From contig CAZRPY010000005.1 in the NCBI GenBank assembly GCA_964602245.1, positions 6,176 to 70,175 on the forward strand: a stretch of 64,000 nt of DNA. The letters are read 5' to 3'. The notes below the pieces were generated by a model. The model saw nothing but the letters and a program-made list of their open reading frames with translations. It did not search any database and was not told the origin of the DNA. The DNA comes from an uncultured Methanosarcinales archaeon (GTDB lineage: Archaea > Nanobdellota > Nanobdellia > Woesearchaeales > JACPIF01). Below, piece by piece: positions 1-64,000 of the stretch (positions are counted from its first letter, which is position 1; each line of letters begins with the position of its first letter). The position numbers and the translations under genes are program-made.

Positions 1-752
1 CTCAAGTACCTATTAGCATAAAAGTCTTCTGGGCATTCTTATCTTGGTTTCTTCTATGGGCTGGTGTAACAGTTTTTAATTCATATTATGATAAAGACAA
101 AATGCCTGTAGCAGGTCTTAGAAGACCGCCTAAGGTAGCAGAGTCAATGTTTATTGGCAGCTTAGTGCTCAAGATTTCTGGTTTAATCATAGCATTTTGG
201 ATAAATTTTTTCTTTTTATTGCTATACATTATAATTACATTACTTTCCATTCTATACTCACACAAATATTTTAGGTTAAAATCAAATGCATTCATTGCAC
301 TTTTCTTTAATTTCATAGCAGGTTTTGCTACTTTCTTTGCTGCCGCATCTTTAAGTAATACTATTTTAACATTACCAAACATTATCGGAGCTATAAGTGC
401 AGGATTATTCTTAGTAGCTATTTATCTAATGATGCAAATACACCAAGTAAAAGAAGACAAAGCTAGAGGCGATATCTCTTATACTGTAAGGTTTGGAAGA
501 AGTATAACTTTAAAAACTGCTTTTATAATAATGCTTATAGCAGGTGTTCTTGGATTAGCTACTTTTTATATAGCTTCTCTAGTAGTTTATGTCATAATAA
601 TTTTACTATACTTGATTATTGGCTCCATATTACTTCTTCTTTGGATTAAGAACAAGAATAAAAGATTAGATTATGATACTATGAGCAAAGTAACCAATTA
701 TTTCTCATTTACAGGCAATCTATTGTTGTTAATTTTGTATTTTTTCCTTTAG
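1..752 (+). CDS. UbiA-family prenyltransferase (5' partial, frame open from window start)
   Basis: Frame is open upstream of 102 (..FNSYYDKD.., NxxxD motif); second acidic motif QIHQVKED; multi-TM protein. Confidence 0.8.
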   Translation, partial: QVPISIKVFWAFLSWFLLWAGVTVFNSYYDKDKMPVAGLRRPPKVAESMFIGSLVLKISGLIIAFWINFFFLLLYIIITLLSILYSHKYFRLKSNAFIALFFNFIAGFATFFAAASLSNTILTLPNIIGAISAGLFLVAIYLMMQIHQVKEDKARGDISYTVRFGRSITLKTAFIIMLIAGVLGLATFYIASLVVYVIIILLYLIIGSILLLLWIKNKNKRLDYDTMSKVTNYFSFTGNLLLLILYFFL

Positions 753-838
753 CTATTAAATAAAAGATAACCTTTAAATAGCTAAAATCTATACTTTTCT
801 ATATATCACTTATAAAAATCTATATTTGGGGGTGCCTT

Positions 839-961
839 ATGGATGAAGTTATGAAAAGGATTGAGATAATCCAGAATATTGCCCAAAGAATCCTGGACTC
901 TGGTATTACAACTGATAGAAAGCTTGCACAAGAGATTGCCAGAAGATGGTATAAGGGCTGA
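839..961 (+). CDS. small hypothetical protein (40 aa)
   Basis: ATG after GGGGTG RBS; MDEVMKRIEIIQNIAQRILDSG... Confidence 0.5.
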   Translation: MDEVMKRIEIIQNIAQRILDSGITTDRKLAQEIARRWYKG

Positions 962-968
962 AAATAAA

Positions 969-1158
969 GGCGTCGCAGACCTAGTATGGTGCGCAGTTCG
1001 CACCCATAATGCAAATTTAAAATAGATTTATTTAAAAAATATAATAAAAATTAATATTTGCAAATATATAATAAAAATATAAAATAAATTATTAATTAGA
1101 ATTCTATAACACACTATAAGTATCCTCAAATAAATTGTGAGTGCCATTAGCCACAGGC
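969..1158. repeat. dispersed intergenic repeat family 2, copy 1 (GGCGTCGCAGAC ... GAGTGCCATWAGCCACAGGC)
   Basis: Same termini and AT-rich core as 57846-58117; partial copy at 63946-64000. Confidence 0.8.
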
Positions 1159-1207
1159 ATCTCTCTATTTTCAGTTACCTTTTTATAATACCCTATTTTC
1201 CCTTAAA

Positions 1208-1906
1208 TTGATGGCTATAATAAATTATCTATTAATTGCACTAGGAGCTGGCATCATAACCATACTTGGAGGACTTTTATCCCTTAAGATAAAAAATGAT
1301 GCTTCTGTAAGATATTGGATTGCTCTTGCATCTGGTCTGTTGATAGGAACAGCGTTATTTGAAATGCTCCCTGAGATTGAAGGAAAATTCTTTGTAGTGG
1401 CAATTGGCTTTTTTTTCATGTATGTTCTAGCTAAGCTTCTATTAATACATGCCTGCGGTGAATATGAATGTGAAATCCACACTATAACCTGGCCTGCACT
1501 GCTTAGCATGGCAATAGATAATATTGTAGATGGAATGGCAATCGCTTCAGGTTTTCTAGTAAATCCATTAACTGCTTTAGTTATAGCTTTAGCAATTTCA
1601 ATACACGAAGCAATACAGAGCTTTTCAGCAGTAATAATAATGAAGAAAGACAGATATCCTAGATGGAAGATATTCTCAACAATAATCTTGTTTGGCATAA
1701 CAATACCATTAGGAGCATTATTTTTTGGAACATTACTTTCAAATTACCTGACTTATCTGTTAGCATTCGCCGCAGGAGTTTTTATCTATGTTGGCGCATC
1801 TGATTTACTGCCAGAAGCACATCAGAAATTCAATATTGGCGTTGTAGCCTCAGTAGTCCTAGGAGCAGCAATCGCTCCAGTACTGCACTTTTTATTGGGT
1901 GCATAA
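1208..1906 (+). CDS. ZIP-family (ZupT-like) metal transporter
   Basis: DNIVDG, IHEAIQ, GVFIYVGASDLLPEAH motifs; multi-TM. Confidence 0.9.
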   Translation: MMAIINYLLIALGAGIITILGGLLSLKIKNDASVRYWIALASGLLIGTALFEMLPEIEGKFFVVAIGFFFMYVLAKLLLIHACGEYECEIHTITWPALLSMAIDNIVDGMAIASGFLVNPLTALVIALAISIHEAIQSFSAVIIMKKDRYPRWKIFSTIILFGITIPLGALFFGTLLSNYLTYLLAFAAGVFIYVGASDLLPEAHQKFNIGVVASVVLGAAIAPVLHFLLGA

Positions 1907-1920
1907 AAGAAATCTACAAA

Positions 1921-2517
1921 TTAATAAACCGCCTTTCTCCTTCTCTCTCTTGATATCAACCTTTCAAGCACATCTATCTGCCTCATCAATCTTAACTTTT
2001 CATTATCTGCAGCTAATATTTTCTGTGCATATTTTGTAAGCTCAAAATCCTCTTTCTTTATCCTGCTAGAAACATGAATAAGTTTTTCTATCTCTATCCC
2101 AAGTTTATTTGTCCGAGCAGCTATACTCTCAACCTCTTTTTTTAGCTCGTTAAATGAAGCAACATCAGTCTTTAATCTTTCTATATTACTCATTAATTCT
2201 CTTCTAAACTCATCTGACATTTGTTCAAGCATTGTTTTCTGCATCTTGCTCTTTAGAATTTTAAAATCATCCACCTCTTTCTCTAACACTTTTCTTGCTT
2301 CAGAAATCTTATTTAAGCTCTCAAATAATTCTCTCATAATCTTTCCTTGCTTCTCAGTAATATCTTTAATCTCTTCCTTTATTTGAGAGAACTCCTTCTT
2401 TAGCTCACTGCTTTCCCTTGAAACAATATTCAGCCTTAGAAACTGCTCCTCAAGCTTAGCATTTATCTCATCAATAGAATCCTTGCTGTTAATTATGCCT
2501 TTTATTTTTTCTATCAT
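1921..2517 (-). CDS. coiled-coil hypothetical protein (likely start MIEKIK at 2517)
   Basis: Heptad-rich ORF; the longer start lies inside a MITE. Confidence 0.7.
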   Translation of the reverse strand: MIEKIKGIINSKDSIDEINAKLEEQFLRLNIVSRESSELKKEFSQIKEEIKDITEKQGKIMRELFESLNKISEARKVLEKEVDDFKILKSKMQKTMLEQMSDEFRRELMSNIERLKTDVASFNELKKEVESIAARTNKLGIEIEKLIHVSSRIKKEDFELTKYAQKILAADNEKLRLMRQIDVLERLISRERRRKAVY

Positions 2518-2570
2518 CTTTTTATCTAAAATACGAAAAACCAGGCTATATTTAAAGTTTACTAGAAAAT

Positions 2571-2897
2571 GGCCTAGTAGAAATCCTCTCACTTTCGTTC
2601 GGTTGGCAACAGGCTCGGCTGTCCTTGCTTTACTTGAAGACTGACACATTTCCCGTAACCATGGAAATCAGAGTCCTAAAAATCACATAGTGATTTTGGG
2701 AACTTGAAATCAGCAGATTTCAAGTATTTCCAGGGTGCCAAAAATGCTTTGCATTTCCTAGAAAATCTTTTGGATTTTCTGGACCAGAAAAGCTTGGCTT
2801 TTCTTGGTTTTAGCAGGAACATCCCCTTTGTCAGCTGGTTTGTTTTGGCCAATAAGCCTCGCAAAATTGTTGCCAACTTCAGGATTTCTACTTAGCC
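2571..2897 (-). mobile_element. MITE-like element carrying nested twin-hairpin insertions
   Basis: TIR GGCCTAGTAGAAATCCT / AGGATTTCTACTTAGCC (15/17); flanks TAGAAAAT / CAGAAAAT; architecture matches 5406-5570 in reverse orientation. Confidence 0.75.
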
Positions 2898-2953
2898 CAG
2901 AAAATACATAAATTATTTAAAGAGAGATATATCAATTATTCAAGTGATTATAT

Positions 2954-3166
2954 ATGAAATATAGGATTATATTAGAACAAGATGAGCAAGGGAATTTTGT
3001 AGCAGAATGTCCTTCATTACCTGGTTGTATCTCGCAAGGGAAAAACAGAGAAGACGCTCTAAAGAATATTAAAGATGCTATTCAAGGATATTTAGAAAGC
3101 CTCAAAAAACATAATGAACCTATTCCTCCTTCTATTGAAGAAGAGATGGTAGAAGTAAATGCCTAA
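2954..3166 (+). CDS. hicB: HicB-family antitoxin
   Basis: FVAECPSLPGCISQGKNREDALKNIKDAI motif. Confidence 0.92.
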   Translation: MKYRIILEQDEQGNFVAECPSLPGCISQGKNREDALKNIKDAIQGYLESLKKHNEPIPPSIEEEMVEVNA

Positions 3167-3441
3167 ACTTCCGATTGTTTCTGGAAAAGACTTAGTTAAA
3201 ACATTTGCAAAACTGGGTTATGAAATAGACCACCAAACTGGCTCCCACATTATCCTAAGACATAAACATTCTCCATATCGTAGATTAACAATTCCAAATC
3301 CCTAAAAAATCTAAGATTTTTTGGGTCCCAAAATTTGTAAACAAATTTTTAGGACACAAAGAGATTTCTACAGGCACACTTAGAGCTATTATAAGACAAT
3401 CTGGACTCTCAAGAGTAGAATTCTTGAATATGCTGGAATAA
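3159..3441 (+). pseudogene. hicA: HicA-family toxin interrupted by a 55-bp twin-hairpin insertion (3300-3354)
   Basis: MPKLPIVSGKDLVK..QTGSHIIL..RRLTIPN|HKEISTGTLRAIIRQSGL; removing 55 bp restores a 75-aa ORF. Confidence 0.9.
3300..3354. mobile_element. twin-hairpin mini-insertion
   Basis: CCCTAAAAAATC-TAA-GATTTTTTGGG followed by TCCCAAAATTTGT-AA-ACAAATTTTTAGGA; boundaries set by the hicA frame. Confidence 0.8.
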
Positions 3442-3442
3442 T

Positions 3443-4069
3443 CTAAAACCATCCCTTGCTTCTTGCCACATTCTGCACTACAAGAAACAAAACACTTACA
3501 ACAACCATAGCTCCATAAACCACTTTATTCCACTCAAATATCTTCTTGCCATCAAAGTTCCAGAATGGCAGCATATTGAATAATGCAAGCCAGGAATTTA
3601 TAATAAAGCCGTAAAATGCTATGGTATGCACTGCTCCAGTCTTAAAAACAAATAATCCGAGCAAGAAAACTAATGCAAATATTAAATTAGTCAAAGGCCC
3701 TGCCATGGAAATCTTACCATTCCTTCTCCTGCCAACTGTTCCTTGTATCATAACTGCTCCAGGTGCTGCAAATACAAATCCAAAGAATGACATTGCCAAA
3801 GCCAGCAAAAGCATTGTATCAAAGCTCCTGAACTCAGCAAAACATCCATAGTGCTGTGCAACTATCTTATGAGCCAGTTCATGTACTAAAAACCCTGTCC
3901 CAACTGTAAAAGCAGATATAATAAATGCAAAAATAAATTTTGAACTAAAATCAAAGCCATTAATAAGTATAGCAAATGCAATAGATATAGCTATCCAAGC
4001 TTTAGCTAAGTCAATTATCTCTTTCTCAGATGTCGGAAGTTGCCCTATCCTTATTTCTTTATGCTGCAT
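3443..4069 (-). CDS. M50-family (site-2) membrane metalloprotease
   Basis: HELAH, AGPLTN, FNMLP..DG motifs. Confidence 0.92.
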   Translation of the reverse strand: MQHKEIRIGQLPTSEKEIIDLAKAWIAISIAFAILINGFDFSSKFIFAFIISAFTVGTGFLVHELAHKIVAQHYGCFAEFRSFDTMLLLALAMSFFGFVFAAPGAVMIQGTVGRRRNGKISMAGPLTNLIFALVFLLGLFVFKTGAVHTIAFYGFIINSWLALFNMLPFWNFDGKKIFEWNKVVYGAMVVVSVLFLVVQNVARSKGWF

Positions 4070-4078
4070 TTTTCAGAA

Positions 4079-4648
4079 CTAAACATCTACAAATATCCTG
4101 TGCTTCTCTTCTCCTTGCAATTCTTCCATTATCCTCTTAATTACAACTTTTTCTGGGTCAGGCATTAACTTTACTCTTTCCTTAATGTCTTTAAAGCTCT
4201 CAAAAAGCTTTTGCTGCCTTGCTTCAAGTATTTCCCACATATGCTTCTTCCCCAAGCCAGGCAATAACTCTAATTGGTGCATTCTAGTGCTTAAAGGCTG
4301 AGCCTTGTTAAAGAAATCAATAAACCTTTTCTCATTTTGTTCAACTATATCCTTGACAACAAACTCCAGCTCACTTTTTGCAGTTGCTGTCAACTTACTC
4401 ATTGGCAGCTTTCCCAGAATATGGTGAATCTTATCCCTTTTTCCCTCCCCAATATAAACCTCTTCACCTGACTTAATAGCTGCAGCCTCTTTCTTGGGAA
4501 CCAGTTCAAGTAAAACAAAATGCTCTTTTCCAATTACCTGCACAACAGGCGTTTTCCTGTGGCTTGGCCTTGGATCTAAAGGATAGCCATTTGGCAGGAA
4601 ATCCAAGACTATTGCAGTTTCCTCCTTTGTTTTTCTTTCCAGCAGCAT
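4079..4648 (-). CDS. DUF655 putative nucleic-acid-binding protein
   Basis: RMHQLELLPGLGKK HhH motif; conserved position next to rpoF. Confidence 0.9.
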   Translation of the reverse strand: MLLERKTKEETAIVLDFLPNGYPLDPRPSHRKTPVVQVIGKEHFVLLELVPKKEAAAIKSGEEVYIGEGKRDKIHHILGKLPMSKLTATAKSELEFVVKDIVEQNEKRFIDFFNKAQPLSTRMHQLELLPGLGKKHMWEILEARQQKLFESFKDIKERVKLMPDPEKVVIKRIMEELQGEEKHRIFVDV

Positions 4649-4692
4649 TTTTAATCATGTCCAACATTTTGAAACTAACACAATTTCTATTT

Positions 4693-5031
4693 TTATTCTT
4701 TAATCGCATTAAGTATCTTTTTCAGGTTATCATCGCTGACACTCAGCACATACCCTTGTAAAACAGCCTTCAACTGCTCAATATTATTAGGCATTAAATC
4801 TACTATTTTTGTTAGATGTATTTCCTTTAATCTTGGTATATTCAGTTTTATTATTTTCTCTATTAGCTCATCAGCCTTTTTTGGGCTGAGCTTTACAAAA
4901 TGGTTAAGGTATTCCTCAGTTTTATTTGCCCTAAAGTTCAGTTCTCCATCCCTTTTCTTTATTCTTGCAAGCTCTTCCTTCACCTCTACCATTGTTAAAG
5001 GCTTGTCTCCAAATATCTCAATGCTAGCCAT
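4693..5031 (-). CDS. rpoF: RNA polymerase subunit F (Rpo4)
   Basis: ELNFRANKTEEYL..KIVDLMP; synteny rpl21e-rpoF-DUF655. Confidence 0.88.
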   Translation of the reverse strand: MASIEIFGDKPLTMVEVKEELARIKKRDGELNFRANKTEEYLNHFVKLSPKKADELIEKIIKLNIPRLKEIHLTKIVDLMPNNIEQLKAVLQGYVLSVSDDNLKKILNAIKE

Positions 5032-5321
5032 TATATCCCCCTTAAATGCACAGGATGCACAACTAAAGTTTTTTCTTTATTGCCATCCATTATTTTAATG
5101 CTGTAGCAAGATCCCTGTTGCCCGGTAATTATGCCAACTCTGCCATAAAATCTCAGGTTAAATATCCCTTTATGGACTCTAGGCTCCATGACTAAGGCAA
5201 CTTTATCATTTAAATTAAACTTTTGAAAATATCTTCTTAAGCTGAGTTTACCCCTATCCTTAGTCTCTTTCTTTAATTTATACCTAGATTTCCTTCTCAT
5301 TCCCCCTAGTCTCTTAACCAT
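5031..5321 (-). CDS. rpl21e: 50S ribosomal protein L21e
   Basis: RFYGRVG..GSCY..DGNKEKTLVVHPVHL. Confidence 0.95.
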   Translation of the reverse strand: MVKRLGGMRRKSRYKLKKETKDRGKLSLRRYFQKFNLNDKVALVMEPRVHKGIFNLRFYGRVGIITGQQGSCYSIKIMDGNKEKTLVVHPVHLRGI

Positions 5322-5405
5322 TTTACCCCCTAGTCCTAAACCTATTTAAATCAATTTACTAGCTATTGTATTGCCATACTATTATAAAAAGCTTGCGGAA
5401 AGAAC

Positions 5406-5570
5406 GGCCCTGTCCTAAATAAAGGGTTAGGTCATTTTTGTAAGCATTCTTCAATATACAAAATTACAGTTGACAGGGGGAAGTCCCTTACGGGGATGTC
5501 AACTTAACGGTTTTTACATCAAAATGCGAACCGACCTAACCCCGAGCAAAGCGAGATTTAGGACAGAGCC
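5406..5570 (+). mobile_element. 165-bp MITE with 15-bp TIR and 9-bp TSD
   Basis: TIR GGCCCTGTCCTAAAT / ATTTAGGACAGAGCC; TSD GGAAAGAAC at 5397-5405 and 5571-5579. Confidence 0.88.
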
Positions 5571-5578
5571 GGAAAGAA

Positions 5579-5869
5579 CTATATTTTACGCCATGAATAT
5601 CTAACATTAGGTGGGGTAAAAGTTTCGATAGTATATGCCCCTCCAGTATTAAATCCTACAAGACCCAATGTTCCTAGAGACACTTGGTACAAGGGAAATT
5701 CCTGCCCTCTAAAAGCATTGGCAATCTCAGGCGCATAAGTATAAACAGCTACAAATAGACCAACGAGTGCAAATTGCCATGTTGTGCGTAGCCTTCTTGC
5801 ACGATGCTCTTGCCTTAGCATATCCTCACAAAAAGGAAGCATAAGCTGTTTTTCTAAGGTCATATCCAA
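5579..5869 (-). CDS. hypothetical membrane protein
   Basis: ORF with two hydrophobic segments. Confidence 0.5.
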   Translation of the reverse strand: MDMTLEKQLMLPFCEDMLRQEHRARRLRTTWQFALVGLFVAVYTYAPEIANAFRGQEFPLYQVSLGTLGLVGFNTGGAYTIETFTPPNVRYSWRKI

Positions 5870-6104
5870 TAAAGTGTAAAGCAGGTTTTAATATTTTTTG
5901 TTTTATTACAATTGTCCACTGCGTATGCAAGTAGTCCATTTTGTTCAGATTACAGCTATGATAAGCGGACCAATCGCACCACAAGTTATTACCAACAATT
6001 AATGCACCAGCACCAGTTTCCGATACATTTAAATATACGTTATTCAAAAGATAAGGGTAGCAGTATTTGCTATAGAATCTGCTTTTAAAGAGGAGGGTCT
6101 GAAA

Positions 6105-6509
6105 ATGAAAGGATTTTTTTCAAAAATAATGAAAAGCGTTAAGGCTCCTGCAGCTAGCGATACCGAAGAAGGCTATGTAGAACTTGACACTGAGGGCCAA
6201 GAGTTTAAGTCAAAGATTATTGTCAGGCCTTTTGTGCTAAAGGATTTTGATGATGTAAAAGAGATTCTAGATTCTTTAAGAGAAGGTTATACAATTGCAT
6301 TAGTGAATATTAAGCCTTTAAAAGATAAGGACCTTGTAGAGCTAAAGAGGGCTATTAACAAGCTTAAGAAAACAACAGATGCCATTGAAGGTGAGATTGC
6401 AGGCTTTGGTGAAGATTATATTGTGGTAACGCCTTCCTTTGCCCAGATTTACAGGGCCAAAGAGCATCAGGAAGTAAAAAAGGCCAAGGACGAGATGGAG
6501 CTGGATTAG
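6105..6509 (+). CDS. sepF: cell division protein SepF (DUF552)
   Basis: IALVNIKPL..LKRAINKLK..GEIAGFGEDYIVVTP. Confidence 0.88.
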   Translation: MKGFFSKIMKSVKAPAASDTEEGYVELDTEGQEFKSKIIVRPFVLKDFDDVKEILDSLREGYTIALVNIKPLKDKDLVELKRAINKLKKTTDAIEGEIAGFGEDYIVVTPSFAQIYRAKEHQEVKKAKDEMELD

Positions 6510-6558
6510 AATTTTCTTAGGTTTTATTTAGTCTCTCTAGGTTTTCATTTCTTTTTAA

Positions 6559-6680
6559 CTTGCAACTTTGTGATAGAGTCTATACATGTCAGCTAGAGCA
6601 CTTTACAGCTCTGATATCGTGACTTCGTCCAGAATCACTAATGTGGTTAGCAGACTAACCGCGAGGCTCGTTAATGCAAT
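6559..6680 (-). repeat. structured repeat family 1, copy A (degenerate)
   Basis: TTGCA termini, GAGCCTC, GTAAAGTGC and GTCACGATATCAG shared with other copies. Confidence 0.7.
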
Positions 6681-6717
6681 TATTAATATATAATAAGTAA
6701 TATTATAAATTTGCAAG

Positions 6718-7635
6718 ATGCATAAAATGAGAAATAGCACTAGTGAAAAAGAGATTATTAGAAAATTACCAATATTGCATAAAGGGAATCTCAAAATCAA
6801 GCCTTTGAAAGGTGGAATGACAAATAATAATTATCTTGTTGTAAATAATAGTATTTGCTATGTGGCTCGTTTTGCACCTGAAAAAATAAGAATGCTTGGC
6901 CTGAATAGACAAAGAGAGATATATAATTATAGAATTGCTTCATCTCTAAAAATAGGGCCTAGGTTTATAGCATATTATCCTGCATATAAGCTTCTCATAG
7001 TAGACTATATCCATGGGAAACATATAGATCTAAAAACAATGCAAGATCCTACTATGATTAAAAAACTTGCTCGTTTACTCTATAAATTACACCACGCTAG
7101 GAATATGAAAGGCTCATTTAATCCTTTTAAAAGAGCAAAAAAGTACATACGAACAGCTAAGAAACTAAATAAATGGCTGCCTAAAGGAGTAGAGAAATAT
7201 TTCTCCATTTTTAGAAAAATTGAGAGATTATTCAGCAATAAACAGTTATGTCCTTGTCATTTAGATTTGATGAGAGAGAACATTATTCAAATGCCTAATG
7301 GAGGAATAAAACTTATAGACTGGGAATATGCAAGTAATGCAGATTATAGATATGATCTAGCAATGCTCTCGGTAAAAGGAAATTTTGATTTTAGTGCTGA
7401 TTGGAGATTAGTTAAGGAGTACAGGGGATTTAAAGATGTTAAATTGTATAGACAAATTCAAGCGATGAAAGCTGCTGTTTATTTTGCAGAGGCTTCGTAT
7501 GGTATAGTTCAATTTGCAATTTCTAATGGAAATATAATGTACAAAGATTATGCACTTCTGAATTTAAAAGATTTTCAGAAGGTTATTCCGAAAATTGAAT
7601 TAGATATTAGCTCAAATCAAAAATTATTTAAATAA
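6718..7635 (+). CDS. choline/ethanolamine kinase-like phosphotransferase
   Basis: GGMTNNNY, CHLDL..ENI, LIDWEYA motifs. Confidence 0.88.
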   Translation: MHKMRNSTSEKEIIRKLPILHKGNLKIKPLKGGMTNNNYLVVNNSICYVARFAPEKIRMLGLNRQREIYNYRIASSLKIGPRFIAYYPAYKLLIVDYIHGKHIDLKTMQDPTMIKKLARLLYKLHHARNMKGSFNPFKRAKKYIRTAKKLNKWLPKGVEKYFSIFRKIERLFSNKQLCPCHLDLMRENIIQMPNGGIKLIDWEYASNADYRYDLAMLSVKGNFDFSADWRLVKEYRGFKDVKLYRQIQAMKAAVYFAEASYGIVQFAISNGNIMYKDYALLNLKDFQKVIPKIELDISSNQKLFK

Positions 7636-7656
7636 AGATATTATGCTTTTTGTTCT

Positions 7657-8229
7657 ATGAAAAAGATGAGCAAGGAAAAAAAGAAGGCTGGAAATCCAAT
7701 GCAGGAAGTTGAAGAACTTGAAGAGCTTGACAGTCAGCCTTGTCCATTATGCCATCAAAAAACCTTAATTCTAACTGAATCAGAGACTGAGGTTCCTTAT
7801 TTTGGCAAAGTCTATCTCTACTCTATGACATGTAATAATTGCAAGTATCATAAAGCTGATATTGAATCTGCTGAAAAGAAAGAGCCAGTAAAATATACAT
7901 TTGAGATTTCTTCTGAGAATGATATGAAAGTCAGGGTAGTAAAGTCAAGCGAGGCAACTATTAAGCTTCCTCATATAACTACAATAACACCAGGTCCTGC
8001 ATCTCAGGGATATATAACTAATATTGAAGGGATTCTTAACAGAGTGAAAGCACAGATTGAAACATTAAGAGACACAGCAGAGGATGATGAAGACAAGACA
8101 AAGGCAAAAAAATTATTAAAGAAATTGATAAGAATCAAATGGGGCCAAGAAAAGCAAAAGATAATAATTGAGGATCCTTCAGGCAATTCTGCTATTATAA
8201 GTGAGAAGGCGCAGAAAACGAAATTGTAG
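7657..8229 (+). CDS. ZPR1 zinc-finger protein
   Basis: CPLC..VPYFG..CNNC; ITNIEGIL; IIEDPSGNSAI. Confidence 0.95.
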   Translation: MKKMSKEKKKAGNPMQEVEELEELDSQPCPLCHQKTLILTESETEVPYFGKVYLYSMTCNNCKYHKADIESAEKKEPVKYTFEISSENDMKVRVVKSSEATIKLPHITTITPGPASQGYITNIEGILNRVKAQIETLRDTAEDDEDKTKAKKLLKKLIRIKWGQEKQKIIIEDPSGNSAIISEKAQKTKL

Positions 8230-8280
8230 ATTTATTTACAAAACATTTTTATAGTAGTAATTAAAGAGTTTTACTGCATA

Positions 8281-8849
8281 ATGCAGGGAACTTATTTAGG
8301 TATAGACGAGTCAAATCATGGAAGGTTTCCAGAGATTTTTGTCGGTGTTCTATCAACTGACATTAGTGACACATTTTGGAAACCTAAGCAATTCTCAAAA
8401 ATAAGAAAAATACAGATATTTCAACACTATTAGCAGGAAGAGATTTTAAGTATTTGGCTATACCCTCTGAACTTGGTCTATTATTACCATCAAAAGATTC
8501 AATTAAGATTGTTGCATTCACAGAATTAATAAGGCATTACTTGGCATATGGTCTTAGGGAAGTTTATATTGACGGTGAAATTAGTGATTTTGTCATCGAA
8601 GAGGTAAGAAAGCAATTGTCAGTAATACCTACTATCAAGTATGGAGCTGATGCAGACAGGTCTGTAAAAATAGTTAATATTGCTGATGCAGTTGCGTATA
8701 GATTATTTACATACTATACTGAAACAATAGGTAATAATCATTCTAGATATTCTCAATTTGAGATAACTCCAAATCAAAGTGAATGTACTGCATTAATTAA
8801 ACATCCTAGTTTAGAAGCAAGAGTTACTGAAAAAGTTTTAGTAGGGTAA
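8281..8849 (+). pseudogene. frameshifted RNase H-like (DUF3800/RNase HII-like) gene
   Basis: 5' part MQGTYLGIDESNHG stops at 8433; -1 frame continues from the A5 run at 8406-8410 to ..NIADAVAY.. Confidence 0.6.
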
Positions 8850-8850
8850 T

Positions 8851-9855
8851 TCAATTTGTAACAACAACCCAGTCGTACTTTGGAACAGGTAATACTACTA
8901 TTCTATGTTGCACAGTAGTGTTATTAAGCCCAGGATCGCTAATTGCATCCATAAATTTCTTTGCTATACCTGATATTTCTGCATATACTGCTCCATCCCT
9001 TAGCCTAAATATATCATGACCCTTTCCTTCTGAAACAGCTCTTGATTTGCCTTCAGCAATATATTCCTTTATGCCATCATAAACTCCTTTATATTTAATA
9101 ATCTCTCTAGGAGACATCATGTCCATTACCAAGAATCTGCCAATTCTAAACCCATCTATGATAGTAGTATCTAAATCCTCGTCATGAATCATCTCTGCCT
9201 TTATTTTATCTCTTACATTCTCTATTATTATTTTTTCTATTAATTTAAGCTGCTCCTTTGCAATTCTATACCTTCTAGCATTTAATGGTGTTAATTTTCC
9301 AAAATCTCTTAATGACAAGTTAGCTAATGCTGTAGCATCTTCTAGATTATATTCTGGTGGATTATACTTAATTTCTGGTCTTTTCTCTGCAGTGAACATA
9401 ATCTCCGCTGTTCTAAATTGTCTATAGAGATCTTGAACTGATATATACAGCTTATTGTCTATTTCTAGAACTCCTTCTATCTTCTTGCCTGCTCCCCATT
9501 CACTTAGCATATTGGCCATATATTTTAGCAAACCTCTGCTCATCTCTGCATAGGAAGGGCTAAGTGCAGGTTTTTTCATCCAGAACTGTATATTGCCAAT
9601 CTTTAACTCAAGGCCACCTTTTCCATCTGGCTTTAGATCTCTAACATTCTCATCTTGTCTCCCATTCCATACCTGTACAAGGGTCTTTTCAAAGAAATCT
9701 GTAAAAGAGTCAAGTACTGGAACAGTCCATGTTGTTGCTGCAACATAAAGCTCCAAATCACTCTGCCTTAGATTGTCTATCTCTCTTTCCTCAGCTATTA
9801 CAGCTACATTTAATATATCATCAAATGATAATTGTTGGGAAATTGCTTTTGACAT
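8851..9855 (-). CDS. hypothetical protein
   Basis: Long ORF, likely start MSKAISQQ; no motif recognised. Confidence 0.7.
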   Translation of the reverse strand: MSKAISQQLSFDDILNVAVIAEEREIDNLRQSDLELYVAATTWTVPVLDSFTDFFEKTLVQVWNGRQDENVRDLKPDGKGGLELKIGNIQFWMKKPALSPSYAEMSRGLLKYMANMLSEWGAGKKIEGVLEIDNKLYISVQDLYRQFRTAEIMFTAEKRPEIKYNPPEYNLEDATALANLSLRDFGKLTPLNARRYRIAKEQLKLIEKIIIENVRDKIKAEMIHDEDLDTTIIDGFRIGRFLVMDMMSPREIIKYKGVYDGIKEYIAEGKSRAVSEGKGHDIFRLRDGAVYAEISGIAKKFMDAISDPGLNNTTVQHRIVVLPVPKYDWVVVTN

Positions 9856-9945
9856 AGAACATTTGCAAGTTAAAGAGCTATAAATTTTAATGTGGTGATA
9901 TATATAACCACAAATTATATATAGCCAATTAGCGTTCATTCTGAT

Positions 9946-10668
9946 ATGGATACTGAAATCCTAATAGAGATTGGCCTAACAGCTATAGAAACCAAAGTTT
10001 ATCTCACGCTTTTAGATATTGGGACTTCACTAGCAGGAAATATTGCACAGAAATCAGGGATACATAGGAGAACTGTATACGACGCTCTTGAGAGATTGAT
10101 TGAAAAAGGGCTTGTCACTTATATAAAAATGAATAACAGGCAGTACTACAAAGCTGTGCACCCGTCTAGGCTAAAAGACATATTAAAAGAAAAAGAAGAC
10201 ATTATTAGTAAAATAATTCCTGAGCTTGAAGCTAAATACAATTCATTACAGGAAAAGGAGGAAACATTATTCTTTAAAGGCAGGGAAGGCTTGAAAGCTG
10301 TTTTTGAAGACATGATAAAGAAAAGAGCTGAGATCCTAGTCTTAGGAGCATCTCCTGATGCTTATGATATACTAAAATATTACTTCTTCAAGTTTGATGC
10401 TGAAAGAAAAAGAAATAAAATATCTAGCAAGCTTATTTTCACTGACAGGGCTAGAGGAATAAAAGAGCTTCACAAAGTTCCATTAGCCAAAATCAAATAT
10501 CTGCCAAACAGTTTTGATAATCCAATGGCTATTAACATATACGGCAATAATGTTGCAATTGTCTTGTGGAGAAGTGAAAATCCATTTGCTGTATTAATAA
10601 GAGATGAAGTAGTAGCTAACAGCTATAAAAAGCATTTTGAGCTTATGTGGGGGATTGCTAAGAGATAA
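9946..10668 (+). CDS. TrmB-family transcriptional regulator
   Basis: N-terminal wHTH (GIHRRTVYDALERLIEKGLV) plus PLD-like effector domain. Confidence 0.9.
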   Translation: MDTEILIEIGLTAIETKVYLTLLDIGTSLAGNIAQKSGIHRRTVYDALERLIEKGLVTYIKMNNRQYYKAVHPSRLKDILKEKEDIISKIIPELEAKYNSLQEKEETLFFKGREGLKAVFEDMIKKRAEILVLGASPDAYDILKYYFFKFDAERKRNKISSKLIFTDRARGIKELHKVPLAKIKYLPNSFDNPMAINIYGNNVAIVLWRSENPFAVLIRDEVVANSYKKHFELMWGIAKR

Positions 10669-10712
10669 AGTAAAAATACTAAAAGAATTAAAATAATCAA
10701 AAATAATAAAGA

Positions 10713-10854
10713 TTTGCATACCGGGCACGAACTGCGTGCCTTGCTAAGGTCCGCTTACCACGAATGTAATGAGTGGTTCCGGGACAAAGTCACGATATCA
10801 GTTAAGTATTGTGTGCTAGCGGACAGATATACATGATACACAAACGTTTGCAAA
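10713..10854 (+). repeat. structured repeat family 1, copy B
   Basis: TTTGCA..GGCACG/CGTGCC..GTCCGCT/AGCGGAC..TGCAAA. Confidence 0.85.
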
Positions 10855-10933
10855 TTATCTAACTAAAAGTTTATCAAGAAAAAATATTTAAACCAGCCTC
10901 AAATTCTCTAGTAAATCTCCATGAGGTGTACAA

Positions 10934-11734
10934 TTGATTAAAATCGGCATAATAGGTGGCTCTGGTTTGGATGATCCGAAGCTGCTCAAAGACTACAAGG
11001 AAATTGAAGTTATCACTCCATACGGTAAACCCTCTTCTCCACTTACAGCTGGCAAAATTGGAGATAGAGAAGTAGTTATTATTGCAAGGCATGGCAAAGG
11101 CCATACTATTCCTCCAACATGGGTTAATTACAGGGCAAACATCTGGGCACTAAAAGAACAGGGCTGTACTCATATAATTGTAACAACTGCCTGTGGCTCT
11201 TTAAGAGAGCATATAGCTCCAGGTGATTTTATCTTTATTGACCAATTCATTGACAGGACAACACAAAGAATGTCAACATTTTATGATATGGATAAAGGTA
11301 AGGTTTGTCATATCCCAATGGCAGAGCCATTCTGTCACAAGCTAAGAGTTTTACTAGCTGATACTGCAAGAGAGCTTGACTTAAAATATCATGATAAAGG
11401 AACTATAGTTACAATTGAAGGCCCTAGGTTTTCAACTAAAGCAGAGAGCCACATGTTCAGACAATTGGGTGCAGACGTTATTAATATGAGCACAGTTCCA
11501 GAGGTGGTGCTAGCAAGAGAGGCTGGGATTTGTTATGCTTCGATTGCCATGAGCACTGATTATGATGTCTGGAAAGAGCATGAAGAAGGAGTCAATATTG
11601 ACATGGTATTGCAAACAATGCATAAAAATGCAGAAAATGTTAAAAAACTAATTCTGAGAGTTATACCAAAAATAAAATTTACAGAATGCCAATGCAAAGA
11701 GGATATTAAGAGGGCAGTGATTGGTGGGCATTAG
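10934..11734 (+). CDS. mtnP: S-methyl-5'-thioadenosine phosphorylase
   Basis: [38 protein letters not shown]. Confidence 0.95.
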
Positions 11735-12336
11735 GATAACTTACCAGTTAATACTAAATTTTTCAAGTCCTCAGTCATCTGTTCTTCAGTCTTAAATGGT
11801 TTAATGTACCTAATAAATTCTATTCCTGTGCCTCTATATTTAGACTTTATACCGTCAAATCTCGCTAAAGCTGCCGGAAGTGTAATACGCTCTTCCAATG
11901 GCATTCTAGGATCCATTTCTGGTGTTATAAAAATATTAGTTCCTCGTACACCATTCTCTTGCATAAATGCTGCACTTGCTCCAATCATAATTTCAGGTGG
12001 AACTAAAGTTTTTGCATAGAGATCTTCTCTCTGCTGGTTGAGATATTCAGTAAGAGCAGGAGGAGGTAGTGCAAACTCATGGACATATGAGTCAGGATTA
12101 CCAAATGTTCGTTTTACTTCTTGAAAGAGTAAAGATGCATCAAATTCAAGACTATTATTATATTCAACAACTATAGCAGATGCCCCTAATTCATCTTTTA
12201 ACAGATAAGCTGGGCAAGATTCAGCTGTACCCAATGCAACTAAAGCACCTTCTCTAACAAGAGTACGAGCAAGAAGACTACCTATGGGTGTTAACGCATT
12301 TCCAATAACAATAACTTTTCCTTCTAATTGTTTCAT
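11731..12336 (-). CDS. divergent SDR/Rossmann-like protein
   Basis: [30 protein letters not shown] resembles a degenerate SDR N-terminus. Confidence 0.5.
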
Positions 12337-12444
12337 TGATCCTTGAAAATTAAACGCAATTTATAAACCTTACTCCAGAAAACTATAAATAATACATTAA
12401 ATTGCTAGGTTATAGGTGTAATTAGGTGATATAAGGGTGGTATA

Positions 12445-12972
12445 ATGGATATAAAGAGCAAAATCCGCACAATCCCGGACTGGCCAAAGCCAGGGATAAT
12501 GTTCAGGGATATAACTACTCTTCTCCAAGATCCAGAAGGTTTTGAATTCGTAATAGATGAATTCTATAATAGGTACAAAAATGCAGACATAGATATTGTT
12601 GCGGGCATTGAAAGCAGAGGCTTCATAATTGGCGGGGCTATTGCCTATAAGCTTAAAAAAGGTTTTGTTCCAATTAGGAAAGCAGGCAAGCTTCCTCATA
12701 AGACAGAGCAAGAGGATTACGAGCTTGAATATGCAAAAGCTACTATAGAGGTTCATACCGATGCCATCCATAAAGGCTCAAAGGTGCTGCTTATAGACGA
12801 TTTGATTGCAACAGCGGGAACCTGTGGGGCTGCTATCAATCTCATTAAAAGATTAGGTGGAGATATTGTCGAATGTGCATTTATAATAGAATTACCAGAC
12901 TTGAAAGGCAGGGAAAGGCTAGAGAACAAGGGATATAAGGTATTCTCATTAATCGAGTTCGAGGGAGAGTAA
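12445..12972 (+). CDS. apt: adenine phosphoribosyltransferase
   Basis: PDWPKPGIMFRDIT, GIESRGF, LIDDLIATAGT. Confidence 0.96.
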   Translation: MDIKSKIRTIPDWPKPGIMFRDITTLLQDPEGFEFVIDEFYNRYKNADIDIVAGIESRGFIIGGAIAYKLKKGFVPIRKAGKLPHKTEQEDYELEYAKATIEVHTDAIHKGSKVLLIDDLIATAGTCGAAINLIKRLGGDIVECAFIIELPDLKGRERLENKGYKVFSLIEFEGE

Positions 12973-13136
12973 CCTTTTTATTTTATTCAGTTTAGGTTCA
13001 AGGTTCCTTAGCCTGTCAATAATTAGTAAGGGATACAATTGATACCCATTGTCATCCAAGACCTTTCTTTTTGTATGGAAGAGACAAGTTGAAGGGCTAT
13101 AATATATTCTCGCTGATTGAATACGATAAAGAATAG

Positions 13137-13853
13137 CTACACAAGCTTCCCTCTTTGCCAATCCTCCAGGATCTTGCGCGCCATTCTTTCAATATCAGGC
13201 TGCTGTCCTCTGATAAACAATTTCTTTTTCACAGCAAGTTTCTCCAACACTTCATAAGAGTCGCCTTCAGCCTCAATTCCATAGTGCTCCTCTATCAAGT
13301 CAGGATTCTGCTCTATGAATTCCATGGCGAAGATATCAGGATCTCGCAATTCATGCGGATTCTTCGAGCCAATTGCAACATGTTTGGCAGTATTCTTTTC
13401 TGCATAGGGAATCACTCCTGGTGTGTCAAGAAGGTATATTTTGCCTGCCTTGAACCGCTGCACCCCTCTTGTCATGCCCGCAACACTGCTAACTCTAGCG
13501 CTTGACCTTCCTTTAATCAGGTTAATGACAGAGCTCTTACCCACATTTGGATATCCTAACACGCCTACTTTACATTCCTTTCCTTTACTTAACTCAAGAA
13601 TTTTCTTATATAGCTTTGTGCCGCCCCATCTCTTTGTTGATGACACCACTACCCCAGACTTCAGCATCGCAAAATGGTCAGCACTGAGTAAATCTGCTTT
13701 ATTATAAACATACAGCAGTTTCTTGCCAGCTCTCCTCACCTTATCCTCAACTTCTGCATTCCTTGTTTCATCTGGCATCCGAGCATCTAATACAAGCAGA
13801 ATAATATCACTCCGCGCAATGACCTTGTTGACAATGTTCCAATAATTGGCCAT
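13137..13853 (-). CDS. circularly permuted GTPase (YlqF/RbgA family)
   Basis: DAR, NKAD, GYPNVGKSS, DTPG in permuted order. Confidence 0.93.
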   Translation of the reverse strand: MANYWNIVNKVIARSDIILLVLDARMPDETRNAEVEDKVRRAGKKLLYVYNKADLLSADHFAMLKSGVVVSSTKRWGGTKLYKKILELSKGKECKVGVLGYPNVGKSSVINLIKGRSSARVSSVAGMTRGVQRFKAGKIYLLDTPGVIPYAEKNTAKHVAIGSKNPHELRDPDIFAMEFIEQNPDLIEEHYGIEAEGDSYEVLEKLAVKKKLFIRGQQPDIERMARKILEDWQRGKLV

Positions 13854-14132
13854 TTTCTAAAAGAATATGGCTAGTTCTAAAAATGTTTGCATACATAATA
13901 AGCCATAATTTATATACTACCCTGCTTCTCTATGACTGTAACTCTTTATTCTCTGAATAAAGTCTACAACTACATATGACTCCACTAATCAGAAAATATA
14001 ACACTGTAACAAAATGCAAACTGTGTCATATTAGCATGCTAAATGCTGCTCCAAGAGTATATTATTGTGATAATTGTCAGAAAAGGATTAATAAAAGAGA
14101 TTAGTCAAAAAGAGAAATAAAATAATAAAAAC

Positions 14133-15344
14133 TTAATAACTAACCTTAACCTTATGCTTCTCAGTAATGCCAGCCTCTTTCCTCAATATATCTGCATAAG
14201 TTGTTTGTTCCCATGTAAAGTCTGGATCATTCCTACCAAAATGCCCATAAGCTGCTGTTTTCTTATAGATTGGCCTTCTAAGCTTTAATGTTTCAATAAT
14301 CCATTTTGGAGTAAGCTTAAAATGCTTCTTAACTAGCTCAACTATTTTTTCTTCTGGAATCTTATTAGTTCCAAAAGTATCAACATTAATTGATGTAGGC
14401 TCAGCAACACCTATTGCATAAGATAATTGCACTTCACATTTATCAGCTAATCCTGCTGCTACAATATTTTTTGCCACCCATCTTGCAGAATACGCTCCTG
14501 ATCTATCAACTTTCGTTGGATCTTTCCCTGAGAAAGCTCCGCCACCATGTCTGCCTATACCTCCATAAGTATCCACAATAATCTTTCTGCCAGTAACTCC
14601 TGTATCACCCTCAGGCCCTCCAATGACAAATTTTCCAGTTGCATTTATATGGAACCTTGTATCATCATCCAGCAACATCTGCCCGGTCTTATGTCTATAT
14701 TCTTCAAAAACTGGTTTTATAACCTTTTCAATTATATCCTTCCTTATCTGATGCTGGCTCACATACTCTCTATGTTGCTGTGCAATTACAATTGCATCAA
14801 CTCTTACTTGCTTATCATCTTGATATTCGACAGTGACTTGGCTCTTGCCATCTGGGCCAATATAATCAATTACTCCTTTCTTTCTAACCTCAGCCAATTT
14901 CCTTGTTAAGGCATGTGCAAGCATTATAGGCAATGGCATTAACTCTGGAGTCTCATTTGTAGCAAATCCATACATCATTCCTTGGTCACCAGCACCTTGC
15001 TCCTTGCTTTCTCCTTCATCCACACCTTGCGCAATATCCGGACTTTGCCCATGAATGCTAACCAAAACACCAGCATCCTCACAATCAATACCATATTGAG
15101 GATCAGTGTATCCAATTTCTTTTAATGTCTGCCTTACTATTTTCTGTATATCAGCAAAGCCTCTAGTTGTAACCTCTCCAGCAACTACAACTAAGCCCGT
15201 TGTGGTTAGAGTTTCAACAGCAACCCGAGAATAAGGGTCCTGAGTATATAATTCATCTAAGATTGCATCGCTAATTTGGTCTGCGATTTTATCGGGATGC
15301 CCTTCCGTTACACTTTCCGAGGTGAAATATTCTACTTTTACCAT
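14133..15344 (-). CDS. metK: S-adenosylmethionine synthetase, bacterial type
   Basis: [28 protein letters not shown]; GAGGTG RBS before ATG at 15344. Confidence 0.97.
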
Positions 15345-15463
15345 AGAATTCACCTCATATATAGCATATATAGCATATATACCATACAACCAAAACCCTT
15401 GTACCTTATATAAAGTTTTGTGAATAAAATATTCCGATAGGAATAATTAACTAGCTAAATTAT

Positions 15464-15891
15464 TTAGGAAACGTACCTTAATAAAATAGCATTAGGATCG
15501 TATACTCCTTTTACTTCACCTGATAAGTAAAGAATTTCTCCTTTTCTTGCTTCAACGGAAAGCCTAATTAATTTTACATTGCCCTCTTCTCTGATTTCGT
15601 CAACTTGAAAGACTAATTCTGCTATATCACCAGCATACAAAGGTTTTAAGTATCTCACATTCTCACTAAATAGAAAAGCACCTGGAACCTCTTTACTTGC
15701 CAATCCAACTAAAGTACCTGTAATTAAGCCCCCAGGAACAACTGTTTTTTCTAAACCTTTTTTCTTGCATATTCTATAGAGGTATGAATAGGATTAGAAT
15801 CCCCTACTAGTACACCATATTGAAAAATTTCATCTACACTAAATTCTCTGTGTACAATTTTTTGCTGCCCTTCGACTAATACTCGTACCAT
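15464..15891 (-). pseudogene. MaoC-family hotdog dehydratase split by a -1 frameshift
   Basis: MVRVL..GDSNPIH..YARKKV* then -1 frame GLEKTVVPGG..YLKPLYAGD; break at A-AAA-AAG (~15757-15763). Confidence 0.75.
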
Positions 15892-16008
15892 TTTTATTTG
15901 CTAATTGACATCTTATTTATAAATCTTATTACAAATCCCACAAAAGTCGAACTTATTCTACTTATTCTTAGTAAAATATTTAAATAACCTTATTATTCCT
16001 AACAGAAT

Positions 16009-16557
16009 ATGGCAATTGAGCTTAATGAAATAAAGCATGTAAGGAAGAGGTTTGGATTGACGCAGACGCAACTGGCAAACAAAGCTGAAGTCTCTCAAAG
16101 CCTTATTGCAAAGATAGAGTCTGGCAGGATTGACCCTACATACAGCAAGACAAAGAAGATATTTGAAGTTTTGGACAGCTTAACCCATGAAAAGGATATT
16201 AAAGCTGAAGAAATAATGAATCCAAAAGTGATATCTTTGCATCCAGATGATAATATTAAAGATGCCATTAAGAAGATTAAGCAATATGGAATTTCCCAGC
16301 TTCCAGTTTTAACAAATCATAAAGTAATAGGAACAATCTCTGAAGCAACATTACTTAATGCATTATTGCAAAAGAAAGGCAAGATTGTAAGGGATTTAAT
16401 GGACGATGCCCCTCCCATAGTCACCAAAAAAGCCTCTATCAAGATTATATCAAACCTATTAACATTCTATCCAATGGTATTGGTAGCAGATGATGGAAAA
16501 TTGGAAGGTGTTATAACTAAATCAGATGTTTTAACTAAATTGTATAAAACTGTATAA
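16009..16557 (+). CDS. XRE-HTH + CBS-domain transcriptional regulator
   Basis: GLTQTQLANKAEVSQSLIAKIESGRIDP plus tandem CBS domains. Confidence 0.93.
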   Translation: MAIELNEIKHVRKRFGLTQTQLANKAEVSQSLIAKIESGRIDPTYSKTKKIFEVLDSLTHEKDIKAEEIMNPKVISLHPDDNIKDAIKKIKQYGISQLPVLTNHKVIGTISEATLLNALLQKKGKIVRDLMDDAPPIVTKKASIKIISNLLTFYPMVLVADDGKLEGVITKSDVLTKLYKTV

Positions 16558-16567
16558 AATTTTAAAT

Positions 16568-17323
16568 TTATCTACCCATTCTCTTTATCTGTCTTAATTT
16601 CCCAAACTTATAAACCTCATCAGCCACAATAAAGGCTTCAAATTCATCTAAATTCTGATGTAAATAAGGGCTCAGTAATTTCTCTTTAATCACATCTGTT
16701 CCTTCTGTTACAACATTAAAAGAGGGCAGTACTATCAATTCTTTACCCTTCCATTTACCATGTAAAAAGCATTTATACACCTCAGTCCTTATTCCATCTC
16801 TCAAGGATACTGCAGGATGCTCATTACTTATTATTACTATCTCACATAATGGAAAATTCTCAGGAATTTTATCACCATGTATAAAAAATATTTTTTTATC
16901 ATCAGTTAAATAACTCTCAACTAGCTTTACATTTCTCTTTCTTGCTATAGGCCCAAGTATTGTATCATGATTTCCTTTTACTAATATTATTTCCTTACAT
17001 TTATTACTTAAATAATCCAGAAATTCTAAAGTCTCTTTCCATTCTTGATTAGATATATTGCCAAACTCATGCTTAAGGTCTCCATTAATAATAATAGTGT
17101 TAATATCACCATTTACATTATCTATAATATTCCTGATTCTTTTCATTGTTTCTTGGAACTGAAACCTTGGCACTAAAATTCCTTGCTTATTAAGTGCCTC
17201 TTCATACCCTATATGCACATCCCCAAATACAAGAATTCTATAGTCCTTCAAGTATAATGCAACATCAATTATTTCAAAGCCCTTTTTGAGTTCTATATGC
17301 TTGTTATTTGTTTTATTTGGCAT
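16568..17323 (-). CDS. metallophosphoesterase
   Basis: DVHIG, NGDLKH, GNHD, HG, EHP motifs. Confidence 0.92.
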   Translation of the reverse strand: MPNKTNNKHIELKKGFEIIDVALYLKDYRILVFGDVHIGYEEALNKQGILVPRFQFQETMKRIRNIIDNVNGDINTIIINGDLKHEFGNISNQEWKETLEFLDYLSNKCKEIILVKGNHDTILGPIARKRNVKLVESYLTDDKKIFFIHGDKIPENFPLCEIVIISNEHPAVSLRDGIRTEVYKCFLHGKWKGKELIVLPSFNVVTEGTDVIKEKLLSPYLHQNLDEFEAFIVADEVYKFGKLRQIKRMGR

Positions 17324-17385
17324 AATCTGGAATAATGCTAATTCTTTTAAAAACCTTTATAAACATTTAATAAATTCTTTGCATT

Positions 17386-17694
17386 ATGGACATAAAAGAT
17401 ATTCAAGACAGAGTAATAAAATTTGCACAGAAAAGAGCAGAGGCCAAGAAATTCAAGTTTTCTCCAGAGCTTTCCTACATACATCTGACTGAAGAAATTG
17501 GAGAAATTGCAAGGCAACTATCCAACAAGCAAATCAGGCCTGAGCTATATAACGAAGAAAATCTTAAGGAAGAGATTGTAGATGTAATTCTTGAATCATT
17601 AATACTTGCTTATATTTGTAAAGTAGATTTAGATAAGGATATTAAGAAAAAGATTGATGAATTATTTAGGAAGCATGGGTTTGGTGAAGATTAG
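17386..17694 (+). CDS. MazG-like NTP pyrophosphohydrolase
   Basis: LTEEIGEIA..EEIVDV. Confidence 0.88.
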   Translation: MDIKDIQDRVIKFAQKRAEAKKFKFSPELSYIHLTEEIGEIARQLSNKQIRPELYNEENLKEEIVDVILESLILAYICKVDLDKDIKKKIDELFRKHGFGED

Positions 17695-17748
17695 TATTAT
17701 TAAATTCGTATAGGGTACTTAATAAAATTTAATTTTTTAGACTATAAA

Positions 17749-18177
17749 ATGCTACCAGAACAATTTCAAGAAAAAACCGAGAATATAATAAAACCCTATG
17801 GAATAGCGGTAAGACAGTCTCTCAGTGGATCTGTTTATATAAAACTACCTCGTGCTTCACTATATTGCTATGAAAGACATTCTATTGTCATAAACCCCAA
17901 TCATGGTACTCTTACATACCAAAGTGTATCCGGATATCCTTTAGCTTTCATAAGATACGACTTGACAACAGAAGTTGTAACTGAAGTTTGTATAGAAAAT
18001 TTATATCTAGACCATAGGGTTACTGAAACTGTTGAATCTGCTTTCCACGCAATACAAACTATGAATCTTGAAGACAGTATCTATGCCTTCTGCCGTGCTT
18101 TAGCGATGGCCAGAGAAAATCCGTTGCCTACAGCCCCACCTGCAAAGATTTACACTATAGCCCGGCATAGAAGATAA
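17749..18177 (+). CDS. hypothetical protein
   Basis: 142-aa ORF, no motif recognised. Confidence 0.55.
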   Translation: MLPEQFQEKTENIIKPYGIAVRQSLSGSVYIKLPRASLYCYERHSIVINPNHGTLTYQSVSGYPLAFIRYDLTTEVVTEVCIENLYLDHRVTETVESAFHAIQTMNLEDSIYAFCRALAMARENPLPTAPPAKIYTIARHRR

Positions 18178-18189
18178 ATTAATCAACAA

Positions 18190-19449
18190 TCAAACACCAA
18201 TTCTAGCACTTAACTCAGGAAACAAAGTCAACACAGCAAGCAACAATCCAAGCATAATCACAATCACGCACCCAGCCCATGCAATTATATTAAATAATTT
18301 AGAATTAACATGCCTGCCCATAACTTGTTTATTATTAGTTAGTATCAGCATAGGTATTAAGATAAATGGCAGCAATAATCCGTTAATGACCTGAGAAACA
18401 AGCATAACTTTTATCAGTGGAATTCCAGGAATTAAAACTAAACCTGCAGAGCCTATAATTATTGCAAGGAATATTGTATAATATTCAGGTGCTTCTTTAA
18501 ACTTTTTATTTAATCCATTCTCCCATCCCATGCCTTCAGTAACAGAATAAGCTGTTGATATGGGCAGTATCATTGCTCCAAATAATGCAGCTCCAAACAA
18601 GCCAATAGCAAACAAATAAGATGCATACTGCCCTGCAACTGGTGCTAATGCTGCTGCTGCATCTCCTGCATCATTAATTACTATTCCTGCAGCAAATAAT
18701 GTAACTGCACAAGTAACAATAATAAAAAAAGAGATAAGATTTGTCATTATTGCGCCTAGCCACACCTCAACCCTTGAATATTTGTATTCTTCCTCTTTAA
18801 TCCCTTTCTCGACAATAGTAGATTGCAAAAAGAACTGCATCCAAGGTGTTATATTAGTCCCAATCAATCCAATCAGAATAAATAAATATGGTATACTAAG
18901 TGTAAAATCCGGAACAAAAGCTGCTTTAATCACCTCATTCCAATCAGGCTTTAAGTAGATAGCTGATATAACATATGTAGAATAGAACAATATCATTACC
19001 AAGAATACCTTCTCTAATGTCTTATAGTTAGATTTTATTACAAAGAAACTAGTTACTAGTAAAACAAGAGGTATAACTGTATATTTGCTAATTCCAAATA
19101 TACCTGAGGCAGCTGCAATGCCTGCAAACTCTGCAACAGTAGTTGAGAAGTTAGCCACCACCAATCCCAACATGATATATGCAGTTATTCTTACTCCAAA
19201 ATTCTCTCTTATTAAATCTGAAAGCCCTTTTCCAGTCACAGCCCCCATTCTTGCGCACATTTCCTGAGTCATTGCAAGAAGTATCGTAATAGGAATTAGT
19301 GTCCATAGTAAAGAAAGCCCAAAATGCGCTCCTGCAACTGAGAATGTTGCTATTCCTCCAGCATCATTGTCAACATTAGCTGTAATTATCCCAGGCCCCA
19401 TTACAGCAAGAAAAAGCAACAATGCCTTGAGATTAATTTTATTTTTCAT
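18190..19449 (-). CDS. NRAMP-family divalent metal transporter
   Basis: GPGIITANVDNDAGG, GTNITPWMQFF; multi-TM. Confidence 0.93.
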   Translation of the reverse strand: MKNKINLKALLLFLAVMGPGIITANVDNDAGGIATFSVAGAHFGLSLLWTLIPITILLAMTQEMCARMGAVTGKGLSDLIRENFGVRITAYIMLGLVVANFSTTVAEFAGIAAASGIFGISKYTVIPLVLLVTSFFVIKSNYKTLEKVFLVMILFYSTYVISAIYLKPDWNEVIKAAFVPDFTLSIPYLFILIGLIGTNITPWMQFFLQSTIVEKGIKEEEYKYSRVEVWLGAIMTNLISFFIIVTCAVTLFAAGIVINDAGDAAAALAPVAGQYASYLFAIGLFGAALFGAMILPISTAYSVTEGMGWENGLNKKFKEAPEYYTIFLAIIIGSAGLVLIPGIPLIKVMLVSQVINGLLLPFILIPMLILTNNKQVMGRHVNSKLFNIIAWAGCVIVIMLGLLLAVLTLFPELSARIGV

Positions 19450-20956
19450 TATATTCTAGGATCTTGCTTTTGTCAAAACCAATCTTGATTTTCTTATTCC
19501 TTAAATTTCTAAATCTTTCTAGCTGTCTTATTCTTATAAATTCGTCTATATCCCTAAGAACCTGTCCAATCTCTTTGAAAAGTGTTTTATATACTGGCTG
19601 TTTCTCAGCAACAATTGCTTCTTCAGTCTGCACTATTTTCTTTCCGCTTTCAGTCAACACCTCCTCAATATTTAAGATTCCTTTTATCCTATGCTCTGAA
19701 TCCACAACCGGCAATGCAAGTATATCGTATTTAGCCATTATATCAGTTGCCTCTTTTATTGAATTATTTGTCTTTATACTTATGACTCTCTTTTTCATAA
19801 CATCTTGCACTAAAGCATCTGGATGCGCTAAGACTATATCTCTAAGCGATAACACCCCTACCAAATAATTATCCTCTTCAACAACATAAATATAATGCAA
19901 GATTCTTGGCTTTAACTCCATCTTCCTCAGATAGTCAATAGTCTTCCTTATTGTGAAGTTCTTTGGAACTGCTACATATCTTAAAGATAAAAGCCTGCCT
20001 GCTGACTCAGATGGATAAGTCAGAAGCTCTTTTATCACAACTGAAATCTCTGGCTTCATTAATCCAAGCAGCCTTATTTGTTTTTCGTCATCCACTAAGC
20101 TAAGAACATCTGCAGCCTTATGCCTTGACATTTTCTCAATAATTAAAGCTGCCCTTTTCTCATCTAAGCTATATACCACACTCTTTTTTACAAAATCCTC
20201 AGCCTCTTCAAGGATTCTTGCAGCAGTTCTACTGTTTATTGATTTAAAGACAGACTGCCTTTCCTTAACACTTAACTCTTCCAGTAAATCAGCAAGATCA
20301 GCAGGATGCAGCTCAGATATCTGAGGCATTGCAATATTAATCCTTATTCTCTTTAAGCTATCATTTAATGGCTCTATATTACTCCAAGGCACTAACTGAT
20401 CCTTAATTCTTAACCAATCAACAAGCTTTTTCAACCCTATTCTCCTCAATATTCCTTTCCACCCGATATCTATGCTGACAAGGTTAAACTTATCCTTAAT
20501 CTTTGCTAGTGCAATATCATTCACTCTAATTACTTTTAATCCATTTACGTCAACTAACTGCTTATCCAAGAGCTTATCTGCAATTAGAATATCGCTATCA
20601 TTTATCCTCTCTTTAGGAATTTTATAGAAGGGCTGAGAAAGAGTAATTTTATGGTTAAATGATGAGATATAAGGCCACATGATTTTAATAAAATACTTAT
20701 CATGCTTACAAATAGCAGCTTCAATAACTGGAAATTTCTCACCAGAGGTTACAACCATATCTGTCAAATAACCCACTTTATGCCCATCTGCATCATACAC
20801 CTTCCTGCCTATTAACTGGCTGAAATAGGTTATATCCCTGGCTTTTTTTGTCTCCTCTAGCTCCCTTAGAAAACTGCCTATTTCCTTAATCAAGGCCTCC
20901 CTCTTCGGCTTTGTCCTTAGCTGAGATTCCATCTGCTGAGAAATCATAACCAACAC
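19439..20956 (-). CDS. PRC-barrel + MgtE N-terminal + CBS-domain protein
   Basis: LHPADLADLLEEL; tandem CBS; overlaps the NRAMP gene start. Confidence 0.88.
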   Translation of the reverse strand: MLVMISQQMESQLRTKPKREALIKEIGSFLRELEETKKARDITYFSQLIGRKVYDADGHKVGYLTDMVVTSGEKFPVIEAAICKHDKYFIKIMWPYISSFNHKITLSQPFYKIPKERINDSDILIADKLLDKQLVDVNGLKVIRVNDIALAKIKDKFNLVSIDIGWKGILRRIGLKKLVDWLRIKDQLVPWSNIEPLNDSLKRIRINIAMPQISELHPADLADLLEELSVKERQSVFKSINSRTAARILEEAEDFVKKSVVYSLDEKRAALIIEKMSRHKAADVLSLVDDEKQIRLLGLMKPEISVVIKELLTYPSESAGRLLSLRYVAVPKNFTIRKTIDYLRKMELKPRILHYIYVVEEDNYLVGVLSLRDIVLAHPDALVQDVMKKRVISIKTNNSIKEATDIMAKYDILALPVVDSEHRIKGILNIEEVLTESGKKIVQTEEAIVAEKQPVYKTLFKEIGQVLRDIDEFIRIRQLERFRNLRNKKIKIGFDKSKILEYNEK

Positions 20957-21043
20957 CTATCAAATTCATTATTATTTTATCTAATGACTAAAAACATAGA
21001 ACTCTAATGATATAAAAATGTTGCGGAAGATATTTTTCGGATA

Positions 21044-21670
21044 TCAGCCAGCCTTCTTCTTAATTCTCTTTAGCCTAAAGATATTCTCTCTTTCCATCTC
21101 CTCAAGCCTTAATGTTATAAACATTCTTATTTTTTCAAGCTTAGGTATAATCTCATACTCCAAAGCATTAACTCTTCTCTTTGTCTTTTCAATCTCTTTC
21201 AATAGTTTTTTCATTGAAGTTTCAATCTCTGCAGCCCTAATTACCTGCTCAACAACCCTTTCAAAAGCCTCTGCAGCCTCATCAATCCTTGCAGAGACTC
21301 CCATAAAGCCATATCCTCTCTCAAAACTGCTTCTTCTAAGCTCTGGAGCTTTTATTTTAGGAACTATAACACCCATTATATTCTTTGTTTCCATTCCAAT
21401 CTCAGCAGTATTAACAATGCTCAGGCCAATAGATTTTATAGTTATATCACCCTCTGCTGCTCTGGCAATATTTACCTTCAGTAAAGCTTCTTTATAACTC
21501 TCAATTAACTCTTTTCTAATAGTCTTTGCACTTTTTAATATTTCAAAGAATTCCAATATTAGCCCATCCCTTTTCTTTTTCAGAAGATTATAGCCAGATT
21601 TAGCTAGCCTAATCCTATGCTTAAGCTTAATTAATTCGCTTCTTGTTGGCTTAATATCAATAGTTACCAT
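21044..21670 (-). CDS. atpD: A-type ATP synthase subunit D
   Basis: PTRSEL..LLKKKRDGL..EIEKTKRRVNALE. Confidence 0.96.
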   Translation of the reverse strand: MVTIDIKPTRSELIKLKHRIRLAKSGYNLLKKKRDGLILEFFEILKSAKTIRKELIESYKEALLKVNIARAAEGDITIKSIGLSIVNTAEIGMETKNIMGVIVPKIKAPELRRSSFERGYGFMGVSARIDEAAEAFERVVEQVIRAAEIETSMKKLLKEIEKTKRRVNALEYEIIPKLEKIRMFITLRLEEMERENIFRLKRIKKKAG

Positions 21671-21686
21671 CGTAAATAATTAATTA

Positions 21687-21779
21687 TAGAGAACTTTGAA
21701 TAATTCATTATTTTGACATTTTTCATTCAAAGTTCTCTTAGAGAATTTTGACTATTGGATAATTTTTCAAAATTCTCTA
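21687..21779. repeat. tandem pair of long hairpins
   Basis: AGAGAACTTTGAAT/ATTCAAAGTTCTCT then TAGAGAATTTTGA/TCAAAATTCTCTA. Confidence 0.75.
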
Positions 21780-21794
21780 TAAAATTTTATTATT

Positions 21795-21902
21795 TTTACA
21801 ATTTTGTGTGAATCTTATATATTTGTCCGCTACTTAACATGAACAAACCACCGAAAAGCGGACCTCTGTATAGCCTCTTAGAGAGGCTCGTTAATGTGCA
21901 AA
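21795..21902 (-). repeat. structured repeat family 1, copy C
   Basis: GTCCGCT/AGCGGAC and AGCCTC/GAGGCT stems. Confidence 0.85.
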
Positions 21903-21930
21903 TTATTAATATCAATTTTTATTATTTTAT

Positions 21931-23307
21931 TTATTTTTTATCAACTGTTTTATGATATTTCTTCTTTAGCTCACTACTAACTCTATTTAACTCATGCTCA
22001 GGTATTGCTCCTAGAAGCTCCCATGACAGGTCTAAAGTTGTCTGTATACTTCTATCCTCATTCCTAGCCTGTTTCACAAATCTTCTTTCAAACTCTTCAG
22101 CAAACCTTAGCAATCTCTTGTCTCTTTCGCTCAAAGCCTCCTCTCCAACAATTGCAACTAAGCCTCTCAAATCCCTGCCCTCTGCATAAAATGCATAAAG
22201 CTGGTCACTTACTTGCTTATGGTCCTCTCTGGTCTTTTCTTCTCCAATCCCTAAATTCATAAGCCTTGAAAGCGATGGCAATATATCTATTGGCGGGTAA
22301 ACATTCTTCCTATGCAACTCTCTAGATAATACAATCTGTCCTTCTGTAATATATCCTGTCAAATCTGGAATAGGATGTGTTATATCATCTCCAATCATTG
22401 TAAGAATAGGAATCTGTGTAATGCTACCTTTCCTGCCTTTAATCATCCCAGCCCTTTCATAAATAGTTGCAAGATCTGTATACATATACCCAGGATATCC
22501 TCTCCTTCCAGGAACTTCTTCTCTTGCAGCCCCAATCTCCCTCAAGCTTTCACAGTAATTTGTCATATCTGTCAGTATAACAAGAACATGTGCATCCTTT
22601 TCATATGCAAAATATTCAGCAGCTGTCAAAGCCATTCTTGGTGTAACTAGCCTCTCAACTGCAGGGTCATCTGCTAGATTCAAGAAAACTACACTCCTGG
22701 AAAGAGCTCCAGTCTGCTCAAAATCCCTGATAAAATACTGTGCCTCTTCATTAGTTATTCCCATTGCTGCAAATATTACTACAAAATTAGTTTCCTGTCC
22801 TATAACTTTTGCCTGCCTTGCAATCTGCAGTGCAATCTCATTATGCGGCAAACCACTTCCTGAGAATAGTGGCAATTTCTGGCCTCTGACTAATGTATTA
22901 GTTCCATCAATTGTTGATACACCTGTCTGTATAAAATCACTTGGACTATCTCTTGCATAAGGGTTAATAGCTGCTCCAATAATATCAAGCCTTTTTTCTG
23001 GTATTATTTCTGGTCCATCATCAATTGGCTTTCCAGCTCCATTTAGGATCCTTCCGAGCATATCCTCAGAAACAGACAATTTTATTGTTTCTCCAAGAAA
23101 CTTTACTCTAGTTTCCTTATCAATCCCGCTTGTACCTTCAAAAACCTGCACAACAACAACATCATCACTAGTGTCTAAGACCTGCCCATTCTTTACCCTG
23201 CCATCTGGCAGCATTATCTTAACTAAATCTCCATAAGCAACAGGATCTGTATTCTTCACAAACACTAAAGGCCCTGCAACCTTTGTTATTGTTTTGTATT
23301 CTTTCAT
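21931..23307 (-). CDS. atpB: A-type ATP synthase subunit B
   Basis: [18 protein letters not shown]; [14 protein letters not shown]. Confidence 0.97.
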
Positions 23308-23397
23308 AACAGCACCTTACTTATTATAAATGATTTAAATTTAATTTCTGATTTCTTTGAATTGATTTTTAGTTTATTGATTTTGATTTTTTCTTAA

Positions 23398-23540
23398 CTT
23401 GCAACGATTTGAGCATTTGGAATACTTTTCGTTTACGAAAAGTCAGGAACGCTAGTGACTATACCTGTCCGCTAGCGAACTTTACATATTTGATGAGCGG
23501 ACTATTGTAAAGGCACGTAGTTCGTGCCTCGTAATGCTAA
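23398..23540 (-). repeat. structured repeat family 1, copy D (contains the 39-bp module at 23422-23460)
   Basis: GTCCGCT/AGCGGAC and AGGCACG/CGTGCCT stems. Confidence 0.85.
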
Positions 23541-23581
23541 TTATTATTAATTCTTTATCTATAATCTAGTTAATTCATTTT

Positions 23582-25381
23582 TCAATAAGTCACTTTTAGC
23601 AGCTCAAATTCCTTGTGCATCTCTTTCTCTATTTCATTTAATGCCTGCTCATAATTTTTCTCAAACCTTATATTTGCAATCTTTTGCTTAGCCTTAACAT
23701 TCAAAATATCTCTAACATTTACTCCTCTTGCAAGATTTTCATTGGCAAGCTGTGCATACTTTAATATTATTTTCATAAGCATGTATGTCTTCTTTAGCTC
23801 GCAGTATGTGTCAACCTCATGATATGCATTTTGTTGCAGGAAAAATTCTCTGATCATCCTAGCAACCTCTAAAGTTAATTGCTCTTTGTCAGGCAATGCA
23901 TCAGAGCCTACCAACTGCACTATCTCAAGCAATTTTTCTTCTTCTTGCAGAATTCTCATTATTTTATTCACACTTTCCTTCCAATCTGCTGCAACACTAG
24001 TATTAAACCACTGCTCTAAAGTTGATAGATAAAGGGAATATGATGTAAGCCAGTTAATTGCTGGAAAATGTCTTCTCTGAGCTAGTTTAGCATCTAATGC
24101 CCAGAAAGCCTTTGTTACTCTTAATGTACTCTGTGTTACTGGCTCTGAAAAATCCCCTCCAGGAGGAGAAACTGCTCCTATTACACTAACAGATCCTTCT
24201 ACCTTATGCTTATTACCTTTATTATCTTCTCCTTCTTCACCAGAATCTTTTGCACCTAGTGGAATAACCCTGCCAGCTCTCTCATAAAACTCTGCAAGCC
24301 TTGTTGAAAGATATGCAGGATAACCCTCTTCTCCAGGCATCTCTTCAAGCCTTGAAGAAATTTCTCTCATTGCTTCTGCCCATCTGCTTGTTGAATCTGC
24401 CATTAAAGCAACAGAATAGCCCATATCCCTATAATATTCAGCAATAGTTATCCCAGTGTAAACTGAAGCCTCTCTTGCAGCAACTGGCATGTTAGAAGTA
24501 TTTGCAATCAAAACTGTCCTGTTCATTAAAGGCTGCCCTGATTTAGGGTCAGTTAAATGAGGAAACTCTACCAATACTTCAGTCATCTCATTACCTCTTT
24601 CACCGCAACCAATGTAAACAATAATATCTGCATCTGCCCATTTTGCAAGCTGGTGCTGGCTAACTGTTTTTCCTGCTCCAAAAGGTCCAGGTATTGCAGC
24701 TACACCACCTCTAGCTATTGGAAATAGTGCATCAAAAATTCTTTGCCCAGTCAGCAATGGTGTAACTGGAGCTAATTTCTTTGCAACAGGCCTTGCAGCT
24801 CTTACAGGCCATTTCTGCATCAAAGTTAGTTTTGCTCCATTATCCAGCTTGCAGATTGTTTCATCAACTGTAAACTTACCCTTGGATACCTCAGCAACTT
24901 TTCCAGATATTCCATAAGGCACTAATATTTTATGCTTAATCCCATGTGTCTCTTCTACCTCACCTATAAAATCCCCTTGATGCACAAACTCTCCTTTATC
25001 AACTAATGGTATAAAATCCCATTTCTTGTCTCTATTCAAGCCAGGAGCATTCACTCCTCTTTTAATAAAATCACCCATTGCAGTTCTAAGCTCAGGCAAA
25101 GGCCTTTGTATTCCATCATAAATAGAACTAAGTAGCCCAGGTCCAAGCTCTACTATTAAAGGTTGTCCAGTGTTAACAACAGGCTCGCCTGGCTTTATCC
25201 CAGACGTATCCTCATACACTTGAATAACAGTCTTATCCTCAACTATCTGTATAACCTCTCCCATCAACTTTTCATTCCCAACCCTTACTAAATCATACAT
25301 TCTAGCTGATAGTCCTTTAGCTACTACAACAGGCCCTGCAATTCTGTATATCTTACCTATTAATTCTTTTTCCATTTTCAC
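23582..25381 (-). CDS. atpA: A-type ATP synthase subunit A
   Basis: GPFGAGKT Walker A; GCGERGNEM; no intein. Confidence 0.97.
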
Positions 25382-25399
25382 TTTTTATTTCAACAGATA

Positions 25400-25445
25400 T
25401 CATTTCCGAGTTATACGAGGAAATTAGCGGAACTTTTGTTTCGCT
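25400..25445. repeat. twin-hairpin unit between atpF and atpA
   Basis: ATTTCC..GGAAAT followed by AGCGGAAC-TTTT-GTTTCGCT. Confidence 0.55.
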
Positions 25446-25757
25446 CTATTTCCACAAATCAACTCCTATCGACTTTATTATCATCTGCCTTAATCCTTCC
25501 TCTCTGCCCTCTGTTGATAGCACAACAACACTTGGCTTTACAGAAGTTTCCACAATCTCTCTAAAATTCGCTGATAGCTTACCCATTGTTGTATCATCAG
25601 TTATAATTATCCCAGTATCAGGATTTTCAAAAGCCTCTCTAAATTTATGCTCAGCATTTTCTTCAGCATCAATTATCTTTCTTATCCCAGCTAACTGAAA
25701 GCCCAGGTTAAATTCATTTCCTCCAATAACAATTACTTCATTTATTTTATCGCTCAT
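25446..25757 (-). CDS. atpF: A-type ATP synthase subunit F
   Basis: GFQLAGI..IIKSIGVDLW. Confidence 0.93.
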   Translation of the reverse strand: MSDKINEVIVIGGNEFNLGFQLAGIRKIIDAEENAEHKFREAFENPDTGIIITDDTTMGKLSANFREIVETSVKPSVVVLSTEGREEGLRQMIIKSIGVDLWK

Positions 25758-25870
25758 TTTCTAGTTCTTTTCAATTTTTATTTTTAATTTGCTCGATGCA
25801 AAATTTTTTATTTGTCTAATGCAAATTATTTTATTATTATTATTTTAATAAGTATTAATACCGACTCTAA

Positions 25871-26941
25871 TTATATCAATAATTTCTTTTCTATATATTC
25901 TTCAGTGATACCTAATTGCTTGCCTCTAATAATAGCCTTTAAATTTCTTGCCTCTATATCCTTGGCAAGTAAATATGCAAGTATTGTTTGCGCTGAAAGT
26001 GGGTTTTGATGAGAGTAAAGTGCCGCATTTTGCATCCAAAATCTATCTAGCTCCAGCTCAATATCAACTATCGATTTATTTCTTTCAAATACACTGCCAT
26101 ACTTGGTTCTTTTAAGCTGTTCTATTAGTTCATCTATATTCAAGACTTCTGCCAGCTTTTCCAGTCTCTTTCCTATATGCTGCCCTGAAAATATTAAGAA
26201 CTGCATAGTCTTATTTTTATCAGCGTTAATCCTTTTCAGTTTTAACAGATTTCTAATATTTATCACATCAATCTCTATCCTGAGAAAAGCCTTAAACCTT
26301 TCACCCTCTTCAGGTATACTATCAGCAAACTCTAGTGTCTTGTAAAAGAAATCCTTGTCTAGCTGGTTCTCAATCATTGCTAAATCCTTAGTTTTCTCAA
26401 ACTCTTCAATATTTAGCTTATATCCTAGATTTTTTATTTTCTTTAGAATATCAGACAAAGAATTCATATTAAGTAAATTACTCAGAAATTTCTTGTCAAA
26501 ACTTCCAAGAGGTACTAAAAGATTTTCTGCACTCTTGATATCTTCTATTTTTTGTATCTTATTCTTGATTCTCAAAACTGTTTTTAAATTTTGTATGTCC
26601 CATCTTTTCAAGTAAGCATCTATTAGCTCAACCACTTCTTCTTCTGATATGGTCTTCAGCTTTTTAACAGTTTCAACAAGATTGTCATTTATAGCATATT
26701 CAGCAAGATCAACCCCTCTATGCTTAGAAGCAAGCTTGTCAACCGAAGCCTTATATTCAGTCTCTTGAAGATACCTTACTATACTGATAGTATCCATCTT
26801 TAGCAGTCTAGCATAGTCTTCTTTTTTTATCAGCTTACCTCTCATAGCACTTACTCTAGCATATGTGTAAGGATAAGTTCCCAACTTTATCTTTCTCTCA
26901 AAGTCAAACTTTCTATCAATCTCTTCAATTTTTAGTACCAT
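25871..26941 (-). CDS. atpC: A-type ATP synthase subunit C
   Basis: YPYTYARVSAM..EARNLKAIIRGK. Confidence 0.93.
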   Translation of the reverse strand: MVLKIEEIDRKFDFERKIKLGTYPYTYARVSAMRGKLIKKEDYARLLKMDTISIVRYLQETEYKASVDKLASKHRGVDLAEYAINDNLVETVKKLKTISEEEVVELIDAYLKRWDIQNLKTVLRIKNKIQKIEDIKSAENLLVPLGSFDKKFLSNLLNMNSLSDILKKIKNLGYKLNIEEFEKTKDLAMIENQLDKDFFYKTLEFADSIPEEGERFKAFLRIEIDVINIRNLLKLKRINADKNKTMQFLIFSGQHIGKRLEKLAEVLNIDELIEQLKRTKYGSVFERNKSIVDIELELDRFWMQNAALYSHQNPLSAQTILAYLLAKDIEARNLKAIIRGKQLGITEEYIEKKLLI

Positions 26942-26955
26942 TTTACTTATTTTCC

Positions 26956-27579
26956 TTATTTTCTCACTTTTTTAATTTTGACTTTTCTAGCCTTTTTGCC
27001 TTCTCTCTTTTCTTCACTCTTTGCAAAATCAAATAGCATGCTGCTGATTTTAGTAAGATTTTCTTCCTTATTTTTTTCTAGCAGACTGTTATAGCTCAAG
27101 TCTATCCTGACTGTCTTATCCTCATTTTCAAGTATTAAACCGCCAGAAATATCAGCATTATTAACTGAGAAATTGCCTAACTTCTTTACTAGTTGAGCAT
27201 CATTTTTATTGCAATAAATATGTTTTACTTTAATTTCTCTCTGAGCTTTTTTTAAGAGGTTTGCAATAGTTGTTTTTCTCTCTTGCTGACTAATTCTCTC
27301 AAGCTTATTTCTAACCTTACTCACTACTTGCTCTATAAGATCTTTTTTAGCTTTCAACATAGAATTTCTTGCATCAAGCTTTGCTTGTGATATTTCTTGC
27401 TTGCTCATCTCTTCCATCATCACTTGTGTTTCCTGCATCACTCTCTGTTTTTCAGCATCTGTTCTTCTCTGCATCAGCGTGTCTATACTATTTGCCTCTG
27501 CCTTTGCCTCCTTGAATATAGCATCAGCTCTCTCTTTAGCTCTCCTTAGCACTTCTTCTTTTACCTTCTCAAGCCCCAT
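26956..27579 (-). CDS. atpE: A-type ATP synthase subunit E
   Basis: MGLEKVKEEVL..ISGGLILE..RIDLSY. Confidence 0.92.
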   Translation of the reverse strand: MGLEKVKEEVLRRAKERADAIFKEAKAEANSIDTLMQRRTDAEKQRVMQETQVMMEEMSKQEISQAKLDARNSMLKAKKDLIEQVVSKVRNKLERISQQERKTTIANLLKKAQREIKVKHIYCNKNDAQLVKKLGNFSVNNADISGGLILENEDKTVRIDLSYNSLLEKNKEENLTKISSMLFDFAKSEEKREGKKARKVKIKKVRK

Positions 27580-27631
27580 TTTTCTATCAGCTTCAGCTAT
27601 GCAGGAATATAATAAATAAGCCAGTACTCAT

Positions 27632-27859
27632 TTACTTTGCCATATTTATGATGAATATAGCAACAACTAGTCCAAATATCACAAGAGTTTCTGGAATTAC
27701 AGTTAAAATCAAACCCTTTCCAAATAACTCTTCTTTTTCTGCCATTGCACCTATAGCTGCTGCCCCAATATTTTTCTCTGCAATCCCAGCTGCTATAGCA
27801 CTCAAGCCAATAGCTGCTCCTGCTCCCAGAGCAACTAATCCTGTTCCCAAATCAACCAT
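27632..27859 (-). CDS. atpK: A-type ATP synthase proteolipid subunit K (single hairpin)
   Basis: Two TM helices, IPETLVIFG. Confidence 0.95.
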   Translation of the reverse strand: MVDLGTGLVALGAGAAIGLSAIAAGIAEKNIGAAAIGAMAEKEELFGKGLILTVIPETLVIFGLVVAIFIINMAK

Positions 27860-27945
27860 TTTTAGACCTCCTTATATTTTATAATTAATGTGTTTAATAT
27901 CTGTGCTTTTTCTCTCTTATTTAAACCTTTTTGCTTAATCTGCAT

Positions 27946-29844
27946 TTAATCTTCATATTCACCAAAAGCCCTGAATTTCTTGCCTCCACCTTTATAAAAT
28001 CTTAAAAAAAATTCAACATAATGCAGCCTTAAAGATTGCAGGAAAGGCCCTAATATCCCTAAGCCTAAATTTATAAGATGCCCAGTAACAAGTATCAGCA
28101 TCCCTGCTATAATCATAAATATATTTCCGCTATGGAAAAACTCAAATGAAAACTCATTTACTACTACTGCAAGTAAAACAGATGCTAGTCCTAAAGCTGC
28201 TAGCCTAGCATAGGACAGAGTATTAGTAAGAAGTATAGGCAGCTCTATTAATCCTTTTACTCCCTCGCCTTTCCAAATCATTATAACAGATAGAATACTC
28301 ATAATTAGTCCAATACCAAAAGGGATACTAATAAATTCAAAAGATATATAAGCAGTTATCATAATTGCTATTGCAAATTCCAGTAAAATCCAGCTAAATT
28401 TTTCCAGAATCGCTGCCTTTATCCCATGTGCATTTAACTCATTATAAAAGCCTATCAAAAGGCTAAGATTAATATGCAACAATCCAAATATTATAGAATA
28501 AATCAATATACGATGTATTTCATTTCCTGCAACATTAATCATGTCGTGCTCCCTGCTTATAATAGGTTGAAAAAGTTCATAGCCAAAGAATTCTCCAAAC
28601 ACAAAGCCAAAGATTATTGTTGCTAGTGAAGACAGCATTAATATATTTGATATTTCTTTAGTCTCAGGCATTTTCCACCTTATCAGCAGGAAAATAAGTA
28701 AGCTAATAGCTCCATATCCTATATCTCCAAGCATAAAACCAAAGAATATTGGAAAAGTTAGAAATAGAAAGAAAGTGGGATCTATCTCCTCATATTTTGG
28801 CAAGGTATATAATTTTATCAGGAATTCAAATGGCTTAGTTACCCCAGGATTTCTTAGTTTTATTGGCGCATCTTCATGTTTCCCTGGTTTTTCAATCATA
28901 AAATGAATCTTATCATCAGTCTTCTTCTTTAGCTCAGCATTTAGCTCCATTACTTTATCCTCAGGCACCCAGCCAGTTATCATGAAAAAATTTTCAGTCT
29001 CAGCAAACCTTAATGGCACATCTGTTTTATCTACTTCCTGTTTAAGCACATTTTCAAAATGCAGCAGAAAATCTGCATACCTCTCTTTTATATCATTAAT
29101 ATTATCTTGGACAGCTTTTTTATTAACTTCTAATAATTCTAACTCTTTTCTAAGCCTTTTTAGATTTTCCTGGTTACTGCCACTGATATCATCAGGAACT
29201 TCAATATGTGCAAAATTATATTTTGAAAGTAAAGCCTGAATTTTGTCTTTTACTCTTGTATCAGCAAATAATGCTATAAGCAACTTATTTTTTTCCTTTA
29301 CATATACTAGCTCATAATTCCTAGTTATCTTTCTTATTTCTTTTTCTACATCAACATTATTTACAAGCCCTACAAAATATGCTATTGACTCATACTTAGT
29401 AAAACTTTCAGCTTCAACCTTTAATCTATCAAATATTTCAAGGCTCTTAATCATAGAAGAAATTTTGCTTATTTGCTCATTAATCCTTTTTATCTGCTCA
29501 TTATCATTTGAAAATCTCTCGCTTACCTGGCTGCATACATGGTTAAGCTGCTCATAATCCAATCCCTTTTCTGGCTTGATATACAATTCATAAACCTTCT
29601 CAAGATTAATTTTCTTTTGCTTTATTCCAAGTGTTGATATAATTGCTCTTATCTGCACTAAGATCTCAGAGATTCTTGCAGAATCCTCTAAAGGCCTGCC
29701 AATATCTAGCTCTTCATCTCTAATATGCTCTATTATATGCACAATTTTTCTTTTATGGAGAACTTCAATTGTTGTAGCTATAAATGTCTTCGGTCCTGTA
29801 ATTAAAACCCTCAGCATCCTTTCACTTTTAAGCATAGATCTCAC
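27946..29844 (-). CDS. atpI: A-type ATP synthase subunit I
   Basis: EIDPT..FGFMLGDIGYG; LSYARL; SLRLHYVEFF. Confidence 0.96.
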   Translation of the reverse strand: MRSMLKSERMLRVLITGPKTFIATTIEVLHKRKIVHIIEHIRDEELDIGRPLEDSARISEILVQIRAIISTLGIKQKKINLEKVYELYIKPEKGLDYEQLNHVCSQVSERFSNDNEQIKRINEQISKISSMIKSLEIFDRLKVEAESFTKYESIAYFVGLVNNVDVEKEIRKITRNYELVYVKEKNKLLIALFADTRVKDKIQALLSKYNFAHIEVPDDISGSNQENLKRLRKELELLEVNKKAVQDNINDIKERYADFLLHFENVLKQEVDKTDVPLRFAETENFFMITGWVPEDKVMELNAELKKKTDDKIHFMIEKPGKHEDAPIKLRNPGVTKPFEFLIKLYTLPKYEEIDPTFFLFLTFPIFFGFMLGDIGYGAISLLIFLLIRWKMPETKEISNILMLSSLATIIFGFVFGEFFGYELFQPIISREHDMINVAGNEIHRILIYSIIFGLLHINLSLLIGFYNELNAHGIKAAILEKFSWILLEFAIAIMITAYISFEFISIPFGIGLIMSILSVIMIWKGEGVKGLIELPILLTNTLSYARLAALGLASVLLAVVVNEFSFEFFHSGNIFMIIAGMLILVTGHLINLGLGILGPFLQSLRLHYVEFFLRFYKGGGKKFRAFGEYED

Positions 29845-30158
29845 ACAGCTTTCTTAAATCTCTCTACTACAAAATTAACAGCCTTACCAACATTAGATAA
29901 AGCCTTTTCCTTCATCTTTGCTATCTCTCTTTCACCTGCGATAAGTATTGCCTTTCTTTGCTTCCTAATTTCAGCTCTTTTATCAGCCAGTATGCTTTCT
30001 CTTCTCTGCTCTGCCTCTTTCAAGAATTCTTCATAAGCCTTTATTGCAGATAATTTTGCAGCCTCTATAAGCTCAATCTTTCTTTTCTCAGCATTCTGAA
30101 TTATCTCTCTAGCTTTTTCCTCAGTCTCCTTTATATCCCTTAATAATTGAATGTCCAT
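29841..30158 (-). CDS. atpH: A-type ATP synthase subunit H
   Basis: Charged helical protein at the head of the operon. Confidence 0.85.
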   Translation of the reverse strand: MDIQLLRDIKETEEKAREIIQNAEKRKIELIEAAKLSAIKAYEEFLKEAEQRRESILADKRAEIRKQRKAILIAGEREIAKMKEKALSNVGKAVNFVVERFKKAV

Positions 30159-30286
30159 GCCAAGAAATGTAATCTTATTACACTTTATAAAATTTCTTAT
30201 TTTTGCCTATTAAACCCCTTTTTAAGCTACCTGCTAAAGTCTTAAAAAGGCAAATTTTAAATACTTATTAACATTAAAAGTCTGGA

Positions 30287-30445
30287 ATGGTAAACAGGGT
30301 ATTGATTGGGCTGGGGATTGTAGCTATTGCTTTTATAATCTATAAAATTCTTTATCCCCAAAGCTCCTATGAAGAGGATGTCGAGAAAGAGCTCGAAGAG
30401 GTTGTATCCTCAGATAAGTATAAGGTAAAAGGCCAGTATGACTAA
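30287..30445 (+). CDS. small membrane protein (52 aa)
   Basis: N-terminal TM, ends SDKYKVKGQYD. Confidence 0.6.
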   Translation: MVNRVLIGLGIVAIAFIIYKILYPQSSYEEDVEKELEEVVSSDKYKVKGQYD

Positions 30446-30463
30446 TTCTATTGTCTATAAAGT

Positions 30464-30811
30464 GGCTCTGGTGAGAATAAGTTTTGCCATCAATTATGCG
30501 AGCATTAATTTATTTAAAACATCAAAGTTGACCGGGGGAAGTCCCTTATGGGGACCATAGAAATCAAAGTCCTAAATTTAGAAAACATATTATGTTTTCT
30601 AATATTACAAAACCATAGGTTTTTGTATAAATCGTTATACGATTTTGGGAATATGAAAATCCATAGGATTTTCAAATTAGAGATTCCTTTAGATTCTCTA
30701 AACTTGAAATCAATTGATTTCAAGTATTTCTAGGGTGCCAAAAATGCTTTGCATTTTTTAGCAGGTCAACCATCAGTATTAACATAAAAATGCGAACCGA
30801 TGGCAAAACTT
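30464..30811 (+). mobile_element. MITE-family copy with three-level nested twin-hairpin insertions (30555-30763)
   Basis: Starts GGCTCTG; shares GTTGAC.GGGGGAAGTCCCTTAYGGGG, GTCAAC and AAAATGCGAACCGA with 5406-5570; right TIR not clear. Confidence 0.75.
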
Positions 30812-30887
30812 AGCAATACCATATATAAGTTCTATAAGCAAAAGCCTTAAATATCAAAGATAAATCCTAAAAAGTATTCTATACAGG

Positions 30888-31100
30888 GTGATAAACATAG
30901 GCCAATATGAAATCCTTGAATATCTGAAGAAAAACCCCAGAAAATGGTTCATTACTAAGGAAATCGCTAAAGTTCTTAAGATGTCAGTTGGCTCTGTAAC
31001 AGCCTGCCTGAAGAGACTCAGGAAAAGCAATTTTGTAGAGTTTGAACAGGTTAGAGGCAATTTAATGCGATACAGGTATAGGAGAAGTGCTAAGGATTAG
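30888..31100 (+). CDS. small winged-HTH protein
   Basis: TKEIAKVLKMSVGSVTACLKRL. Confidence 0.8.
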   Translation: MINIGQYEILEYLKKNPRKWFITKEIAKVLKMSVGSVTACLKRLRKSNFVEFEQVRGNLMRYRYRRSAKD

Positions 31101-31145
31101 AGGTTATACTTTTCTCATAAAAAGAAGCGATAGAAGGAGCAAAAA

Positions 31146-32057
31146 ATGAGCTACGGGGAAGAGTCTAAACAAGCTAAATACAAGCCAAATGTAACTTTAC
31201 AGATACATAATGATTTAGTAGTAGGAAAGATTGTAGTAGGAACTATGTTTAGGGATGTAAGTAATTTAGGAACCATGTATGAGGAAGATTCTACTCTTGC
31301 TAAGGCCGCTGATATGGGTTATCGTTTTGCGGTCTTTGATTGCGAGCACAAAGCATTTAATATTGAAACATTAGCTGTGTTTGCCCAAGAAGCCCATGAA
31401 ATTGGCATTTCACCTTGGATTAGACCTGAACAATCTAAATACGCCACTATTAGCAGATACGCAGATATAGGCTTTTCTGGGTTTATGATTCCTAATGTTA
31501 TGGATACTACTAGAGCGCAGGATGTTGTTAATCAGGCTTATTATTATCCAATTGCTCAAAATGCACAAATAGTAAGAGGATACTCCCTAGGATCAATTGT
31601 ATTAGATGGCCAGAAATTTGAAACTGTTCGAGAAGAATTAGATTATGCTAATAATAATATGTTTGTTGTAGTTCAGACAGAACATCCAGAAGGCATAGAA
31701 AATCTATAAGACATTTTGTCTATACAAGGAGTTAATGGAACAATTATTGGCCCTAGTGATTTAGCAATAAATATAGCAAAAAAAGAAGAAAATAAGAAGC
31801 TTATTGAAATGCCGAAAGATGAGATGTATAGGCATGAGTTCATGATAAATGCATATAGAGAGATTGGCAAAATCGCCCAGCTAGCAGGAAAATTTGCAGG
31901 CATTCATTTTTCTGGATCTGCACAAATGGATATTGCTGAGATGTTAGTTAGTGATATGGGCTATAGATTAATAATTCTAGGAACAGACAGAAATTTTAGA
32001 GATGAAGAAATTCTTACAACTAAAAAGAATATAGAGGAAATTAATTCAAGATTTTAA
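31146..32057 (+). pseudogene. HpcH/HpaI aldolase-family gene with an internal in-frame TAA (31707-31709)
   Basis: DCEH, QTE..GIENL*DILSIQGV..IGPSDL; both halves in the same frame. Confidence 0.8.
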
Positions 32058-32062
32058 ATTAT

Positions 32063-33340
32063 TTATCTCTTCATTAAAATCCCATACCCAATCAACCTAT
32101 ACCTATTACCCACTCTTCTGGATATTGTAACTCTACTGCCTTCTTCTGCACAGACTGGCAGTTTTAGCCTTATTTTAATTTTATTCCTAATAATTTCATA
32201 GACTATTCCAGCTGTTACTGCACTATTAACATTCAGCATTAAGATTTCATTCATCTTTACAGGCTCTACGCTCAGCTCTTCTTTTGTTCCTACAACTCTT
32301 TCAAGAAGCTTAGTATCAAGCACTAGCTCATCCCAGACTTTTGGCAATTTTCCAGGCAAGCCTACAACCTTGCCTGTTAATGAATCAGACTTAACTATTG
32401 AAGGATCAAGTGTTGTTAACAATCCAAATGAGCCGCCTGGCATAACCTCTTCCACATTTACACCACCAGCTGCTATTCCAGTAATTTTAGTTACTAACGG
32501 CTTCCATAATTTTTGATTTTTCTCCTCAACTAATCTTCCAGGCCTGATTTCTATATCCTCTCCTATTTTTAATACCCCAGCTTTTAATGCCCCTCCAAGA
32601 ACACCTCCTTTCATATCTTTAGGGTAAGTTCCAGGCTTGTTAATGTCAAATGACCTGGCAACCAACATCATAGGCTCTTTACTCAAATCTCTCTCTGGTG
32701 TTGGTATATATTTATCTATAGCCCATATTAACTTGTCAATATTAGCTCCATACTGTGCAGATATTGGTATAATTGGCGAATCCTCATAAATAGTCCCTTT
32801 TAAGAATTCCTTTATTTCCTTATAATTATTTATTGCAGTTTCCCTGTCAACCAAATCTATTTTATTCTGTACTACAACAACATTCTTTATACCTATTATC
32901 TCTAATGCTGTTAAATGCTCTCTTGTCTGTGGCTGTGGACATTTCTCAGTTGCAGATATTAAAACTAAAGCCCCATCAATTATAGCTGCACCACTAAGCA
33001 TTGTTGCCATTAAGCTCTCATGCCCTGGTGCATCAACAAAACTAACCTTTCTAACTGGAACAGCCTCTGAATTACAGTTATTACATTTTTCTTGTGTTGT
33101 ATATGCATATTCTCCACACTGCTCGCATTTCCTGAAAACTACATCAGCATATCCAAGCCTTATTGTAATTCCCCTTTTTAATTCCTCAGAATGAGTGTCA
33201 GTCCATTTACCGCTTAACTTCTCTAGTAAAGTTGTTTTTCCATGATCTACATGTCCGCAAAGCCCAATACTGATAACTGGCTGTTTTAGTAGAATATCAT
33301 CCTGTATGGTTTTAGTGCTTTGCTTACTCATATAATTCAA
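32063..33340 (-). CDS. eif2g: translation initiation factor 2 gamma subunit
   Basis: GHVDHGKTT, RGITIRLGY, DAPGHE, NKID. Confidence 0.97.
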   Translation of the reverse strand: MNYMSKQSTKTIQDDILLKQPVISIGLCGHVDHGKTTLLEKLSGKWTDTHSEELKRGITIRLGYADVVFRKCEQCGEYAYTTQEKCNNCNSEAVPVRKVSFVDAPGHESLMATMLSGAAIIDGALVLISATEKCPQPQTREHLTALEIIGIKNVVVVQNKIDLVDRETAINNYKEIKEFLKGTIYEDSPIIPISAQYGANIDKLIWAIDKYIPTPERDLSKEPMMLVARSFDINKPGTYPKDMKGGVLGGALKAGVLKIGEDIEIRPGRLVEEKNQKLWKPLVTKITGIAAGGVNVEEVMPGGSFGLLTTLDPSIVKSDSLTGKVVGLPGKLPKVWDELVLDTKLLERVVGTKEELSVEPVKMNEILMLNVNSAVTAGIVYEIIRNKIKIRLKLPVCAEEGSRVTISRRVGNRYRLIGYGILMKR

Positions 33341-33354
33341 TAACCTCCAAAAAA

Positions 33355-33753
33355 TTAAGCCTCCTGTTTAGCCCCTTCCTTAACTTCAGGAGCAAGTTTT
33401 ATCTTGCCCTCTTTTAGTATCTTTAAGTTAACCTGAGAAATTCTTGGATGAATTGTGTTTCCACAAACTGTTTTCTTATGCCTCATGCCTTTGCCAATTT
33501 TCTTAACACCAATACCGCTTACTGCCAGAAGCCTTTTTCTTCCGCTTCCTGTGACATCATTTCTCATTGGAAATCCACAGTAATCAGAGCCACCAGTAAT
33601 TACAAACTCATATTCAGCTAAGCCAAAGTCATCTCCCTTTACCTGCTCACCTATTTTCCTGCCTACGAAAACATTTGAATCAGGCTCTTTCAACTCCTTC
33701 TGATAACTCTTCCCAGTCTTAGGATCTGATATTACAAGCTTGAAGTCTGCCAT
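33355..33753 (-). CDS. rps6e: 30S ribosomal protein S6e
   Basis: FKLVISDPKTGKSYQ..ITGGSD..GFPM. Confidence 0.96.
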   Translation of the reverse strand: MADFKLVISDPKTGKSYQKELKEPDSNVFVGRKIGEQVKGDDFGLAEYEFVITGGSDYCGFPMRNDVTGSGRKRLLAVSGIGVKKIGKGMRHKKTVCGNTIHPRISQVNLKILKEGKIKLAPEVKEGAKQEA

Positions 33754-33826
33754 TTTTAATATGATATGTTTAGTTTATTCTTGCTTTTTTACTATTTTTA
33801 TTATTTCTTAATTATATTTTATAAAT

Positions 33827-33932
33827 CTTGCATCACGGTTGCGGACTGCGCAACATACATTGTCCGCTAGCGCACTTTACTTAGTTGATAAGCGGACCTT
33901 TGTATAGCCTCTTAGAGAGGCTCGTCTGCAAG
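33827..33932 (-). repeat. structured repeat family 1, copy E
   Basis: CTTGCA/TGCAAG termini; GTCCGCT/AGCGGAC and AGCCTC/GAGGCT stems. Confidence 0.85.
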
Positions 33933-34017
33933 TTAAAATTAACACAAATATGCTTTATAGCCTTGCCTAGAAAATAAGGAGGTTATTTAAAGGTATCGCA
34001 TCAGAAAGCTTTGCACC

Positions 34018-35115
34018 TTAATTAGGAAATTGCACCATATTTCCTCTAACGATAGCCTTCGCACAACCATCAAAATCAAGAGTAGTATTAGCCTCAAAAA
34101 GTTCCTGAATTAGAACGCATATATTATGAGATAAAATCTTACATAGTATCTCGTTTTCCTGCCCTATTTCAGTTCTGCTATAGAGATGCACTCCAAACTT
34201 ACGTTTTACTCTACTAAACAAACTTTCAGCAAGAGAACGTCTATGGTAGTGAAGTTTCCACTCTTCTTTATGATTTTTATATATCTCAAACATTCGTTTA
34301 AAAATATAAGACCCTCTTGCTTTGGCTACAATATTACTCTTGAAATCAAGGAATGGGATAGCACCCAGCGAGGATACAAGATTATAGTTTTCCCGAGAGC
34401 AATATGCCGCATCTCCACTAATTTCCCTCATCTTGAAATTTTTTGAGGTTATCTCAACTAACTTAAAGAATTCAGGTGAATCATGTTTATAGCCTTCTGT
34501 AACGCTACATGCTGTTGCTATCCCAGTTCTAGTTCCAGAGGTAACATGAGCTTTCTTGAAGAGCCTTCTAAGACTAGGTTTACCAATCCTCACATCTAAC
34601 CATCTACCATAAATGGATGTTGAGAAGCCACTAGAATCAATAGCAAACTGACTTTCAACATCTCTTAAAGGGATGCCAGATTGTTCTATGAGATGTTTCA
34701 ATATTGGCGTTAAGAATGGTTCGTTGAACCATCTCAGAATAGAATTAAAGCTAGGAACTTTGTCAATGTAACCTTTATTTTTTGCATCGGAGAGAAATCC
34801 CACTTCCCTTCTAGAACTCTTACCAAAATAAATTTTCATGACTATACAGAATAACTTATCTTTTAGGGTAAAAGATGGTTTACCTCTCCTTCTATACAAT
34901 GGGGGTCTTACTTGAATAAGGGTATCTATAAGTTCAATGAGAAGGTCATGGAATAAAGGATATTCTTGAGTCTGAGCCAGATTGTAAGCACTCCATTGCT
35001 GTTTGTATGTTTTCTTCGGTTTTTGTTCTACCATTTTGAACTCTAATAATTCTGTCTGCCTTTGTCCTACCTTTCCCCTTTTCCATCGTTCCATCCTCTT
35101 TTTTGGTAACACCAT
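34018..35115 (-). CDS. IS5-family (IS903-like) DDE transposase
   Basis: IDSSG, GDAAY, YHRRSLAESLFSRVK (YREK signature). Confidence 0.92.
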   Translation of the reverse strand: MVLPKKRMERWKRGKVGQRQTELLEFKMVEQKPKKTYKQQWSAYNLAQTQEYPLFHDLLIELIDTLIQVRPPLYRRRGKPSFTLKDKLFCIVMKIYFGKSSRREVGFLSDAKNKGYIDKVPSFNSILRWFNEPFLTPILKHLIEQSGIPLRDVESQFAIDSSGFSTSIYGRWLDVRIGKPSLRRLFKKAHVTSGTRTGIATACSVTEGYKHDSPEFFKLVEITSKNFKMREISGDAAYCSRENYNLVSSLGAIPFLDFKSNIVAKARGSYIFKRMFEIYKNHKEEWKLHYHRRSLAESLFSRVKRKFGVHLYSRTEIGQENEILCKILSHNICVLIQELFEANTTLDFDGCAKAIVRGNMVQFPN

Positions 35116-35124
35116 TTGAAGAGT

Positions 35125-35778
35125 TTATGTTTTACAGAATAAGCAGGAATCACTTGCATTAGGAATTTCACCTCGTATAACTTTGATAGCCCTTTCGAGC
35201 AATAGTTTGGCATCATAAACGCTAGTTTTGACTTTTACTAATTCATTATCAAAAATGATTATTCCATTATTAGTAATATTTCTAGGGATATAAAAGAGCA
35301 AATACGCATAATCTTCGGTATCATAACCATTCTTTCTCAGTAATAAGTTATAGATATTCATCTGGTTGAGATAACGAGTAATAGTATCATCTTTTATAGG
35401 ATAGCCTCGAGTCTTAAAGTCCAGTACTATCAGCTTCCCATCTTTCTCAAGAATGTCATCAATAGCTCCACTTAAGAGAATATTGCCATCTCTATACCTA
35501 AGACCTTTCCAATTATTTCTCCAAAGCATTAGCTTTTCTTTATTATTAAACAATCTAACACTTAGATTATACTTCTTGAGTTCTGGTGGCAATTCATTAT
35601 TAATTCTAAATCTATCAAAATAGAGTTTTAGCAATCTATCTATCCCAGCAGGTAATGAAGGGAAAGCCCCTGATGGTCTTCTTATCTTTTCCACTACATG
35701 ACGCCAGAAACATCTGGGACATTCTTGTAATAGGTTTAGTGACGATGCCGATATTTTGTATATAAGGTCTGTTCCTAT
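35125..35778 (-). CDS. PD-(D/E)XK Cas4/AddB-like nuclease (frame extends to an ATA at 35778)
   Basis: YKISASSL..CPRCFW, GAIDD..VLDFKT, QMNIY, C-terminal CLFC. Confidence 0.85.
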   Translation of the reverse strand: MGTDLIYKISASSLNLLQECPRCFWRHVVEKIRRPSGAFPSLPAGIDRLLKLYFDRFRINNELPPELKKYNLSVRLFNNKEKLMLWRNNWKGLRYRDGNILLSGAIDDILEKDGKLIVLDFKTRGYPIKDDTITRYLNQMNIYNLLLRKNGYDTEDYAYLLFYIPRNITNNGIIIFDNELVKVKTSVYDAKLLLERAIKVIRGEIPNASDSCLFCKT

Positions 35779-35955
35779 TTATACTCCTTAGTCAAAAAGA
35801 GTATTATGGCACCTAAAAGATGGATGATAGAGGGCACGAAAAAGGCCATAAAAAGTAATTCATGCAAGAAATGTGGGGGGATTTTTGTTAAATCTTATGT
35901 TACCTCTTTAATGGCAATGAAGATTGGGAGGAGGTGCAAATGTAAAAAGTCAACT

Positions 35956-36477
35956 TTAAAAAGGCCTTAGGCTGTATCCATATAGGCCATTTACTCCTAG
36001 CTCTTCAAAATTGACTTCTATGTCATTTTCATAGCAGAAATCAATAAGTTTGCACAGGAAGTCTTTCTGGTCTTCTCCTTTTACAGTTATGTCAATATCT
36101 GGCAGTTCTTTGCCTTCTGTTTGAGATATGTCAAAGACATTTACTGGGTAATACCTTATAATCTCAGCCTCTTTTTCTTCTTCAGTAAGCTCATCAGGCT
36201 GCTTAATCTTGTAGATAAAAGGAGCAAGTATCTTGATGGCTTTACTGCCTGGCTTTACAGACCTGCCAAGCTGCTTCCATGTAACAAAGCCTGCTACTCT
36301 TGTAGCATTTTTGTTCTGGAAATAGATAAGCAGCTGATTATGGTAGCTGTAATTCCAAAATCTTGACATAGTGTCAAGATATTCTTTAAAGAATTCTGAG
36401 GCTTTAACTTTATCAGTTTCCTCAGCAAGTTCTTTAAGCCTGCTTTCTATCTCTTTTAAGAGCTGAGGGGCGTCCAT
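35956..36477 (-). pseudogene. ArdC-like ssDNA-binding protein, C-terminally truncated
   Basis: YSYHNQLLI..VAGFVTWKQLGR.VK.G.KAIKILAP..VFDISQTEG; ends after GLYGYS with no HExxH domain. Confidence 0.8.
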
Positions 36478-36582
36478 TTAGACCACCCCCTGCATTTGCG
36501 GCTGATTTCCGCAAAACTCGCAGAAGACGAGATTTAATGCTTCTACTACTACATATTCACATATATGGTCTTTTCCTAACAT
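36478..36582 (-). CDS. small Cys-containing protein (34 aa)
   Basis: MLGKDHICEY..FCEFCG; GGAGGTG RBS. Confidence 0.45.
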   Translation of the reverse strand: MLGKDHICEYVVVEALNLVFCEFCGNQPQMQGVV

Positions 36583-36741
36583 TTTTATGCACCTCCAGAT
36601 GCGATTTTCTTGGAGGCCATTATGAGCGAAGGAGTCACGATTCTTTATTGCAAAGACCTGAAAGGGAAAGAACGATGAACCTCTTGAGTGTACTCAATTA
36701 AGAAAATCGGAGAATGGAGAGTGCTGAATGTTATGGAAAGA
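36569..36741 (-). promoter_or_regulatory. long imperfect hairpin upstream of the ArdC-like gene (candidate ssDNA promoter)
   Basis: Three nested complementary arm pairs, e.g. CGATTTTCTT/AAGAAAATCG. Confidence 0.5.
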
Positions 36742-36824
36742 TTTTATTATATGTTATTGTAGAATCTATATTTTAGGGAATATTTATAAAGAAAATAGAA
36801 TTATCTAGGCATAAGGGGTGTTAA

Positions 36825-37244
36825 ATGAGACAAATACGTCTGCTAGTTGTATTTATTTTAATTATAACTTTATTTGGATGTTCCTATACTGCTTCTAAAG
36901 ATTCAATTAAGACTATCAAAAATATAGAGTCAAATTTAACTATTGAAGATTGCATGGAAGAAAGAAGGAGCAAATTTCTAAAAGATTTCCCTGATAAAGA
37001 ATATCATTATGATTCATTCTCTGTAAGATTTAAGGAGGGTGTAGAAGAAATTGTTATACTAGATTTAATCAGTTCTTTCAATCATACTTATAGAAAGACT
37101 CCAAGAGATCCGAGCCTTTTTCGAGTATATATTGTAAATTCAACACAAGAAGCTTCTTATTGGGTATGTAAATATCGCGAGTATGGAATAGTTAATGAAA
37201 CCTATCTCGAAGTAAAAGCTTTTGGTCATATTGCGAATCAATAA
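36825..37244 (+). CDS. putative lipoprotein with S8 propeptide-like domain
   Basis: Signal peptide with LFGC lipobox; FSVRFKEGV.. Confidence 0.6.
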   Translation: MRQIRLLVVFILIITLFGCSYTASKDSIKTIKNIESNLTIEDCMEERRSKFLKDFPDKEYHYDSFSVRFKEGVEEIVILDLISSFNHTYRKTPRDPSLFRVYIVNSTQEASYWVCKYREYGIVNETYLEVKAFGHIANQ

Positions 37245-37245
37245 A

Positions 37246-40200
37246 ATGACGAGTATAATAAAAAAAGAGTCAAAATTTGTGATTATGTTTCTCTTGTTAT
37301 TATTTACTATGCATCTTACCTATGCCAAAGACTCTAATGAAACTCCAATTATTTCCAATTCAATTATAACAAAATTAGAGAGTGGTACAAAAGAAGTTGA
37401 AGTAGAAATAATACTAAGAGATTTTCAATCTTTATATAATAAAGAAAAACAAAAGAAAATAAAAAATGATACATTTGGGGAAAAAATAAGATATAAGAAA
37501 GAAAAGCAAGACACTATAAAATCTCTATTAACTTCTTCAGAGTTTAGAATTCGTAAAGAATCAATCTATGGAAATGGAATTATTGGTTACATCTCTAAAG
37601 AAGGACTAGATAAATTAAAAGATAATCCTTTAATTCTGGTTATTCAACCTCGAACAATCGGTCATATTGCCACTGCCGATAGTTCATCTATCATAAGATC
37701 GGATTATGTAAATAAAAAATTAAATATTAATGGAAGTCATGAAACCGTTTGTGTTCCCGACACTGGGATAGATAATACACATAATGAATTTAGTGATGAT
37801 ATAATTAATCAAACTTGTTTTTGTAATCTAGGCAATGGCTGTTGTCCTAATGGTCAGTTAACTGACAGTAATGCGTCAGATGATAATGGGCATGGTACAC
37901 ATGTAATAGGTATTATAACTGGAAATGGAAAATTTGCTAATGGTAATACGGGAATTGCTTCAAACAGTAAAATAGTAGCTATTAAAATAGCGAACAGTGA
38001 GGGAAACCTCGATTTTTCTGACGCGCAAGACGCAATAGACTATTGTATTTTAAACAAGAATAAATTTAATATTTCTGTCATTAGCATGAGTTTTGTTGAC
38101 AGTAGTTCACATCCTACTTCTGCGTGTAATGTACATCCTGGATTTTCATCTAGTATAACCACCGCATATAACAATAACATTACATTAGTTGCAGCCACAG
38201 GTAACAGAGGATATACTAATGGTATTGGTTATCCAGCTTGCCACGCAAATGTAATAGCTGTTGGAGCAACATATGATAAAGACTTAGGTAGACAACCAGC
38301 TACGTATGAAGGAACAACGTATAGGGATTGGCTTGGTAATTCATTTGCAAATTGCACTGATGAAAATACAAAACTGGATGATATTACTTGCTTTACAAGT
38401 AGAAGTTCCTTATTAGATTTATTGGCACCAGGTGCAAGAATATACTCTACAGTTCCTCTTTTTGTGAGTAATTTTGGTTACAATGAGCAAGTTGGTACTT
38501 CTATGGCAGCTCCTCATGTATCTGCTGCAGTTACATTACTTATTCAGTATGTTAAACAAATTAATGGAACTTCACTAAGGCCACCAGAGATTCTTGATAT
38601 TTTAAATAAGACTGGAGTTCCGATTTTTGATTCAAGTATTGGAATTACATTCTATAGAATTGATATTGCAGCAGCATTAGCTTATGTTACTACAAATAAT
38701 GTTAATGAGATAATAAACGGAAGCATTAAGCACGGCCAGCTATGGAGCACAAAGCTAAATGTCCAAGATTTTGATAATAAAAAGCTGACAGTAGACCTTA
38801 CATGGGACACATCTGATACATTGGACTTATTTCTGATTTCACCAAGTGGGCAACAATATACTAACGAGAATACAGGCTCAATAAATCCGCGTAAGATACA
38901 TATGGATAATGCGTCCTCAGGTATATGGACAATAAAAGTTAATGGAACCAATGTGAATTTAAAAGGGCATTCAGATTTTAATGTTATAACCAGTAAAGAA
39001 ACTCTACCAAATAGTCCTCCTGGAGGAATTAATTTTACCTTTGCTCAGCTTAACTATATCTCAGCTTGTAATAGTACTAGTGAAGGTTTAACTGTGGTTC
39101 TTAAAGGAGAAACTAACAGCTCAAAGCCGATTGTTGATATAACTAATAAAACAAATCTGACTTCAAATGCTTTTCTAACAGGATTAATTATACCCAACGC
39201 AAAAATGTTAGTCAATCTCCCTCTTGGAAGAGTTGATCTTGATCCAATCCTTGCGAGAACAGAAACTGGAAGAGTGATGCTTGATGCAGATATAAAATTA
39301 AAGTTTAGCATGTATAATACTCAAGAAGCTAAGGATAAATACAAAAATATAACTCAGGAATGGTTTTCCTTTCTAGAACAAAGTCCATATATTAATGAAA
39401 TAAAGGGAAGCGGCTACGATGGTGCATTCCAATGGGAAAGTAGACAATGGGTAAGTCCTAATTCATTAAAAGCAGAAGGAGAAGGATGTAAAATATTTTT
39501 AACTAATGCCACATTGAGAGTACAGTCTCTATTAAGATGGGCTCATTCAAATATAGATGGCTATAATTTAAGGCAAGAAGCCAAAGATGATGTTAAAAAT
39601 AGATTTGACTCGTGGAGGAGTAATTTAACAAAATGGTTAAATGATAATGCTGCAAGGACAGAAGCAGCTGTTAATAGCGAATCACAATACGATGATTTAA
39701 GATATGTTTATGCATCAGTTGCTTTAGCACAGTGGTATAAAACTTTAGATAGAAGTCAAGTATTATTCGGGAATATAATAAACAGTAATGATATATATTC
39801 TACTAATCTAAATATAAGCTTTGATGAAAACTATTGGAAACCTTTAACTAATCAGAGAATTACCGAGAATATTTATCTCAACTCTTGTTTTAAGCAAGGG
39901 TCATCAGGCTGTTATGTATGGATATTTGGCGGAGTTTCTTATGTAAATCTTAATACAAATGTTACTGGTACATTGAGTAATAGTACAAAAAATCTAATAA
40001 TCTCTGCTATAAATTCTAGTTATGCACAAAGCTTAAGTGAAAATAAAACTTATTATTATGCCAATTTTATAGAGTTGAGAAGAGCAGACCTGGAACCCAT
40101 TAGCATGTGGTTTAGTTCTATAACACCAAATATCAACCATGATTTTAATGTTTCTGTTGCAATTGAAAATAATGGAAAATTAGACGCAAATAATTTTACT

Positions 40201-43200
40201 TTATACTTATACTATAATTATACTTCAGAAAATGGAAGCTCAATTATTCTTCTTTTTAGTATTGATAATTTGAACTTGACGGCTAATAGCATAACTGCAA
40301 TAAGTATTATTTACAATTCAACAAACTTCAAAGAGAACGATTCGGTAGAAATTAATGCAACAGTTTATAACTTTGGAAATGTTAGCGCATCCACCTTTTA
40401 TGTGCAATTTAAATTAGATGGAACGGCAAAGGAGAGTAAACAGATTTCTGCAATAGCTTATGGTAAGAATACAACCCAATTTTACTGGAATGCAACTGCA
40501 GGAAATCATACGATAACTATTAAAGTAGATTCAACAAATTTAATAACAGAAGATAATGAGACAAATAATGAAGCAAGTAGAGATATTTCAGTACAGGACT
40601 TAACTCCTCCATCTATATTAAGCTTATTGACAGAAAGGGGAAGCCTAAAGATTAAGCTAAATATAACCGATAATGTTAATATTAGTAGTGTTAAGGCTCT
40701 TATAAATCAAACTACAATTGATTTTACTTATAACTCCTCCACTAAATTATGGCAAGGTTTTTCTGAATCTATTGGTCCGGGCATTTATCCAATAACAATT
40801 GTCGTTATAGATTCTAGTGGATTAACAACAACTAAAAGAAGCACTATTACTGTTTATGACGAAATGTTTGATATGGTTTTGAGTAGAGGAGGGATTATTT
40901 TGAGTCCTGAAGTCCCAGCTGATGCAGAAAATGTAACAATAAGTGTTAATGTATTTAACTATGGCGCAAATCAGACAGCTAATTTCACTGTCCAAATGTT
41001 AATAGATAGCATTAATTATTCTAACAAGACTATCTCAATTCCTGGTGATAGCAATAATACTGCCTATTTTAATTGGATATCTATTTATGGGAACCACACA
41101 ATAATCGCAAAAGTAGATCCCAGCAACTCCATTATAGAATTGAATGAATCTAATAATGTTCTAAATAAGACAATAACCGTCGAGGATAGAAAGGCGCCAT
41201 TAATAAATTATATTAATATACCATATATAATATACAAAAACCTTGTATTTACTATTAGGGTTAACGCCACTGATAATATCAACATTAGCCAAGTATCTGC
41301 AACTATAAACTCTACAGTAATTGGCTTGAGCTTTAATTCAACTTTAGGGTTATATGAAAATTCAACTAGTGTATCAAATACTGGAAGCTATCCTTTCATA
41401 ATTATAGCAAAGGATATCAATGAAATAAGCACTTCGTCAGAGAAACTAATAAAGGTTTATGATACAAGTAGTGATTTAATGGTTGATATATCTGGAATCT
41501 TCTTATCTCAAATAAATTTAACTGAAAATAATAATAATTTATTTGTTAATGTAAGTGTTGAAAATAGAGGTGGAACAGCTGCAAACAATTTCAAGATTGA
41601 ATTGCTTTTAGATGGAATGTCCCTCAAAAATAATACTATGTCTTTAGCAGCAGCTAATTTGTCTAATAGTAGTTTTAATATTACAGGCTTACCTTATGGA
41701 CTTCACAATATAACAATAAAGCTTGATGCTGATAATGTAGTTGCTGAATCAAATGAAAGTAATAATAACTATAGTAGAAACGTTTTCGTTTCTGATATTA
41801 CCATGCCAAGCAATTTAGCAAATTTAGTTGTTTCACCTTCTGGCTGGACTAATCAAACATTATTTAATGTTTCTTGGAATGTAGCTATTGATTCAAATGG
41901 CATTAAAAAATACGAATATCAGGTTGATTATGGAGAATGGATTAACAACAGCTTAAACTTATCAATTATTTTCACAAATTTAACTGATGGTACGCATATA
42001 GTTTTTGTTAGGGCTATCGATTTACCTGGCAATATAGGCAACTCAAGCAATTTGACAATAAAAAAAGATACCACAATACCAAATACACCTGTTGTTAGGG
42101 AATGGCACTCTGGGAATAATTGGTCACAGGATAATACGCCATACTACACTTGGGAAAATCCAGGAGATGAAGGCAGCGGAGTTTCTTATTATATAGGTAG
42201 TTTAGACGGATTAGAGTTTAACTTAAGCATTAATTTGTCATATTCACCTACATTAACTACTGGCAACCATTCATTCAAAATTTACGCGGTTGACATGGCA
42301 GGTCACAGAAGCAATTGGTCAAACGAGCCAATTGTTTTTATAGATACTTCAACTCCAGATTTACCAAACGTAACTTCAATAACACATCAAAATAGTAGTA
42401 AATGGTATTCTCAAAACCATGTAGTGATAAATTGGACTATTCCTTATGATGATTCAGGAATTTACGGTTATTATTATGCTATCGATAAAATTAATGACAC
42501 AATTCCAGATGATTTGTCGCTTTTTACAACTAATACAACTATAAACATTTCTGAGGTTATTGCTCCACAAATAGCAACAAATGAAAGCAGTGAAACCAAT
42601 GTGACTGGTTTACCTGATGGTATATGGTACTTCCATATAATTTCTAGAGATAATGCAGGAAATATAGGCTCTAATGCAACTCATTATTCTGTTAGAATAG
42701 ATACAAGAAAGCCACATATCTTAAATTTTACTCCTTTAAATAATTCTGTAACTTTGAATAATACGCCTTTATTTAGGATAGATTATATAGACAGTCTTTC
42801 TGGCATTAATTTAAGTTCAATAAATTTAACTATAGATGGAATTAATGCGACTAATATAACTATAAATGATACTACTCTGACATATATACCTACTTCAAAT
42901 TTATCAAAAGGTATCCATACAGCAGCTATAACGATAAAGGATAATACAACAAATACAAATGTATTTACTTGGCAATTTTCTGTTGGGAATTTAACATTAG
43001 ATATATCTAATTTTTCTATTATTGAGGATCTAGGAACAATAAAAACATTTGAAATAGTTATTAATAATCCAAGCGAAATAGACGCAACTAATGTTAAATG
43101 GATTTTAGAGACTAATGACAATTTAGTAATTAATAGTTCTCAGCCTTTCAATCTATCTGCAAATGAGAGATTATATCTGTATTTGAAATACAACTTTAGC

Positions 43201-43572
43201 CGAAGTGGAGATCTTAATCTTAAGATAAATGCTACATCTTTTGGTACTGTGACAAATAAAACAATAGCAATCTCTGTGCCAGCAGACTTAGATATCAGTA
43301 ATTTATCAGTGTTATATTCAAATTCAACATTAAGACATTATGAAATTTCTATTAAGAATAGATTGAACGTTACTCTGAATGGAATTAATTGGACGCTTGA
43401 TACAGGATTGGCCAACATCTCAAGCGCATTAAATTTTACATTACAAGTCAATGAGACTATTTATGTATACGCTCAGTATAATTATACTGCGGCAGGGACT
43501 TACATAATTAATGCAACAGCAAAAAAGAATGAATCTCTATGGGATTCAAAAACGATTAATATTACTGTATAA
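37246..43572 (+). CDS. giant secreted S8 (subtilisin) protease with CARDB/Ig-like repeats
   Basis: Triad VPDTGID / GHGTHVIG / GTSMAAPHV; repeated VD..N.I.E.NE.NN CARDB motifs; many N-X-S/T sequons. Confidence 0.92.
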   Translation: MTSIIKKESKFVIMFLLLLFTMHLTYAKDSNETPIISNSIITKLESGTKEVEVEIILRDFQSLYNKEKQKKIKNDTFGEKIRYKKEKQDTIKSLLTSSEFRIRKESIYGNGIIGYISKEGLDKLKDNPLILVIQPRTIGHIATADSSSIIRSDYVNKKLNINGSHETVCVPDTGIDNTHNEFSDDIINQTCFCNLGNGCCPNGQLTDSNASDDNGHGTHVIGIITGNGKFANGNTGIASNSKIVAIKIANSEGNLDFSDAQDAIDYCILNKNKFNISVISMSFVDSSSHPTSACNVHPGFSSSITTAYNNNITLVAATGNRGYTNGIGYPACHANVIAVGATYDKDLGRQPATYEGTTYRDWLGNSFANCTDENTKLDDITCFTSRSSLLDLLAPGARIYSTVPLFVSNFGYNEQVGTSMAAPHVSAAVTLLIQYVKQINGTSLRPPEILDILNKTGVPIFDSSIGITFYRIDIAAALAYVTTNNVNEIINGSIKHGQLWSTKLNVQDFDNKKLTVDLTWDTSDTLDLFLISPSGQQYTNENTGSINPRKIHMDNASSGIWTIKVNGTNVNLKGHSDFNVITSKETLPNSPPGGINFTFAQLNYISACNSTSEGLTVVLKGETNSSKPIVDITNKTNLTSNAFLTGLIIPNAKMLVNLPLGRVDLDPILARTETGRVMLDADIKLKFSMYNTQEAKDKYKNITQEWFSFLEQSPYINEIKGSGYDGAFQWESRQWVSPNSLKAEGEGCKIFLTNATLRVQSLLRWAHSNIDGYNLRQEAKDDVKNRFDSWRSNLTKWLNDNAARTEAAVNSESQYDDLRYVYASVALAQWYKTLDRSQVLFGNIINSNDIYSTNLNISFDENYWKPLTNQRITENIYLNSCFKQGSSGCYVWIFGGVSYVNLNTNVTGTLSNSTKNLIISAINSSYAQSLSENKTYYYANFIELRRADLEPISMWFSSITPNINHDFNVSVAIENNGKLDANNFTLYLYYNYTSENGSSIILLFSIDNLNLTANSITAISIIYNSTNFKENDSVEINATVYNFGNVSASTFYVQFKLDGTAKESKQISAIAYGKNTTQFYWNATAGNHTITIKVDSTNLITEDNETNNEASRDISVQDLTPPSILSLLTERGSLKIKLNITDNVNISSVKALINQTTIDFTYNSSTKLWQGFSESIGPGIYPITIVVIDSSGLTTTKRSTITVYDEMFDMVLSRGGIILSPEVPADAENVTISVNVFNYGANQTANFTVQMLIDSINYSNKTISIPGDSNNTAYFNWISIYGNHTIIAKVDPSNSIIELNESNNVLNKTITVEDRKAPLINYINIPYIIYKNLVFTIRVNATDNINISQVSATINSTVIGLSFNSTLGLYENSTSVSNTGSYPFIIIAKDINEISTSSEKLIKVYDTSSDLMVDISGIFLSQINLTENNNNLFVNVSVENRGGTAANNFKIELLLDGMSLKNNTMSLAAANLSNSSFNITGLPYGLHNITIKLDADNVVAESNESNNNYSRNVFVSDITMPSNLANLVVSPSGWTNQTLFNVSWNVAIDSNGIKKYEYQVDYGEWINNSLNLSIIFTNLTDGTHIVFVRAIDLPGNIGNSSNLTIKKDTTIPNTPVVREWHSGNNWSQDNTPYYTWENPGDEGSGVSYYIGSLDGLEFNLSINLSYSPTLTTGNHSFKIYAVDMAGHRSNWSNEPIVFIDTSTPDLPNVTSITHQNSSKWYSQNHVVINWTIPYDDSGIYGYYYAIDKINDTIPDDLSLFTTNTTINISEVIAPQIATNESSETNVTGLPDGIWYFHIISRDNAGNIGSNATHYSVRIDTRKPHILNFTPLNNSVTLNNTPLFRIDYIDSLSGINLSSINLTIDGINATNITINDTTLTYIPTSNLSKGIHTAAITIKDNTTNTNVFTWQFSVGNLTLDISNFSIIEDLGTIKTFEIVINNPSEIDATNVKWILETNDNLVINSSQPFNLSANERLYLYLKYNFSRSGDLNLKINATSFGTVTNKTIAISVPADLDISNLSVLYSNSTLRHYEISIKNRLNVTLNGINWTLDTGLANISSALNFTLQVNETIYVYAQYNYTAAGTYIINATAKKNESLWDSKTINITV

Positions 43573-43584
43573 GGAGGTAAGAAC

Positions 43585-45549
43585 ATGAAAAAAGTAATAG
43601 GGGTATTAACAGCTACTTTTTTGATGAGTCTGCTCTTAGCTCTTAGTGTAGTTGCTTATACTAAGCAGGACTATTTGCAGCTTGTTGAAAATAAGGCAGA
43701 TATAACGACAGGTTATACATGGTATAGAATATGTAATCCCACTCCTGTGCCTTACTCAATTAGCGATAGCTCTAAAATTAATATAACCTTTGTTAAAGTA
43801 AAAAATAAGTTAAATAGTTACAGGTATACTAAATTGACTAATGTTAGCTATTCTATAACTAAGTACGATAAATTTTGTACTTCTTTTAATATAACATATT
43901 CCCTTACTAACACAACTCCAGAACATACTGAAACTTATACTGATTGCGCTTTAAGAGCAAACGGCACTACAACTGGTTATAAATTAGAATGGGTGGAATG
44001 GAATCCCCTTGGACAAACAATACTAGCTAATACTTGTTATGATGTGAAGGTAGAAGGAAAATATCCTGCAGTGCTTGGAGGAACTGCTATTGATAATATG
44101 GTTTCCTTTGCTGGTTTTAGCTATCCAGAATATGCATGGTGGAACACTACATGGAATAGTAGATGCCAAATTAACTTAACAGCTACAGGAGATATCTTAC
44201 ACAATAATAGTGAAGATAATCCTTGGGACTATATAGAAATAAGACCTACCCCAGAATGTAATTTTAACTTTAGCGGGGATATTAAAGATGTAAGAATTGT
44301 TAAGAATAATACAGATGGCACTATGACTTCTTTAGTGAGAGATAATTATAAGAACCAGTCCATTATCTTTATGTTAAATTCTTCTATAAATGGAACAACA
44401 GATTCAAACTATTACCTATACTTTAATGCAACAGGGGTAGGAGAACCTTCTCAGACTGATTATGTTGTATTATCTGGAGCAGGAAATATTTCTGTAAGAA
44501 ATAGGATATATAATATAACAAATTGTGCTATTTCAAATTGCATTAATAGTAATGGAGATGATGCTGATAAATGCTTTGGTTATAATCTTGCTTCATTTAG
44601 CATCGATGGAGAAAATAGTTTTGCATGTGGTGGAGTTGCTTTAGATGCAAATTCTAAACAATGCAGCCTCAGATTCGATGGGTATGTAATGGGAGAGGTA
44701 TTTTGTGAAAATCAAGGTTCTACTAAACCGTCTAATTTATATAAGATTTATGCAAATAGTTTCATTAATATAACCTCTTCAGTTGCTACTTCTGCTTCTC
44801 AAGGCTCTGTTAGAGATGTATTTGATGGTACTACAGACACCAAATGGTATGATGGAAAAATCGAAAGAGATATAGGTGCTGATCCTAATACAAATTTTGA
44901 TTCTGACTTATATGGAAATGGGACAAGTATAGGCCGTAGATTTGGTGGATCTTGGAACAAGGATATTATTGTTAAAGAGTGGTATGTTCCACAAAGTAAT
45001 GTTTATACAACTCAAGTAAGAAATACATATAATGGCAATGGATTTCAAACAGTATATGCTATAAATACCAATGGTCCTAGCTATAATTTCTCAAGATGGT
45101 TTGGTATGGCAACTAATCAATCTAGTGATTCAACATGGTATTATAGAGGAGATTATCTTGCAAAAGGATTGAGGAATCCTGTTACATACAAATTGGGAAA
45201 TAGTGAAGTTCAACCTAGTGGACCAACTTTTGCAACTGAGTCTGAAGGAGATGATTCAATAGAATCTGGCATTAACACAAGTGTTATAAATGGTTCTACT
45301 ATCTTAAGTAACCAGCAAGTGTATATAAGAACACAGAATAATACTCAAGTATTAGGGAAGTTTGATAAAGTAGCTATATCAGGGAATCAGAGATGGGCCT
45401 TTAACTATGTAACAGCTTCAGACCCAACTAGCCAGTTTACCAATATGGTTAATATAACACCAAGCTTTTATGTACTGGAGTTTGCCAATAGAACTAGCAC
45501 TAACATTAGTAGGGAAGTAAGTGGTTTCATTAATGCAACTAAACAGTAA
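43585..45549 (+). CDS. secreted surface protein (DUF2341-like central region)
   Basis: Signal peptide; WWNTTWNSRCQI..DVRIV..YYLYF. Confidence 0.7.
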   Translation: MKKVIGVLTATFLMSLLLALSVVAYTKQDYLQLVENKADITTGYTWYRICNPTPVPYSISDSSKINITFVKVKNKLNSYRYTKLTNVSYSITKYDKFCTSFNITYSLTNTTPEHTETYTDCALRANGTTTGYKLEWVEWNPLGQTILANTCYDVKVEGKYPAVLGGTAIDNMVSFAGFSYPEYAWWNTTWNSRCQINLTATGDILHNNSEDNPWDYIEIRPTPECNFNFSGDIKDVRIVKNNTDGTMTSLVRDNYKNQSIIFMLNSSINGTTDSNYYLYFNATGVGEPSQTDYVVLSGAGNISVRNRIYNITNCAISNCINSNGDDADKCFGYNLASFSIDGENSFACGGVALDANSKQCSLRFDGYVMGEVFCENQGSTKPSNLYKIYANSFINITSSVATSASQGSVRDVFDGTTDTKWYDGKIERDIGADPNTNFDSDLYGNGTSIGRRFGGSWNKDIIVKEWYVPQSNVYTTQVRNTYNGNGFQTVYAINTNGPSYNFSRWFGMATNQSSDSTWYYRGDYLAKGLRNPVTYKLGNSEVQPSGPTFATESEGDDSIESGINTSVINGSTILSNQQVYIRTQNNTQVLGKFDKVAISGNQRWAFNYVTASDPTSQFTNMVNITPSFYVLEFANRTSTNISREVSGFINATKQ

Positions 45550-45612
45550 TGCAAAAGATTTATAGTCTGAATATTAGAGATATAAGTAAATTTTTTTTAG
45601 GTCTATCTTTGT

Positions 45613-46281
45613 TCAGTAAGATTTAATATCGGCCCAAATAGGTTTATGTAATAAGGCAGTTGATATAAGAATCCCGCCTTCATTTTTAACTATTAATGTA
45701 TATTTTAAGTCTTCAGGTTTAATAATTCTCCAATCTGGACTTGAACTTTTACATTTATCACATTCAATTCTATAGAATAAATAAGTCTCTTGAAGATCTA
45801 TTCTTGTTGGGATGGAAAAGCCTCCTAAATCCCAATTTGCAACTTTGGGTAATCTGCGGATATCTGAAGTTTTATTCACATAAATAATTGGAATAGATAT
45901 TGTTAAATCCTTTTCATCGCTTAATATCTTATCCCTAATCACTTTTAATGTCTTCTCTTCGCCATTAATATACGTAATAAATTTTATTTCACTTGCTGCA
46001 ATTCCTGCATTATTATGTAATGTAAAAGTTATGCTATTATTATTAATTTGATATGCTGATGTAATGTCAGCATACTTCTCTTGAAAATGATAAGTTATCC
46101 AGAATGTAAATAGCGCAGTTAAAGCTACGCTAACTAGGATAAGCAAGATTTCTTTTCTAAGATTATCTTTAAGGCGTGCATCTATTCTTCGGTCTATTCT
46201 TTCATCTAGCTTTTTGACATTCATGAACAGAAAGGGGTTATTCATATATTTTATAAGTTTTTGCTTTTTTATAACATTCAA
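45613..46281 (-). CDS. hypothetical single-TM protein
   Basis: TM segment near the N-terminus. Confidence 0.6.
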   Translation of the reverse strand: MNVIKKQKLIKYMNNPFLFMNVKKLDERIDRRIDARLKDNLRKEILLILVSVALTALFTFWITYHFQEKYADITSAYQINNNSITFTLHNNAGIAASEIKFITYINGEEKTLKVIRDKILSDEKDLTISIPIIYVNKTSDIRRLPKVANWDLGGFSIPTRIDLQETYLFYRIECDKCKSSSPDWRIIKPEDLKYTLIVKNEGGILISTALLHKPIWADIKSY

Positions 46282-46355
46282 AGATAGGCCTCATCTCTTT
46301 TGACTAAGTACCTTTATCTCTTATTTCTTTTAATTTATCCTTTTCTTACTTTAGT

Positions 46356-46727
46356 TTAAATTCCCCCTAACGCCTTTGTTGATAAATCAAGTTTTTCTTG
46401 TTTTCCTTCTTTTGCATTATCAAGTATCTTTAGTCGTGTGCATATAATAATCCTAAACTTAGGTATACCCTCTGCTGCTACCATTTCTCCAGTCTGAAGC
46501 TTCTCTGCCAAGGCAAATCTTTCTTTATGAGATTTTATGACTGTATAACTGAAGCTCTCACCATCTTTCTCAATTTTAAGCGTTATATTGCCATTCTTAG
46601 TAATTGTCTTGCCTACAACTTTACCCTTTGTCCTCATCCTTCTCTTGAAAATCTTAGCTATCTTCTCTTTCTTTGCAAGGATTTTCAAGGTGTCTATGAG
46701 AGTTGTATCTATCTTACTCATAAGCAA
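46356..46727 (-). CDS. OB-fold-like small protein
   Basis: KGKVVGKTITKNGNITLKI..LQTGEMVAAEG. Confidence 0.6.
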   Translation of the reverse strand: MLMSKIDTTLIDTLKILAKKEKIAKIFKRRMRTKGKVVGKTITKNGNITLKIEKDGESFSYTVIKSHKERFALAEKLQTGEMVAAEGIPKFRIIICTRLKILDNAKEGKQEKLDLSTKALGGI

Positions 46728-46847
46728 AGATATAGGTATTCTAATTATATTGTTTTGGGTTTTATTAACATCAAAATCTTGATTATTGAGATTCTAATGT
46801 AACATGAATTAGTAAGATTTTAACTAATTAGTGTTGCAGAAACGAGC

Positions 46848-46950
46848 AGTTTACGTATGTAAACTTATAGTTTCATGTAAGTATCCTTTATATAGTTCAC
46901 AATTTACTTACATGTAAGTAACATTTATATACTAGCTCTTATACTTACAT
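46848..46950. promoter_or_regulatory. palindromic operator array upstream of the TA-like operon
   Basis: AGTTTACGTATGTAAACT (46848-46865), TTACTTACATGTAAGTAA (46904-46921), plus half-sites. Confidence 0.65.
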
Positions 46951-46953
46951 CCT

Positions 46954-47523
46954 ATGCGAGGCGATAAGAGAGAAAGAATCCTGAGGGTATTGTTAAGTAG
47001 CAAGGAAGCATTAAGCAAGAATGAACTCTCAAAACAGGCAGAATGCACTAGGCAGTGGGTTATTCTGTTTCTAAAGATATTAGAGAAAAAGAAGCTGGTA
47101 AAAGGGACTGCTCCCCTAGAGAAAGAAAAGATTCTGGACTATTGGATAAGTATCTCAAAAAAGCCAAGAAAATATAGAGACTACATGGTCAAAGAGCCCT
47201 TAGAGATAATAAAAAAGTCTAAGCTAGAGTATGCGCTCACAACCTATCAGGCAGAAAACATTGTCCAGCATTATCTTTTTCCTTCAAGAGTAGACGTATA
47301 CATATCAGAAGGTGATTTAGATAGTTGGCATAGCCTTATGACGAAGCATGGGCTGTATGGAAAGGGAAATGTTAGGATCATAATAGCAGATGAACATGTA
47401 CGTTTTGCAAAAAGGATTATAAATGGGCAGGCAATAGTCTCAATACCGCAGCTTATCGTCGATTTAACCAAGGAAGGCGGTCCCTGTACAGAAGCTGCTG
47501 AGATGCTGAGGAAGAGGCTCTAA
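46954..47523 (+). CDS. wHTH-containing AbiEi-like antitoxin/regulator
   Basis: N-terminal HTH; C-terminal IVSIPQLIVDL..GG...EAA. Confidence 0.75.
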   Translation: MRGDKRERILRVLLSSKEALSKNELSKQAECTRQWVILFLKILEKKKLVKGTAPLEKEKILDYWISISKKPRKYRDYMVKEPLEIIKKSKLEYALTTYQAENIVQHYLFPSRVDVYISEGDLDSWHSLMTKHGLYGKGNVRIIIADEHVRFAKRIINGQAIVSIPQLIVDLTKEGGPCTEAAEMLRKRL

Positions 47524-48294
47524 ATGTATAAAGAATTTGAAACTAGGACTTCGTATAATTACTTAAAGCAAGTCATTAAGAGCTTGAATGAACCTATTTG
47601 CATTCTAGGCGGATGGGCTGTTTTCTTTCATGCTAATACGAAATTTGAGAAAGCTCAAGGCAGGCCCTATATAGGCAGCAGAGATATTGACTTGGGATTT
47701 AACGTTAGCGGAGATTTAAGAAAGTCAGCTCTCTCCAAAACAATAAAAACGCTGACAGAAAAGCTCAATTTTAAGCCATTAAGTTTCAGGCTTGTAAAAG
47801 AAATCCATACAGAAACAGAAGAAGAGATTACGGATGGAAAGATTGTGCCAGCTCACTTTATTTTTCCGATGTATATTGACCTGATAACAGATTCAATTCC
47901 TAAAGACTTTAAGAAAATATTTGGATTTAGTCCGATAGATGAGCCATTGCTCAAAACTATGTTTGAGAAAAAAGCTTTTACTATCATGAAGGAATTCGAT
48001 AAAAAGCTGCTTCTTCCAACGCCGGAACTTCTCTTGGCAATGAAAGTAAATTCTCTTCCAAACAGGGATAAGGAGCATAAGAAGATAAAAGATATTTGTG
48101 ACATGTTTGCTTTGGCATGGTACACGGACATTAATCCTGAAACAGTAAATCTAACAAAATATGTCTCTGATAAGAACCTTAAGAAATGCCTGAAAACAAT
48201 AACAGATGAGGATTTTGAAAAGGCAGCTATCCAGATTGGGCATGAAAAGGAAGAACTAAAGAGAGTGATTAGCCTTCTCTGCGAAAAGAAATAA
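47524..48294 (+). CDS. AbiEii-like nucleotidyltransferase
   Basis: ILGGWAV..SRDIDL..LLAMK..KDICD. Confidence 0.8.
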   Translation: MYKEFETRTSYNYLKQVIKSLNEPICILGGWAVFFHANTKFEKAQGRPYIGSRDIDLGFNVSGDLRKSALSKTIKTLTEKLNFKPLSFRLVKEIHTETEEEITDGKIVPAHFIFPMYIDLITDSIPKDFKKIFGFSPIDEPLLKTMFEKKAFTIMKEFDKKLLLPTPELLLAMKVNSLPNRDKEHKKIKDICDMFALAWYTDINPETVNLTKYVSDKNLKKCLKTITDEDFEKAAIQIGHEKEELKRVISLLCEKK

Positions 48295-48335
48295 TAGCTC
48301 CAAAGTATTCTAACTCTGAAGCCAGAAAAAATCTC

Positions 48336-48497
48336 TTAATTCTTAGCCAGCACTTTCTCCATATAGGTTACTGGCTTGATGTCTGTGATAGTGGTCTTAT
48401 GCACTACCCATTTCTTATCTTCAGACATAGCCACGCTTGTCTCTATTATTGGCTGTCTGTTCAGCTGTTCTTTCTTGCTTTCTGTTAGTTCTTTCAT
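48336..48497 (-). CDS. small hypothetical protein (53 aa)
   Basis: GGAGGT RBS; MKELTESKKEQLNRQPIIETS..WVVHKTTITDIKPV. Confidence 0.6.
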   Translation of the reverse strand: MKELTESKKEQLNRQPIIETSVAMSEDKKWVVHKTTITDIKPVTYMEKVLAKN

Positions 48498-48674
48498 GGT
48501 TTTTACCTCCTGTTTGTTTTATCTGATTTAAGCCTAAATTGCGGTTGCATGGTATGCTAGTATTACGGAAATTTGCTCTTGTGAATTTCCGCTGTGGCAA
48601 AAAATCGCCCCCATTTCAAGCCCAACCCAAGATTTTCAGGGTTGGTTGCCTTCTTATGAAGAAATAAGCCCAAT

Positions 48675-51497
48675 TCAGCCTTCTTTTTGCTTCTGAATCA
48701 GTTTTTCTTGGCTTATTTCTTGCGATTTTTTGTCCGCTGAAAAGTAACCCCTCAACTGCTTGCACACATTTTTTCTTGTGAATGTTGTTCCATAAGCTTC
48801 ATACTTGTAGGCATAAGGGGCATCAGAAACCACAAAAAACCATTCTGCAAAATTCTCATTCAGAACAGCAACCTTTTTCTCAAGCAAATCTTTTCTTTTT
48901 TCTAATGTAATACCTGTTTCAACCTCAATAGCAATTTTCTTTTTGCCAACTTCAAAAACTATATCAGGATTATTAGTCTCAAAAGTCTTTACCTTATCTG
49001 TAAATTGCAGTAAATATTCCTCAACCGCTTTGACCAAGAAAAAATGTGTAGTGCTTTCCCTTGAAGATGGCTTTAATAAATAAACCTCTTGTCTTCCTCC
49101 TCCAAGAGGCACATGAGAGCTTAGAATATATTTCTTATCTAGCAAAAATTTTATTTCATCCTCATTCAGATTTTTCTTTAAATAATATCCTTTATCTTCA
49201 TCTACTTTAATTGAAACTTTGGGTTTCTCATTCTGAATAGGAGTTTCTTCATTAATTTTTAAAAGCTCATCTGGATTAGTGGTTATTAGCCTATGCTCTT
49301 CTTTTGATGCAATGCTCCTTATCTCAGTATGCTCATTCTCCATTAATAAAATGCCTTCTCCAACATTAGCAGTAAGCAGTTTTTCCTTTTCTGTTTGGCT
49401 TAAATTAAAAGTCTTTACAACATTTTCAATTACTGCAGCTTCTTGCCTCATTAATAGTTTATAAGCAGAATTTTGCAGAATGGCACTAGAAGCTTTACTT
49501 ACTAATAAGTCAGCCACATCTTGAGTTATCAAAAGTAAGCCTAGATTGAATTTCCTGCATGTTTTAACTATTTCAAAGATATATTCAGAATCCTCAGCCC
49601 TGCTTAATAATGACCATGCCTCATCAATAACCAATAATTTTCTTTCTCTATCTTTTCTCATTTTCATATAAACATAATCAAGAATGAGAAACATGTTTAC
49701 TGGTTTAGCTTGCCTGGGCATATCTCCTATTATAAAGCCGACTAATTGGTTATCAAAATTAATCTGGGTTTGCCTGTTAAAGAATGAGAAAACACCATCA
49801 ACATACATTGAAAGCCTGTTAATTAAACTTCTGTAAGTCTCTTTTTCAATAATAGTAGCTTTTTTTGAGAGTTTTTCTAGCTCTTCCAATAAATCTCCTA
49901 AAATTGGAGGCTCGTTATTCCATGTTTTTGGATCATTAGTAATGCCTTTTCTTTCGTAAGTTAGGGTTAATGTCTTATCTAAGACTGCTTTTTGTATTTC
50001 AGAAACATCACCTAGCATTATAGGGAACAAATCCATTAAGGATAGCCTTTTCTCTGCATAATCATGCCCTAGTAAGTCAAGAGGGTTAATTACTGTTTTT
50101 GAAGTCCTAGAGAAATTAACAATCTGCCCATCAAATGTCTGGATAAGCTTAATATATTCTGATTGAGGATCTACTATCATAACCTTAACAGAATTAAGCA
50201 ATTGCCTTATAATGAATAATTTAGTCCAATAACTCTTACCAGCTCCTGAACTTGCTAAGATAATGCCATTTGGATTGGGAAGCTTGAAAATATCCTTTAT
50301 AATAGGCACATCATTCTTGTTTACGCCCATCCATACACCTGAAGCATTTAACTGTAAGAATTGAGAAGTGAAAGGGAAAAATGCAGCTAAGGCTTTAGTA
50401 GTGATATTTCTTCTAATGCCTAACTCATTCTCAGCTAAAGGAATAGTGGATTTTAAGCCTGCTTTCATCCTGAAGAAGGCCCTTCTAGGAATAATTAGCA
50501 TGGCATTAAGCTCAGCCTCTACCTTTTTGGTTATTAAATCAAGCTCTTCCTGGTTGTTTGCCTTACAATTTATGTATAAAGAAACATAGAATAGCTTTTC
50601 ATTTCCTTTTTGCAGATTTTCAAGAACAGCTCTAGTATCTTGATATTGAATCTCTAAAGTTGGATTAATAGTAGATTTTAATTCTGCTGAAAAAAGATCA
50701 GCTCTCTGCTTTTGGAGTTCTCTGTTAAGCATAATCATCATGGATTCTATAGAAATTGGCTCTATAAAGATAGAAATATCAAAAGTGCCATTTAAAGTAA
50801 TAATCTTATCTAAGAATCCTATTTCAACCATACGTGGATAGCCATCAGCATATACAACCCTGCATTCCTTATTGCCAACAATAATCTTCTCTGGAAGATT
50901 CTTAATATATGTAGGGGCTATTATATAATGCAGATAATTATCCTTATCTATCTCTGTGCCAACTTCCTTTAATTTATCACTATCTTCTAAGACATCATTA
51001 AAGAAACTGGTTAATGCCTGTGTTAATTCTTCATCATTAAGTCTCTTAAATTTTAGATTTAATGCTTTAAGCTGTTGCTCTACCACACCAATTTGAACTT
51101 CTAAGCCTATCTCTATTTTCTCAGGTATTACAATAAAGAAGCTTCTATTCATTACAGAATTATCTTTTATAGTGTTAATCAAATGCTCTTTATAACTCTC
51201 AAAGTGCTTATTAAAGATATATTTCTTGGTTTTGCTTACAAGCTCTTCTACCCTTAGTTCTAAAGCGTTTATGTAGCTATCAAGATTAATGTGGTTAGTG
51301 CTTATAACTATCTGTATAGGAAAGTCGAGAGCATTTAGGAATTTCTGAAATCCGCTATTAATCCCCAGTTTTTCCTGTTCATTTCTAATAGTGAAGTTTA
51401 TAGGCTCGACTTCTAAGATTGCTAATCTTATCAAGTCTATTTCTTCATTTACCTTGGATGAACTTATTGGCAAAAGCCTTTTTAGTTTTGCTAACAT
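48675..51497 (-). CDS. virB4: VirB4-like conjugative ATPase with C-terminal PD-(D/E)XK-like domain
   Basis: ASSGAGKS, VDPQSEY, INPLD, VIDEAW, RKFNLGLLLITQ; tail H..PDIVF..IAIEVETG. Confidence 0.88.
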   Translation of the reverse strand: MLAKLKRLLPISSSKVNEEIDLIRLAILEVEPINFTIRNEQEKLGINSGFQKFLNALDFPIQIVISTNHINLDSYINALELRVEELVSKTKKYIFNKHFESYKEHLINTIKDNSVMNRSFFIVIPEKIEIGLEVQIGVVEQQLKALNLKFKRLNDEELTQALTSFFNDVLEDSDKLKEVGTEIDKDNYLHYIIAPTYIKNLPEKIIVGNKECRVVYADGYPRMVEIGFLDKIITLNGTFDISIFIEPISIESMMIMLNRELQKQRADLFSAELKSTINPTLEIQYQDTRAVLENLQKGNEKLFYVSLYINCKANNQEELDLITKKVEAELNAMLIIPRRAFFRMKAGLKSTIPLAENELGIRRNITTKALAAFFPFTSQFLQLNASGVWMGVNKNDVPIIKDIFKLPNPNGIILASSGAGKSYWTKLFIIRQLLNSVKVMIVDPQSEYIKLIQTFDGQIVNFSRTSKTVINPLDLLGHDYAEKRLSLMDLFPIMLGDVSEIQKAVLDKTLTLTYERKGITNDPKTWNNEPPILGDLLEELEKLSKKATIIEKETYRSLINRLSMYVDGVFSFFNRQTQINFDNQLVGFIIGDMPRQAKPVNMFLILDYVYMKMRKDRERKLLVIDEAWSLLSRAEDSEYIFEIVKTCRKFNLGLLLITQDVADLLVSKASSAILQNSAYKLLMRQEAAVIENVVKTFNLSQTEKEKLLTANVGEGILLMENEHTEIRSIASKEEHRLITTNPDELLKINEETPIQNEKPKVSIKVDEDKGYYLKKNLNEDEIKFLLDKKYILSSHVPLGGGRQEVYLLKPSSRESTTHFFLVKAVEEYLLQFTDKVKTFETNNPDIVFEVGKKKIAIEVETGITLEKRKDLLEKKVAVLNENFAEWFFVVSDAPYAYKYEAYGTTFTRKNVCKQLRGYFSADKKSQEISQEKLIQKQKEG

Positions 51498-51810
51498 AGA
51501 CTACCTCCTTGTCTATCTTTTTTATGCCTAGAAATTGTATCATCTTTGGATCCATCAGCTTGACTTCTCTAAATTGCAGCCAAGATAGCATGTCTTTCAT
51601 ATAAGAAGCAAAATTGAAGAACATGAACAAACTGGCTATTCCAACTAGAATAATGCCTATACCAATTTTAAGGAAAATATCTAATTTTGTTCTTAAGAAT
51701 ATTGCTAATGCTGGAATAATAAAAATAGCTGCATATAATAATTGCTTAAATGTCAATCCAAATATGATTTTTTCTTCGTATTGCAATTGTTGTGGGATTT
51801 CGTAAGGCAT
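51445..51810 (-). CDS. PrgI/VirB3-like membrane protein
   Basis: MPYEIPQQLQYEEKIIFGLTFKQ plus 2 TM, directly upstream of virB4. Confidence 0.8.
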   Translation of the reverse strand: MPYEIPQQLQYEEKIIFGLTFKQLLYAAIFIIPALAIFLRTKLDIFLKIGIGIILVGIASLFMFFNFASYMKDMLSWLQFREVKLMDPKMIQFLGIKKIDKEVVYVSKTKKAFANKFIQGK

Positions 51811-51819
51811 TTTTCTCTC

Positions 51820-52734
51820 CTATGTTTTTACAATCTTAGTAACTGCTCTGCCTACATCTGAATTTATAACTGCAAAAGCTGATTTAACAATAGCAAAGAA
51901 TATTAGGAAAATCATAGAGATATTAATCAGTGTAAATGATGACACCATTAACACTATTTTATAATTCTGATATGCTGGAATCTCAAGCAGTTTAGATGCT
52001 GTAAGAAGTATTAATGAATGGATAAAAGGCAAGAATATGATTATTAATAATATATTAATGATTAATTTGCCATAGCTCTTTAATGGAGGTATAAAATAAA
52101 GAAATAATCCGAAAGGAAAAAGGGTAACTCCAACTGCAACTAGCAAGTATCTCAAGGATAGTAGTATTATGGTTAATAATAAAGTCAATAAATAAGGAAT
52201 AGCTAAAATTAATTGTAAGCCTATATTTACTACATTATCAACTGTTAATAGAAAAAAGTTAGGGTCAATTAGATTAATTACGCCTGCTGTCATAGAGGAG
52301 GATAGCTCTATTAGTGCAGAATAAATGTAAAAAGAAGATTGGACAAAGAATATCATTAGTAATACATTTTTAAGCCATAATTTTGCTTTTTCTCTTCTTT
52401 CTGCTGAATATCCTGATACGATTAAATTAAAGCCTGCGAAGATTATGAATAAACCATAGAATAGAGAAATAATATAGATTATGATTGCCCACAAAGATAT
52501 GAAATTATCAATAATAACTGGCTCTGTAAGAAAGTGTTTAGTAAGGGTAAGGAAAGGTTGCAAAGGAGCATTAATGATTGTAAGAGTGTATTCGTATAAT
52601 TTCTGAGAGATACATGAAGCTAAGTTTGTGATACCGCATTTTTCTTGCTCTTCTTGGGCGTAGGATAGGGGTACGAATAGGAGAATTAAAAATAAATACA
52701 TTAATCTACTTCTTAACATATCAAATACCTCCAT
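51820..52734 (-). CDS. VirB6/TrbL-like polytopic membrane protein
   Basis: Signal peptide plus ~6 TM within the tra operon. Confidence 0.65.
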   Translation of the reverse strand: MEVFDMLRSRLMYLFLILLFVPLSYAQEEQEKCGITNLASCISQKLYEYTLTIINAPLQPFLTLTKHFLTEPVIIDNFISLWAIIIYIISLFYGLFIIFAGFNLIVSGYSAERREKAKLWLKNVLLMIFFVQSSFYIYSALIELSSSMTAGVINLIDPNFFLLTVDNVVNIGLQLILAIPYLLTLLLTIILLSLRYLLVAVGVTLFPFGLFLYFIPPLKSYGKLIINILLIIIFLPFIHSLILLTASKLLEIPAYQNYKIVLMVSSFTLINISMIFLIFFAIVKSAFAVINSDVGRAVTKIVKT

Positions 52735-52817
52735 TTTTGTAAAAATAGTGAAAAAGAAAGAAAACTAAATATGGTCTAACAATTAAGGAATATTTATAAA
52801 TTGTAAATAAGTTAAGT

Positions 52818-53270
52818 ATGTTATTCATGTCATCCTCAGAAGATCATAAAATTGTTGTTAGAGAATTGATTGATATAGGTAAAAATAGAGGATTTAAAAT
52901 AAACGAATCTGGAAAAGAGCTAAGCGAACTAAAAAAGAAAGGATATAGAATAAAACCTGATGTTGTATGGAAAAAAGATGGAAAAATAAGGTATATTTTT
53001 GAAGTTGATAGAGGAGCTTATGATAACTATCCCAAAACTATTTATGGAAGTATGCTAGTAGGAATTATTTTGTCTAAATTCTATGATTGCACATTTTATG
53101 AAATAACTTTTAAATCACCAAATAGTAAAAAAGTAATGCGGATTTTAAAATTATTCAAGAAATATGTTATTGATTCAAAAAAGATTAAGTTAATAATTGT
53201 ACCTTATAGGAAACCTACTCCTTCTGCTAGACGGAATTATTATTGGTATTTGACTAAAAAGATTCGTTAA
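52818..53270 (+). CDS. PD-(D/E)XK restriction-endonuclease-like protein
   Basis: H..PDVVW..IFEVD. Confidence 0.6.
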   Translation: MLFMSSSEDHKIVVRELIDIGKNRGFKINESGKELSELKKKGYRIKPDVVWKKDGKIRYIFEVDRGAYDNYPKTIYGSMLVGIILSKFYDCTFYEITFKSPNSKKVMRILKLFKKYVIDSKKIKLIIVPYRKPTPSARRNYYWYLTKKIR

Positions 53271-53320
53271 GTCGTCGGCTTGTGTTGTAGCAGTTCCATA
53301 ATCTTAGTTTTCCCCTAGGA

Positions 53321-54670
53321 TTACATCCAAAATACATATTTTCTAATTACTAAGTAAAGTGAATAAAGCACTCCTGAGAAAACTCCAAAATTTATGACAA
53401 AATTCCAAGTATCTTTCCTCTTTACATGAATGATTTGCTGCACTTCTCTTTCTTCTAAATATGCTGTTATTTTATTTATAGAAGATTTAGCCCTTAATTG
53501 TACTGAATTTCTACCTAAGATTTCTTCATTGCCATATTTAATCTTGATAGGTGTATTTTTTGGCTCTAAAGTAATATGTATGGTTTCATTCTCATTATAT
53601 TGCAGTTTATCAGTTCTTATTTCAAATAATGGCAAACTATCATTAAGGCTACAATTTTCTTCCCATTTATGAAAATGATCATAATAGGTTATTTTGCACC
53701 TATTAGAATTAGCTATATAAAACTTATAGCTGCTATTTAATTGTTCAATATTGAGATTATTCAGTTCTTTTTTAGTATATTTATTAGCTCTGAATGTTAA
53801 AACATCATATGGAGGAAAACTTACAGTTACATCATAATAATAATTAAATTGGCTAAAGGAGGAATTCTCAAAATCTAGAGTAAAAGCATCAAAATTGGAT
53901 ATATTAAGAATACCCAAAGTTGTATTATGATACCTATTAACAGTTTTAATTTTAGGAGAAATTAGAGGTTTGTGATGATAAGCTTGTTTAGAGTCCTGAA
54001 GGTTTAATTCGTCTGTTCTATATTCTGTATTTTCATATTGGCATACAGTGCAATACTTATGGCAACCATTTTCATCTCTTCTGCAACAATACTGATAATT
54101 TCTATAGTGTTTTACTTCAATAGTAGCCTGAATCCAAAGAAGAGCATTAAAGCTTAAATTGCCTGTACCATTAAAATCACTAAGCACTGAATCACCTATC
54201 AATTCATTATTAAGGTAAATGGTCAGTTGCTTGTTATCGCTGGATAGACTAAACTCTGTCTTACAATCGCCTGGTTCAATCCCTGATGGTATTTCAACCC
54301 AATAATTATAGGCGCTTAATACCTTGCCATAACCAGGATTTAATAAATCATCTTTAAGCCACACAGAAGGCATTATAGCAATAATTCTAAGCCAAGCATC
54401 TCTGATATAGCCTTTGTCTATTGTTTTTATCCCATAAGGAGCTGTAGTGAAATTTATGCCTGTATTCCAGTTTAGGATAAAACTATGGTTTGCATAATAC
54501 GCATTTGAGTACATGATATTACCTACCAATAGCTGTTTTTCTAGGTCTGATATATTGCTTTGAATTATCTCATTGCACACAGCCATATCCTCTTCAGGAA
54601 CATTGCTGCAATTAAGTGCATAAACAACTGGCAAATTCAAAAACAAAACAATTATTATAGCAATTTTCAT
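53321..54670 (-). CDS. secreted, C-terminally anchored protein of the tra operon
   Basis: Signal peptide MKIAIII, Cys cluster, C-terminal TM; ATGA overlap with the pilin gene. Confidence 0.75.
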   Translation of the reverse strand: MKIAIIIVLFLNLPVVYALNCSNVPEEDMAVCNEIIQSNISDLEKQLLVGNIMYSNAYYANHSFILNWNTGINFTTAPYGIKTIDKGYIRDAWLRIIAIMPSVWLKDDLLNPGYGKVLSAYNYWVEIPSGIEPGDCKTEFSLSSDNKQLTIYLNNELIGDSVLSDFNGTGNLSFNALLWIQATIEVKHYRNYQYCCRRDENGCHKYCTVCQYENTEYRTDELNLQDSKQAYHHKPLISPKIKTVNRYHNTTLGILNISNFDAFTLDFENSSFSQFNYYYDVTVSFPPYDVLTFRANKYTKKELNNLNIEQLNSSYKFYIANSNRCKITYYDHFHKWEENCSLNDSLPLFEIRTDKLQYNENETIHITLEPKNTPIKIKYGNEEILGRNSVQLRAKSSINKITAYLEEREVQQIIHVKRKDTWNFVINFGVFSGVLYSLYLVIRKYVFWM

Positions 54671-55023
54671 CCTATTAGCAGATTTACCACAAAGGGAGCT
54701 GCCCATATTACTGATAAGCCAATGATTACATAAGCTGCCATGTTTTTGCTAGTATCCCTTTTCTTAACATCATTACCTGAGAACATATAATTCATGCCCG
54801 CAAACAATAAAGCTATTACAGCTATCAATGATGCTGCATATTTGAGAAAATTATATATCTTCAAAATTGGTGTTAAGATACTGTCAAACTGTTGCTTTTG
54901 ATCTGGAGTAATCTCTGTGTTAAGATCTGCTGCATGTACTACTGGCAATGAAAATACAAAGCCTATCAGTAAGAATTTAGATAACAACACCAAAAATCTC
55001 CATGTTGCATTTTGTTCATTCAT
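54667..55023 (-). CDS. TrbC/VirB2-like pilin
   Basis: Signal peptide, two TM helices with FAGMNYMFSG..KRDTSK..YVIIGL. Confidence 0.8.
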   Translation of the reverse strand: MNEQNATWRFLVLLSKFLLIGFVFSLPVVHAADLNTEITPDQKQQFDSILTPILKIYNFLKYAASLIAVIALLFAGMNYMFSGNDVKKRDTSKNMAAYVIIGLSVIWAAPFVVNLLIG

Positions 55024-55080
55024 AATACACCTCCTGTAAAATCTGATTAGAAATAGGAAGAAGAAATTACTTTTAAACTT

Positions 55081-55131
55081 TGTATTGATTTTGTCAATAC
55101 AGGAAATTTTGTATTTACAGCTTCAATACAA
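55081..55131. promoter_or_regulatory. paired palindromic operators between the tra operon and an RHH gene
   Basis: TGTATTGA-N5-TCAATACA and TTGTATT-N9-AATACAA. Confidence 0.55.
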
Positions 55132-55268
55132 GATTTAAATATTATAATTGGATTTTGATAAACTTAAAATGAATAAAAAAGAAATGATCCAAGAGATTCA
55201 AAGGCAAATGCTTCATAAGATTGCAGGAGCTATTGAAGAAGCAAAGCAGAAGCTGGTTGAGGTAAAGA

Positions 55269-55436
55269 ATGGTTGATGAAATAAGTTCATGGCCATCAAG
55301 AAGAAAGAGCATTCATGTGACATTCCGTTTAAAGCCTGAAGTTTATGATGCTGTAATTAGGTATAATTCTGAAAACTTATCAAAATCTTTAAATGATTTG
55401 CTTAAGAAAGCGATTAATTACGAAGAAAATCATTAA
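55269..55436 (+). CDS. ribbon-helix-helix (CopG-like) protein, 55 aa
   Basis: SIHVTFRLKPEVYDAV..NLSKSLNDLLKKAI; preceded by a 35-aa ORF at 55169-55276. Confidence 0.6.
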   Translation: MVDEISSWPSRRKSIHVTFRLKPEVYDAVIRYNSENLSKSLNDLLKKAINYEENH

Positions 55437-55480
55437 ATCTAAACAATTAGTTTAAATATTATATATCTTTACATAATACC

Positions 55481-56449
55481 ATGACTAAGCTTACCATACA
55501 GTTTGATTTGCCTTTCTATTTGAAAATGTCAGGCTCTTATAGAGTTAGGATAGATGATAAAGTAGCTGAGGTCACCCTAACAGAACATAGAAAGGAACAA
55601 ACGACAATGCCTGGACTTTCTAAGGCCCAAAATATTGAACAAGTGTTTGATGACACTTCTCATTTCAGATATACTGGGGTAGAGATTGACATTGAATTGC
55701 CAACTCCAGCTTCAACTAAAGAAGAGACTGACTACTTCACCATGACACTAATTCCAGACATTAGCTTGAGAATAGTCAACAGAATTATTGAGGTTTATAG
55801 GCATATTTCAGATGAATTTATTATACCAGAATTAACTGACACAAGCAGAATCGTTAATTTCAATTCTAAGATACATGACACAGAAACATTCCCTCATCAA
55901 ATGGCAAACGCTTTAGTTTGGCGTTTTGATAAAAAAATAGGGATTATGAAGTCTGATTTAGGAGGAAATAAAATAGAGCAAGTAAAATCCATGTTATCCT
56001 CAGGTGAAGAAGTGCCTTTAAGTAGAAAGCTATTCTTAGATGCCAGAATGTATCAAAAAAGGAGAGATGTAAGATTAGCTGTAATGAATCTATCCTTAAG
56101 CTTTGAAGTATTTCTTGTAGAATTAGTAGATGATAACTTGACGAAAATAATATCGGATACTAATTTGCCAGAAGATAAAATTAAGAAATGGACTATGAAT
56201 GATCTTGCCACATATGGCATGAAAGTTATTACTGGACATTCCCTTGATGAAGAACGATTTTGGGGTGCTGATATTGTAAGTGATTATAAACAGATTCTCA
56301 AGGTAAGAAATACAATAATGCATAAAGGCTCCTCAAGAATCAAGCTAGATGATGGTTCTGTTTTAGATTTAAATAATGCAGTTGTTCTAGATGACCAATT
56401 TAAATTAGTTGATACGCTTTTTAATAAAATACAAAGTGTATTATCGTAA
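55481..56449 (+). CDS. HEPN-domain protein (ApeA-like architecture)
   Basis: C-terminal RNTIMH (RxxxxH) and LSLSFE helix. Confidence 0.65.
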   Translation: MTKLTIQFDLPFYLKMSGSYRVRIDDKVAEVTLTEHRKEQTTMPGLSKAQNIEQVFDDTSHFRYTGVEIDIELPTPASTKEETDYFTMTLIPDISLRIVNRIIEVYRHISDEFIIPELTDTSRIVNFNSKIHDTETFPHQMANALVWRFDKKIGIMKSDLGGNKIEQVKSMLSSGEEVPLSRKLFLDARMYQKRRDVRLAVMNLSLSFEVFLVELVDDNLTKIISDTNLPEDKIKKWTMNDLATYGMKVITGHSLDEERFWGADIVSDYKQILKVRNTIMHKGSSRIKLDDGSVLDLNNAVVLDDQFKLVDTLFNKIQSVLS

Positions 56450-56768
56450 TTAATACTTATATCTACTTTATAGCCAACCCTCAAATCGAAAAATTATTAT
56501 AGTTGCTATGCTTTTGTGCTACATTAGACGAGAAGTTTTACGGAGAATCTACTTTTCTATGGTATGCCCCGTAGGAGGGTATATATAAACCTATTTTTTT
56601 GCATATATAACGGGAGTATACAGATAAGTTAGCACATATAGGGAATATTTGTGCAAAGCTGTTCACAGCTAATTATAATACCCTAATAAGCCTTTTATTG
56701 AGTTTATAGACACTTTATGGACAATTAGGACTTTATGGACTGAGTCGCATCAGAATATATAATTATCA

Positions 56769-57125
56769 CTATCCCATCTCTTTAGCATTCTTATACCAAA
56801 CTATCTCACTTGGGATACAACTAGGCAGTTTTTCTATGCCTTCAAAGAAAGGATACTTTTTGCAAACCTCAGGATGATTGCCGTAAATGCTGCAGTCAAA
56901 TGTCCCATCCTTATTATCTTTAAGAAATATACAGTATCCATTAACCCTTTTCAAGACATCCTTAATCATAGAATCTCTCCTAAAAGGGTCAAAGTCAAGA
57001 AATTCTTCTCTTTTATAGCCTAGCTCCTCTATCTTTTGTATATCAGCCTCTGTAACCTTAGTTATAGGCTTACAACACTCCCCACATTTAGTGCACTTAA
57101 AGGTTTTAGGTGTAATCCATGCCAT
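56769..57125 (-). CDS. YkgJ-family Cys-cluster protein
   Basis: CTKCGECC..CIFL..CSIY..PEVCKKYPF. Confidence 0.9.
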   Translation of the reverse strand: MAWITPKTFKCTKCGECCKPITKVTEADIQKIEELGYKREEFLDFDPFRRDSMIKDVLKRVNGYCIFLKDNKDGTFDCSIYGNHPEVCKKYPFFEGIEKLPSCIPSEIVWYKNAKEMG

Positions 57126-57208
57126 ATACCTATTTTGGTTATCAGGCTATAAAAAGATTACTTAACTTTTAAGCATATTTTATTAGTAAATATAGTCAAA
57201 TTATACAT

Positions 57209-57796
57209 TTAACTGATTGGCTTTCCAGCAACAAAAGGATTATAATTGTTCCACCAAGGTCTCATTTCTTGCCAGAAGAAGTTCTCCTGCCACAGAATAA
57301 ACTTAAAGCCATTGTTCTTTAAAGAGTCTTCAAACAGCTTTTTATTCCAGTCAACACATCCTATAAACAAGTAAGCTTTTGGAATGTTTGCTAAATCAGG
57401 AATGCTAGGAAAAGGATTGAATACAGTCACTATGTCAATTTTTTCAATACCATGTTTTTTAAGATCAATCTTTGTAATATCTCCTTTAATAAATGTCGCA
57501 GGATAGTAATACCCATCTTTAAAGAATTTCTGTCTATCAACTGCAAATAGCTTGATTTTTGGATTTATTTCAGAGAAAACTGCATACAGGGCTTTTCCAT
57601 ACCTAAAATAGCCGCAACCAACATCAACAATAATAAGTGATTCTTTTTTCTGAAATTCTTTAAATAACCTAAACTCTTTTTTCTGAATCTTACCAACCAA
57701 TTCTTCAATAATCGCTGTAAAACATAATAATTCTTTATTTTCAGAGCTAATATTATACTTTTTTGCAATTTTATTTAGATCTTCAAAAGTTATCAT
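57209..57796 (-). CDS. class I SAM-dependent methyltransferase-like protein
   Basis: IVDVGCG..AVD..GDI. Confidence 0.75.
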   Translation of the reverse strand: MITFEDLNKIAKKYNISSENKELLCFTAIIEELVGKIQKKEFRLFKEFQKKESLIIVDVGCGYFRYGKALYAVFSEINPKIKLFAVDRQKFFKDGYYYPATFIKGDITKIDLKKHGIEKIDIVTVFNPFPSIPDLANIPKAYLFIGCVDWNKKLFEDSLKNNGFKFILWQENFFWQEMRPWWNNYNPFVAGKPIS

Positions 57797-57845
57797 ATAC
57801 TGATCTTTATTTTATTGGTATAAAAACATTCCTCATCTATAAGAA

Positions 57846-58117
57846 GGCGTCGCAGACTAATGGCATGCAAGATTAGTTGTGATAGCATCGCTAGATAGTG
57901 AAATAGAATGAATTAGTTAGACATTATATACAAACATATGTTGCAAAATAAAACAATATTTAAAAAAATATATAATTTGCAAATATAAGTTAAAAACCGA
58001 TAATAAATTATTAATTAAGATTCTATTACATACTATAGTCACTAGTGTTCCTGACTTTTCATAAACGAAAAGTATAGGTATCTAATAATAAATTCCAGAG
58101 TGCCATAAGCCACAGGC
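57846..58117. repeat. dispersed intergenic repeat family 2, copy 2 (contains the 39-bp module at 58037-58075)
   Basis: Aligns with 969-1158. Confidence 0.8.
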
Positions 58118-58129
58118 GTATTATATTAT

Positions 58130-58474
58130 CTAGACACTATAAAATCCAAAACTCTCTGTTCTGCTCAGCTCAGTTGCATTGCAATAAGGGCAAGTGTTAA
58201 CTATGACTTCTCTATTTCTAGCAAATTTATAGCCACATTTACCGCATTCATAGCTGATCTTCTGTGGTGTTGCCTCTTTAGCCTTTATTCCAGCACTAGC
58301 AGGCATTGGCCTGATTAATGACTCTTGAGCTTTGGCAGTAATCTTTCCTCTCTCAGCATCATAACAATTAGCACATACTAAATCTTCACCATTCTTAGAA
58401 TATTTCATGCTTTTAATAGGCACTTTAGTCCTACATTTCATACAAGCTATTGTCACGTTAGTATACTCTTCCAT
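58130..58474 (-). CDS. double zinc-ribbon protein
   Basis: Four CxxC pairs. Confidence 0.75.
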   Translation of the reverse strand: MEEYTNVTIACMKCRTKVPIKSMKYSKNGEDLVCANCYDAERGKITAKAQESLIRPMPASAGIKAKEATPQKISYECGKCGYKFARNREVIVNTCPYCNATELSRTESFGFYSV

Positions 58475-58605
58475 TTCTATTCACCTCAAGGCTACTATAA
58501 AATTACCTATATCTCTGTAAGAACTTATATAAAAAATCTATCTTTTTAGAGTAGTAAAAACTAAGGATAAAGTTTAATAAGCCCATAATCCAATATAATA
58601 GTAAA

Positions 58606-58893
58606 ATGACTTACCTGGAAGACGAAAATAAAGATAAAGAGCTTATAACGTTCATAAGAAAAGAGGAAAAAGATCCAAAGAAATTCGCAGAAAGACTGGG
58701 TAATAATCTCACTCAAAGATATGGCTTGGAATTTGGCGGCACAATTACTGTGACCCATGATTTACTGCACAAGAAATTTACTTTAAAAACCTCAAACGGC
58801 AAGAAATTTGAAATTGAGGAACATGAGCTAATGGATCTTCCTATGCATTTAAGAATTCTAAGACAGCAGAATGCTAGAGAGAAAAGCATGTAA
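58606..58893 (+). CDS. hypothetical protein
   Basis: 95-aa ORF. Confidence 0.55.
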   Translation: MTYLEDENKDKELITFIRKEEKDPKKFAERLGNNLTQRYGLEFGGTITVTHDLLHKKFTLKTSNGKKFEIEEHELMDLPMHLRILRQQNAREKSM

Positions 58894-58895
58894 AC

Positions 58896-59270
58896 TTATA
58901 TTTTCTTATCTTTTAAATATTCAGTTAGCCATGCTACAGTATAATCTCTAATTTCTCTTGTATGTCCTCTAATAGGCCCCTCTGGAATATACCATGGAAT
59001 TTTAAATTTCCCTTTAGTAATCTCTTCTACAGCAATAGCAGGATCCCACAATGCAAAGAAGGCTTCTTTATCATCATGTGAAGAATAAACTTTTAATAAA
59101 TATGGCAGAGCTGGTTCGCCCATAGCAACAATTCCTCTGTAAGCATCACAATCTCTAAATCTTCTGGGATTAGGGTTATTTCTTATACCATTACTATTGC
59201 AATGTTTTATCCATAATTCAAGAAGTCGATTAAATTCCAATTCAGTCTCAGTTAATCCTTCAAGTCCCAT
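58896..59270 (-). CDS. hypothetical protein
   Basis: AYRGIVAMGEPALPYLL HEAT-like segment. Confidence 0.6.
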   Translation of the reverse strand: MGLEGLTETELEFNRLLELWIKHCNSNGIRNNPNPRRFRDCDAYRGIVAMGEPALPYLLKVYSSHDDKEAFFALWDPAIAVEEITKGKFKIPWYIPEGPIRGHTREIRDYTVAWLTEYLKDKKI

Positions 59271-59370
59271 ATAATGAAGTTTGAGAGCTATTATATAAAT
59301 TTTACGCTAGTTTAAGTTTATTTGCTGTAATTATAAATAGAAAAAAGTCAAAAAGCTTATAAATTAAAGA

Positions 59371-59910
59371 TCAATATGAAAATCCTAAAGCAGGCATTAG
59401 CTCTTTAATATCAACTCTACTTGCATCAGGATTTGGGATATTTAAAATTTTTCTTACTCCTATTAAATTTACGGAATCTTGTCTTAGACTATAAAGAACA
59501 GCTGCCATTTGAACTAAATCACCACTAATTAATCCTTGCTCTTCAGCAGATTTATAGTGATCTTGTGGGGTCTGGAGACTCACAGTCAAGCTACATTTAT
59601 GATCTTCTAAATTAATAATATTGGGATTATATCTATTGGTATGATATCTAAAATTAAAAAAATAAATTAAAGCTTTTCCAACAAGATTAGATCCACCTGG
59701 TCTTAGGGGAAGAGTATAACCAAAACTTCTTAAATAACTTGTAGGTTTTATAGTTCTCCTAGCATCTAAGAAGTCATTTATGCTTGTTGCAAAATATATC
59801 TCAGGCAGGATCATGTCTAATAAAAGTCCTGAAATTCCAACTTTTCTAACTTCTGGGTTGGCATGCAGCATATTATAGTCAGGTGCATCGAATGTAGTAT
59901 TTAAATTCAT
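59371..59910 (-). CDS. hypothetical protein
   Basis: 179-aa ORF. Confidence 0.55.
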   Translation of the reverse strand: MNLNTTFDAPDYNMLHANPEVRKVGISGLLLDMILPEIYFATSINDFLDARRTIKPTSYLRSFGYTLPLRPGGSNLVGKALIYFFNFRYHTNRYNPNIINLEDHKCSLTVSLQTPQDHYKSAEEQGLISGDLVQMAAVLYSLRQDSVNLIGVRKILNIPNPDASRVDIKELMPALGFSY

Positions 59911-59996
59911 TGACTGATAACCACTATATAAGCTGTGAAAATATAACTACATTACTCATAGCAAATATAATATAATACTAGTATTTCCTTCTCTAT

Positions 59997-60947
59997 ATGA
60001 GCTTCCAAGACATAAAGCCAGTTGAGAAAGCAGATTTCTACCTAGACGTAGCATTTAGAAGGGCAAAAGAGCTATCTATTAAACAAAAGCAAAAGATTAA
60101 AGTTAATACTAGGCTTCAAAAATCAAGAATAATAGAGCTATATAAGATAGATATAATTAAAGATAACTTAACAGTAAATCTAGATAAAATAATAAGGAAT
60201 TTTCCCAGCATAAAGGACCTTGATCCTTTCTACTATGAATTATTAAAATGCACCTTAGATATTGATTATCTAAAACAATCCTTAGGCTCTTTAAACTGGG
60301 CCAAAAAGAAAATTATTGATTTTTATAAGTTATATAGAAATAAAATAATGAATTCTACTGACATTAATACAATCAATAGGCATAAAAGAGAGTTTTATGG
60401 CAGGATTTCTTCAGTTCTAAAGCAAATCTCTAAAAATCTTGCTTATCTTGAGCAATCTAGAAAAATAATGAAAGAATACCCTGTAATAAAAACATCAATA
60501 AAAACAATAGTCATTATAGGCTTTCCAAATGTTGGAAAAACAACTTTACTTTACAAATTAACAGGCTCCAGGCCTGATATTCAGAACTATCCATTTACCA
60601 CAAAAGGAATTAATGTTGCATATCTGAAAAAAGATAACGAGAAAATCCAGTTATTAGACACACCTGGAACATTAAACAGATTTGATAAGATGAACAATCT
60701 AGAAAAACAGGCTTATCTTGCAATAAAATATCTTGCTTCCTTGATTATTTATGTATTTGACTTAACTGAATCATATCCAATTGAGCAACAAATAGCATTA
60801 TATCACAATCTAAAGAAATTAGACAAAGAAATCATTGTTTTCCTGAGTAAAGTAGATTTAACAAAGAATAAAGAGCTAGTAAATAAATTTGTAAAAGAAT
60901 ATGATGCAATAATTGATATAAGTGAGTTGAAAGAAAGATTAAGTTAA
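59997..60947 (+). CDS. NOG1-family GTP-binding protein
   Basis: GFPNVGKT, YPFTTKG, DTPG, SKVD; NOG1 N-terminal helical domain. Confidence 0.93.
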   Translation: MSFQDIKPVEKADFYLDVAFRRAKELSIKQKQKIKVNTRLQKSRIIELYKIDIIKDNLTVNLDKIIRNFPSIKDLDPFYYELLKCTLDIDYLKQSLGSLNWAKKKIIDFYKLYRNKIMNSTDINTINRHKREFYGRISSVLKQISKNLAYLEQSRKIMKEYPVIKTSIKTIVIIGFPNVGKTTLLYKLTGSRPDIQNYPFTTKGINVAYLKKDNEKIQLLDTPGTLNRFDKMNNLEKQAYLAIKYLASLIIYVFDLTESYPIEQQIALYHNLKKLDKEIIVFLSKVDLTKNKELVNKFVKEYDAIIDISELKERLS

Positions 60948-60955
60948 ACACTCTA

Positions 60956-62047
60956 TCACTCTTTCCTCATATAAACAGTTCTTGTTGGGAAAGGTATGCC
61001 AATCTTATGCTTATTTAATGTTTCATATATTGCAGTATTAATCTGATCCTCTGCCTTTAATGTGTCCTTAAAATTCTTTATCCATACCTGCAGCCTAAAC
61101 TCAAGTGCAAAATCACCCATCTTGCTAAAATATATCTCTGCCTTAGGCTCTTTCATAATATGATCTAGCTTATTAATAGCCTCTAAAACTATCTTTTTTA
61201 CTTTCTCTGGAGCAGAGCCATATTCAACACCAAAATTCAATATAAGCCTTATTGTTGGATCAGGCAAAGCTAAATTAACTAAAGTAGCATTTGCAAGGCT
61301 TCCATTTGGAACTATAAGCATTTCATTTTTTATTGTCTTTATCTTAGTGCTTCTTAATCCTATATCTTCCACACTACCTACATCATTTCCTAGTTTAATG
61401 ACATCACCCACTTTAATATTCTTGTCTAAAATAAGAGAAACTCCTCCAAAAATATTTTTCAAGCTATCCTGCATTGCAAACCCTAGGACTACACCAACAA
61501 TTCCCAAGCTTGCAAGATAAGGAGCTATATTAATATCCCATTCATTTAAAATAAAACTCAAACTTATCAGTACAATAAACATTTTTAAGAATTTATGTGC
61601 AAGTGGCAATAAACTATCATCAATAGTACTTTTTGTCTTATCAGCAAACTTTTTTGCCCAGCTATCAATTATAATATTACCTATAACAATTATCATATAA
61701 GTTACATCAATTATAATTAGACTATTCAGAATAGTATGGGTTAGGTAATCTAGCCTGCCAGTTAATAATAAAGGGAGTGTAGCAAGCTTAATTCCAATAA
61801 TTATTAGCAAAATAGAAATTGGCCAGCTTGTTTTCCTAACAATTAAGTCATCTAGCTCTGTCTTTGTTTTTCTTGTCAATGCTAAAATTATCCTTTCTGT
61901 AAAATAAACAAAAAGCTTAGATATCACAAAGAAAATAATCAGGATTGCTAAAGATACAAAGTATTTATTACCCAAAGTAGGGTGTGCCTGCTCTAGTAGA
62001 GTTTTTAACCCTCCAATAATTCCTAGCCCCATAATAATTTCTATCAC
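60956..62047 (-). CDS. mscS: MscS-family mechanosensitive channel
   Basis: GFAMQDSLKNIFGG..VGD..IGLRSTKI..IPFPTRTV. Confidence 0.93.
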   Translation of the reverse strand: MIEIIMGLGIIGGLKTLLEQAHPTLGNKYFVSLAILIIFFVISKLFVYFTERIILALTRKTKTELDDLIVRKTSWPISILLIIIGIKLATLPLLLTGRLDYLTHTILNSLIIIDVTYMIIVIGNIIIDSWAKKFADKTKSTIDDSLLPLAHKFLKMFIVLISLSFILNEWDINIAPYLASLGIVGVVLGFAMQDSLKNIFGGVSLILDKNIKVGDVIKLGNDVGSVEDIGLRSTKIKTIKNEMLIVPNGSLANATLVNLALPDPTIRLILNFGVEYGSAPEKVKKIVLEAINKLDHIMKEPKAEIYFSKMGDFALEFRLQVWIKNFKDTLKAEDQINTAIYETLNKHKIGIPFPTRTVYMRKE

Positions 62048-62155
62048 CTCCTTTATTTTATAAATTTATCCCTCAATTATAGTACTAACATGATATTTTC
62101 TATTTTTTTAAGAATTTTTCATATATTCTCATATATAAAAGCAAAAAGTTAAGAA

Positions 62156-62683
62156 TTATTTCTTAATCTCCTTTACAACAATTGCGCATTTAGCAGGAAG
62201 CTTATACCTCATCCTGTTCATAGCCTTTAATCCTATCTCAAGATGCTGCTTTTCTATCTTTAATACTGCCAACACTTGCCCTTTTCTAATTTGTGCAGCA
62301 GTACCAATTGGAATGCCAAAGCTATGGCTCATTCCAGTGCTAAACCTGTCTGCTCCTGCTCCTGCTGCTATCTTATTCTCCCTTAATATATGATGTGGAT
62401 AAACCCTTAACTGAAAGAAATATCCAGTTGGCCCAAGTATCTTCTCCAGTAATCTGTTGCTTGTCTGCCTTGCACTTTCCAGAGCATTGCTTCTGATCTG
62501 TAAATCTGCCTTTGACACTAGGCTTATCTCATAATTATAACTCTTTTTATCACTACCCATTACATGCCTTACAATAACCTTGGCAGGGTCTGCCCTAACA
62601 TAAGATTTCTTTTTGAACTTTGATATTCTTGTGTAGGGCCTTTCCAGCCTTCTGTAAGCAACAAATGATCTTAGCCTTGCCAT
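62156..62683 (-). CDS. rpl10e: 50S ribosomal protein L10e (uL16)
   Basis: RVYPHHILRENK..GAGADRFSTGM. Confidence 0.96.
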   Translation of the reverse strand: MARLRSFVAYRRLERPYTRISKFKKKSYVRADPAKVIVRHVMGSDKKSYNYEISLVSKADLQIRSNALESARQTSNRLLEKILGPTGYFFQLRVYPHHILRENKIAAGAGADRFSTGMSHSFGIPIGTAAQIRKGQVLAVLKIEKQHLEIGLKAMNRMRYKLPAKCAIVVKEIKK

Positions 62684-62827
62684 TTTACAGCCTCTTTAGC
62701 CTATTCTCCCATTATTTGCATATAATAAAAATTCTTAGATAAATCTGTAACTCCCCTTTGTAATTAGTATTTCTTTATAAAACTTACGCATCCACAGAAG
62801 TGCCACATACATGTGACAAATAGAAAG

Positions 62828-62878
62828 GTTGAGAAAACATAGTTTTCGAGACCTCTCGGAACGAATAGTTCCGAAAGG
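62828..62878. repeat. twin-hairpin unit
   Basis: GAAAAC-ATA-GTTTTC followed by TCGGAAC-GAATA-GTTCCGA, ~51 bp. Confidence 0.6.
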
Positions 62879-62949
62879 TATATATATTAGATATTTAAAT
62901 ATTAGACTATCTATAAATCAAATATAAGTCAAAAAAGAGGTGTACATTA

Positions 62950-63540
62950 ATGCGCTATAAGCGTTCTAGGAAAGGTTCTCTGAGCTTATCTATGGAAGCA
63001 ATTGTCATACTTATTTTAGCCATAACATTGCTTGGCTTAGGCTTAAGCTTTATGAGAGGACTGTTTAAAGATATTGGCGGCAAGGTAAAAGAGGCTGTTG
63101 ACACTCAATCATTAGTAAATCCTCCAACAAGTGACAATCCTATTACTACTGCACCGAGTAGTTTGGGTTTTAGACAAGGCGAAGACGAGGAGATAGTTGT
63201 TGCATTCTTAAATGTCCTCACAGGCGATGCTAACTGCAATCTCAGGCTAACTGAAGCTGGCAGTAATCGTGAATGCCTTGGAGATGGCCAGACAAGTTGT
63301 GATATCCCAATAGTATTTTCTAGGGCAAAGCTTAATATGAAGAAAGACCAGATTAATACATGGACAATCGCATTATCACCTAGATCAAACCAGCCACAGG
63401 TTGGCCAGACAGGCAAAACCTTTATTTATACTGCAAGAATGGAATGTGATGGTGTTGGCTCAAGAGTTCCTGGCTATGATCCCACAGATCCGCAAGATTC
63501 ATCATATTCAAAGGATATAGTAGTAATAGTTAAACCATAG
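62950..63540 (+). CDS. class III signal peptide (archaeal pilin-like) protein
   Basis: RKG/SLSLSMEAIVILILAI. Confidence 0.8.
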   Translation: MRYKRSRKGSLSLSMEAIVILILAITLLGLGLSFMRGLFKDIGGKVKEAVDTQSLVNPPTSDNPITTAPSSLGFRQGEDEEIVVAFLNVLTGDANCNLRLTEAGSNRECLGDGQTSCDIPIVFSRAKLNMKKDQINTWTIALSPRSNQPQVGQTGKTFIYTARMECDGVGSRVPGYDPTDPQDSSYSKDIVVIVKP

Positions 63541-63570
63541 AAAGTAAAATAAATACTAAAACAATAAAAA

Positions 63571-63674
63571 CTTGCATAACGAGCCTCGAACACGAGGCTA
63601 TACACAGAGTCCGCTCATCAGTAATGTAAAGTGCACTAGCGGACAGATATAGCAAAGTGTGAAATAAGTGCAAA
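63571..63674 (+). repeat. structured repeat family 1, copy F
   Basis: TTGCATAAC-GAGCCTCG/CGAGGCT-GTCCGCT/AGCGGAC-TGCAAA. Confidence 0.88.
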
Positions 63675-63708
63675 TTATAATAAATCAAAAGAACATACAA
63701 ATTAACTA

Positions 63709-63927
63709 TTGAAAATGAAGAAAAGACTAACACAAAGCGAGGAATTTGAAATAATGAAACTAGTCCTAGATAAATTCCTTTGGCTAGGCTTTGGTGTGAT
63801 GGGCTTTGGGCTTTACAAAATGTTTACTGACACCTTGCTAACAGGCATTGCCTGGCTTGTTGTAGGCATAATTATCCTGCTCTTGTTCATGGTTATTATA
63901 GTTAAGGAATATGAGGTAATAGGCTAA
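63709..63927 (+). CDS. small two-TM hypothetical protein
   Basis: EEFEIMKLVLDKFLWLG.. Confidence 0.75.
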   Translation: MKMKKRLTQSEEFEIMKLVLDKFLWLGFGVMGFGLYKMFTDTLLTGIAWLVVGIIILLLFMVIIVKEYEVIG

Positions 63928-63945
63928 TTCTTGAAAAATAAACTA

Positions 63946-64000
63946 GGTCGCAGACTAACCGCACTCTAGCTCAGTTCAGATTAGCATCGCAGATACAATA
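63946..64000. repeat. repeat family 2, partial copy cut by the window end
   Basis: GTCGCAGACTAA...AGCATCGCAGATA matches the start of 57846. Confidence 0.55.

Follow-up and report, generated by a model that had tools for sequence, protein, structure and literature searches.

Background

At about 50 bp, a mobile element approaches the smallest size known, and ever since REPs and the small repeats of cyanobacteria were described it has been an open question how elements of this kind move when no transposase is linked to them. Transposase-less derivatives of IS200/IS605 elements are known as PATEs, and in IS200/IS605 elements themselves cleavage takes place at a distance of some bases from the hairpins. 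To our knowledge, the small dispersed repeats (SDRs) of cyanobacteria have no known transposase. The SDRs of Nostoc and its relatives, which Elhai et al. are said to have described in 2008 (Genome Res 18:1484), are reportedly very small mobile palindromes of 21-27 nt, present as single units and nested in each other and in MITEs, with SDR4-6 as the palindromic families.

Bacterial REPs, according to one study (PMC3733652), lie for the most part outside genes; now and then a copy is found in frame within a gene, and some have inserted into other palindromes. The paired palindromes are sometimes only 1-2 bp apart, and heterodimers occur. The Rickettsia palindromic elements (RPEs) are described in another paper (PMC10969869) as palindromic repeats whose insertion into protein genes is in frame. 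According to a 2022 preprint, REPINs have not yet been detected in archaea.

Here we analyse a window of 64,000 nucleotides, the whole stretch of DNA under study, and the genome to which it belongs (G000), that of a small groundwater archaeon. No REPIN-like system has been reported from the host lineage, which is one of archaea with small genomes, and our search of the literature, which covered main texts, found no description of such elements in archaea. The genome contains dozens of mobile pieces of about 50 bases, each made of two back-to-back hairpins, and this observation is confirmed. We read these units as mobile elements; the enzyme moving them was not found in this analysis. Naturally occurring filled and empty sites reveal, at single-base precision, where the units end, which targets they use and by what rules they nest. 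The interpretation offered in a preliminary description of the window is, as a whole, partly supported.

Structure of the units

The units are 45-55 bp long and consist of two abutting imperfect palindromes of about 21-29 bp each. A combinatorial hairpin scan, with two third-order Markov shuffles as controls, found 52 abutting pairs with at least nine paired bases per hairpin (3 and 0 in the shuffles) and 90 pairs with at least eight (15 and 23). A stricter first scan yielded 59 pairs, against 8 and 4 in the shuffles; their foot-to-foot lengths are 43-53 bp, apart from one of 38 bp, with the mode at 48-49 bp. The class had initially been defined by size and structure. The near-constant size stands, but size and structure alone do not define the class: 44 of 92 hairpins have a common AATC-loop-GATT apex, and the units fall into clear sequence families (U2/U6, CC-foot and TAGG).

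In most hairpins there is an additional base 2-3 bp from the foot, as a rule in the outer arm (47 of 56 bulged hairpins), and thus the unit resembles two REP-like hairpins joined as an inverted dimer. Different units combine the hairpin modules in different ways, so that modules have been reassorted. Since most units are unique in sequence, no recent copy-and-paste bursts are seen. Their orientation shows no bias relative to local GC skew (20 versus 12 in family A, even in family B). Long ORFs cover 85% of the genome, and 69 of 90 units lie outside them. One ORF retains an in-frame 51-bp unit that is missing from its paralogue. Even very compact genomes therefore have genes that these elements disrupt or lengthen in frame.

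The conserved apices, the T-runs on both strands and the mainly intergenic location could also be those of fixed functional motifs, such as terminators, operator pairs or structured RNA; assembly artefacts belong to the same group of explanations. We regard this group as very improbable, and it is largely refuted already. Filled and empty states of sites are found in the genome itself as well as among strains, a gene is interrupted by one unit, and independent contigs carry the nests. No Rfam 15 family matches the window at the gathering score, and six units queried gave one chance-level match (E 0.3). As for terminators, 29 units are found between tandem, 5 between divergent and 4 between convergent genes, the respective intergenic regions amounting to 108, 50 and 28 kb; convergent regions are thus not enriched (4 of 38 units, about 5.8 expected from intergenic bp).

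Distribution in related genomes

A covariance model was built from a seed of five gapless units (R1) through a model-guided alignment (A4) to the final model R2. No structure emerged when RNAalifold was applied to 39 units aligned with plain MAFFT, owing to misalignment of the hairpin arms. Double-sided changes occur at all 21 base pairs of the model, a pairing that is partly built in, as the loci had been chosen by the hairpin scan and aligned with the model.

In G000, R2 has 126 matches counting both strands, which by our own reading of the list correspond to roughly 65-70 places. Of the 101 genomes sampled from the order, 43 have similar units: G001-G003 have 76-98 matches (76 in G002), the complete genome G018 has 25, and G027 has none. 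In a sample of the phylum, 12 of 121 genomes were matched at E<=1e-6, all belonging to a single order, that of the host; this count says nothing about other orders. The family is probably old; it is spread through the order of the host, with an expansion in this genus and in G003.

Three solitary units had been proposed. The one within hicA holds (Table 1). The membership of that at 62828-62878 is uncertain, as R2 misses it. The stretch at 25400-25445 is not supported as a member: its fold is weak (z = -4.3) and neither the scan nor the model finds it.

Table 1. Features of the window discussed in the text; positions are those of the window
Feature	Position	Strand	Description
Host MITE-like repeat 1	2571-2897	.	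17-nt terminal inverted repeats 2571-2587 and 2881-2897, 88% complementary; carries compound A
Compound A	2659-2815	+	157 bp; U1 (53 bp), whose hairpin 1 holds U2 and whose hairpin 2 holds U3 (53+52+52 bp)
U2 in compound A	2674-2725	+	52 bp; target AGAG^ATTT of U1 hairpin 1; fold -14.7 kcal/mol, z = -8.1
U3	2756-2807	+	52 bp; in T-run of U1 hairpin 2 (A-run on other strand); z = -7.4
hicB antitoxin gene	2954-3166	+	HicB_lk_antitox, E 6.1e-11; context
hicA toxin gene, split	3159-3441	+	pieces 3159-3299 and 3355-3441; interrupted frame stops at TAA 3303-3305
U6	3300-3354	.	55 bp; near dyad-symmetric twin hairpin inserted in hicA; z = -6.3
Host MITE-like repeat 2	30478-30812	.	14-nt perfect inverted repeat; basic form about 125 bp; many copies without compound
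Compound B	30555-30763	+	209 bp; U1 53, U2 52, U4 53, U5 51 bp
U2 with nested U4 and U5	30570-30725	+	156 bp
U4	30577-30629	+	53 bp; at CCTAAA^AATC, 5' arm of U2 hairpin 1
U5	30651-30701	+	51 bp; between the two hairpins of U2
Possible distant member	62828-62878	.	GC-richer twin hairpin; DNA fold z = -5.3; absent from R2 list at E<=0.01

Nested units

The central claim of the preliminary description, that twin-hairpin units of near-constant length nest recursively, is borne out: the compounds parse exactly into units of 51-55 bp. The extra units, initially placed at 2757-2807, about 30577-30628 and about 30651-30701, were refined to the limits of U3, U4 and U5 in Table 1. As had also been proposed, the two compound copies were inserted independently, into different host repeats. 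The first host repeat has a second copy at C3:48814-49136 (96% identical). Copies of the second exist in which positions 1-77 and 288-335 abut, giving a net insert of 210 bp.

Each boundary within the compounds is fixed because an empty copy exists elsewhere. U1 is found without U2 at C23:10222-10271, and its hairpin 2 is intact, lacking U3, in compound B. U2 is found without U4 or U5 at C12:24443-24489, and with U4 but without U5 at C3:56380-56500, where U4 differs by one base. The 156-bp composite of U2, U4 and U5 recurs, identical, in a different host hairpin at G000:C5:70257-70416 (169 bp at 100% identity).

The nests are also seen in independent contigs. We compared the window with three sequencing runs (X1-X3) at the level of Logan contigs rather than raw reads; X1 may be the source sample. 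Contigs of X1 span 2651-2778 and 2784-3127 of the compound A region without differences. In X2, a joint 2673->2726 skips the 52 bases of U2 (short side 22), and a joint 2755->2808 skips the 52 bases of U3 with 1 nt of ambiguity.

The unit inside hicA

U6 interrupts the toxin gene of a hicBA pair. Positions 1-38 of the Pfam HicA_toxin profile match before the unit and positions 39-58 after it, and the homologue in G028 is uninterrupted. Therefore no codon was lost or gained upon insertion. A contig of X2 (record 13), from a metagenome of another study, covers 2924-3299 and 3355-3500 and skips exactly 55 bases, with 1 nt ambiguous; thus hicA is intact in that contig. The filled form is present in contigs of X1 and X3. 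The sequence gives no sign that the insert is removed by RNA splicing or skipped by translational bypass: we observed neither pairing of the insert with its flanks nor matching take-off and landing codons.

Mobility, ends and targets

Comparison of the genome with itself by BLAST revealed 47 indel places. Eighteen are of 45-52 bp and represent ten distinct twin-hairpin insertions and one AT-rich non-hairpin; larger ones are of 97-108 bp (eight), 146-156 bp (four) and 210 bp (one). The predicted length peak is therefore present among filled and empty sites, at 45-52 bp with multiples near 98, 147-156 and 210 bp. So is the predicted empty-site polymorphism, with empty copies within the genome and an empty hicA site in the metagenome of the other study. 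No indel between 15 and 30 bp was found in this comparison, and thus single hairpins do not move alone. These data show that the whole twin is the mobile unit and that its ends lie exactly at the hairpin feet.

They also show that insertion or excision is seamless: ambiguity does not exceed 1 nt, and only the TAGG family departs from this, with a 3-nt ATG repeat. The earlier statement that no obvious duplication is left is therefore correct for most insertions and fails for this family. Direct repeats across unit boundaries are no longer than those in offset controls overall, except for a tail of four places with at least 7 nt, against one per control. All four belong to the TAGG family, whose junctions have short shared repeats of 3-10 nt.

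Each sequence family is shown to have its own short, oriented target. For the U2/U6 family it is G^ATTT (AAAT^C on the other strand): G^A is present at all eight sites and G^ATTT at seven of them, including the non-hairpin site in hicA. For the CC-foot family it is AAA^AAT (five of six insertions). For the TAGG family it is ATG^: of the 17 seeds, 13 have ATG as their last three bases and 8 have it just before their start, while in two empty sites ATG is present once. The preliminary description had suggested a preference for hairpins as targets. What is preferred is more plausibly a short sequence (G^ATTT, AAA^AAT or ATG^), as two insertions of the U2/U6 family, in hicA and at C24:3627, have the same kind of target in non-hairpin DNA. 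The short targets are also present in the A/T runs, stems, loops and ends of the elements themselves, and thus units land in or beside other units and recursive nests arise.

One possibility is that the units are ordinary MITEs moved by a DDE transposase. Indeed, the window contains an IS4/IS5-like DDE_Tnp_1 gene (34018-35115), and both host repeats have terminal inverted repeats. However, target-site duplications are absent at U2/U6 and CC-foot insertions, the targets are oriented and non-palindromic, 45-55 bp is below the usual MITE size, and the assembly lacks long high-identity repeats. A fixed-length target-site duplication with terminal inverted repeats, the classical mark of a MITE, was not observed in the units; only the TAGG family has its 3-nt ATG repeat. 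This origin is thus hardly probable.

Another possibility is that no dedicated enzyme is involved and that units arise by replication template switching or by microhomology-mediated repair at hairpin-prone DNA. It would agree with the reassortment of hairpin modules, with variable-length microhomology at some junctions, with the frequent position of units within similar hairpins, and with the lack of any transposase that correlates with them. On the other hand, it does not easily produce base-exact ends in independent events, a constant size, oriented 3-5-nt targets that include non-hairpin DNA, or a 156-bp nest moved with the same ends as a 52-bp unit; nor do the lengths of junction repeats exceed controls beyond the small tail. 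We consider it improbable.

Candidate enzymes

The single Y1_Tnp gene of G000 (C3:96165-96509) is IS200-like and intact, and encodes 141 aa with HVH and YIKNQEKHH motifs. This gene, or similar copies that come and go, might mobilise the units in trans, as RAYTs probably do for REPINs. Seamless oriented insertion beside a 3-5-nt target is typical of Y1 elements, and the unit-rich G003 has a close relative of the gene. Its motif signature, Y---Q--HH, is that of subclass 1.2 (Quentin et al. 2018), which part of that paper characterises as low-copy and without IS properties (PMC6006769).

However, the end hairpins of the gene do not resemble the units, being GC-rich and of IS200 type, and an IS-like 3' end is common to the copies in G000 and G003. 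The copy in G001 contains a stop codon. Among the 101 genomes, 43 have units and 36 have Y1 genes, and the overlap is 15 against 15.3 expected, that is, there is no association; no Y1 match was found in the unit-bearing G002 or in the complete G018. The preliminary description had proposed a search for Y1/HUH genes flanked by such hairpins, and the sole Y1 gene of G000 is not so flanked. More generally, no unit-flanked gene was found in G000, and none in seven unit pairs from G001, G002, G003 and G018, where the genes enclosed by the pairs are housekeeping or of unknown function. The resident IS200-like gene is therefore a poor candidate for the mover, and mobilisation by it or by its transient relatives seems unlikely. 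Of the likeness to REP/REPIN elements moved by HUH enzymes that had been suggested for the units, the structural part is retained and the link to HUH enzymes is not supported.

A tyrosine recombinase, Xer-like or another integrase, could recombine the folded units, in much the way that integron integrases use attC hairpins, which are defined by structure and have extrahelical bases. G000 has four such genes, two Xer-like of 280 aa and two integrase-like of about 420 aa; the extra base near the hairpin foot and the 3-10-nt junction repeats of the TAGG family, as from a common core, would fit. On the other hand, there are no cassette arrays, and U2/U6 and CC-foot units have no core common to joined ends and targets. 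Tyrosine recombinases are present in 89 of the 101 genomes, and thus their profile is uninformative. We hold this explanation to be quite unlikely.

Other enzymes were sought in G000. We found no reverse transcriptase, no IS110 DEDD and no DUF7845 / Rep-Arvir, and the only resolvase match, at 16.6 bits, is below the cut-off. No Y2_Tnp was detected in G000, a result that is uninformative, as the control matched no genome either. A 'Cas12f1-like_TNB' match next to units on C1 is not TnpB but a zinc-ribbon ORF of 47 aa.

Proposed mechanism

The units, which nest recursively, are probably very small non-autonomous mobile elements. A unit inserts at the short oriented target of its own family; with targets present inside units, nests form, and a nest then moves as one piece set by its outermost ends. 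There is something short of an even chance that movement proceeds through a single-stranded, hairpin-folded intermediate. The activity would be supplied in trans by an enzyme that recognises hairpins and carries out nicking and strand transfer, either of the HUH/Y1 type or functionally equivalent to it. The units provide a concrete handle for finding it, through profiling of genomes with and without units or with 50-nt oligonucleotides.

Comparison with known systems

Like classical prokaryotic MITEs, the units are small, non-autonomous, AT-rich, intergenic and structured; MITEs have IS-related terminal inverted repeats and target duplications, which are absent in most unit families. Integron attC sites are single hairpins at cassette ends, in arrays beside intI, whereas the units are twins, scattered or nested, that bound no cassettes. 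The RPEs of Rickettsia are about 100-150 bp long and encode a conserved peptide, whereas only a minority of the copies described here are in frame, and one of the copies disrupts its gene. The SDRs are reportedly single units of cyanobacteria, whereas twins of 45-55 bp are found here in archaea.

The units share with IS200/IS605 and its transposase-less derivatives the end hairpins, the lack of usual terminal inverted repeats and of duplication, and the oriented 3-5-nt target. Unlike those elements, their hairpins reach the very termini, their ends are not homologous to those of the resident tnpA element, and they show no association with Y1.

The REP dimers or REPINs of bacteria share with the units short imperfect palindromes paired in inverted orientation, the occurrence of heterodimers, a mainly extragenic location with a few in-frame copies, insertion into other palindromes, a bulge near the foot, and dozens of copies or more. 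The hairpins, about 21-29 nt long, numerous and mostly extragenic, fit the usual description of a REP as an imperfect palindrome of 20-40 nt; as in a REPIN, two inverted REPs form the mobile unit, and indels are of twin size, never of single-hairpin size. The GT[AG]G and CGTC foot tags of REPs were each found in only 1 of 184 foot windows of units. A cognate RAYT (single-copy class 2 Y1 with the Y---NP motif, repeat-flanked) was not found in G000, whose only Y1 has the YIKNQ motif. The units are about 50 bp long, against about 100 bp for REPINs, and have neither a RAYT nor a unit-flanked gene. It is possible, and we put it forward tentatively, that they represent a lineage of REPIN-like replicators belonging natively to archaea with small genomes (DPANN-like), with no RAYT or Y1 link and with a mover not yet recognised as a transposase, in which the choice of target is written in the element and nests are new, larger elements.

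Unit architecture and nesting

The units form a real, well-defined family of mobile elements of about 50 bp, each made of two abutting hairpins. We scanned the source assembly (G000; its contigs are denoted C1, C3 etc., the window is C5:6176-70175, and bare positions are those of the window) for abutting inverted-repeat pairs, allowing one mismatch or bulge per hairpin and, between the two hairpins, a gap from -3 to +4. There are 52 pairs with at least nine base pairs per hairpin, against 3 and 0 in two third-order Markov shuffles, and 90 with at least eight, against 15 and 23. Single hairpins, 773 in number, scarcely exceed those of the shuffles (708 and 706). Under the stricter criteria of an initial scan, shuffles have 8 and 4 pairs and the genome has 59, with lengths of 43-53 bp (one of 38 bp) and a mode of 48-49 bp. 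The scan proposed in the preliminary description yielded both an excess over shuffles and a length peak near 50 bp, and the near-constant unit length claimed there is seen in this mode and in twin-size indels of 45-52 bp.

Two nested arrays, compounds A and B, lie within MITE-like host repeats 1 and 2, and their sequences are as previously described. The unit U1 consists of the hairpin CCATGGAAAT..ATTTCCAGGG followed by the hairpin TGCCAAAAATGC..GCATTTTTTAGCA (53 bp); the latter is uninterrupted in compound B. All unit boundaries in the compounds were set by copies without the inner unit. In contigs of another metagenome run, 2673 is followed directly by 2726, and 2755 by 2808, with 52 bases skipped each time; as the short sides of these joins have 22 and 26 letters, they probably originate from other copies.

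Coordinates of compounds, units and arrays (contig positions refer to the source assembly)
Feature	Position	Length	Content or place
Compound A	2659-2815		U1 (53 bp) carrying U2 and U3
U2 in compound A	2674-2725	52 bp	between loop and 3' arm of U1 hairpin 1
U3 in compound A	2756-2807	52 bp	T-run of U1 hairpin 2
Compound B	30555-30763		U1 and U2 as in compound A, U2 carrying U4 and U5
U4 in compound B	30577-30629	53 bp	A-run of U2 hairpin 1
U5 in compound B	30651-30701	51 bp	between the two hairpins of U2
U1 without U2	C23:10222-10271
U2 without U4 and U5	C12:24443-24489
U2 with U4 only	C3:56380-56500
Four-hairpin tandem array	C1:272505-272598
Four-hairpin tandem array	C20:1727-1822

In every hairpin, whichever the strand, the A-run lies in the 5' arm and the T-run in the 3' arm. 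The apex AATC-loop-GATT occurs in 44 of the 92 hairpins of the 46 best units, and the feet are family-specific yet complementary. In an alignment guided by the model (46 matches, 39 places), both-sided changes occur at 21 of 21 pairs, and 94.7% of cells pair, against 71.8% in shuffles and 34-68% with slid partners; since a hairpin scan served to pick the places, which were then fitted to the model, these values speak for one fold common to different sequences rather than for the existence of the fold. Among 56 hairpins with a one-base bulge, 47 have the extra base on the outer arm, 2-3 pairs from the foot (5' arm of hairpin 1, 26 against 4; 3' arm of hairpin 2, 21 against 5). The unit thus resembles two polar hairpins joined as an inverted dimer. 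Hairpin modules recur with different partners across units.

Host repeat 2 (30478-30812) belongs to a MITE-like family of about 125 bp, present at many places in the genome as dozens of diverged copies, whose central hairpin is GTCCC-TTAC-GGGAC; in different copies, U1-type units occur at two different points of this hairpin (window, C23:10222, C17:20357). Host repeat 1 contains the listed start of a 242-aa ORF (1921-2649, minus strand); an internal Met (MIEKIKG...) is probably the real start, and the repeat may supply or disturb the 5' region of the gene.

Filled and empty sites

In a self-BLAST of the assembly, 4638 non-self pieces together cover 7.6% of the genome; nearly all are shorter than 250 bp. 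Chaining of pieces that adjoin in one copy and are 15-400 bp apart in another produced 47 indel places. None of them is 15-30 bp long; there are 15 of 31-40 bp (other, smaller elements), 18 of 45-52 bp, seven of 97-108 bp, four of 146-156 bp, one of 210 bp, and one each of 56 and 100 bp, both N runs (assembly gaps). Read singly, the 18 rows of 45-52 bp represent 10 distinct twin-hairpin insertions, several repeated in paralogues of larger repeats; the remaining row is an AT-rich, hairpin-less stretch (C3:98836). Two, three or four units nested together make up the classes of at least 97 bp, N runs apart. Hence the mobile unit is the twin and not the single hairpin. A nest also moves as a single piece: U2 with U4 and U5 (156 bp) is 100% identical at 30570-30725 and in a second copy lying about 80 bp past the window end (C5:70257-70416), and occupies an equivalent point in two different host hairpins (CCATAGAAATCAAAG^ATTTCTAGGG and TTTCGAAAATCAAAG^ATTTTCGAGAC).

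Tiny hairpin elements of various kinds exist in the genome. Several other families of 33-36-bp inserts (indels of 31-36 bp) with one or two short hairpins each are seen in filled and empty copies (C3:60905-60938, C4:47022-47054, C9:5245-5280, C12:12444-12479). A repeat of about 34-35 bp at 58039-58072 (C5:64214-64247; also C10:1717, C19:1102, C4:42228, C5:72836) consists of a 4-bp palindrome and a 6-bp hairpin and is present or absent within copies of another repeat. It is flanked by a 4-5-bp TATA(G) repeat and, unlike the twins, seems to duplicate its target.

The stretch was found in groundwater and lake-water metagenome runs, and the comparison between strains rests on Logan contigs. Run X1, with 92% of the sampled words present, is possibly the source sample, and contigs from it show zero differences over 2651-2778, 2784-3127 and 3106-3500. 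In the window, the hicA gene is broken by a 55-bp copy, with a stop codon two codons into the unit and positions 1-38 of the Pfam HicA profile before it and 39-58 after it. A 618-nt contig from run X2, a lake-water metagenome of another study, passes from 2924-3299 (19 differences) to 3355-3500 (1 difference), skipping exactly 55 bases, 3300-3354, with one base ambiguous. Thus the frame is whole in that relative. The homologue in another genome, G028, is uninterrupted across the insertion point, and a contig from run X3 spans the filled site. The event, be it gain in G000 or loss in the relative, is exact to the base. The comparison of filled and empty sites envisaged earlier thus reveals polymorphism both at this site and in the within-genome indels.

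ORFs of at least 90 aa make up 84.6% of the genome; 69 of 90 units lie outside them, 16 inside and five at edges. Copies kept in real genes are in frame: in the ORF C3:120898-121233 a net 51-bp insertion, absent from the C5 paralogue, adds 17 residues. Candidate insertions in frame were also observed in a 651-aa ORF (54-bp unit, C14:23941-23994) and a 542-aa ORF (C1:107710-107761).

Targets and junctions

Eight sites of the U2/U6 family were compared (compounds A and B, C5:70257, C12:24443, C3:56380, C3:34326, hicA, C24:3627). Oriented with the TCCTAAA end leading, the insert is preceded by G and followed by A at all eight; the target is G^ATTT in seven, which on the opposite strand means insertion after AAAT, and G^AAAT in one. 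Five of six insertions of the CC-foot family (CCAAGAAAA.., AGCAAGAAA..) interrupt the A-run of a hairpin arm at AAA^AAT, one A being assignable to either side; the sixth is within a loop, at GTAA^AGGG. In the TAGG family (G[CT]TTCGAAAA..TTTTCGAG[GA]C followed by TAGGAAATC..GATTTCCTA), the last three bases of the 17 oriented seeds are ATG in 13 and TTG in three, and ATG precedes eight. Two empty sites contain a single ATG against two in filled sites, which may reflect a 3-nt duplication or insertion after ATG of an element itself ending in ATG. Longer junction repeats of 6-10 nt at a few TAGG places resemble remnants of an adjacent unit.

There is no regular target duplication overall across the unit junctions, in line with the preliminary description, except that the TAGG family may duplicate 3 nt. 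The preference for hairpin targets proposed there holds insofar as units do nest in hairpins, but is better explained by the target sequence: the hicA and C24:3627 sites are outside hairpins. The units themselves contain G^ATTT, AAA^AAT and ATG^ in their stems, loops and ends, which accounts for the nesting and the four-hairpin tandem arrays. The units are mobile DNA whose ends are exact, whose short targets are specific to each family and whose junctions are seamless.

Distribution

The assembly (1.37 Mb, 42 contigs, about 33-34% G+C, rated 100% complete with 1% contamination) has archaeal genes for Rpb4/RpoF, ribosomal protein L21e, DUF655 and SepF in the window, and the host is inferred to be DPANN-like. 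The covariance model of the units, R2, has at least 126 matches in it at E<=0.01 with both strands counted (150 of 1722 candidates scored), which we read as at least 65-70 places or so. The order was sampled by 100 other genomes of 0.6-2.7 Mb, one per family. At E<=1e-5, 43 of the 101 genomes have a match (50 in G000, 27 in G003, 1-8 in the others); 20 matches that were fetched proved to be genuine twin hairpins in the same style. At E<=1e-3 there are 82 and 76 matches in two genomes of the same genus (G001, G002) and 98 in G003, and, in complete genomes, 25 in G018 and 0 in G027.

Candidate enzymes

Hairpins at the ends, an extra base close to the foot, oriented targets that are not palindromic and the absence of duplication point, tentatively, to movement as a folded single strand, which a hairpin-recognising enzyme would nick and join; we consider this plausible.

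One candidate is the sole Y1_Tnp gene of the genome (C3:96165-96509, a 141-aa ORF with HVH and YIKNQEKHH motifs). In Quentin et al. 2018 (PMC6006769), Y---Q--HH marks subclass 1.2, low-copy proteins without IS properties, known mostly from Cyanobacteria and Bacteroidetes; the match to this signature is a lead only. The gene looks like an IS200-type element: it is flanked by GC-rich hairpins unlike the units, and its 3' end is common to the G003 copy. Y1 genes occur in 36 and units in 43 of the 101 genomes, with an overlap of 15 against 15.3 expected if independent, and G002 and G018 have units but no Y1 match. The search for HUH enzymes suggested earlier led to one gene with ends that do not resemble the units, from a family that does not co-occur with them across these genomes, and we regard it as an unlikely mover. 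Copies similar to C3:96114-96539 (locus L001, 1450-1875) are present in G003, G069, G075, G080 and G081.

The genome has four tyrosine-recombinase genes, but the family is near-universal in the order. Action of a recombinase on folded hairpins is rather improbable, and we rate enzyme-free template switching just as low. Two separate Xer-like genes of 280 aa (C14:31977-32453, C22:1165-1644) have no similarity at the DNA level. A DDE transposase gene at 34018-35115 adjoins a PD-(D/E)XK nuclease gene, but the twins' lack of duplications argues against their being moved by a DDE enzyme. This region (34018-35694, minus strand) encodes an IS4/IS5-like protein of 365 aa, the only DDE_Tnp_1 match of the genome, beside a Cas4-like nuclease of 189 aa. 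No reverse transcriptase, IS110-type enzyme, Rep-Arvir or TnpB, and no serine recombinase above the cut-off, was observed in the assembly, nor any gene flanked by units, either there or in paired-unit stretches of relatives.

Comparison with known systems

The nearest known elements are bacterial REP dimers and REPINs. Di Nocera et al. (PMC3733652) describe dimers with a spacing of only 1-2 bp, heterodimers, and dimers inserted in frame within genes or inside palindromes. According to a 2022 preprint, such elements had not so far been found in archaea. The resemblance noted in the preliminary description holds in structure, but the units have neither a GT[AG]G or CGTC tag nor a RAYT, and thus are not filed as REPINs. 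Nearest in behaviour are the small dispersed repeats of cyanobacteria (Elhai et al. 2008), reportedly tiny, nested and without a known mover. A 2024 review (PMC10969869) names only Sulfolobus, Halobacterium, Haloquadratum, Desulfurococcus and a few others as archaeal sources of MITEs, and no report of elements such as these in archaea was found in the literature searched. The units are REP-dimer-like elements new to a lineage where none was known.

Follow-up and report, generated by a model that had tools for sequence, protein, structure and literature searches.

The window analysed in this study, a stretch of 64,000 nucleotides, contains six copies (A to F) of a folded repeat whose neighbours are core genes, namely those for ATPase A, B and D, S6e and MTAP. 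An earlier note had described these six copies, and a scan of the window with a covariance model (14 matches at E≤1 over the two strands) recovered all of them at the expected places, together with two fragments. Copy bounds were refined to run from the first base of TTGCA to the last base of TGCAA, and the sense direction was defined as TTGCA, hairpin 1, hairpin 2, tail and TGCAA. The canonical four-way form is represented by copy E (33828-33931, minus strand; 106.6 bits). Read in the sense direction, its closing stem pairs positions 33931-33927 and 33925-33923 with 33837-33835 and 33832-33828, and encloses hairpin 1 (33922-33906), hairpin 2 (33897-33862) and hairpin 3 (33854-33838). The predicted fold of copy E has a z-score of -5.07 as RNA, and of -6.14 (sense) and -6.18 (antisense) as DNA.

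The other copies depart from this form to various extents. Copy C (21796-21901, minus strand; 47.5 bits) lies between atpB and atpD and has a degenerate 3' end (TTGTAA), and copy D (23399-23539, minus strand; 52.8 bits) lies between atpA and atpB. In copy D, hairpin 3 is replaced by a cassette made of a hairpin pair (23422-23459, minus strand), the same cassette being present at G000:C10:37191, where G000 designates the genome under study. Copy F (63572-63673, plus strand; 60.5 bits) has kept hairpins 1 and 2 intact and ends in a tail of the ATAGCAA..GTGAAA type, without hairpin 3. The tail of copy B (10714-10853, plus strand; 26.2 bits) also lacks hairpin 3, and comparison with uninterrupted copies revealed a twin-hairpin cassette of 40 nt in its hairpin-2 loop (10758-10797, plus strand), which splits the usual TTATCA between TTA and TCA and has TA on both flanks. 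Five of the six copies are oriented like their flanking ORFs, as previously proposed. The exception is copy A (6560-6679, minus strand; 13 bits), which is antisense to flanking plus-strand ORFs and decayed: the 3' arm of hairpin 1 is lost, the hairpin-2 loop holds a cassette, and the fold z-score is -0.04. Of the two fragments, a partial copy (924-1014, plus strand; 26.3 bits, E 7.8e-6) is recognisable only from about position 975, through its hairpin 3 (GGTGCGCAGTTCGCACC) and the 3' arm of its closing stem (..ATAATGCAAATTTAAAA). In the other, a weak hairpin-2 remnant (5912-5974, minus strand; 11.2 bits, E 0.48), the junction, the 5' arm of hairpin 2 and its loop (GTGCGATTGGTCCGCTTATCATAGCTGTAA) are followed by a degenerate 3' arm. 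A further covariance-model match at 55073-55138 is probably due to chance.

Based on these copies and their relatives elsewhere in the genome, the unit can be described as a core of about 105 nt, preceded by an A-rich leader whose last bases read AAWAATAAY and followed by an A-rich tail of at least 40 nt. In the core, the closing stem is accompanied by a variable hairpin 1, a hairpin 2 whose base is constant (GTCC..GGAC) and, optionally, a hairpin 3. Much of the architecture proposed in the earlier note was recognised, with several adjustments. The closing stem TTGCA..TGCAA is present but reaches up to 10 bp (TTGCATTACG/CGTAATGCAA). Hairpin 1 does exist as AGCCTC/GAGGCT in copies C, E and F and as GGCACG/CGTGCC in copies B and D. 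The hairpin-2 stem GTCCGCT/AGCGGAC occurs in copies B to F but not in copy A, where it reads GTCTGCT/AGCTGAC with a T.T mismatch, and hairpin-2 loops of the GTAAAGTGC type are seen in D, E and F, and also in A. What had been regarded as a variable tail is, in the canonical form, a third hairpin, although within the window hairpin 3 is found only in copy E and its place is taken by the cassette in copy D.

The pairing of the six copies exceeds chance, and the compensatory changes that had been suspected from them were confirmed with a larger set of 38 sense copies. In this set, 94.5% of the stem cells pair, as opposed to only 23-45% in slid controls, and 19 of the 31 pairs have changed on both sides, a number reached by none of 500 shuffles. 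Pairing in hairpin 1 is retained across at least 16 different stems, and helix 3 displays 42 two-sided changes and no one-sided change. Hairpins 1 and 2, the two best-kept helices, are Watson-Crick paired in 635 of 660 cells, with G.T in a single one, and both strands fold equally well. The resulting structures stand out as GC-rich islands within a genome of 34% GC, and their four-way fold is cloverleaf-like.

The host is a Woesearchaeota-like (DPANN) archaeon with a genome of 1.37 Mb, in which the repeat occupies about 93 loci distributed over 29 of the 42 contigs (93 covariance-model matches at E≤0.01, merged into 83 loci, plus 10 loci detected by nhmmer only). Based on a crude in-house caller used for ORFs and start codons, 83 of the 93 loci are intergenic, any overlap with ORF calls being limited to 20 nt; about 9% of the spacers hold an element, with no visible preference for a gene set. 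Both same-genus genomes available for comparison (G001 and G002) also contain the repeat. The hairpin-2 pattern GTCCGC..GCGGAC was counted 68 times in G000, 83 times in G001 and 32 times in G002, its reversed control giving 0, 0 and 5 occurrences, respectively. Thirty-eight genomes representing other families of the order, with completeness values of 78-100%, gave no match. Rfam 15 yielded no match at the gathering threshold for the whole 64-kb window, and none even at E≤1, ribozyme families included, for 12 of 55 fetched copies, and a ribozyme identity is not supported. Mean pairwise identity among 52 copies is only 66%; none of the 1326 pairs reaches 95% and two reach 90%, with no sign of recent activity in this comparison. 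The copies are thus old yet still folded: across old copies, 94-98% of the stem cells remain paired, which would not be the case if dead copies had decayed neutrally.

The orientation of the repeat is strongly biased. Between tandem genes, 53 elements are sense and 9 antisense (p 1e-8), and where local and regional gene directions conflict, the element follows the local one (13:2). This bias and the lack of an Rfam counterpart support the earlier view of an undescribed, structured and oriented repeat. Empty spacers are themselves skewed, their A-rich windows lying preferentially on the sense strand (2.6-4.4:1). The upper skew estimate (4.4:1) is compatible with 53:9 (p 0.24), whereas under the lower estimates (63-72% sense) 53:9 remains an excess (p 8e-5 and 0.009). 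In five antisense copies, the A-rich flanks track the element rather than the genes. Antisense copies also have lower model scores (median 24.4 bits, n=11, versus 52.8 bits for sense copies, n=57; p 3e-4), a comparison confounded by cassettes and uncertain strand calls.

The genome's own TATA signal forms a sharp peak at a fixed distance from gene starts. Despite this, the repeat has no promoter peak of its own, a TATA-like motif at -40 to -20 occurring in only 7 of 54 copies without positional preference, and no oligo-T terminator was detected, as a T5+ run within 40 nt downstream is found in 0 of 54 copies. The free-standing mobile non-coding RNA that had been considered earlier is not supported by these features. 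The same holds for a family of independent small-RNA genes present in multiple copies, such as trans-acting sRNAs, ribozymes or tRNA-like RNAs. The GC-rich islands, the cloverleaf-like fold and the covariation could all suggest such genes, but the lack of promoter and terminator, the unsuccessful Rfam searches, the absence of any tRNA call within the window, the restriction of the repeat to one genus and the free swapping and interruption of its modules make them extremely improbable.

Since they have neither promoter nor terminator, sense elements would be read through within neighbouring transcripts. Hence the main rival explanation, a host-maintained cis-acting RNA module, in which the transcribed four-way fold acts on mRNA in operons and 3' UTRs. 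The fold might protect transcripts from 3'-5' decay, indicate where they are to be processed or prevent the joint misfolding of neighbouring cistrons, and REP and ERIC elements act on mRNA in this way in bacteria. The orientation with local transcription (both the 53:9 and the 13:2 ratios), the fold conserved in old copies of 66% identity and the lower scores of antisense copies, copy A included, all point in this direction. So does the absence of downstream T5+ runs, because of which transcription can read through the elements, and the scarcity of the usual TATA box at -38 to -24 for genes downstream of sense elements (8/54 versus 79/274, p 0.042). However, RNA-level selection usually tolerates wobble, and on the transcribed strand only, while G.U is almost missing from the two best-kept helices and, with one doubtful helix set aside, is not favoured over A.C overall (18 versus 17). 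The absence of the repeat from all 38 genomes of other families implies that there is no general requirement for it, the low occupancy of spacers shows no link to particular genes, and the gene-based evidence depends on the crude ORF and start-codon calls. A role of this kind is rather unlikely as the primary explanation.

Comparison of same-genus genomes revealed both filled and empty sites. The atpA-atpB spacer that measures 274 bp with copy D is reduced to 20 bp in G002, and in G001 consists of 114 bp of AT-rich sequence without element. Among 13 loci of the relatives compared with G000, six are filled in both genomes, two are filled in G002 and empty in G000 (spacers of 60 and 42 bp), and five could not be resolved. 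Insertion polymorphism between relatives, a feature of MITEs, is thus observed, and orthologous spacers function without the element, which is a further argument against a host-maintained RNA. At the shared filled sites, subtypes differ in five of six cases. One clearly orthologous pair (G000/G001) is identical at 132 of 146 positions (90%), compared with about 80% for the surrounding 2 kb, and in hairpin 1 an A.T pair is swapped for T.A, a finding more in line with host maintenance.

The repeat is also modular. Precise cassettes of 40-57 nt are located within hairpin-1 and hairpin-2 loops or replace hairpin 3, and at four loci of G001 an element is nested in the hairpin-2 loop of another one. 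Copies at C3:12784 and C4:34087 share an identical 3' half and 43 nt of tail and have different 5' halves; the breakpoints of this half-exchange fall at hairpin 2, whose loop is inverted in two copies (L084 and L124). The hairpin-2 stem varies with the species, with T.A in G000, C.G commonly in G001, and G.C together with GTCCCCG in G002. The flanks follow the logo AAWAATAAY|TTGCA..TGCAA|ATTAA, and the terminal inverted repeats TTGCATTACG/CGTAATGCAA, again as in MITEs, reach TAAY..RTTA in the flanks. The 9-mer TGCAAATTA occurs 48 times at termini and 18 times outside but within 160 nt of an element, the outside copies all mirroring polarity (8/8 downstream in the same sense, 10/10 upstream inverted). 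Overall, palindromic units and linker motifs form a mosaic in extragenic space, as in REP/BIME. A target-site duplication of 3-9 bp was not detected at 100 offset pairs in 54 copies, against 200 shuffles per setting, a 1-2-bp AT duplication being indistinguishable from the A/T-rich background.

Several of these properties are reminiscent of folded single-strand recombination sites, comparable to attC or the attP of CTX phage, that would be used by a tyrosine recombinase such as a XerA-like enzyme; the repeat would then be the footprint of a site-specific recombination system and not a transposon. Structure is kept while the hairpin-1 sequence is free, pairing is strictly Watson-Crick, both strands can fold, target duplication is lacking, and hairpin 2 combines breakpoints, inverted loops and species-specific stems. 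Moreover, the genome encodes two XerA-like proteins, one of whose genes (C22:868-1686) is directly downstream of an element (C22:668-803). Yet this single adjacency is weak evidence with about 9% of the spacers occupied, and the second XerA paralogue, not retained as the cognate enzyme, is widespread in the order (33 of 41 genomes), including many genomes, the majority, that are devoid of the repeat. Against the integron-integrase model TIGR02249 (cut-off 265 bits), the two proteins score 226 and 179.5 bits, each in two split stretches, and both would probably lack the IntI extra domain. No IntI-type integrase was found in the genome, and there is neither a cassette array nor an IntI-specific signature or attI context.

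The boxes of attC read RYYYAAC (R'') and GTTRRRY (R'). A resemblance of the repeat ends to R boxes had been raised in the earlier note, but the consensus ends (TTGCATTACG...CGTAATGCAA) deviate from them, and the fold is multi-branched rather than a single bulged hairpin, although the conservation of structure over sequence and single-strand folding with Watson-Crick covariation are shared with attC. Integrons are recognised by short cassette ORFs arrayed in tandem, all in one direction and with attC between them, beside intI/attI, according to the description given for archaeal integrons (PMC9668308). Unlike these, the repeat is dispersed among core genes. Recombination sites of this type are therefore very unlikely.

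Other candidate enzymes or parent elements gave no better result. Pairs of end motifs 250-5000 bp apart, listed in G000 only and without ORF inspection, provided no convincing candidate for a longer element with the same ends. The IS5 transposase adjoining copy E was rejected as a parent, having no ends in common with the repeat, and the sole Y1 (IS200-like) transposase (PF01797, G000:C3:96165-96509) is flanked by hairpins of the CCCCGCCC/GGGCG type that are unrelated to it. An integrase of 424 aa was dismissed as it is not common to the genus. In G000, searches met no RAYT (Y1 transposase) flanked by the repeat, no IS110 and no reverse transcriptase, and only sub-threshold TnpB-like matches.

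The repeat is an uncatalogued, hairpin-rich element that resembles REP/BIME, BOX and MITE sequences but falls outside all their definitions, REP-like being the nearest analogy. Bacterial REP, BIME and REPIN sequences are high-copy extragenic palindromes that combine hairpin units with linkers into mosaics, are located in operon spacers and 3' UTRs, and lack target duplication. The repeat likewise is high-copy, extragenic, palindromic and mosaic, folds rather than codes and lacks target duplication; however, no RAYT is flanked by it, it has no GTAG head, and its host is an archaeon. REP units are single hairpins of 20-40 nt or inverted pairs, whereas the repeat forms a four-way junction (about 105 nt) that is closed by a 10-bp stem and flanked by an A-rich leader and tail. 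Pneumococcal BOX (boxA-boxB-boxC), Neisseria Correia and enterobacterial ERIC elements are strongly folding, co-transcribed intergenic repeats of 100-200 nt found in narrow taxa, with orientation-dependent effects on mRNA; the Correia type is further characterised by long terminal repeats and by a TA duplication. The repeat shares with them a modular or inverted-repeat-bounded organization, strong folding, an intergenic location and a narrow taxon, but has no sequence relation to them, nests its cassettes inside hairpin loops and, in contrast to Correia, shows no detected duplication for the whole element. MITEs are known in archaea, as exemplified by the PATEs of Haloquadratum. Like MITEs, the repeat is small, non-coding, bounded by terminal inverted repeats, intergenic and taxon-specific, with filled and empty sites between relatives; unlike them, it has no target-site duplication, no parent insertion sequence sharing its ends and no near-identical copies. 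One entry of a MITE census is a "Woesearchaea genome" with 105 MITEs/Mb (PMC11602168).

These data are best explained by a family of palindromic DNA repeats that are non-coding, modular and confined to one genus. We estimate at about 0.55 the probability that they are mobile, structured DNA of the BIME/MITE kind, of which transcripts are only passive carriers. The unit would have spread as DNA, probably via a folded single-strand or terminal-repeat-bound intermediate and some enzyme, and would have inserted into A-rich spacers with a fixed polarity that may account for most of the co-orientation with genes. Given the strictly Watson-Crick pairing and its equality on the two strands, the hairpins are likely to be kept at the DNA level, either because mobilisation requires them or because one arm serves as a template for correcting the other, and any effect on mRNA would be a by-product. 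Counted against mobile DNA are the lack of target duplication, parent element, cognate enzyme and recent activity, the pairing kept despite age, the orthologous pair that is better conserved than its surroundings, the lower antisense scores and the excess of sense copies under the lower skew estimates. A more tentative proposal is that the folded module is actively maintained by an undescribed archaeal system, having ceased to be merely selfish DNA or never having been so. The module might be recognised by a structure-specific recombinase, or by a repair activity, through which the copies become homogenised and shuffled; alternatively, it might be a domesticated "punctuation" RNA of operons that is required in sense orientation. 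This would fit because old copies, none of them 95% alike, keep Watson-Crick stems and exchange halves at an invariant hairpin with a species-specific stem.

A folded repeat outside textbook classes, with no target duplication, RAYT or parent IS, accounts for about 1% of the DNA in this tiny DPANN genome. If mobile, the repeat points to an unknown archaeal mobilising activity acting on hairpins; if maintained by the host, it would represent in archaea what REP-type mRNA elements are in bacteria. It may also be mistaken for small-RNA genes in screens for GC-rich islands in AT-rich archaeal genomes. Assemblies break at repeat copies, and the median intergenic spacer increases from 71 to 270 bp when an element is present.

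All six repeat copies claimed for the window by the earlier note are present, with the sense strand (read as TTGCA, hairpin 1, hairpin 2, tail, TGCAA) on the plus strand in B (10714-10853) and F (63572-63673), and on the minus strand in A (6560-6679), C (21796-21901), D (23399-23539) and E (33828-33931). The layout proposed for these copies, a closing stem followed by two hairpins and a variable tail, stands for the parts described and is incomplete for the rest: in the canonical form, the tail is occupied by a third hairpin (GTTGCG-loop-CGCAAC), the closing stem is longer, reaching TTGCATTACG/CGTAATGCAA, and the whole is predicted to form a four-way junction. Copy E is the only one in the window with the complete canonical form (RNA fold z of -5.07); values for copies B, C, D and F range from -1.85 to -3.25, and copy A is decayed, with one arm of hairpin 1 gone and a fold z of -0.04. 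Scanning the window with the covariance model also identified two fragments, one a partial copy (924-1014) and the other a weak remnant of hairpin 2 (5912-5974).

The repeat family is real and uncatalogued in Rfam, where no matches were obtained at the gathering score for the window, or at E<=1 for 12 copies, in agreement with the claim that it belongs to no known family. An nhmmer search using the alignment of the six window copies as query returned 81 matches, 78 of them non-overlapping, in the source genome (1.37 Mb, 42 contigs, 33.8% GC). Since register shifts hid hairpin 1 from MAFFT and RNAalifold run on 22 copies, the structure was specified by hand in a covariance model of the family (R1) built from a seed of 9 canonical copies. 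A genome-wide search with R1 returned 93 matches (E<=0.01), representing 83 distinct loci, and an extra 10 long or odd loci were found by nhmmer only. Among 40 relatives, the family was detected in both same-genus genomes, G001 and G002 (50 and 9 R1 matches, the count for G002 being too low because its hairpin-2 stem differs), and in none of the remaining 38, which represent as many other families of the order. The GTCCGC..GCGGAC pattern occurs 68 times in the source genome, 83 times in G001 and 32 times in G002, with 19 further GTCCCCG..CGGGGAC patterns in G002 and in no other genome. Matches in G001 initially taken for solo hairpins 2 are really full elements with other hairpin-1 modules. 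A stricter hairpin-2 pattern was found in no viral contig and in three metagenome contigs, with one copy each, which are too distant from the source genome (73-87% identical) to give insertion boundaries. The loose pattern was uninformative over wider genome contigs, with chance matches in GC-rich bacteria; five contigs of one Prevotella MAG (loci L224-L226, L244 and L249) fit the loose hairpin pattern AGGTCCGCT..AGCGGACA, and could represent an unrelated palindromic repeat family or chance. Literature searches found no paper on miniature inverted-repeats in Woesearchaeota, or on intergenic repetitive elements with secondary structure in DPANN. One census reports that MITEs are very dense in "a Woesearchaea genome" (PMC11602168), and the family may already be in that list, uncharacterised there.

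The compensatory changes noted among the window copies are a property of the wider family. In 38 sense copies aligned to R1, an alignment biased towards the structure by its being fitted to the model, 94.5% of 1106 cells are paired, and two-sided changes affect 19 of the 31 pairs (64 cells). None of 500 shuffles attained any of five covariation measures, and pairing falls to 23-45% when partners are slid by 1-3 columns. At least 16 distinct, perfectly complementary hairpin-1 stems occur in the source genome. In helix 3, all 42 changes are two-sided. A fourth helix around hairpin 2 (ATAC/GTAT, 81% of cells pairing) is uncertain. In hairpins 1 and 2 of 52 copies from the source genome, 635 of 660 cells are Watson-Crick and a single one is G.T; outside one doubtful helix, G.U is about as frequent as A.C (18 versus 17). 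When copy E is folded as DNA, both strands fold equally (z of -6.14 and -6.18). This near absence of wobble and the equal folding of the two strands bear on the mechanism. In the reading that we favour, with a probability of roughly 0.55, the family consists of mobile, modular DNA repeats that are carried along on transcripts and whose hairpins are important as DNA.

The copies are old, with stems intact nonetheless: mean identity among the 52 copies is 66% (93 well-occupied columns), and out of 1326 copy pairs none is >=95% identical and two are >=90% identical. A host-level or actively maintained role may thus exist, since the copies are old yet intact, the clear orthologous pair is conserved (90% identical versus about 80% in the surrounding 2 kb, with an A.T to T.A swap in hairpin 1), and model scores are lower in antisense copies. 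The antisense deficit (median of 24.4 bits, n=11, versus 52.8 bits, n=57; p=3e-4) is given little weight as a sign of function, because several antisense copies are intact copies with cassettes, small twin-hairpin inserts, and the strand of weak matches is unsafe. A cis-acting RNA element maintained by the host is a possible but distinctly less probable reading. Correction of one hairpin arm in DNA with the other as template, an idea based on the known behaviour of quasi-palindromes, would also explain intact, wobble-free stems without selection.

Among the genes of the window are those for subunits A, B and D of an archaeal A-type ATPase, for ribosomal protein S6e and for a TrmB-like regulator. 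Of the named relatives of its atpA, those in a Woesearchaeota MAG (74%) and a Nanoarchaeota MAG (70%) rank best; on account of this gene content and these relatives, the host was treated as a DPANN, Woesearchaeota-like archaeon. The largest ORF of the window (2116 aa) lies at 37222-43572 on the plus strand. Throughout the genome, TTTATATA/TTTAAATA-type TATA motifs form a sharp peak at 26-35 nt 5' of start codons, and few GGAGGTGAT-type motifs occur, a combination indicating that mRNAs of this archaeon are mostly leaderless.

The orientation bias seen in the window extends to the whole genome. Between same-direction genes, 53 elements are sense and 9 antisense (p=1e-8), with an additional 4:2 among elements overlapped by an ORF call; these counts rest on ORFs from our own greedy caller, which placed 87% of the genome in 1499 ORFs. 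Replication-coupled orientation, in the style of IS200/IS605, was rejected because elements follow the local gene direction, by 13:2, where it conflicts with the regional one. Insertion with a fixed polarity into A-rich tracts could account for the bias in part or in full, as A-rich windows outnumber T-rich ones by 2.6-4.4:1 in empty tandem spacers; the 53:9 ratio is compatible with the upper A-tract skew (p=0.24) and above the lower skews (p=0.009 versus 72%, p=8e-5 versus the 63% motif skew). No TATA-like motif was found at a fixed distance 5' of elements (7/54, no peak), nor any T5+ run within 40 nt downstream (0/54), indicating that the elements are not transcription units and that sense copies should be read through by transcription. 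No RNA run was found among the public runs for window positions 20900-25500. Independent sRNA genes are a very improbable reading of the family. The usual TATA is rarer at genes downstream of sense elements (8/54 versus 79/274, p=0.042), giving weak support to their possible co-transcription with these genes. A promoter supplied by the 3' end of the element was ruled out by distances and by one filled/empty comparison: the next start lies 35-61 nt away in 19 of 40 copies and is scattered in the rest, solo terminal motifs have no fixed distance to starts, and at the compared site a native TATA lies downstream of the element.

The family occupies different sites in different species. The atpA-atpB spacer measures 274 bp with copy D in the source genome, 20 bp in G002, and 114 bp in G001, where it is AT-rich and element-free. 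When 13 loci of the relatives were compared with the source genome, 6 were filled in both, 2 were filled in G002 but empty in the source genome, and the remaining 5 were ambiguous; one of the 6 shared sites clearly holds the same copy (132/146 identical), and the others have different modules. Contigs from four DNA runs over window positions 6000-25900 end within or next to copies, with no joint cleanly bypassing an element and hence no empty-site allele among them. At 21700-21790, an AT-rich stretch adjoining copy C, the summed metagenome-contig depth reaches several hundred (maximum 2147 at 21752, versus about 10 elsewhere) with many 1-nt indels, which looks like a short sequence common to many organisms or a low-complexity artefact.

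Cassettes are precise (40-57 nt) and are found in the hairpin-1 loop, in the hairpin-2 loop or in place of hairpin 3. Those of the hairpin-2 loop lie between TTA and TCA, with TA on either side; bulge-helix-bulge introns were dismissed, no 3-4-3 motif being visible by eye at the junctions. At four loci of G001, the hairpin-2 loop of one element contains a second, complete element. The composite unit at loci L164, L165, L167 and L168 of this genome begins with a 5' half-element cut in its hairpin-2 loop; about 20 nt of linker (..AAACTTTAAATAAA..) separate this half from a full element whose hairpin 1 is long (TAGCATAGTGGTCGCTCAGCTGAAGCTGAGC..). Two copies of the source genome share an identical 3' half and a 43 nt A-rich tail and have 5' halves of different subtypes, a pattern that indicates exchange between copies at hairpin 2; in the copies at L084 and L124, inversion has affected the hairpin-2 loop and not the remainder. 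A site at which a folded strand recombines could accommodate such exchange, and is considered improbable: the echo of integron attC sites was not borne out, the copies lying among core genes, unlike the tandem arrays of short cassette ORFs that characterise integrons (PMC9668308), and no integrase reaching the IntI cut-off having been found.

At the element ends, flank conservation extends to AAWAATAAY 5' of TTGCA and to ATTAA 3' of TGCAA, and both flanks are A-rich in the sense of the element, also in 5 antisense copies. The median length of tandem spacers is 270 bp with an element and 71 bp without one, a gap exceeding what the core alone accounts for, and all 18 additional terminal 9-mers found within 160 nt outside elements have the polarity of the nearer end. 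REP/BIME, BOX and MITE elements are the nearest to the repeat in their working, yet the defining tests of each failed; the probability not taken up by the readings considered here is left to explanations that we have not thought of. There is no target duplication of 3-9 bp at copies, no longer element bearing the same ends was found, and no enzyme among those searched for tracks the family. The source genome has no IS110 and no reverse transcriptase, the latter result ruling out a retro-element origin of the A-rich tail. It has two XerA-like tyrosine recombinases sharing 36% identity (contig positions C22:868-1686, directly 3' of an element, and C14:31947-32786); the second XerA paralogue is present in 33 of 41 genomes from the order, where one genome often has two paralogues. 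A 424-aa integrase is not common to the genus. An IS5-family transposase ORF (34018-35115, minus strand; 119.6 bits against NF033579, under its 140-bit cut-off) adjoins copy E, and no terminal repeat was found joining this ORF to the family. The single IS200-like Y1 transposase gene of the source genome (C3:96165-96509; locus L158, 1300-1900) lies in a GC-richer island, between CCCCGCCCTTCAGGGCG-type hairpins unrelated to those of the repeat, and looks like a lone IS200 with no relation to the family.

Follow-up and report, generated by a model that had tools for sequence, protein, structure and literature searches.

The Ced and Ted systems of archaea import DNA with a machinery based on VirB4, VirB6 and VirB2 and without a relaxase (PMC9905601), and Ced requires a second, VirD4-like ATPase, CedD (PMC11823120). 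For archaeal conjugative plasmids as well as Ced/Ted, no relaxase has been identified and the origin of the transferred strand is described as unknown (PMC9905601, PMC12857230). HerA-NurA has been proposed as the source of ssDNA in Ced/Ted, and a nuclease fusion is not among the features that this source reports for them (PMC9905601). The T4SS of Patescibacteria, which belong to the monoderm class, mostly lack a relaxase and are thought to have been co-opted for other roles; the word "nuclease" is absent from the main text of that report (PMC12102498). MOBC relaxases (TraX of pAD1, MobC of CloDF13; Replic_Relax, PF13814) are members of the PD-(D/E)XK superfamily that start conjugative transfer; by the account of PMC12857230, a covalent intermediate has so far not been reported for them.

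The window, i.e., the whole stretch of 64,000 nucleotides that was analyzed, lies on a 76-kb contig (C5) of a genome estimated to be 100% complete. It contains a five-gene DNA-transfer-like operon on the minus strand, encoding a pilin, a 461-aa anchored protein, a VirB6-like protein, a PrgI/VirB3-like protein, and a 940-aa VirB4. The same operon had been read in an earlier note on this DNA, and its ORFs were recovered as follows, listed with the other features of the region:

55071-55141, minus strand: putative control region upstream of the pilin gene, an inverted repeat framed by two TATA-like boxes (sequence reading)
54667-55023, minus strand: VirB2/TrbC-type T4SS pilin, 118 aa (PF18895 45.4 bits and PF04956 (TrbC) 41.7 bits, both above cut-off)
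53321-54706, minus strand: 461-aa Cys-rich protein of the module family "461fam", with N-terminal leader and C-terminal hydrophobic anchor
52818-53270, plus strand: 150-aa ORF within the module, with its own KPDVVW..IFEVDRG motif and a weak PriA_C match
51820-52734, minus strand: VirB6-like polytopic channel protein, 304 aa (weak fold match)
51445-51810, minus strand: PrgI/VirB3-like protein, 121 aa (PF12666 30.5 bits, above the cut-off of 27)
48675-51497, minus strand: VirB4, whole protein, 940 aa (ATPase profiles and C-terminal tail)
49284-51497, minus strand: VirB4 ATPase proper, residues 1-738 (PF19044, AAA_10, DUF87)
49203-49283, minus strand: linker, residues 739-765, modelled with lower confidence (mean pLDDT 61 and 81 in the first and second block of 10 residues of the tail model)
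49074-49202, minus strand: small beta-alpha-beta-beta subdomain, residues 766-808 (DSSP E33-35, H41-49, E53-57, E66-70 in tail numbering)
48774-49058, minus strand: PD-(D/E)xK-type nuclease core, residues 814-908 (predicted fold and residue conservation)
48678-48773, minus strand: C-terminal helix and K/E/Q-rich protein end (helix 173-201 of the tail model)

Core membrane parts of a conjugative T4SS, the VirB2-type pilin and the VirB3/PrgI-like protein, were thus detected with all profiles above cut-off. With the PrgI/VirB3-like, VirB6-like, and VirB2-type genes in one operon, the module resembles T4SS of the monoderm type (MPF_FA/FATA; Firmicutes/Tenericutes ICEs, Patescibacteria), and the models nearest to its VirB4 are the VirB4 models of CD1110 and the Mycoplasma ICE (313 and 317 bits). 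Compared by description only, it also shares with Ced/Ted a minimal inventory, namely a VirB2-like pilin, a VirB6-like channel, and a VirB4-like ATPase, and the absence of a relaxase (PMC9905601). Unlike monoderm T4SS, however, it was found with no VirD4, hydrolase, or other accessory genes, its VirB4 bears a C-terminal nuclease-fold domain, and its host is a DPANN archaeon. It differs from Ced/Ted in that no second ATPase of the CedD kind was found with it, and in that it sits within integrase/tRNA elements in relatives.

A second copy of the module occurs in the same genome (C9), where the pilin paralogue is 67% identical and only those five genes are common to both copies. The leader and anchor of the 461-aa protein were read from its translation, which matched nothing in Pfam or NCBIfam; 461fam was found in 22 of the 82 loci or contigs examined, positioned between the pilin and the VirB6-like gene. 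The 304-aa protein had been labelled VirB6-like, a label for which a weak match was found at the level of fold. Its AF2 model is all-helical (pLDDT 89.4) and the top five Foldseek rows against the PDB are all TrwI/VirB6 of R388, though weak (E 0.036-0.1, prob 0.80-0.95, TM 0.26-0.37), whereas no Pfam match above cut-off and no PDB profile or sequence match backs the label. Residues 83-126 of this protein gave a weak T4SS_pilin match. The PrgI-like gene and the start of VirB4 share 53 nt, read in different frames, and in several relatives, with a length of about 1000-1095 aa, PF12666 and VirB4 are parts of one protein. The 150-aa opposite-strand ORF showed no BLAST similarity to the VirB4 tail and is probably not part of the transfer machine; modules of relatives also contain opposite-strand ORFs, which are unrelated.

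The ATPase was assigned to VirB4 by PF19044 (P-loop_TraG) at 77.9 bits (cut-off 25.8) and PF12846 at 58.2 bits, together with a VirB4 N-domain. The CD1110-type model NF045971 reached 313.2 bits, below its equivalog cut-off of 325, and the Mbov_0397 ICE VirB4 model 317.4 bits, below 590, so that, judged by NCBIfam scores, the protein is related to both equivalogs and a member of neither. The extra N-terminal module formerly suspected in this VirB4 was not borne out: NF045971 aligns over residues 29-721 (model positions 28-729 of 752), and since position 28 of the model falls on residue 29, the N-terminus is an ordinary N-domain. The extra part is confined to residues ~740-940. It corresponds to the ~190 aa that had been noticed after the ATPase, and the motif ESTTH..NPDIVFEVGKKKIAIEVETG is present in the translation.

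The suggestion that this tail is nuclease-like was strengthened by its predicted fold and by its conserved acidic residues. The AF2 model (pLDDT 92.9, pTM 0.82) contains the PD-(D/E)xK core arrangement alpha-beta-beta-beta-alpha-beta, within the element order alpha-beta-beta-beta-alpha-beta-alpha-beta, preceded by the small subdomain, which is conserved alongside the core and aligns in stand-alone homologues. VRR-NUC (Z 6.5), R.BspD6I (Z 6.4), and Hjc (Z 6.4) were the top VIA-align rows, followed by many other PD-(D/E)xK nucleases; the top matches covered 86-110 aligned residues, with 14-17% identity in the top three rows. Foldseek placed FokI (E 5.8e-3, prob 0.96), XPF/ERCC1, HindIII, and Hef first (prob 0.96-0.98). 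These scores are middling, as the best Z is 6.5, where the tool itself cautions that values below 8 may reflect a common arrangement, and no Foldseek row reaches E<=1e-3. No Pfam family reached significance with the window's tail.

Across 82 homologues, aligned with a mean column identity of 21%, H818, D845, E858, and E860 (tail H80, D107, E120, E122) are invariant, and E814 and K875 (tail E76, K137) are kept in at least 90%. In the model these residues sit on helix 1, the start of strand 2, strand 3, and the next helix, and together they form a candidate active site. The motifs read E814, P844-D845, and E858-x-E860, with K875 on the following helix; the third motif is therefore ExE rather than ExK, the canonical Lys being replaced by Glu (E860). 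The tail shares its core fold and the placement of acidic residues with small PD-(D/E)xK nucleases (VRR-NUC, Hjc/AHJR-like, the R.BspD6I small subunit, CoiA), but differs in the ExE motif, the extra N-terminal subdomain, and the long C-terminal helix.

The D...ExE...K pattern, invariant in a MOBC alignment (A5), is present in the tail too. No significant similarity to MOBC was found: PF13814 did not match the tail, and hhalign of the tail alignment (A2) against 20 MOBC sequences gave a probability of 0.9% and E 0.061 with D, E, and E in register, a comparison that covers Enterococcus-type members only and leaves room for remote homology. MOBC relaxases are free-standing, have an N-terminal winged-helix region, and work with VirD4, whereas the tail is either joined to VirB4 or anchored in the membrane. 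Separately, 10% of the members of the nearest Pfam-named ESM Atlas cluster (score 0.81) carry Replic_Relax, a weak lead.

No recognizable relaxase or VirD4 had been noted in the island, and the searches extended this to the whole genome for the families covered. Coupling-protein families PF02534, PF12696, and PF10412 gave 0 matches with positive controls, a result that holds for these families and not separately for the TcpA class. Relaxase families PF03432, PF03389, PF08751, PF01076, and PF02486 likewise gave 0 matches with positive controls, MOBH (TraI_2) and the MOBM tyrosine-recombinase type lying outside this set; PF13814 also had 0 matches, but its control matched nowhere either. Of the components of a conjugative T4SS, a coupling protein and a relaxase of known MOB class are therefore missing among the families searched. 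The survey of related elements that the earlier note had called for agreed, in that no coupling-protein or known relaxase family occurs among the recurrent neighbor families of 80 related loci. In a class sample of 401 genomes, PF10412 exceeded 50 bits only 3 times, in 2 genomes, both without the tail domain.

The tail retrieved 522 cluster representatives with phmmer at E<=1e-3, and 49 proteins of VirB4 length carry it, a recurrence that on sequence comparison is far beyond chance. It is fused to VirB4 in 61 of the 80 related loci. In the class sample, 29 of the 34 VirB4-positive genomes carry the domain (two match lists compared by hand), and the fusion is therefore the rule in this VirB4 clade. 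The domain itself is patchy, occurring in 45 of 401 class genomes with up to four matches per genome, and 16 of these 45 have no VirB4 match, so the domain can work without a resident T4SS. The hosts of the module are DPANN archaea, labelled Nanobdellota, Woesearchaeota, and Pacearchaeota. No relatives were found among 2.9 million viral contigs, and no description of a VirB4 fused to this nuclease-fold domain was found in the literature.

In relatives, integrases and DNA methylases are found repeatedly in the vicinity of the module. The integrase of L031, L052, and L071 comes right after a tRNA gene, and in L031 the 3' end of tRNA-Thr recurs as a 19-nt direct repeat at a distance of 16.7 kb, with the integrase and the module in between. 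L031 is thus a candidate for a complete integrated element of 16.7 kb with tRNA-Thr repeats; the standard relaxase and coupling protein that a complete homologue might have encoded were not found in a scan of 10 of its 11 non-module ORFs. No integrase was found on C5, and the C9 copy directly follows histidine-biosynthesis genes with no adjacent integrase, so neither copy is visibly inside an intact element.

The tail domain also exists as a separate gene, often membrane-anchored, and 49 of the top 150 tail representatives have N-terminal hydrophobic segments. Tail-only loci place it directly after a tyrosine integrase in 11 of 19 cases. tRNA genes lie upstream of the integrase at L056, L065, L077, and L045, and also at L019, where one small ORF separates the integrase from the tail gene. 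Of five genomes tested that have tail-only genes adjoining or near an integrase, three lack a VirB4 match. Fused and stand-alone forms are interleaved in a quick tree, whose well-supported branches can only be explained by at least 3-4 switches between the two architectures. Elements with an integrase and a stand-alone nuclease, set beside those with the full module, parallel the mobilizable and conjugative integrated elements of bacteria.

We tentatively favor the reading that the tail is an endonuclease tethered to the motor, where it would take over from a relaxase the processing of DNA for transfer, a plausible reading that falls short of probable. From the observed gene content, fold class, residue conservation, genomic contexts, and absence of known relaxase and coupling families, we infer catalysis, its substrate, the direction in which DNA would move, and any connection with transfer at all. 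The pilin, the anchored surface protein, the VirB6-like channel, the VirB3-like protein, and VirB4 would form a compact T4SS-like DNA-transfer module of DPANN archaea with VirB4 as its sole motor ATPase. A flexible linker of ~25 residues would tether the predicted metal-dependent PD-(D/E)xK endonuclease to the VirB4 C-terminus. VirB4 assembles as a hexamer at the base of the channel, on the cytoplasmic side, which would place the nucleases at the entrance; there they may nick or cut the DNA to be moved and pass the end to the motor. The nuclease would then replace the relaxase, and VirB4 would additionally take the role of the coupling protein. Known PD-(D/E)xK nucleases hydrolyze DNA without a covalent intermediate, and the proposed mechanism therefore gives no account of DNA piloting. 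In relatives, the module would reside inside tRNA-integrated elements with a tyrosine integrase, and reduced elements would consist of the integrase and the stand-alone nuclease.

A wider proposal, which we consider rather doubtful, is that the tail founds a new archaeal family of transfer-initiating endonucleases, the functional counterpart of the relaxase that archaeal conjugative elements are not known to have. Tethered to VirB4, it would allow five-gene, single-ATPase conjugation without a coupling protein; membrane-anchored beside an integrase, it would serve mobilizable elements that borrow machines. If true, DPANN archaea would own an ICE/IME-like mobilome based on a PD-(D/E)xK enzyme. 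A nuclease-fold domain on the sole motor ATPase of a minimal archaeal T4SS is in any case a concrete candidate for the missing DNA-processing step. With ~180 residues and named candidate catalytic residues, it can be produced and tested for activity without a culture of the host. The module is also a pointer to a family of elements integrated at tRNA genes in DPANN archaea, a group about whose mobile elements little is known, and it may be a natural case of a T4SS that functions without a coupling protein.

The direction of transport could also be inward, with Ced/Ted-like uptake or scavenging of host DNA by an epibiotic DPANN cell and a cytoplasmic nuclease that processes the incoming DNA, e.g., through degradation of one strand, trimming, or breakdown as a source of nucleotides. 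The relaxase-free import by Ced and Ted (PMC9905601) and the presumed co-option of the mostly relaxase-free Patescibacteria systems (PMC12102498) fit such a role, as do the C5 and C9 copies without an adjacent integrase. The competence nuclease domain CoiA_nuc (PF06054) is the commonest weak Pfam match among the 82 tail homologues (6/82, best E 4.6e-4; AHJR-like follows with 5/82), but the window's tail has no match to it. A patchy, multicopy distribution fits an accessory mobile trait better than core feeding or repair, relatives are located in tRNA/integrase elements, and import can hardly account for integrase-adjacent stand-alone copies in genomes without VirB4. We consider import unlikely.

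Defence, exclusion, or addiction, in which a membrane-placed restriction-like nuclease destroys incoming DNA or a toxin stabilizes the element with no processing for transfer, appears quite improbable. Restriction-modification genes, Fic, reverse transcriptases, MNT-HEPN pairs, and AbiEii-like genes abound in the module neighborhoods, and the hydrophobic segments would suit a membrane location. Prophages often carry exclusion genes next to the integrase, which is where the stand-alone copies lie. The PADLOC type II REase model matched 5 of the 82 homologues weakly (best E 9e-4), but no PADLOC family matched significantly and the window's tail had 0 matches. A consistent in-frame fusion to a T4SS motor across the whole VirB4 clade would be unexpected for a defence gene, and the absence of relatives from the viral contigs also speaks against it.

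The fold could instead be a non-catalytic VirB4 module for DNA binding, oligomerization, or regulation, e.g., one that recognizes the substrate as a coupling protein otherwise would. The Glu at the position of the canonical Lys and the inactive folds ERCC1 and FAAP24 among the fold matches are consistent with this, and the small N-terminal subdomain, judging from the model, could bind DNA. The invariant D, two E, and H with the near-invariant E and K across such diverged homologues nevertheless form a conserved metal-site pattern, of which D...ExE is invariant in MOBC as well, and we regard inactivity as very unlikely. That a standard relaxase and VirD4 were once in the island and then lost, as the earlier note allowed for its truncated side, or lie outside the window, is largely refuted and scarcely credible: the window does contain an IS4-like transposase and further mobile-element genes at a distance of 12-20 kb, which make rearrangement possible, but the genome-wide searches, the C9 copy with only the same five genes in common, the scanned ORFs of L031, and the recurrence of the five-gene module as a unit in dozens of relatives without relaxase or coupling genes all speak against it.

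Upstream of the module, the inverted repeat of the putative control region, which may be an operator or a transfer origin, consists of tgtattga (55101-55094) and tcaataca (55088-55081). The C9 copy retains this palindrome with changed inner bases, and L001 matches it too.

The source genome (1.37 Mb in 42 contigs, ~33% G+C) was estimated at 100% completeness with 1% contamination and includes the window as bases 6176-70175 of a 76-kb contig. Five co-directional minus-strand ORFs lie exactly where the earlier note had placed them and form a T4SS-like module, preceded by a candidate regulatory or origin-like site:

55071-55141, minus: conserved palindrome tgtattga / tcaataca between two TATA-like boxes, ~50-80 nt before the pilin start
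54667-55023, minus: VirB2/TrbC-type pilin, 118 aa (PF18895, 45.4 bits; PF04956, 41.7 bits)
53321-54706, minus: Cys-rich protein of 461 aa, hydrophobic at both termini, without family match
51820-52734, minus: polytopic, plausibly VirB6-like protein of 304 aa (fold match only)
51445-51810, minus: PrgI/VirB3-like protein, 121 aa (PF12666, 30.5 bits, cut-off 27)
48675-51497, minus: VirB4, 940 aa (PF19044, 77.9 bits)

The structure of the 304-aa protein was predicted from 28 homologues with a pLDDT of 89.4, and the top five Foldseek rows against the PDB were all TrwI/VirB6 of plasmid R388. Since these rows lie at E 0.036-0.1, the VirB6-like label is plausible, not proven. The PrgI and VirB4 genes share 53 nt (51445-51497), read in two different frames, as in the closest relatives, and many more distant relatives encode PrgI, VirB4 and tail as one protein of about 1000-1095 aa. 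The palindrome could be an operator or origin-like site. Upstream of the pilin it is confined to the closest relatives, namely the second copy on contig C9 of the same genome, where the inner bases are altered, and locus L001; two other matches among the loci sit elsewhere. The module is interrupted by a 150-aa opposite-strand ORF without family match (52818-53270, plus), whose own KPDVVW...IFEVDRG motif marks a possible small PD-(D/E)xK nuclease; comparison with the VirB4 tail found no similarity and ruled it out as a relative. Unrelated ORFs on the opposite strand also occur inside the modules of relatives.

The NCBIfam CD1110-type VirB4 model aligned residues 29-721 to model positions 28-729 of 752, with a score of 313 bits, slightly under the cut-off of 325. 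As the alignment begins at residue 29 and model position 28, the N-terminus is an ordinary VirB4 N-domain, and the extra N-terminal module proposed earlier was not borne out. PF26593, a precomputed label on VirB4 relatives, is probably an N-terminal VirB4 domain, since it is missing mainly from tail-bearing proteins that are N-terminally shortened. Residues ~740-940, the tail, had no Pfam match, and no significant family was obtained for them in NCBIfam, PADLOC or PHROGs either. A tail profile run against PDB sequences returned a single chance-level match of 28 residues (E 0.31). When 1.84 billion cluster representatives were scanned in full with phmmer, 522 matched at E<=1e-3, and 49 VirB4-length proteins carry the tail; by these matches it is a real, widespread domain. 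Two proteins (P0067 and P0086) are in-frame hybrids with an integrase-like, SAM-like region at the N-terminus and the end of VirB4 plus the tail behind it; they may mark recombination junctions or stem from faulty gene calling.

An AlphaFold2 model of the tail, built from 82 homologues, reached a pLDDT of 92.9 and a pTM of 0.82. From N to C terminus it comprises a short linker, a small beta-alpha-beta-beta subdomain, a core of the order alpha-beta-beta-beta-alpha-beta-alpha-beta, and a long terminal helix. Exhaustive structural comparison, in which Z below 8 can reflect a common arrangement, matched it to VRR-NUC (Z 6.5, rmsd 2.9 Å, 86 aligned residues), the small subunit of R.BspD6I (Z 6.4, 3.5 Å, 110 residues) and Hjc (Z 6.4, 3.4 Å, 96 residues), with many further PD-(D/E)xK nucleases in lower rows, such as Can2/Card1, Bax1, Hef, Vsr and T7 endonuclease I. 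Foldseek placed FokI at the top (E 5.8e-3, prob 0.96), followed by XPF/ERCC1, HindIII and Hef, with no row at E<=1e-3. H818, D845, E858 and E860 are invariant in 82/82 homologues at a mean column identity of 21%, and E814, P844 and K875 are found in at least 90% of them. These residues map to helix 1, to the beginning of strand 2, to strand 3 and to the helix that follows, a placement classical for PD-(D/E)xK enzymes except for the ExE of the third motif and the later lysine. The assignment follows from this residue pattern together with a match list drawn almost entirely from one superfamily; at middling fold scores, the nuclease fold suggested earlier for the tail thus held up in the predicted model. 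A homodimer prediction scored 0.25 against a mark of 0.42, which weighs neither way on binding.

The nearest functional precedent is the MOBC relaxase family, PD-(D/E)xK enzymes that start conjugation (PMC12857230). CloDF13, tried first as a MOBC source, offered three candidate ORFs without Pfam match, and the MOBC-typed 'replication-relaxation family protein' of pTEF1 was used instead (116 homologues, 20 aligned). E132, D155, E173, E175 and K179 are invariant in the 20 sequences, so that the D...ExE...K variant is common to these MOBC proteins and the tail. Profile-profile comparison with this 20-sequence alignment brought D, E, E and the following strand into register over 62 columns, and was not significant (probability 0.9%, E 0.061). 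In the ESM Atlas, the closest clusters were Nanobdellota without family name (0.97 and 0.95), and the nearest Pfam-named cluster was Replic_Relax (10% of members) at 0.81, within chance range. The tail is therefore placed in the superfamily as a new family, one that would be MOBC-like in motif and context, the similarity being too low to count it as a MOBC member. Full-text searches of the open literature, main texts only, turned up neither a VirB4-nuclease fusion nor the tail domain.

The tail was fused to VirB4 in 61 of 80 related loci, some of which are cut by contig ends. Across 401 genomes of the class, it occurred in 45 (38 of 235 genera, at most four matches per genome) and a window-like VirB4 in 34; 29 genomes had the two at adjoining coordinates in a manual cross-reading. 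Of the five genomes with VirB4 and no tail, G107 and G159 held no more than weak fragments, and G258, G268 and G397 had distant VirB4s (26-35% identity). Judged by this distribution, the fusion is a clade trait. Relatives, mostly metagenome bins, were labelled Nanoarchaeia, Woesearchaeota, Pacearchaeota and Nanobdellota; a few Methanosarcinales, Babeliales or Bdellovibrionales labels are presumably binning or labelling artefacts. No tail relatives were found among the viral contigs and plasmids searched.

A second module copy in the same genome (C9:17244-24101, loci L092/L093) encodes a VirB4 83% identical to that of the window. The two copies have the five module genes in common and nothing else, which argues that these genes behave as a unit. 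Histidine-biosynthesis genes immediately precede the C9 copy, and an MNT-HEPN pair comes after it. About 10 kb upstream of the first gene of this copy, and 15.7 kb before its VirB4, there is a tyrosine integrase (C9:5588-6862).

The domain occurred without VirB4 in 19 of the 80 loci. In 11 of these (L039, L045, L056, L058, L065, L068, L070, L075, L076, L077, L079) a same-strand tyrosine integrase immediately precedes the domain, often with overlap, and L019 makes a twelfth case with one small ORF in between. A tRNA gene precedes the integrase in L019, L056, L065 and L077, and lies ~900 bp away in L045. Among the 150 best of the cluster representatives matching the tail, 38 carried it with a whole or fragmentary VirB4, 53 as the domain alone, 49 behind N-terminal hydrophobic segments (typically two) and a basic linker, and 10 in other architectures. 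No VirB4 match was found in three of five tested genomes with integrase-linked tail-only genes, nor in 16 of the 45 tail-positive genomes of the class. A quick maximum-likelihood tree of 80 domains (SH-aLRT support only, midpoint root, two short rows dropped) interleaved fused and stand-alone tails, and its well-supported branches force at least 3-4 architecture changes; stand-alone L019 was sister to fused L043 of the same genome with a support of 100. By analogy, integrase with transfer module and nuclease, against integrase with nuclease alone, would mirror bacterial ICEs and their derived IMEs.

In relatives, a DNA methylase in opposite orientation usually comes first, then a small ORF and the pilin. 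Next stand a member of the 461-aa family, or instead a ~130-aa protein, the VirB6-like gene and (PrgI-)VirB4-tail, and behind them variable cargo, often restriction-modification genes. Among 30 relatives inspected, 8 had an integrase at a distance of a few genes upstream, with a tRNA gene immediately before it in L031, L052 and L071. Matching of tRNA genes to downstream sequence gave a clear repeat in one of nine loci, L031, where the 3' end of tRNA-Thr (19 nt) is repeated directly 16.7 kb downstream. Apart from the integrase and the module, the stretch enclosed by the repeats contains a DUF559 endonuclease-like gene and eight more ORFs. An exact-repeat search around integrase/tail-only genes at 14 loci returned nothing convincing. 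The window copy is less clearly mobile than those of its relatives: its contig has no integrase, and housekeeping genes, namely an A-type ATPase operon, eIF2-gamma, NOG1 and L10e, lie within 20 kb either side of the module. Its other neighbours are as follows:

34018-36477, minus: IS4-like DDE transposase (PF01609), PDDEXK_1 (Cas4-like) nuclease and ArdC-N protein in a row
37222-43572, plus: secreted giant protein of 2116 aa with subtilase S8 domain, four CARDB and Big_13 repeats
43585-45549, plus: 654-aa protein of no known family, next after the giant
46954-48294, plus: HTH protein and AbiEii-like nucleotidyltransferase (weak, E 9e-4), converging on the VirB4 3' end

ArdC-N proteins are of an anti-restriction/ssDNA-binding type known from conjugative plasmids, and a similar gene also lies near the VirB4-tail module of L001; ArdC-N, PDDEXK_1 and family f67 had one homologue each among the loci. 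The HTH/AbiEii-like genes look like an AbiE-type toxin-antitoxin or defence pair. The 2116-aa protein may sit on the surface of the DPANN cell or take part in its interaction with a host.

The absence of a recognisable VirD4 or relaxase, noticed earlier for the island, extends across the genome for the families searched: coupling proteins PF02534, PF12696 and PF10412 and relaxases PF03432, PF03389, PF08751, PF01076 and PF02486 gave no match with working controls. These five relaxase families lie outside the MOBH and tyrosine-recombinase types, and PF13814 was likewise without match, as was its control everywhere. Across the 401 genomes, PF10412 had 143 nominal matches, nearly all to the Walker-A region only, and three exceeded 50 bits, in G234 and G258, both without tail. 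G258 shows the classical arrangement, its distant tail-less VirB4 (26% identity) lying ~2.7 kb from a VirD4-like gene on the same contig. Clustering of 1270 proteins from the ORFs of the 80 loci and two own contigs returned as recurrent neighbours tyrosine integrases, N4/N6, HsdM and C5 DNA methylases, HsdR, Fic, reverse transcriptase, DUF2779 and an AsnC-type regulator, among which no ATPase or nuclease qualifies as an overlooked relaxase or coupling protein.

The operon is a reduced relative of monoderm (MPF_FA/FATA) conjugation machinery. The Patescibacteria T4SS is described as derived from the same machinery and likewise mostly without relaxases (PMC12102498). From sequence, predicted structure and context, on which all functional statements on the module draw, the reading we tentatively prefer is that the tail would be an endonuclease tethered where a single-ATPase channel opens to the cytoplasm, and that it would nick or cut the element's DNA so that transfer begins.

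That the module instead imports or scavenges DNA is unlikely: the Patescibacteria and archaeal Ced/Ted precedents, the latter with a similarly minimal gene set (PMC9905601), and weak CoiA_nuc matches in 6 of 82 tail homologues fit such a role, whereas the patchy, multi-copy, integrase-linked distribution fits it poorly. Ced itself requires the VirD4-like CedD (PMC11823120); no VirD4-type protein was found for the window module. MNT/Polbeta nucleotidyltransferase-HEPN pairs directly follow the tail gene in L001, L070, L072, L002 and C9, and recur after fused and stand-alone tails alike. Such defence-rich neighbourhoods, and membrane-anchored, integrase-proximal tail copies, would suit a function in defence, exclusion or addiction; this reading is quite improbable, as clade-wide fusion to the VirB4 motor does not fit it and no PADLOC family matched the tail. 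A non-catalytic DNA-binding role for the tail is very doubtful, being hard to reconcile with its invariant acidic residues. Loss of relaxase and VirD4 genes at the truncated side, the alternative in the earlier note, is essentially excluded; that note had looked to complete homologous elements for a standard relaxase and coupling protein, and L031, the closest case, shows neither in the 10 of 11 non-module ORFs scanned.

No RNA run matched the stretch, and its best match among DNA runs was a groundwater metagenome, probably the source sample. Genomes of the class also contain open frames of 3,500-8,000 aa with a TrwB/VirB4-type Walker-A match (e.g., G222:C4, G313:C8 and G014:C1). These recall the SPEARE-type giant proteins of nanohaloarchaea, which have a VirB4/TraG-like ATPase domain (PMC10266531).
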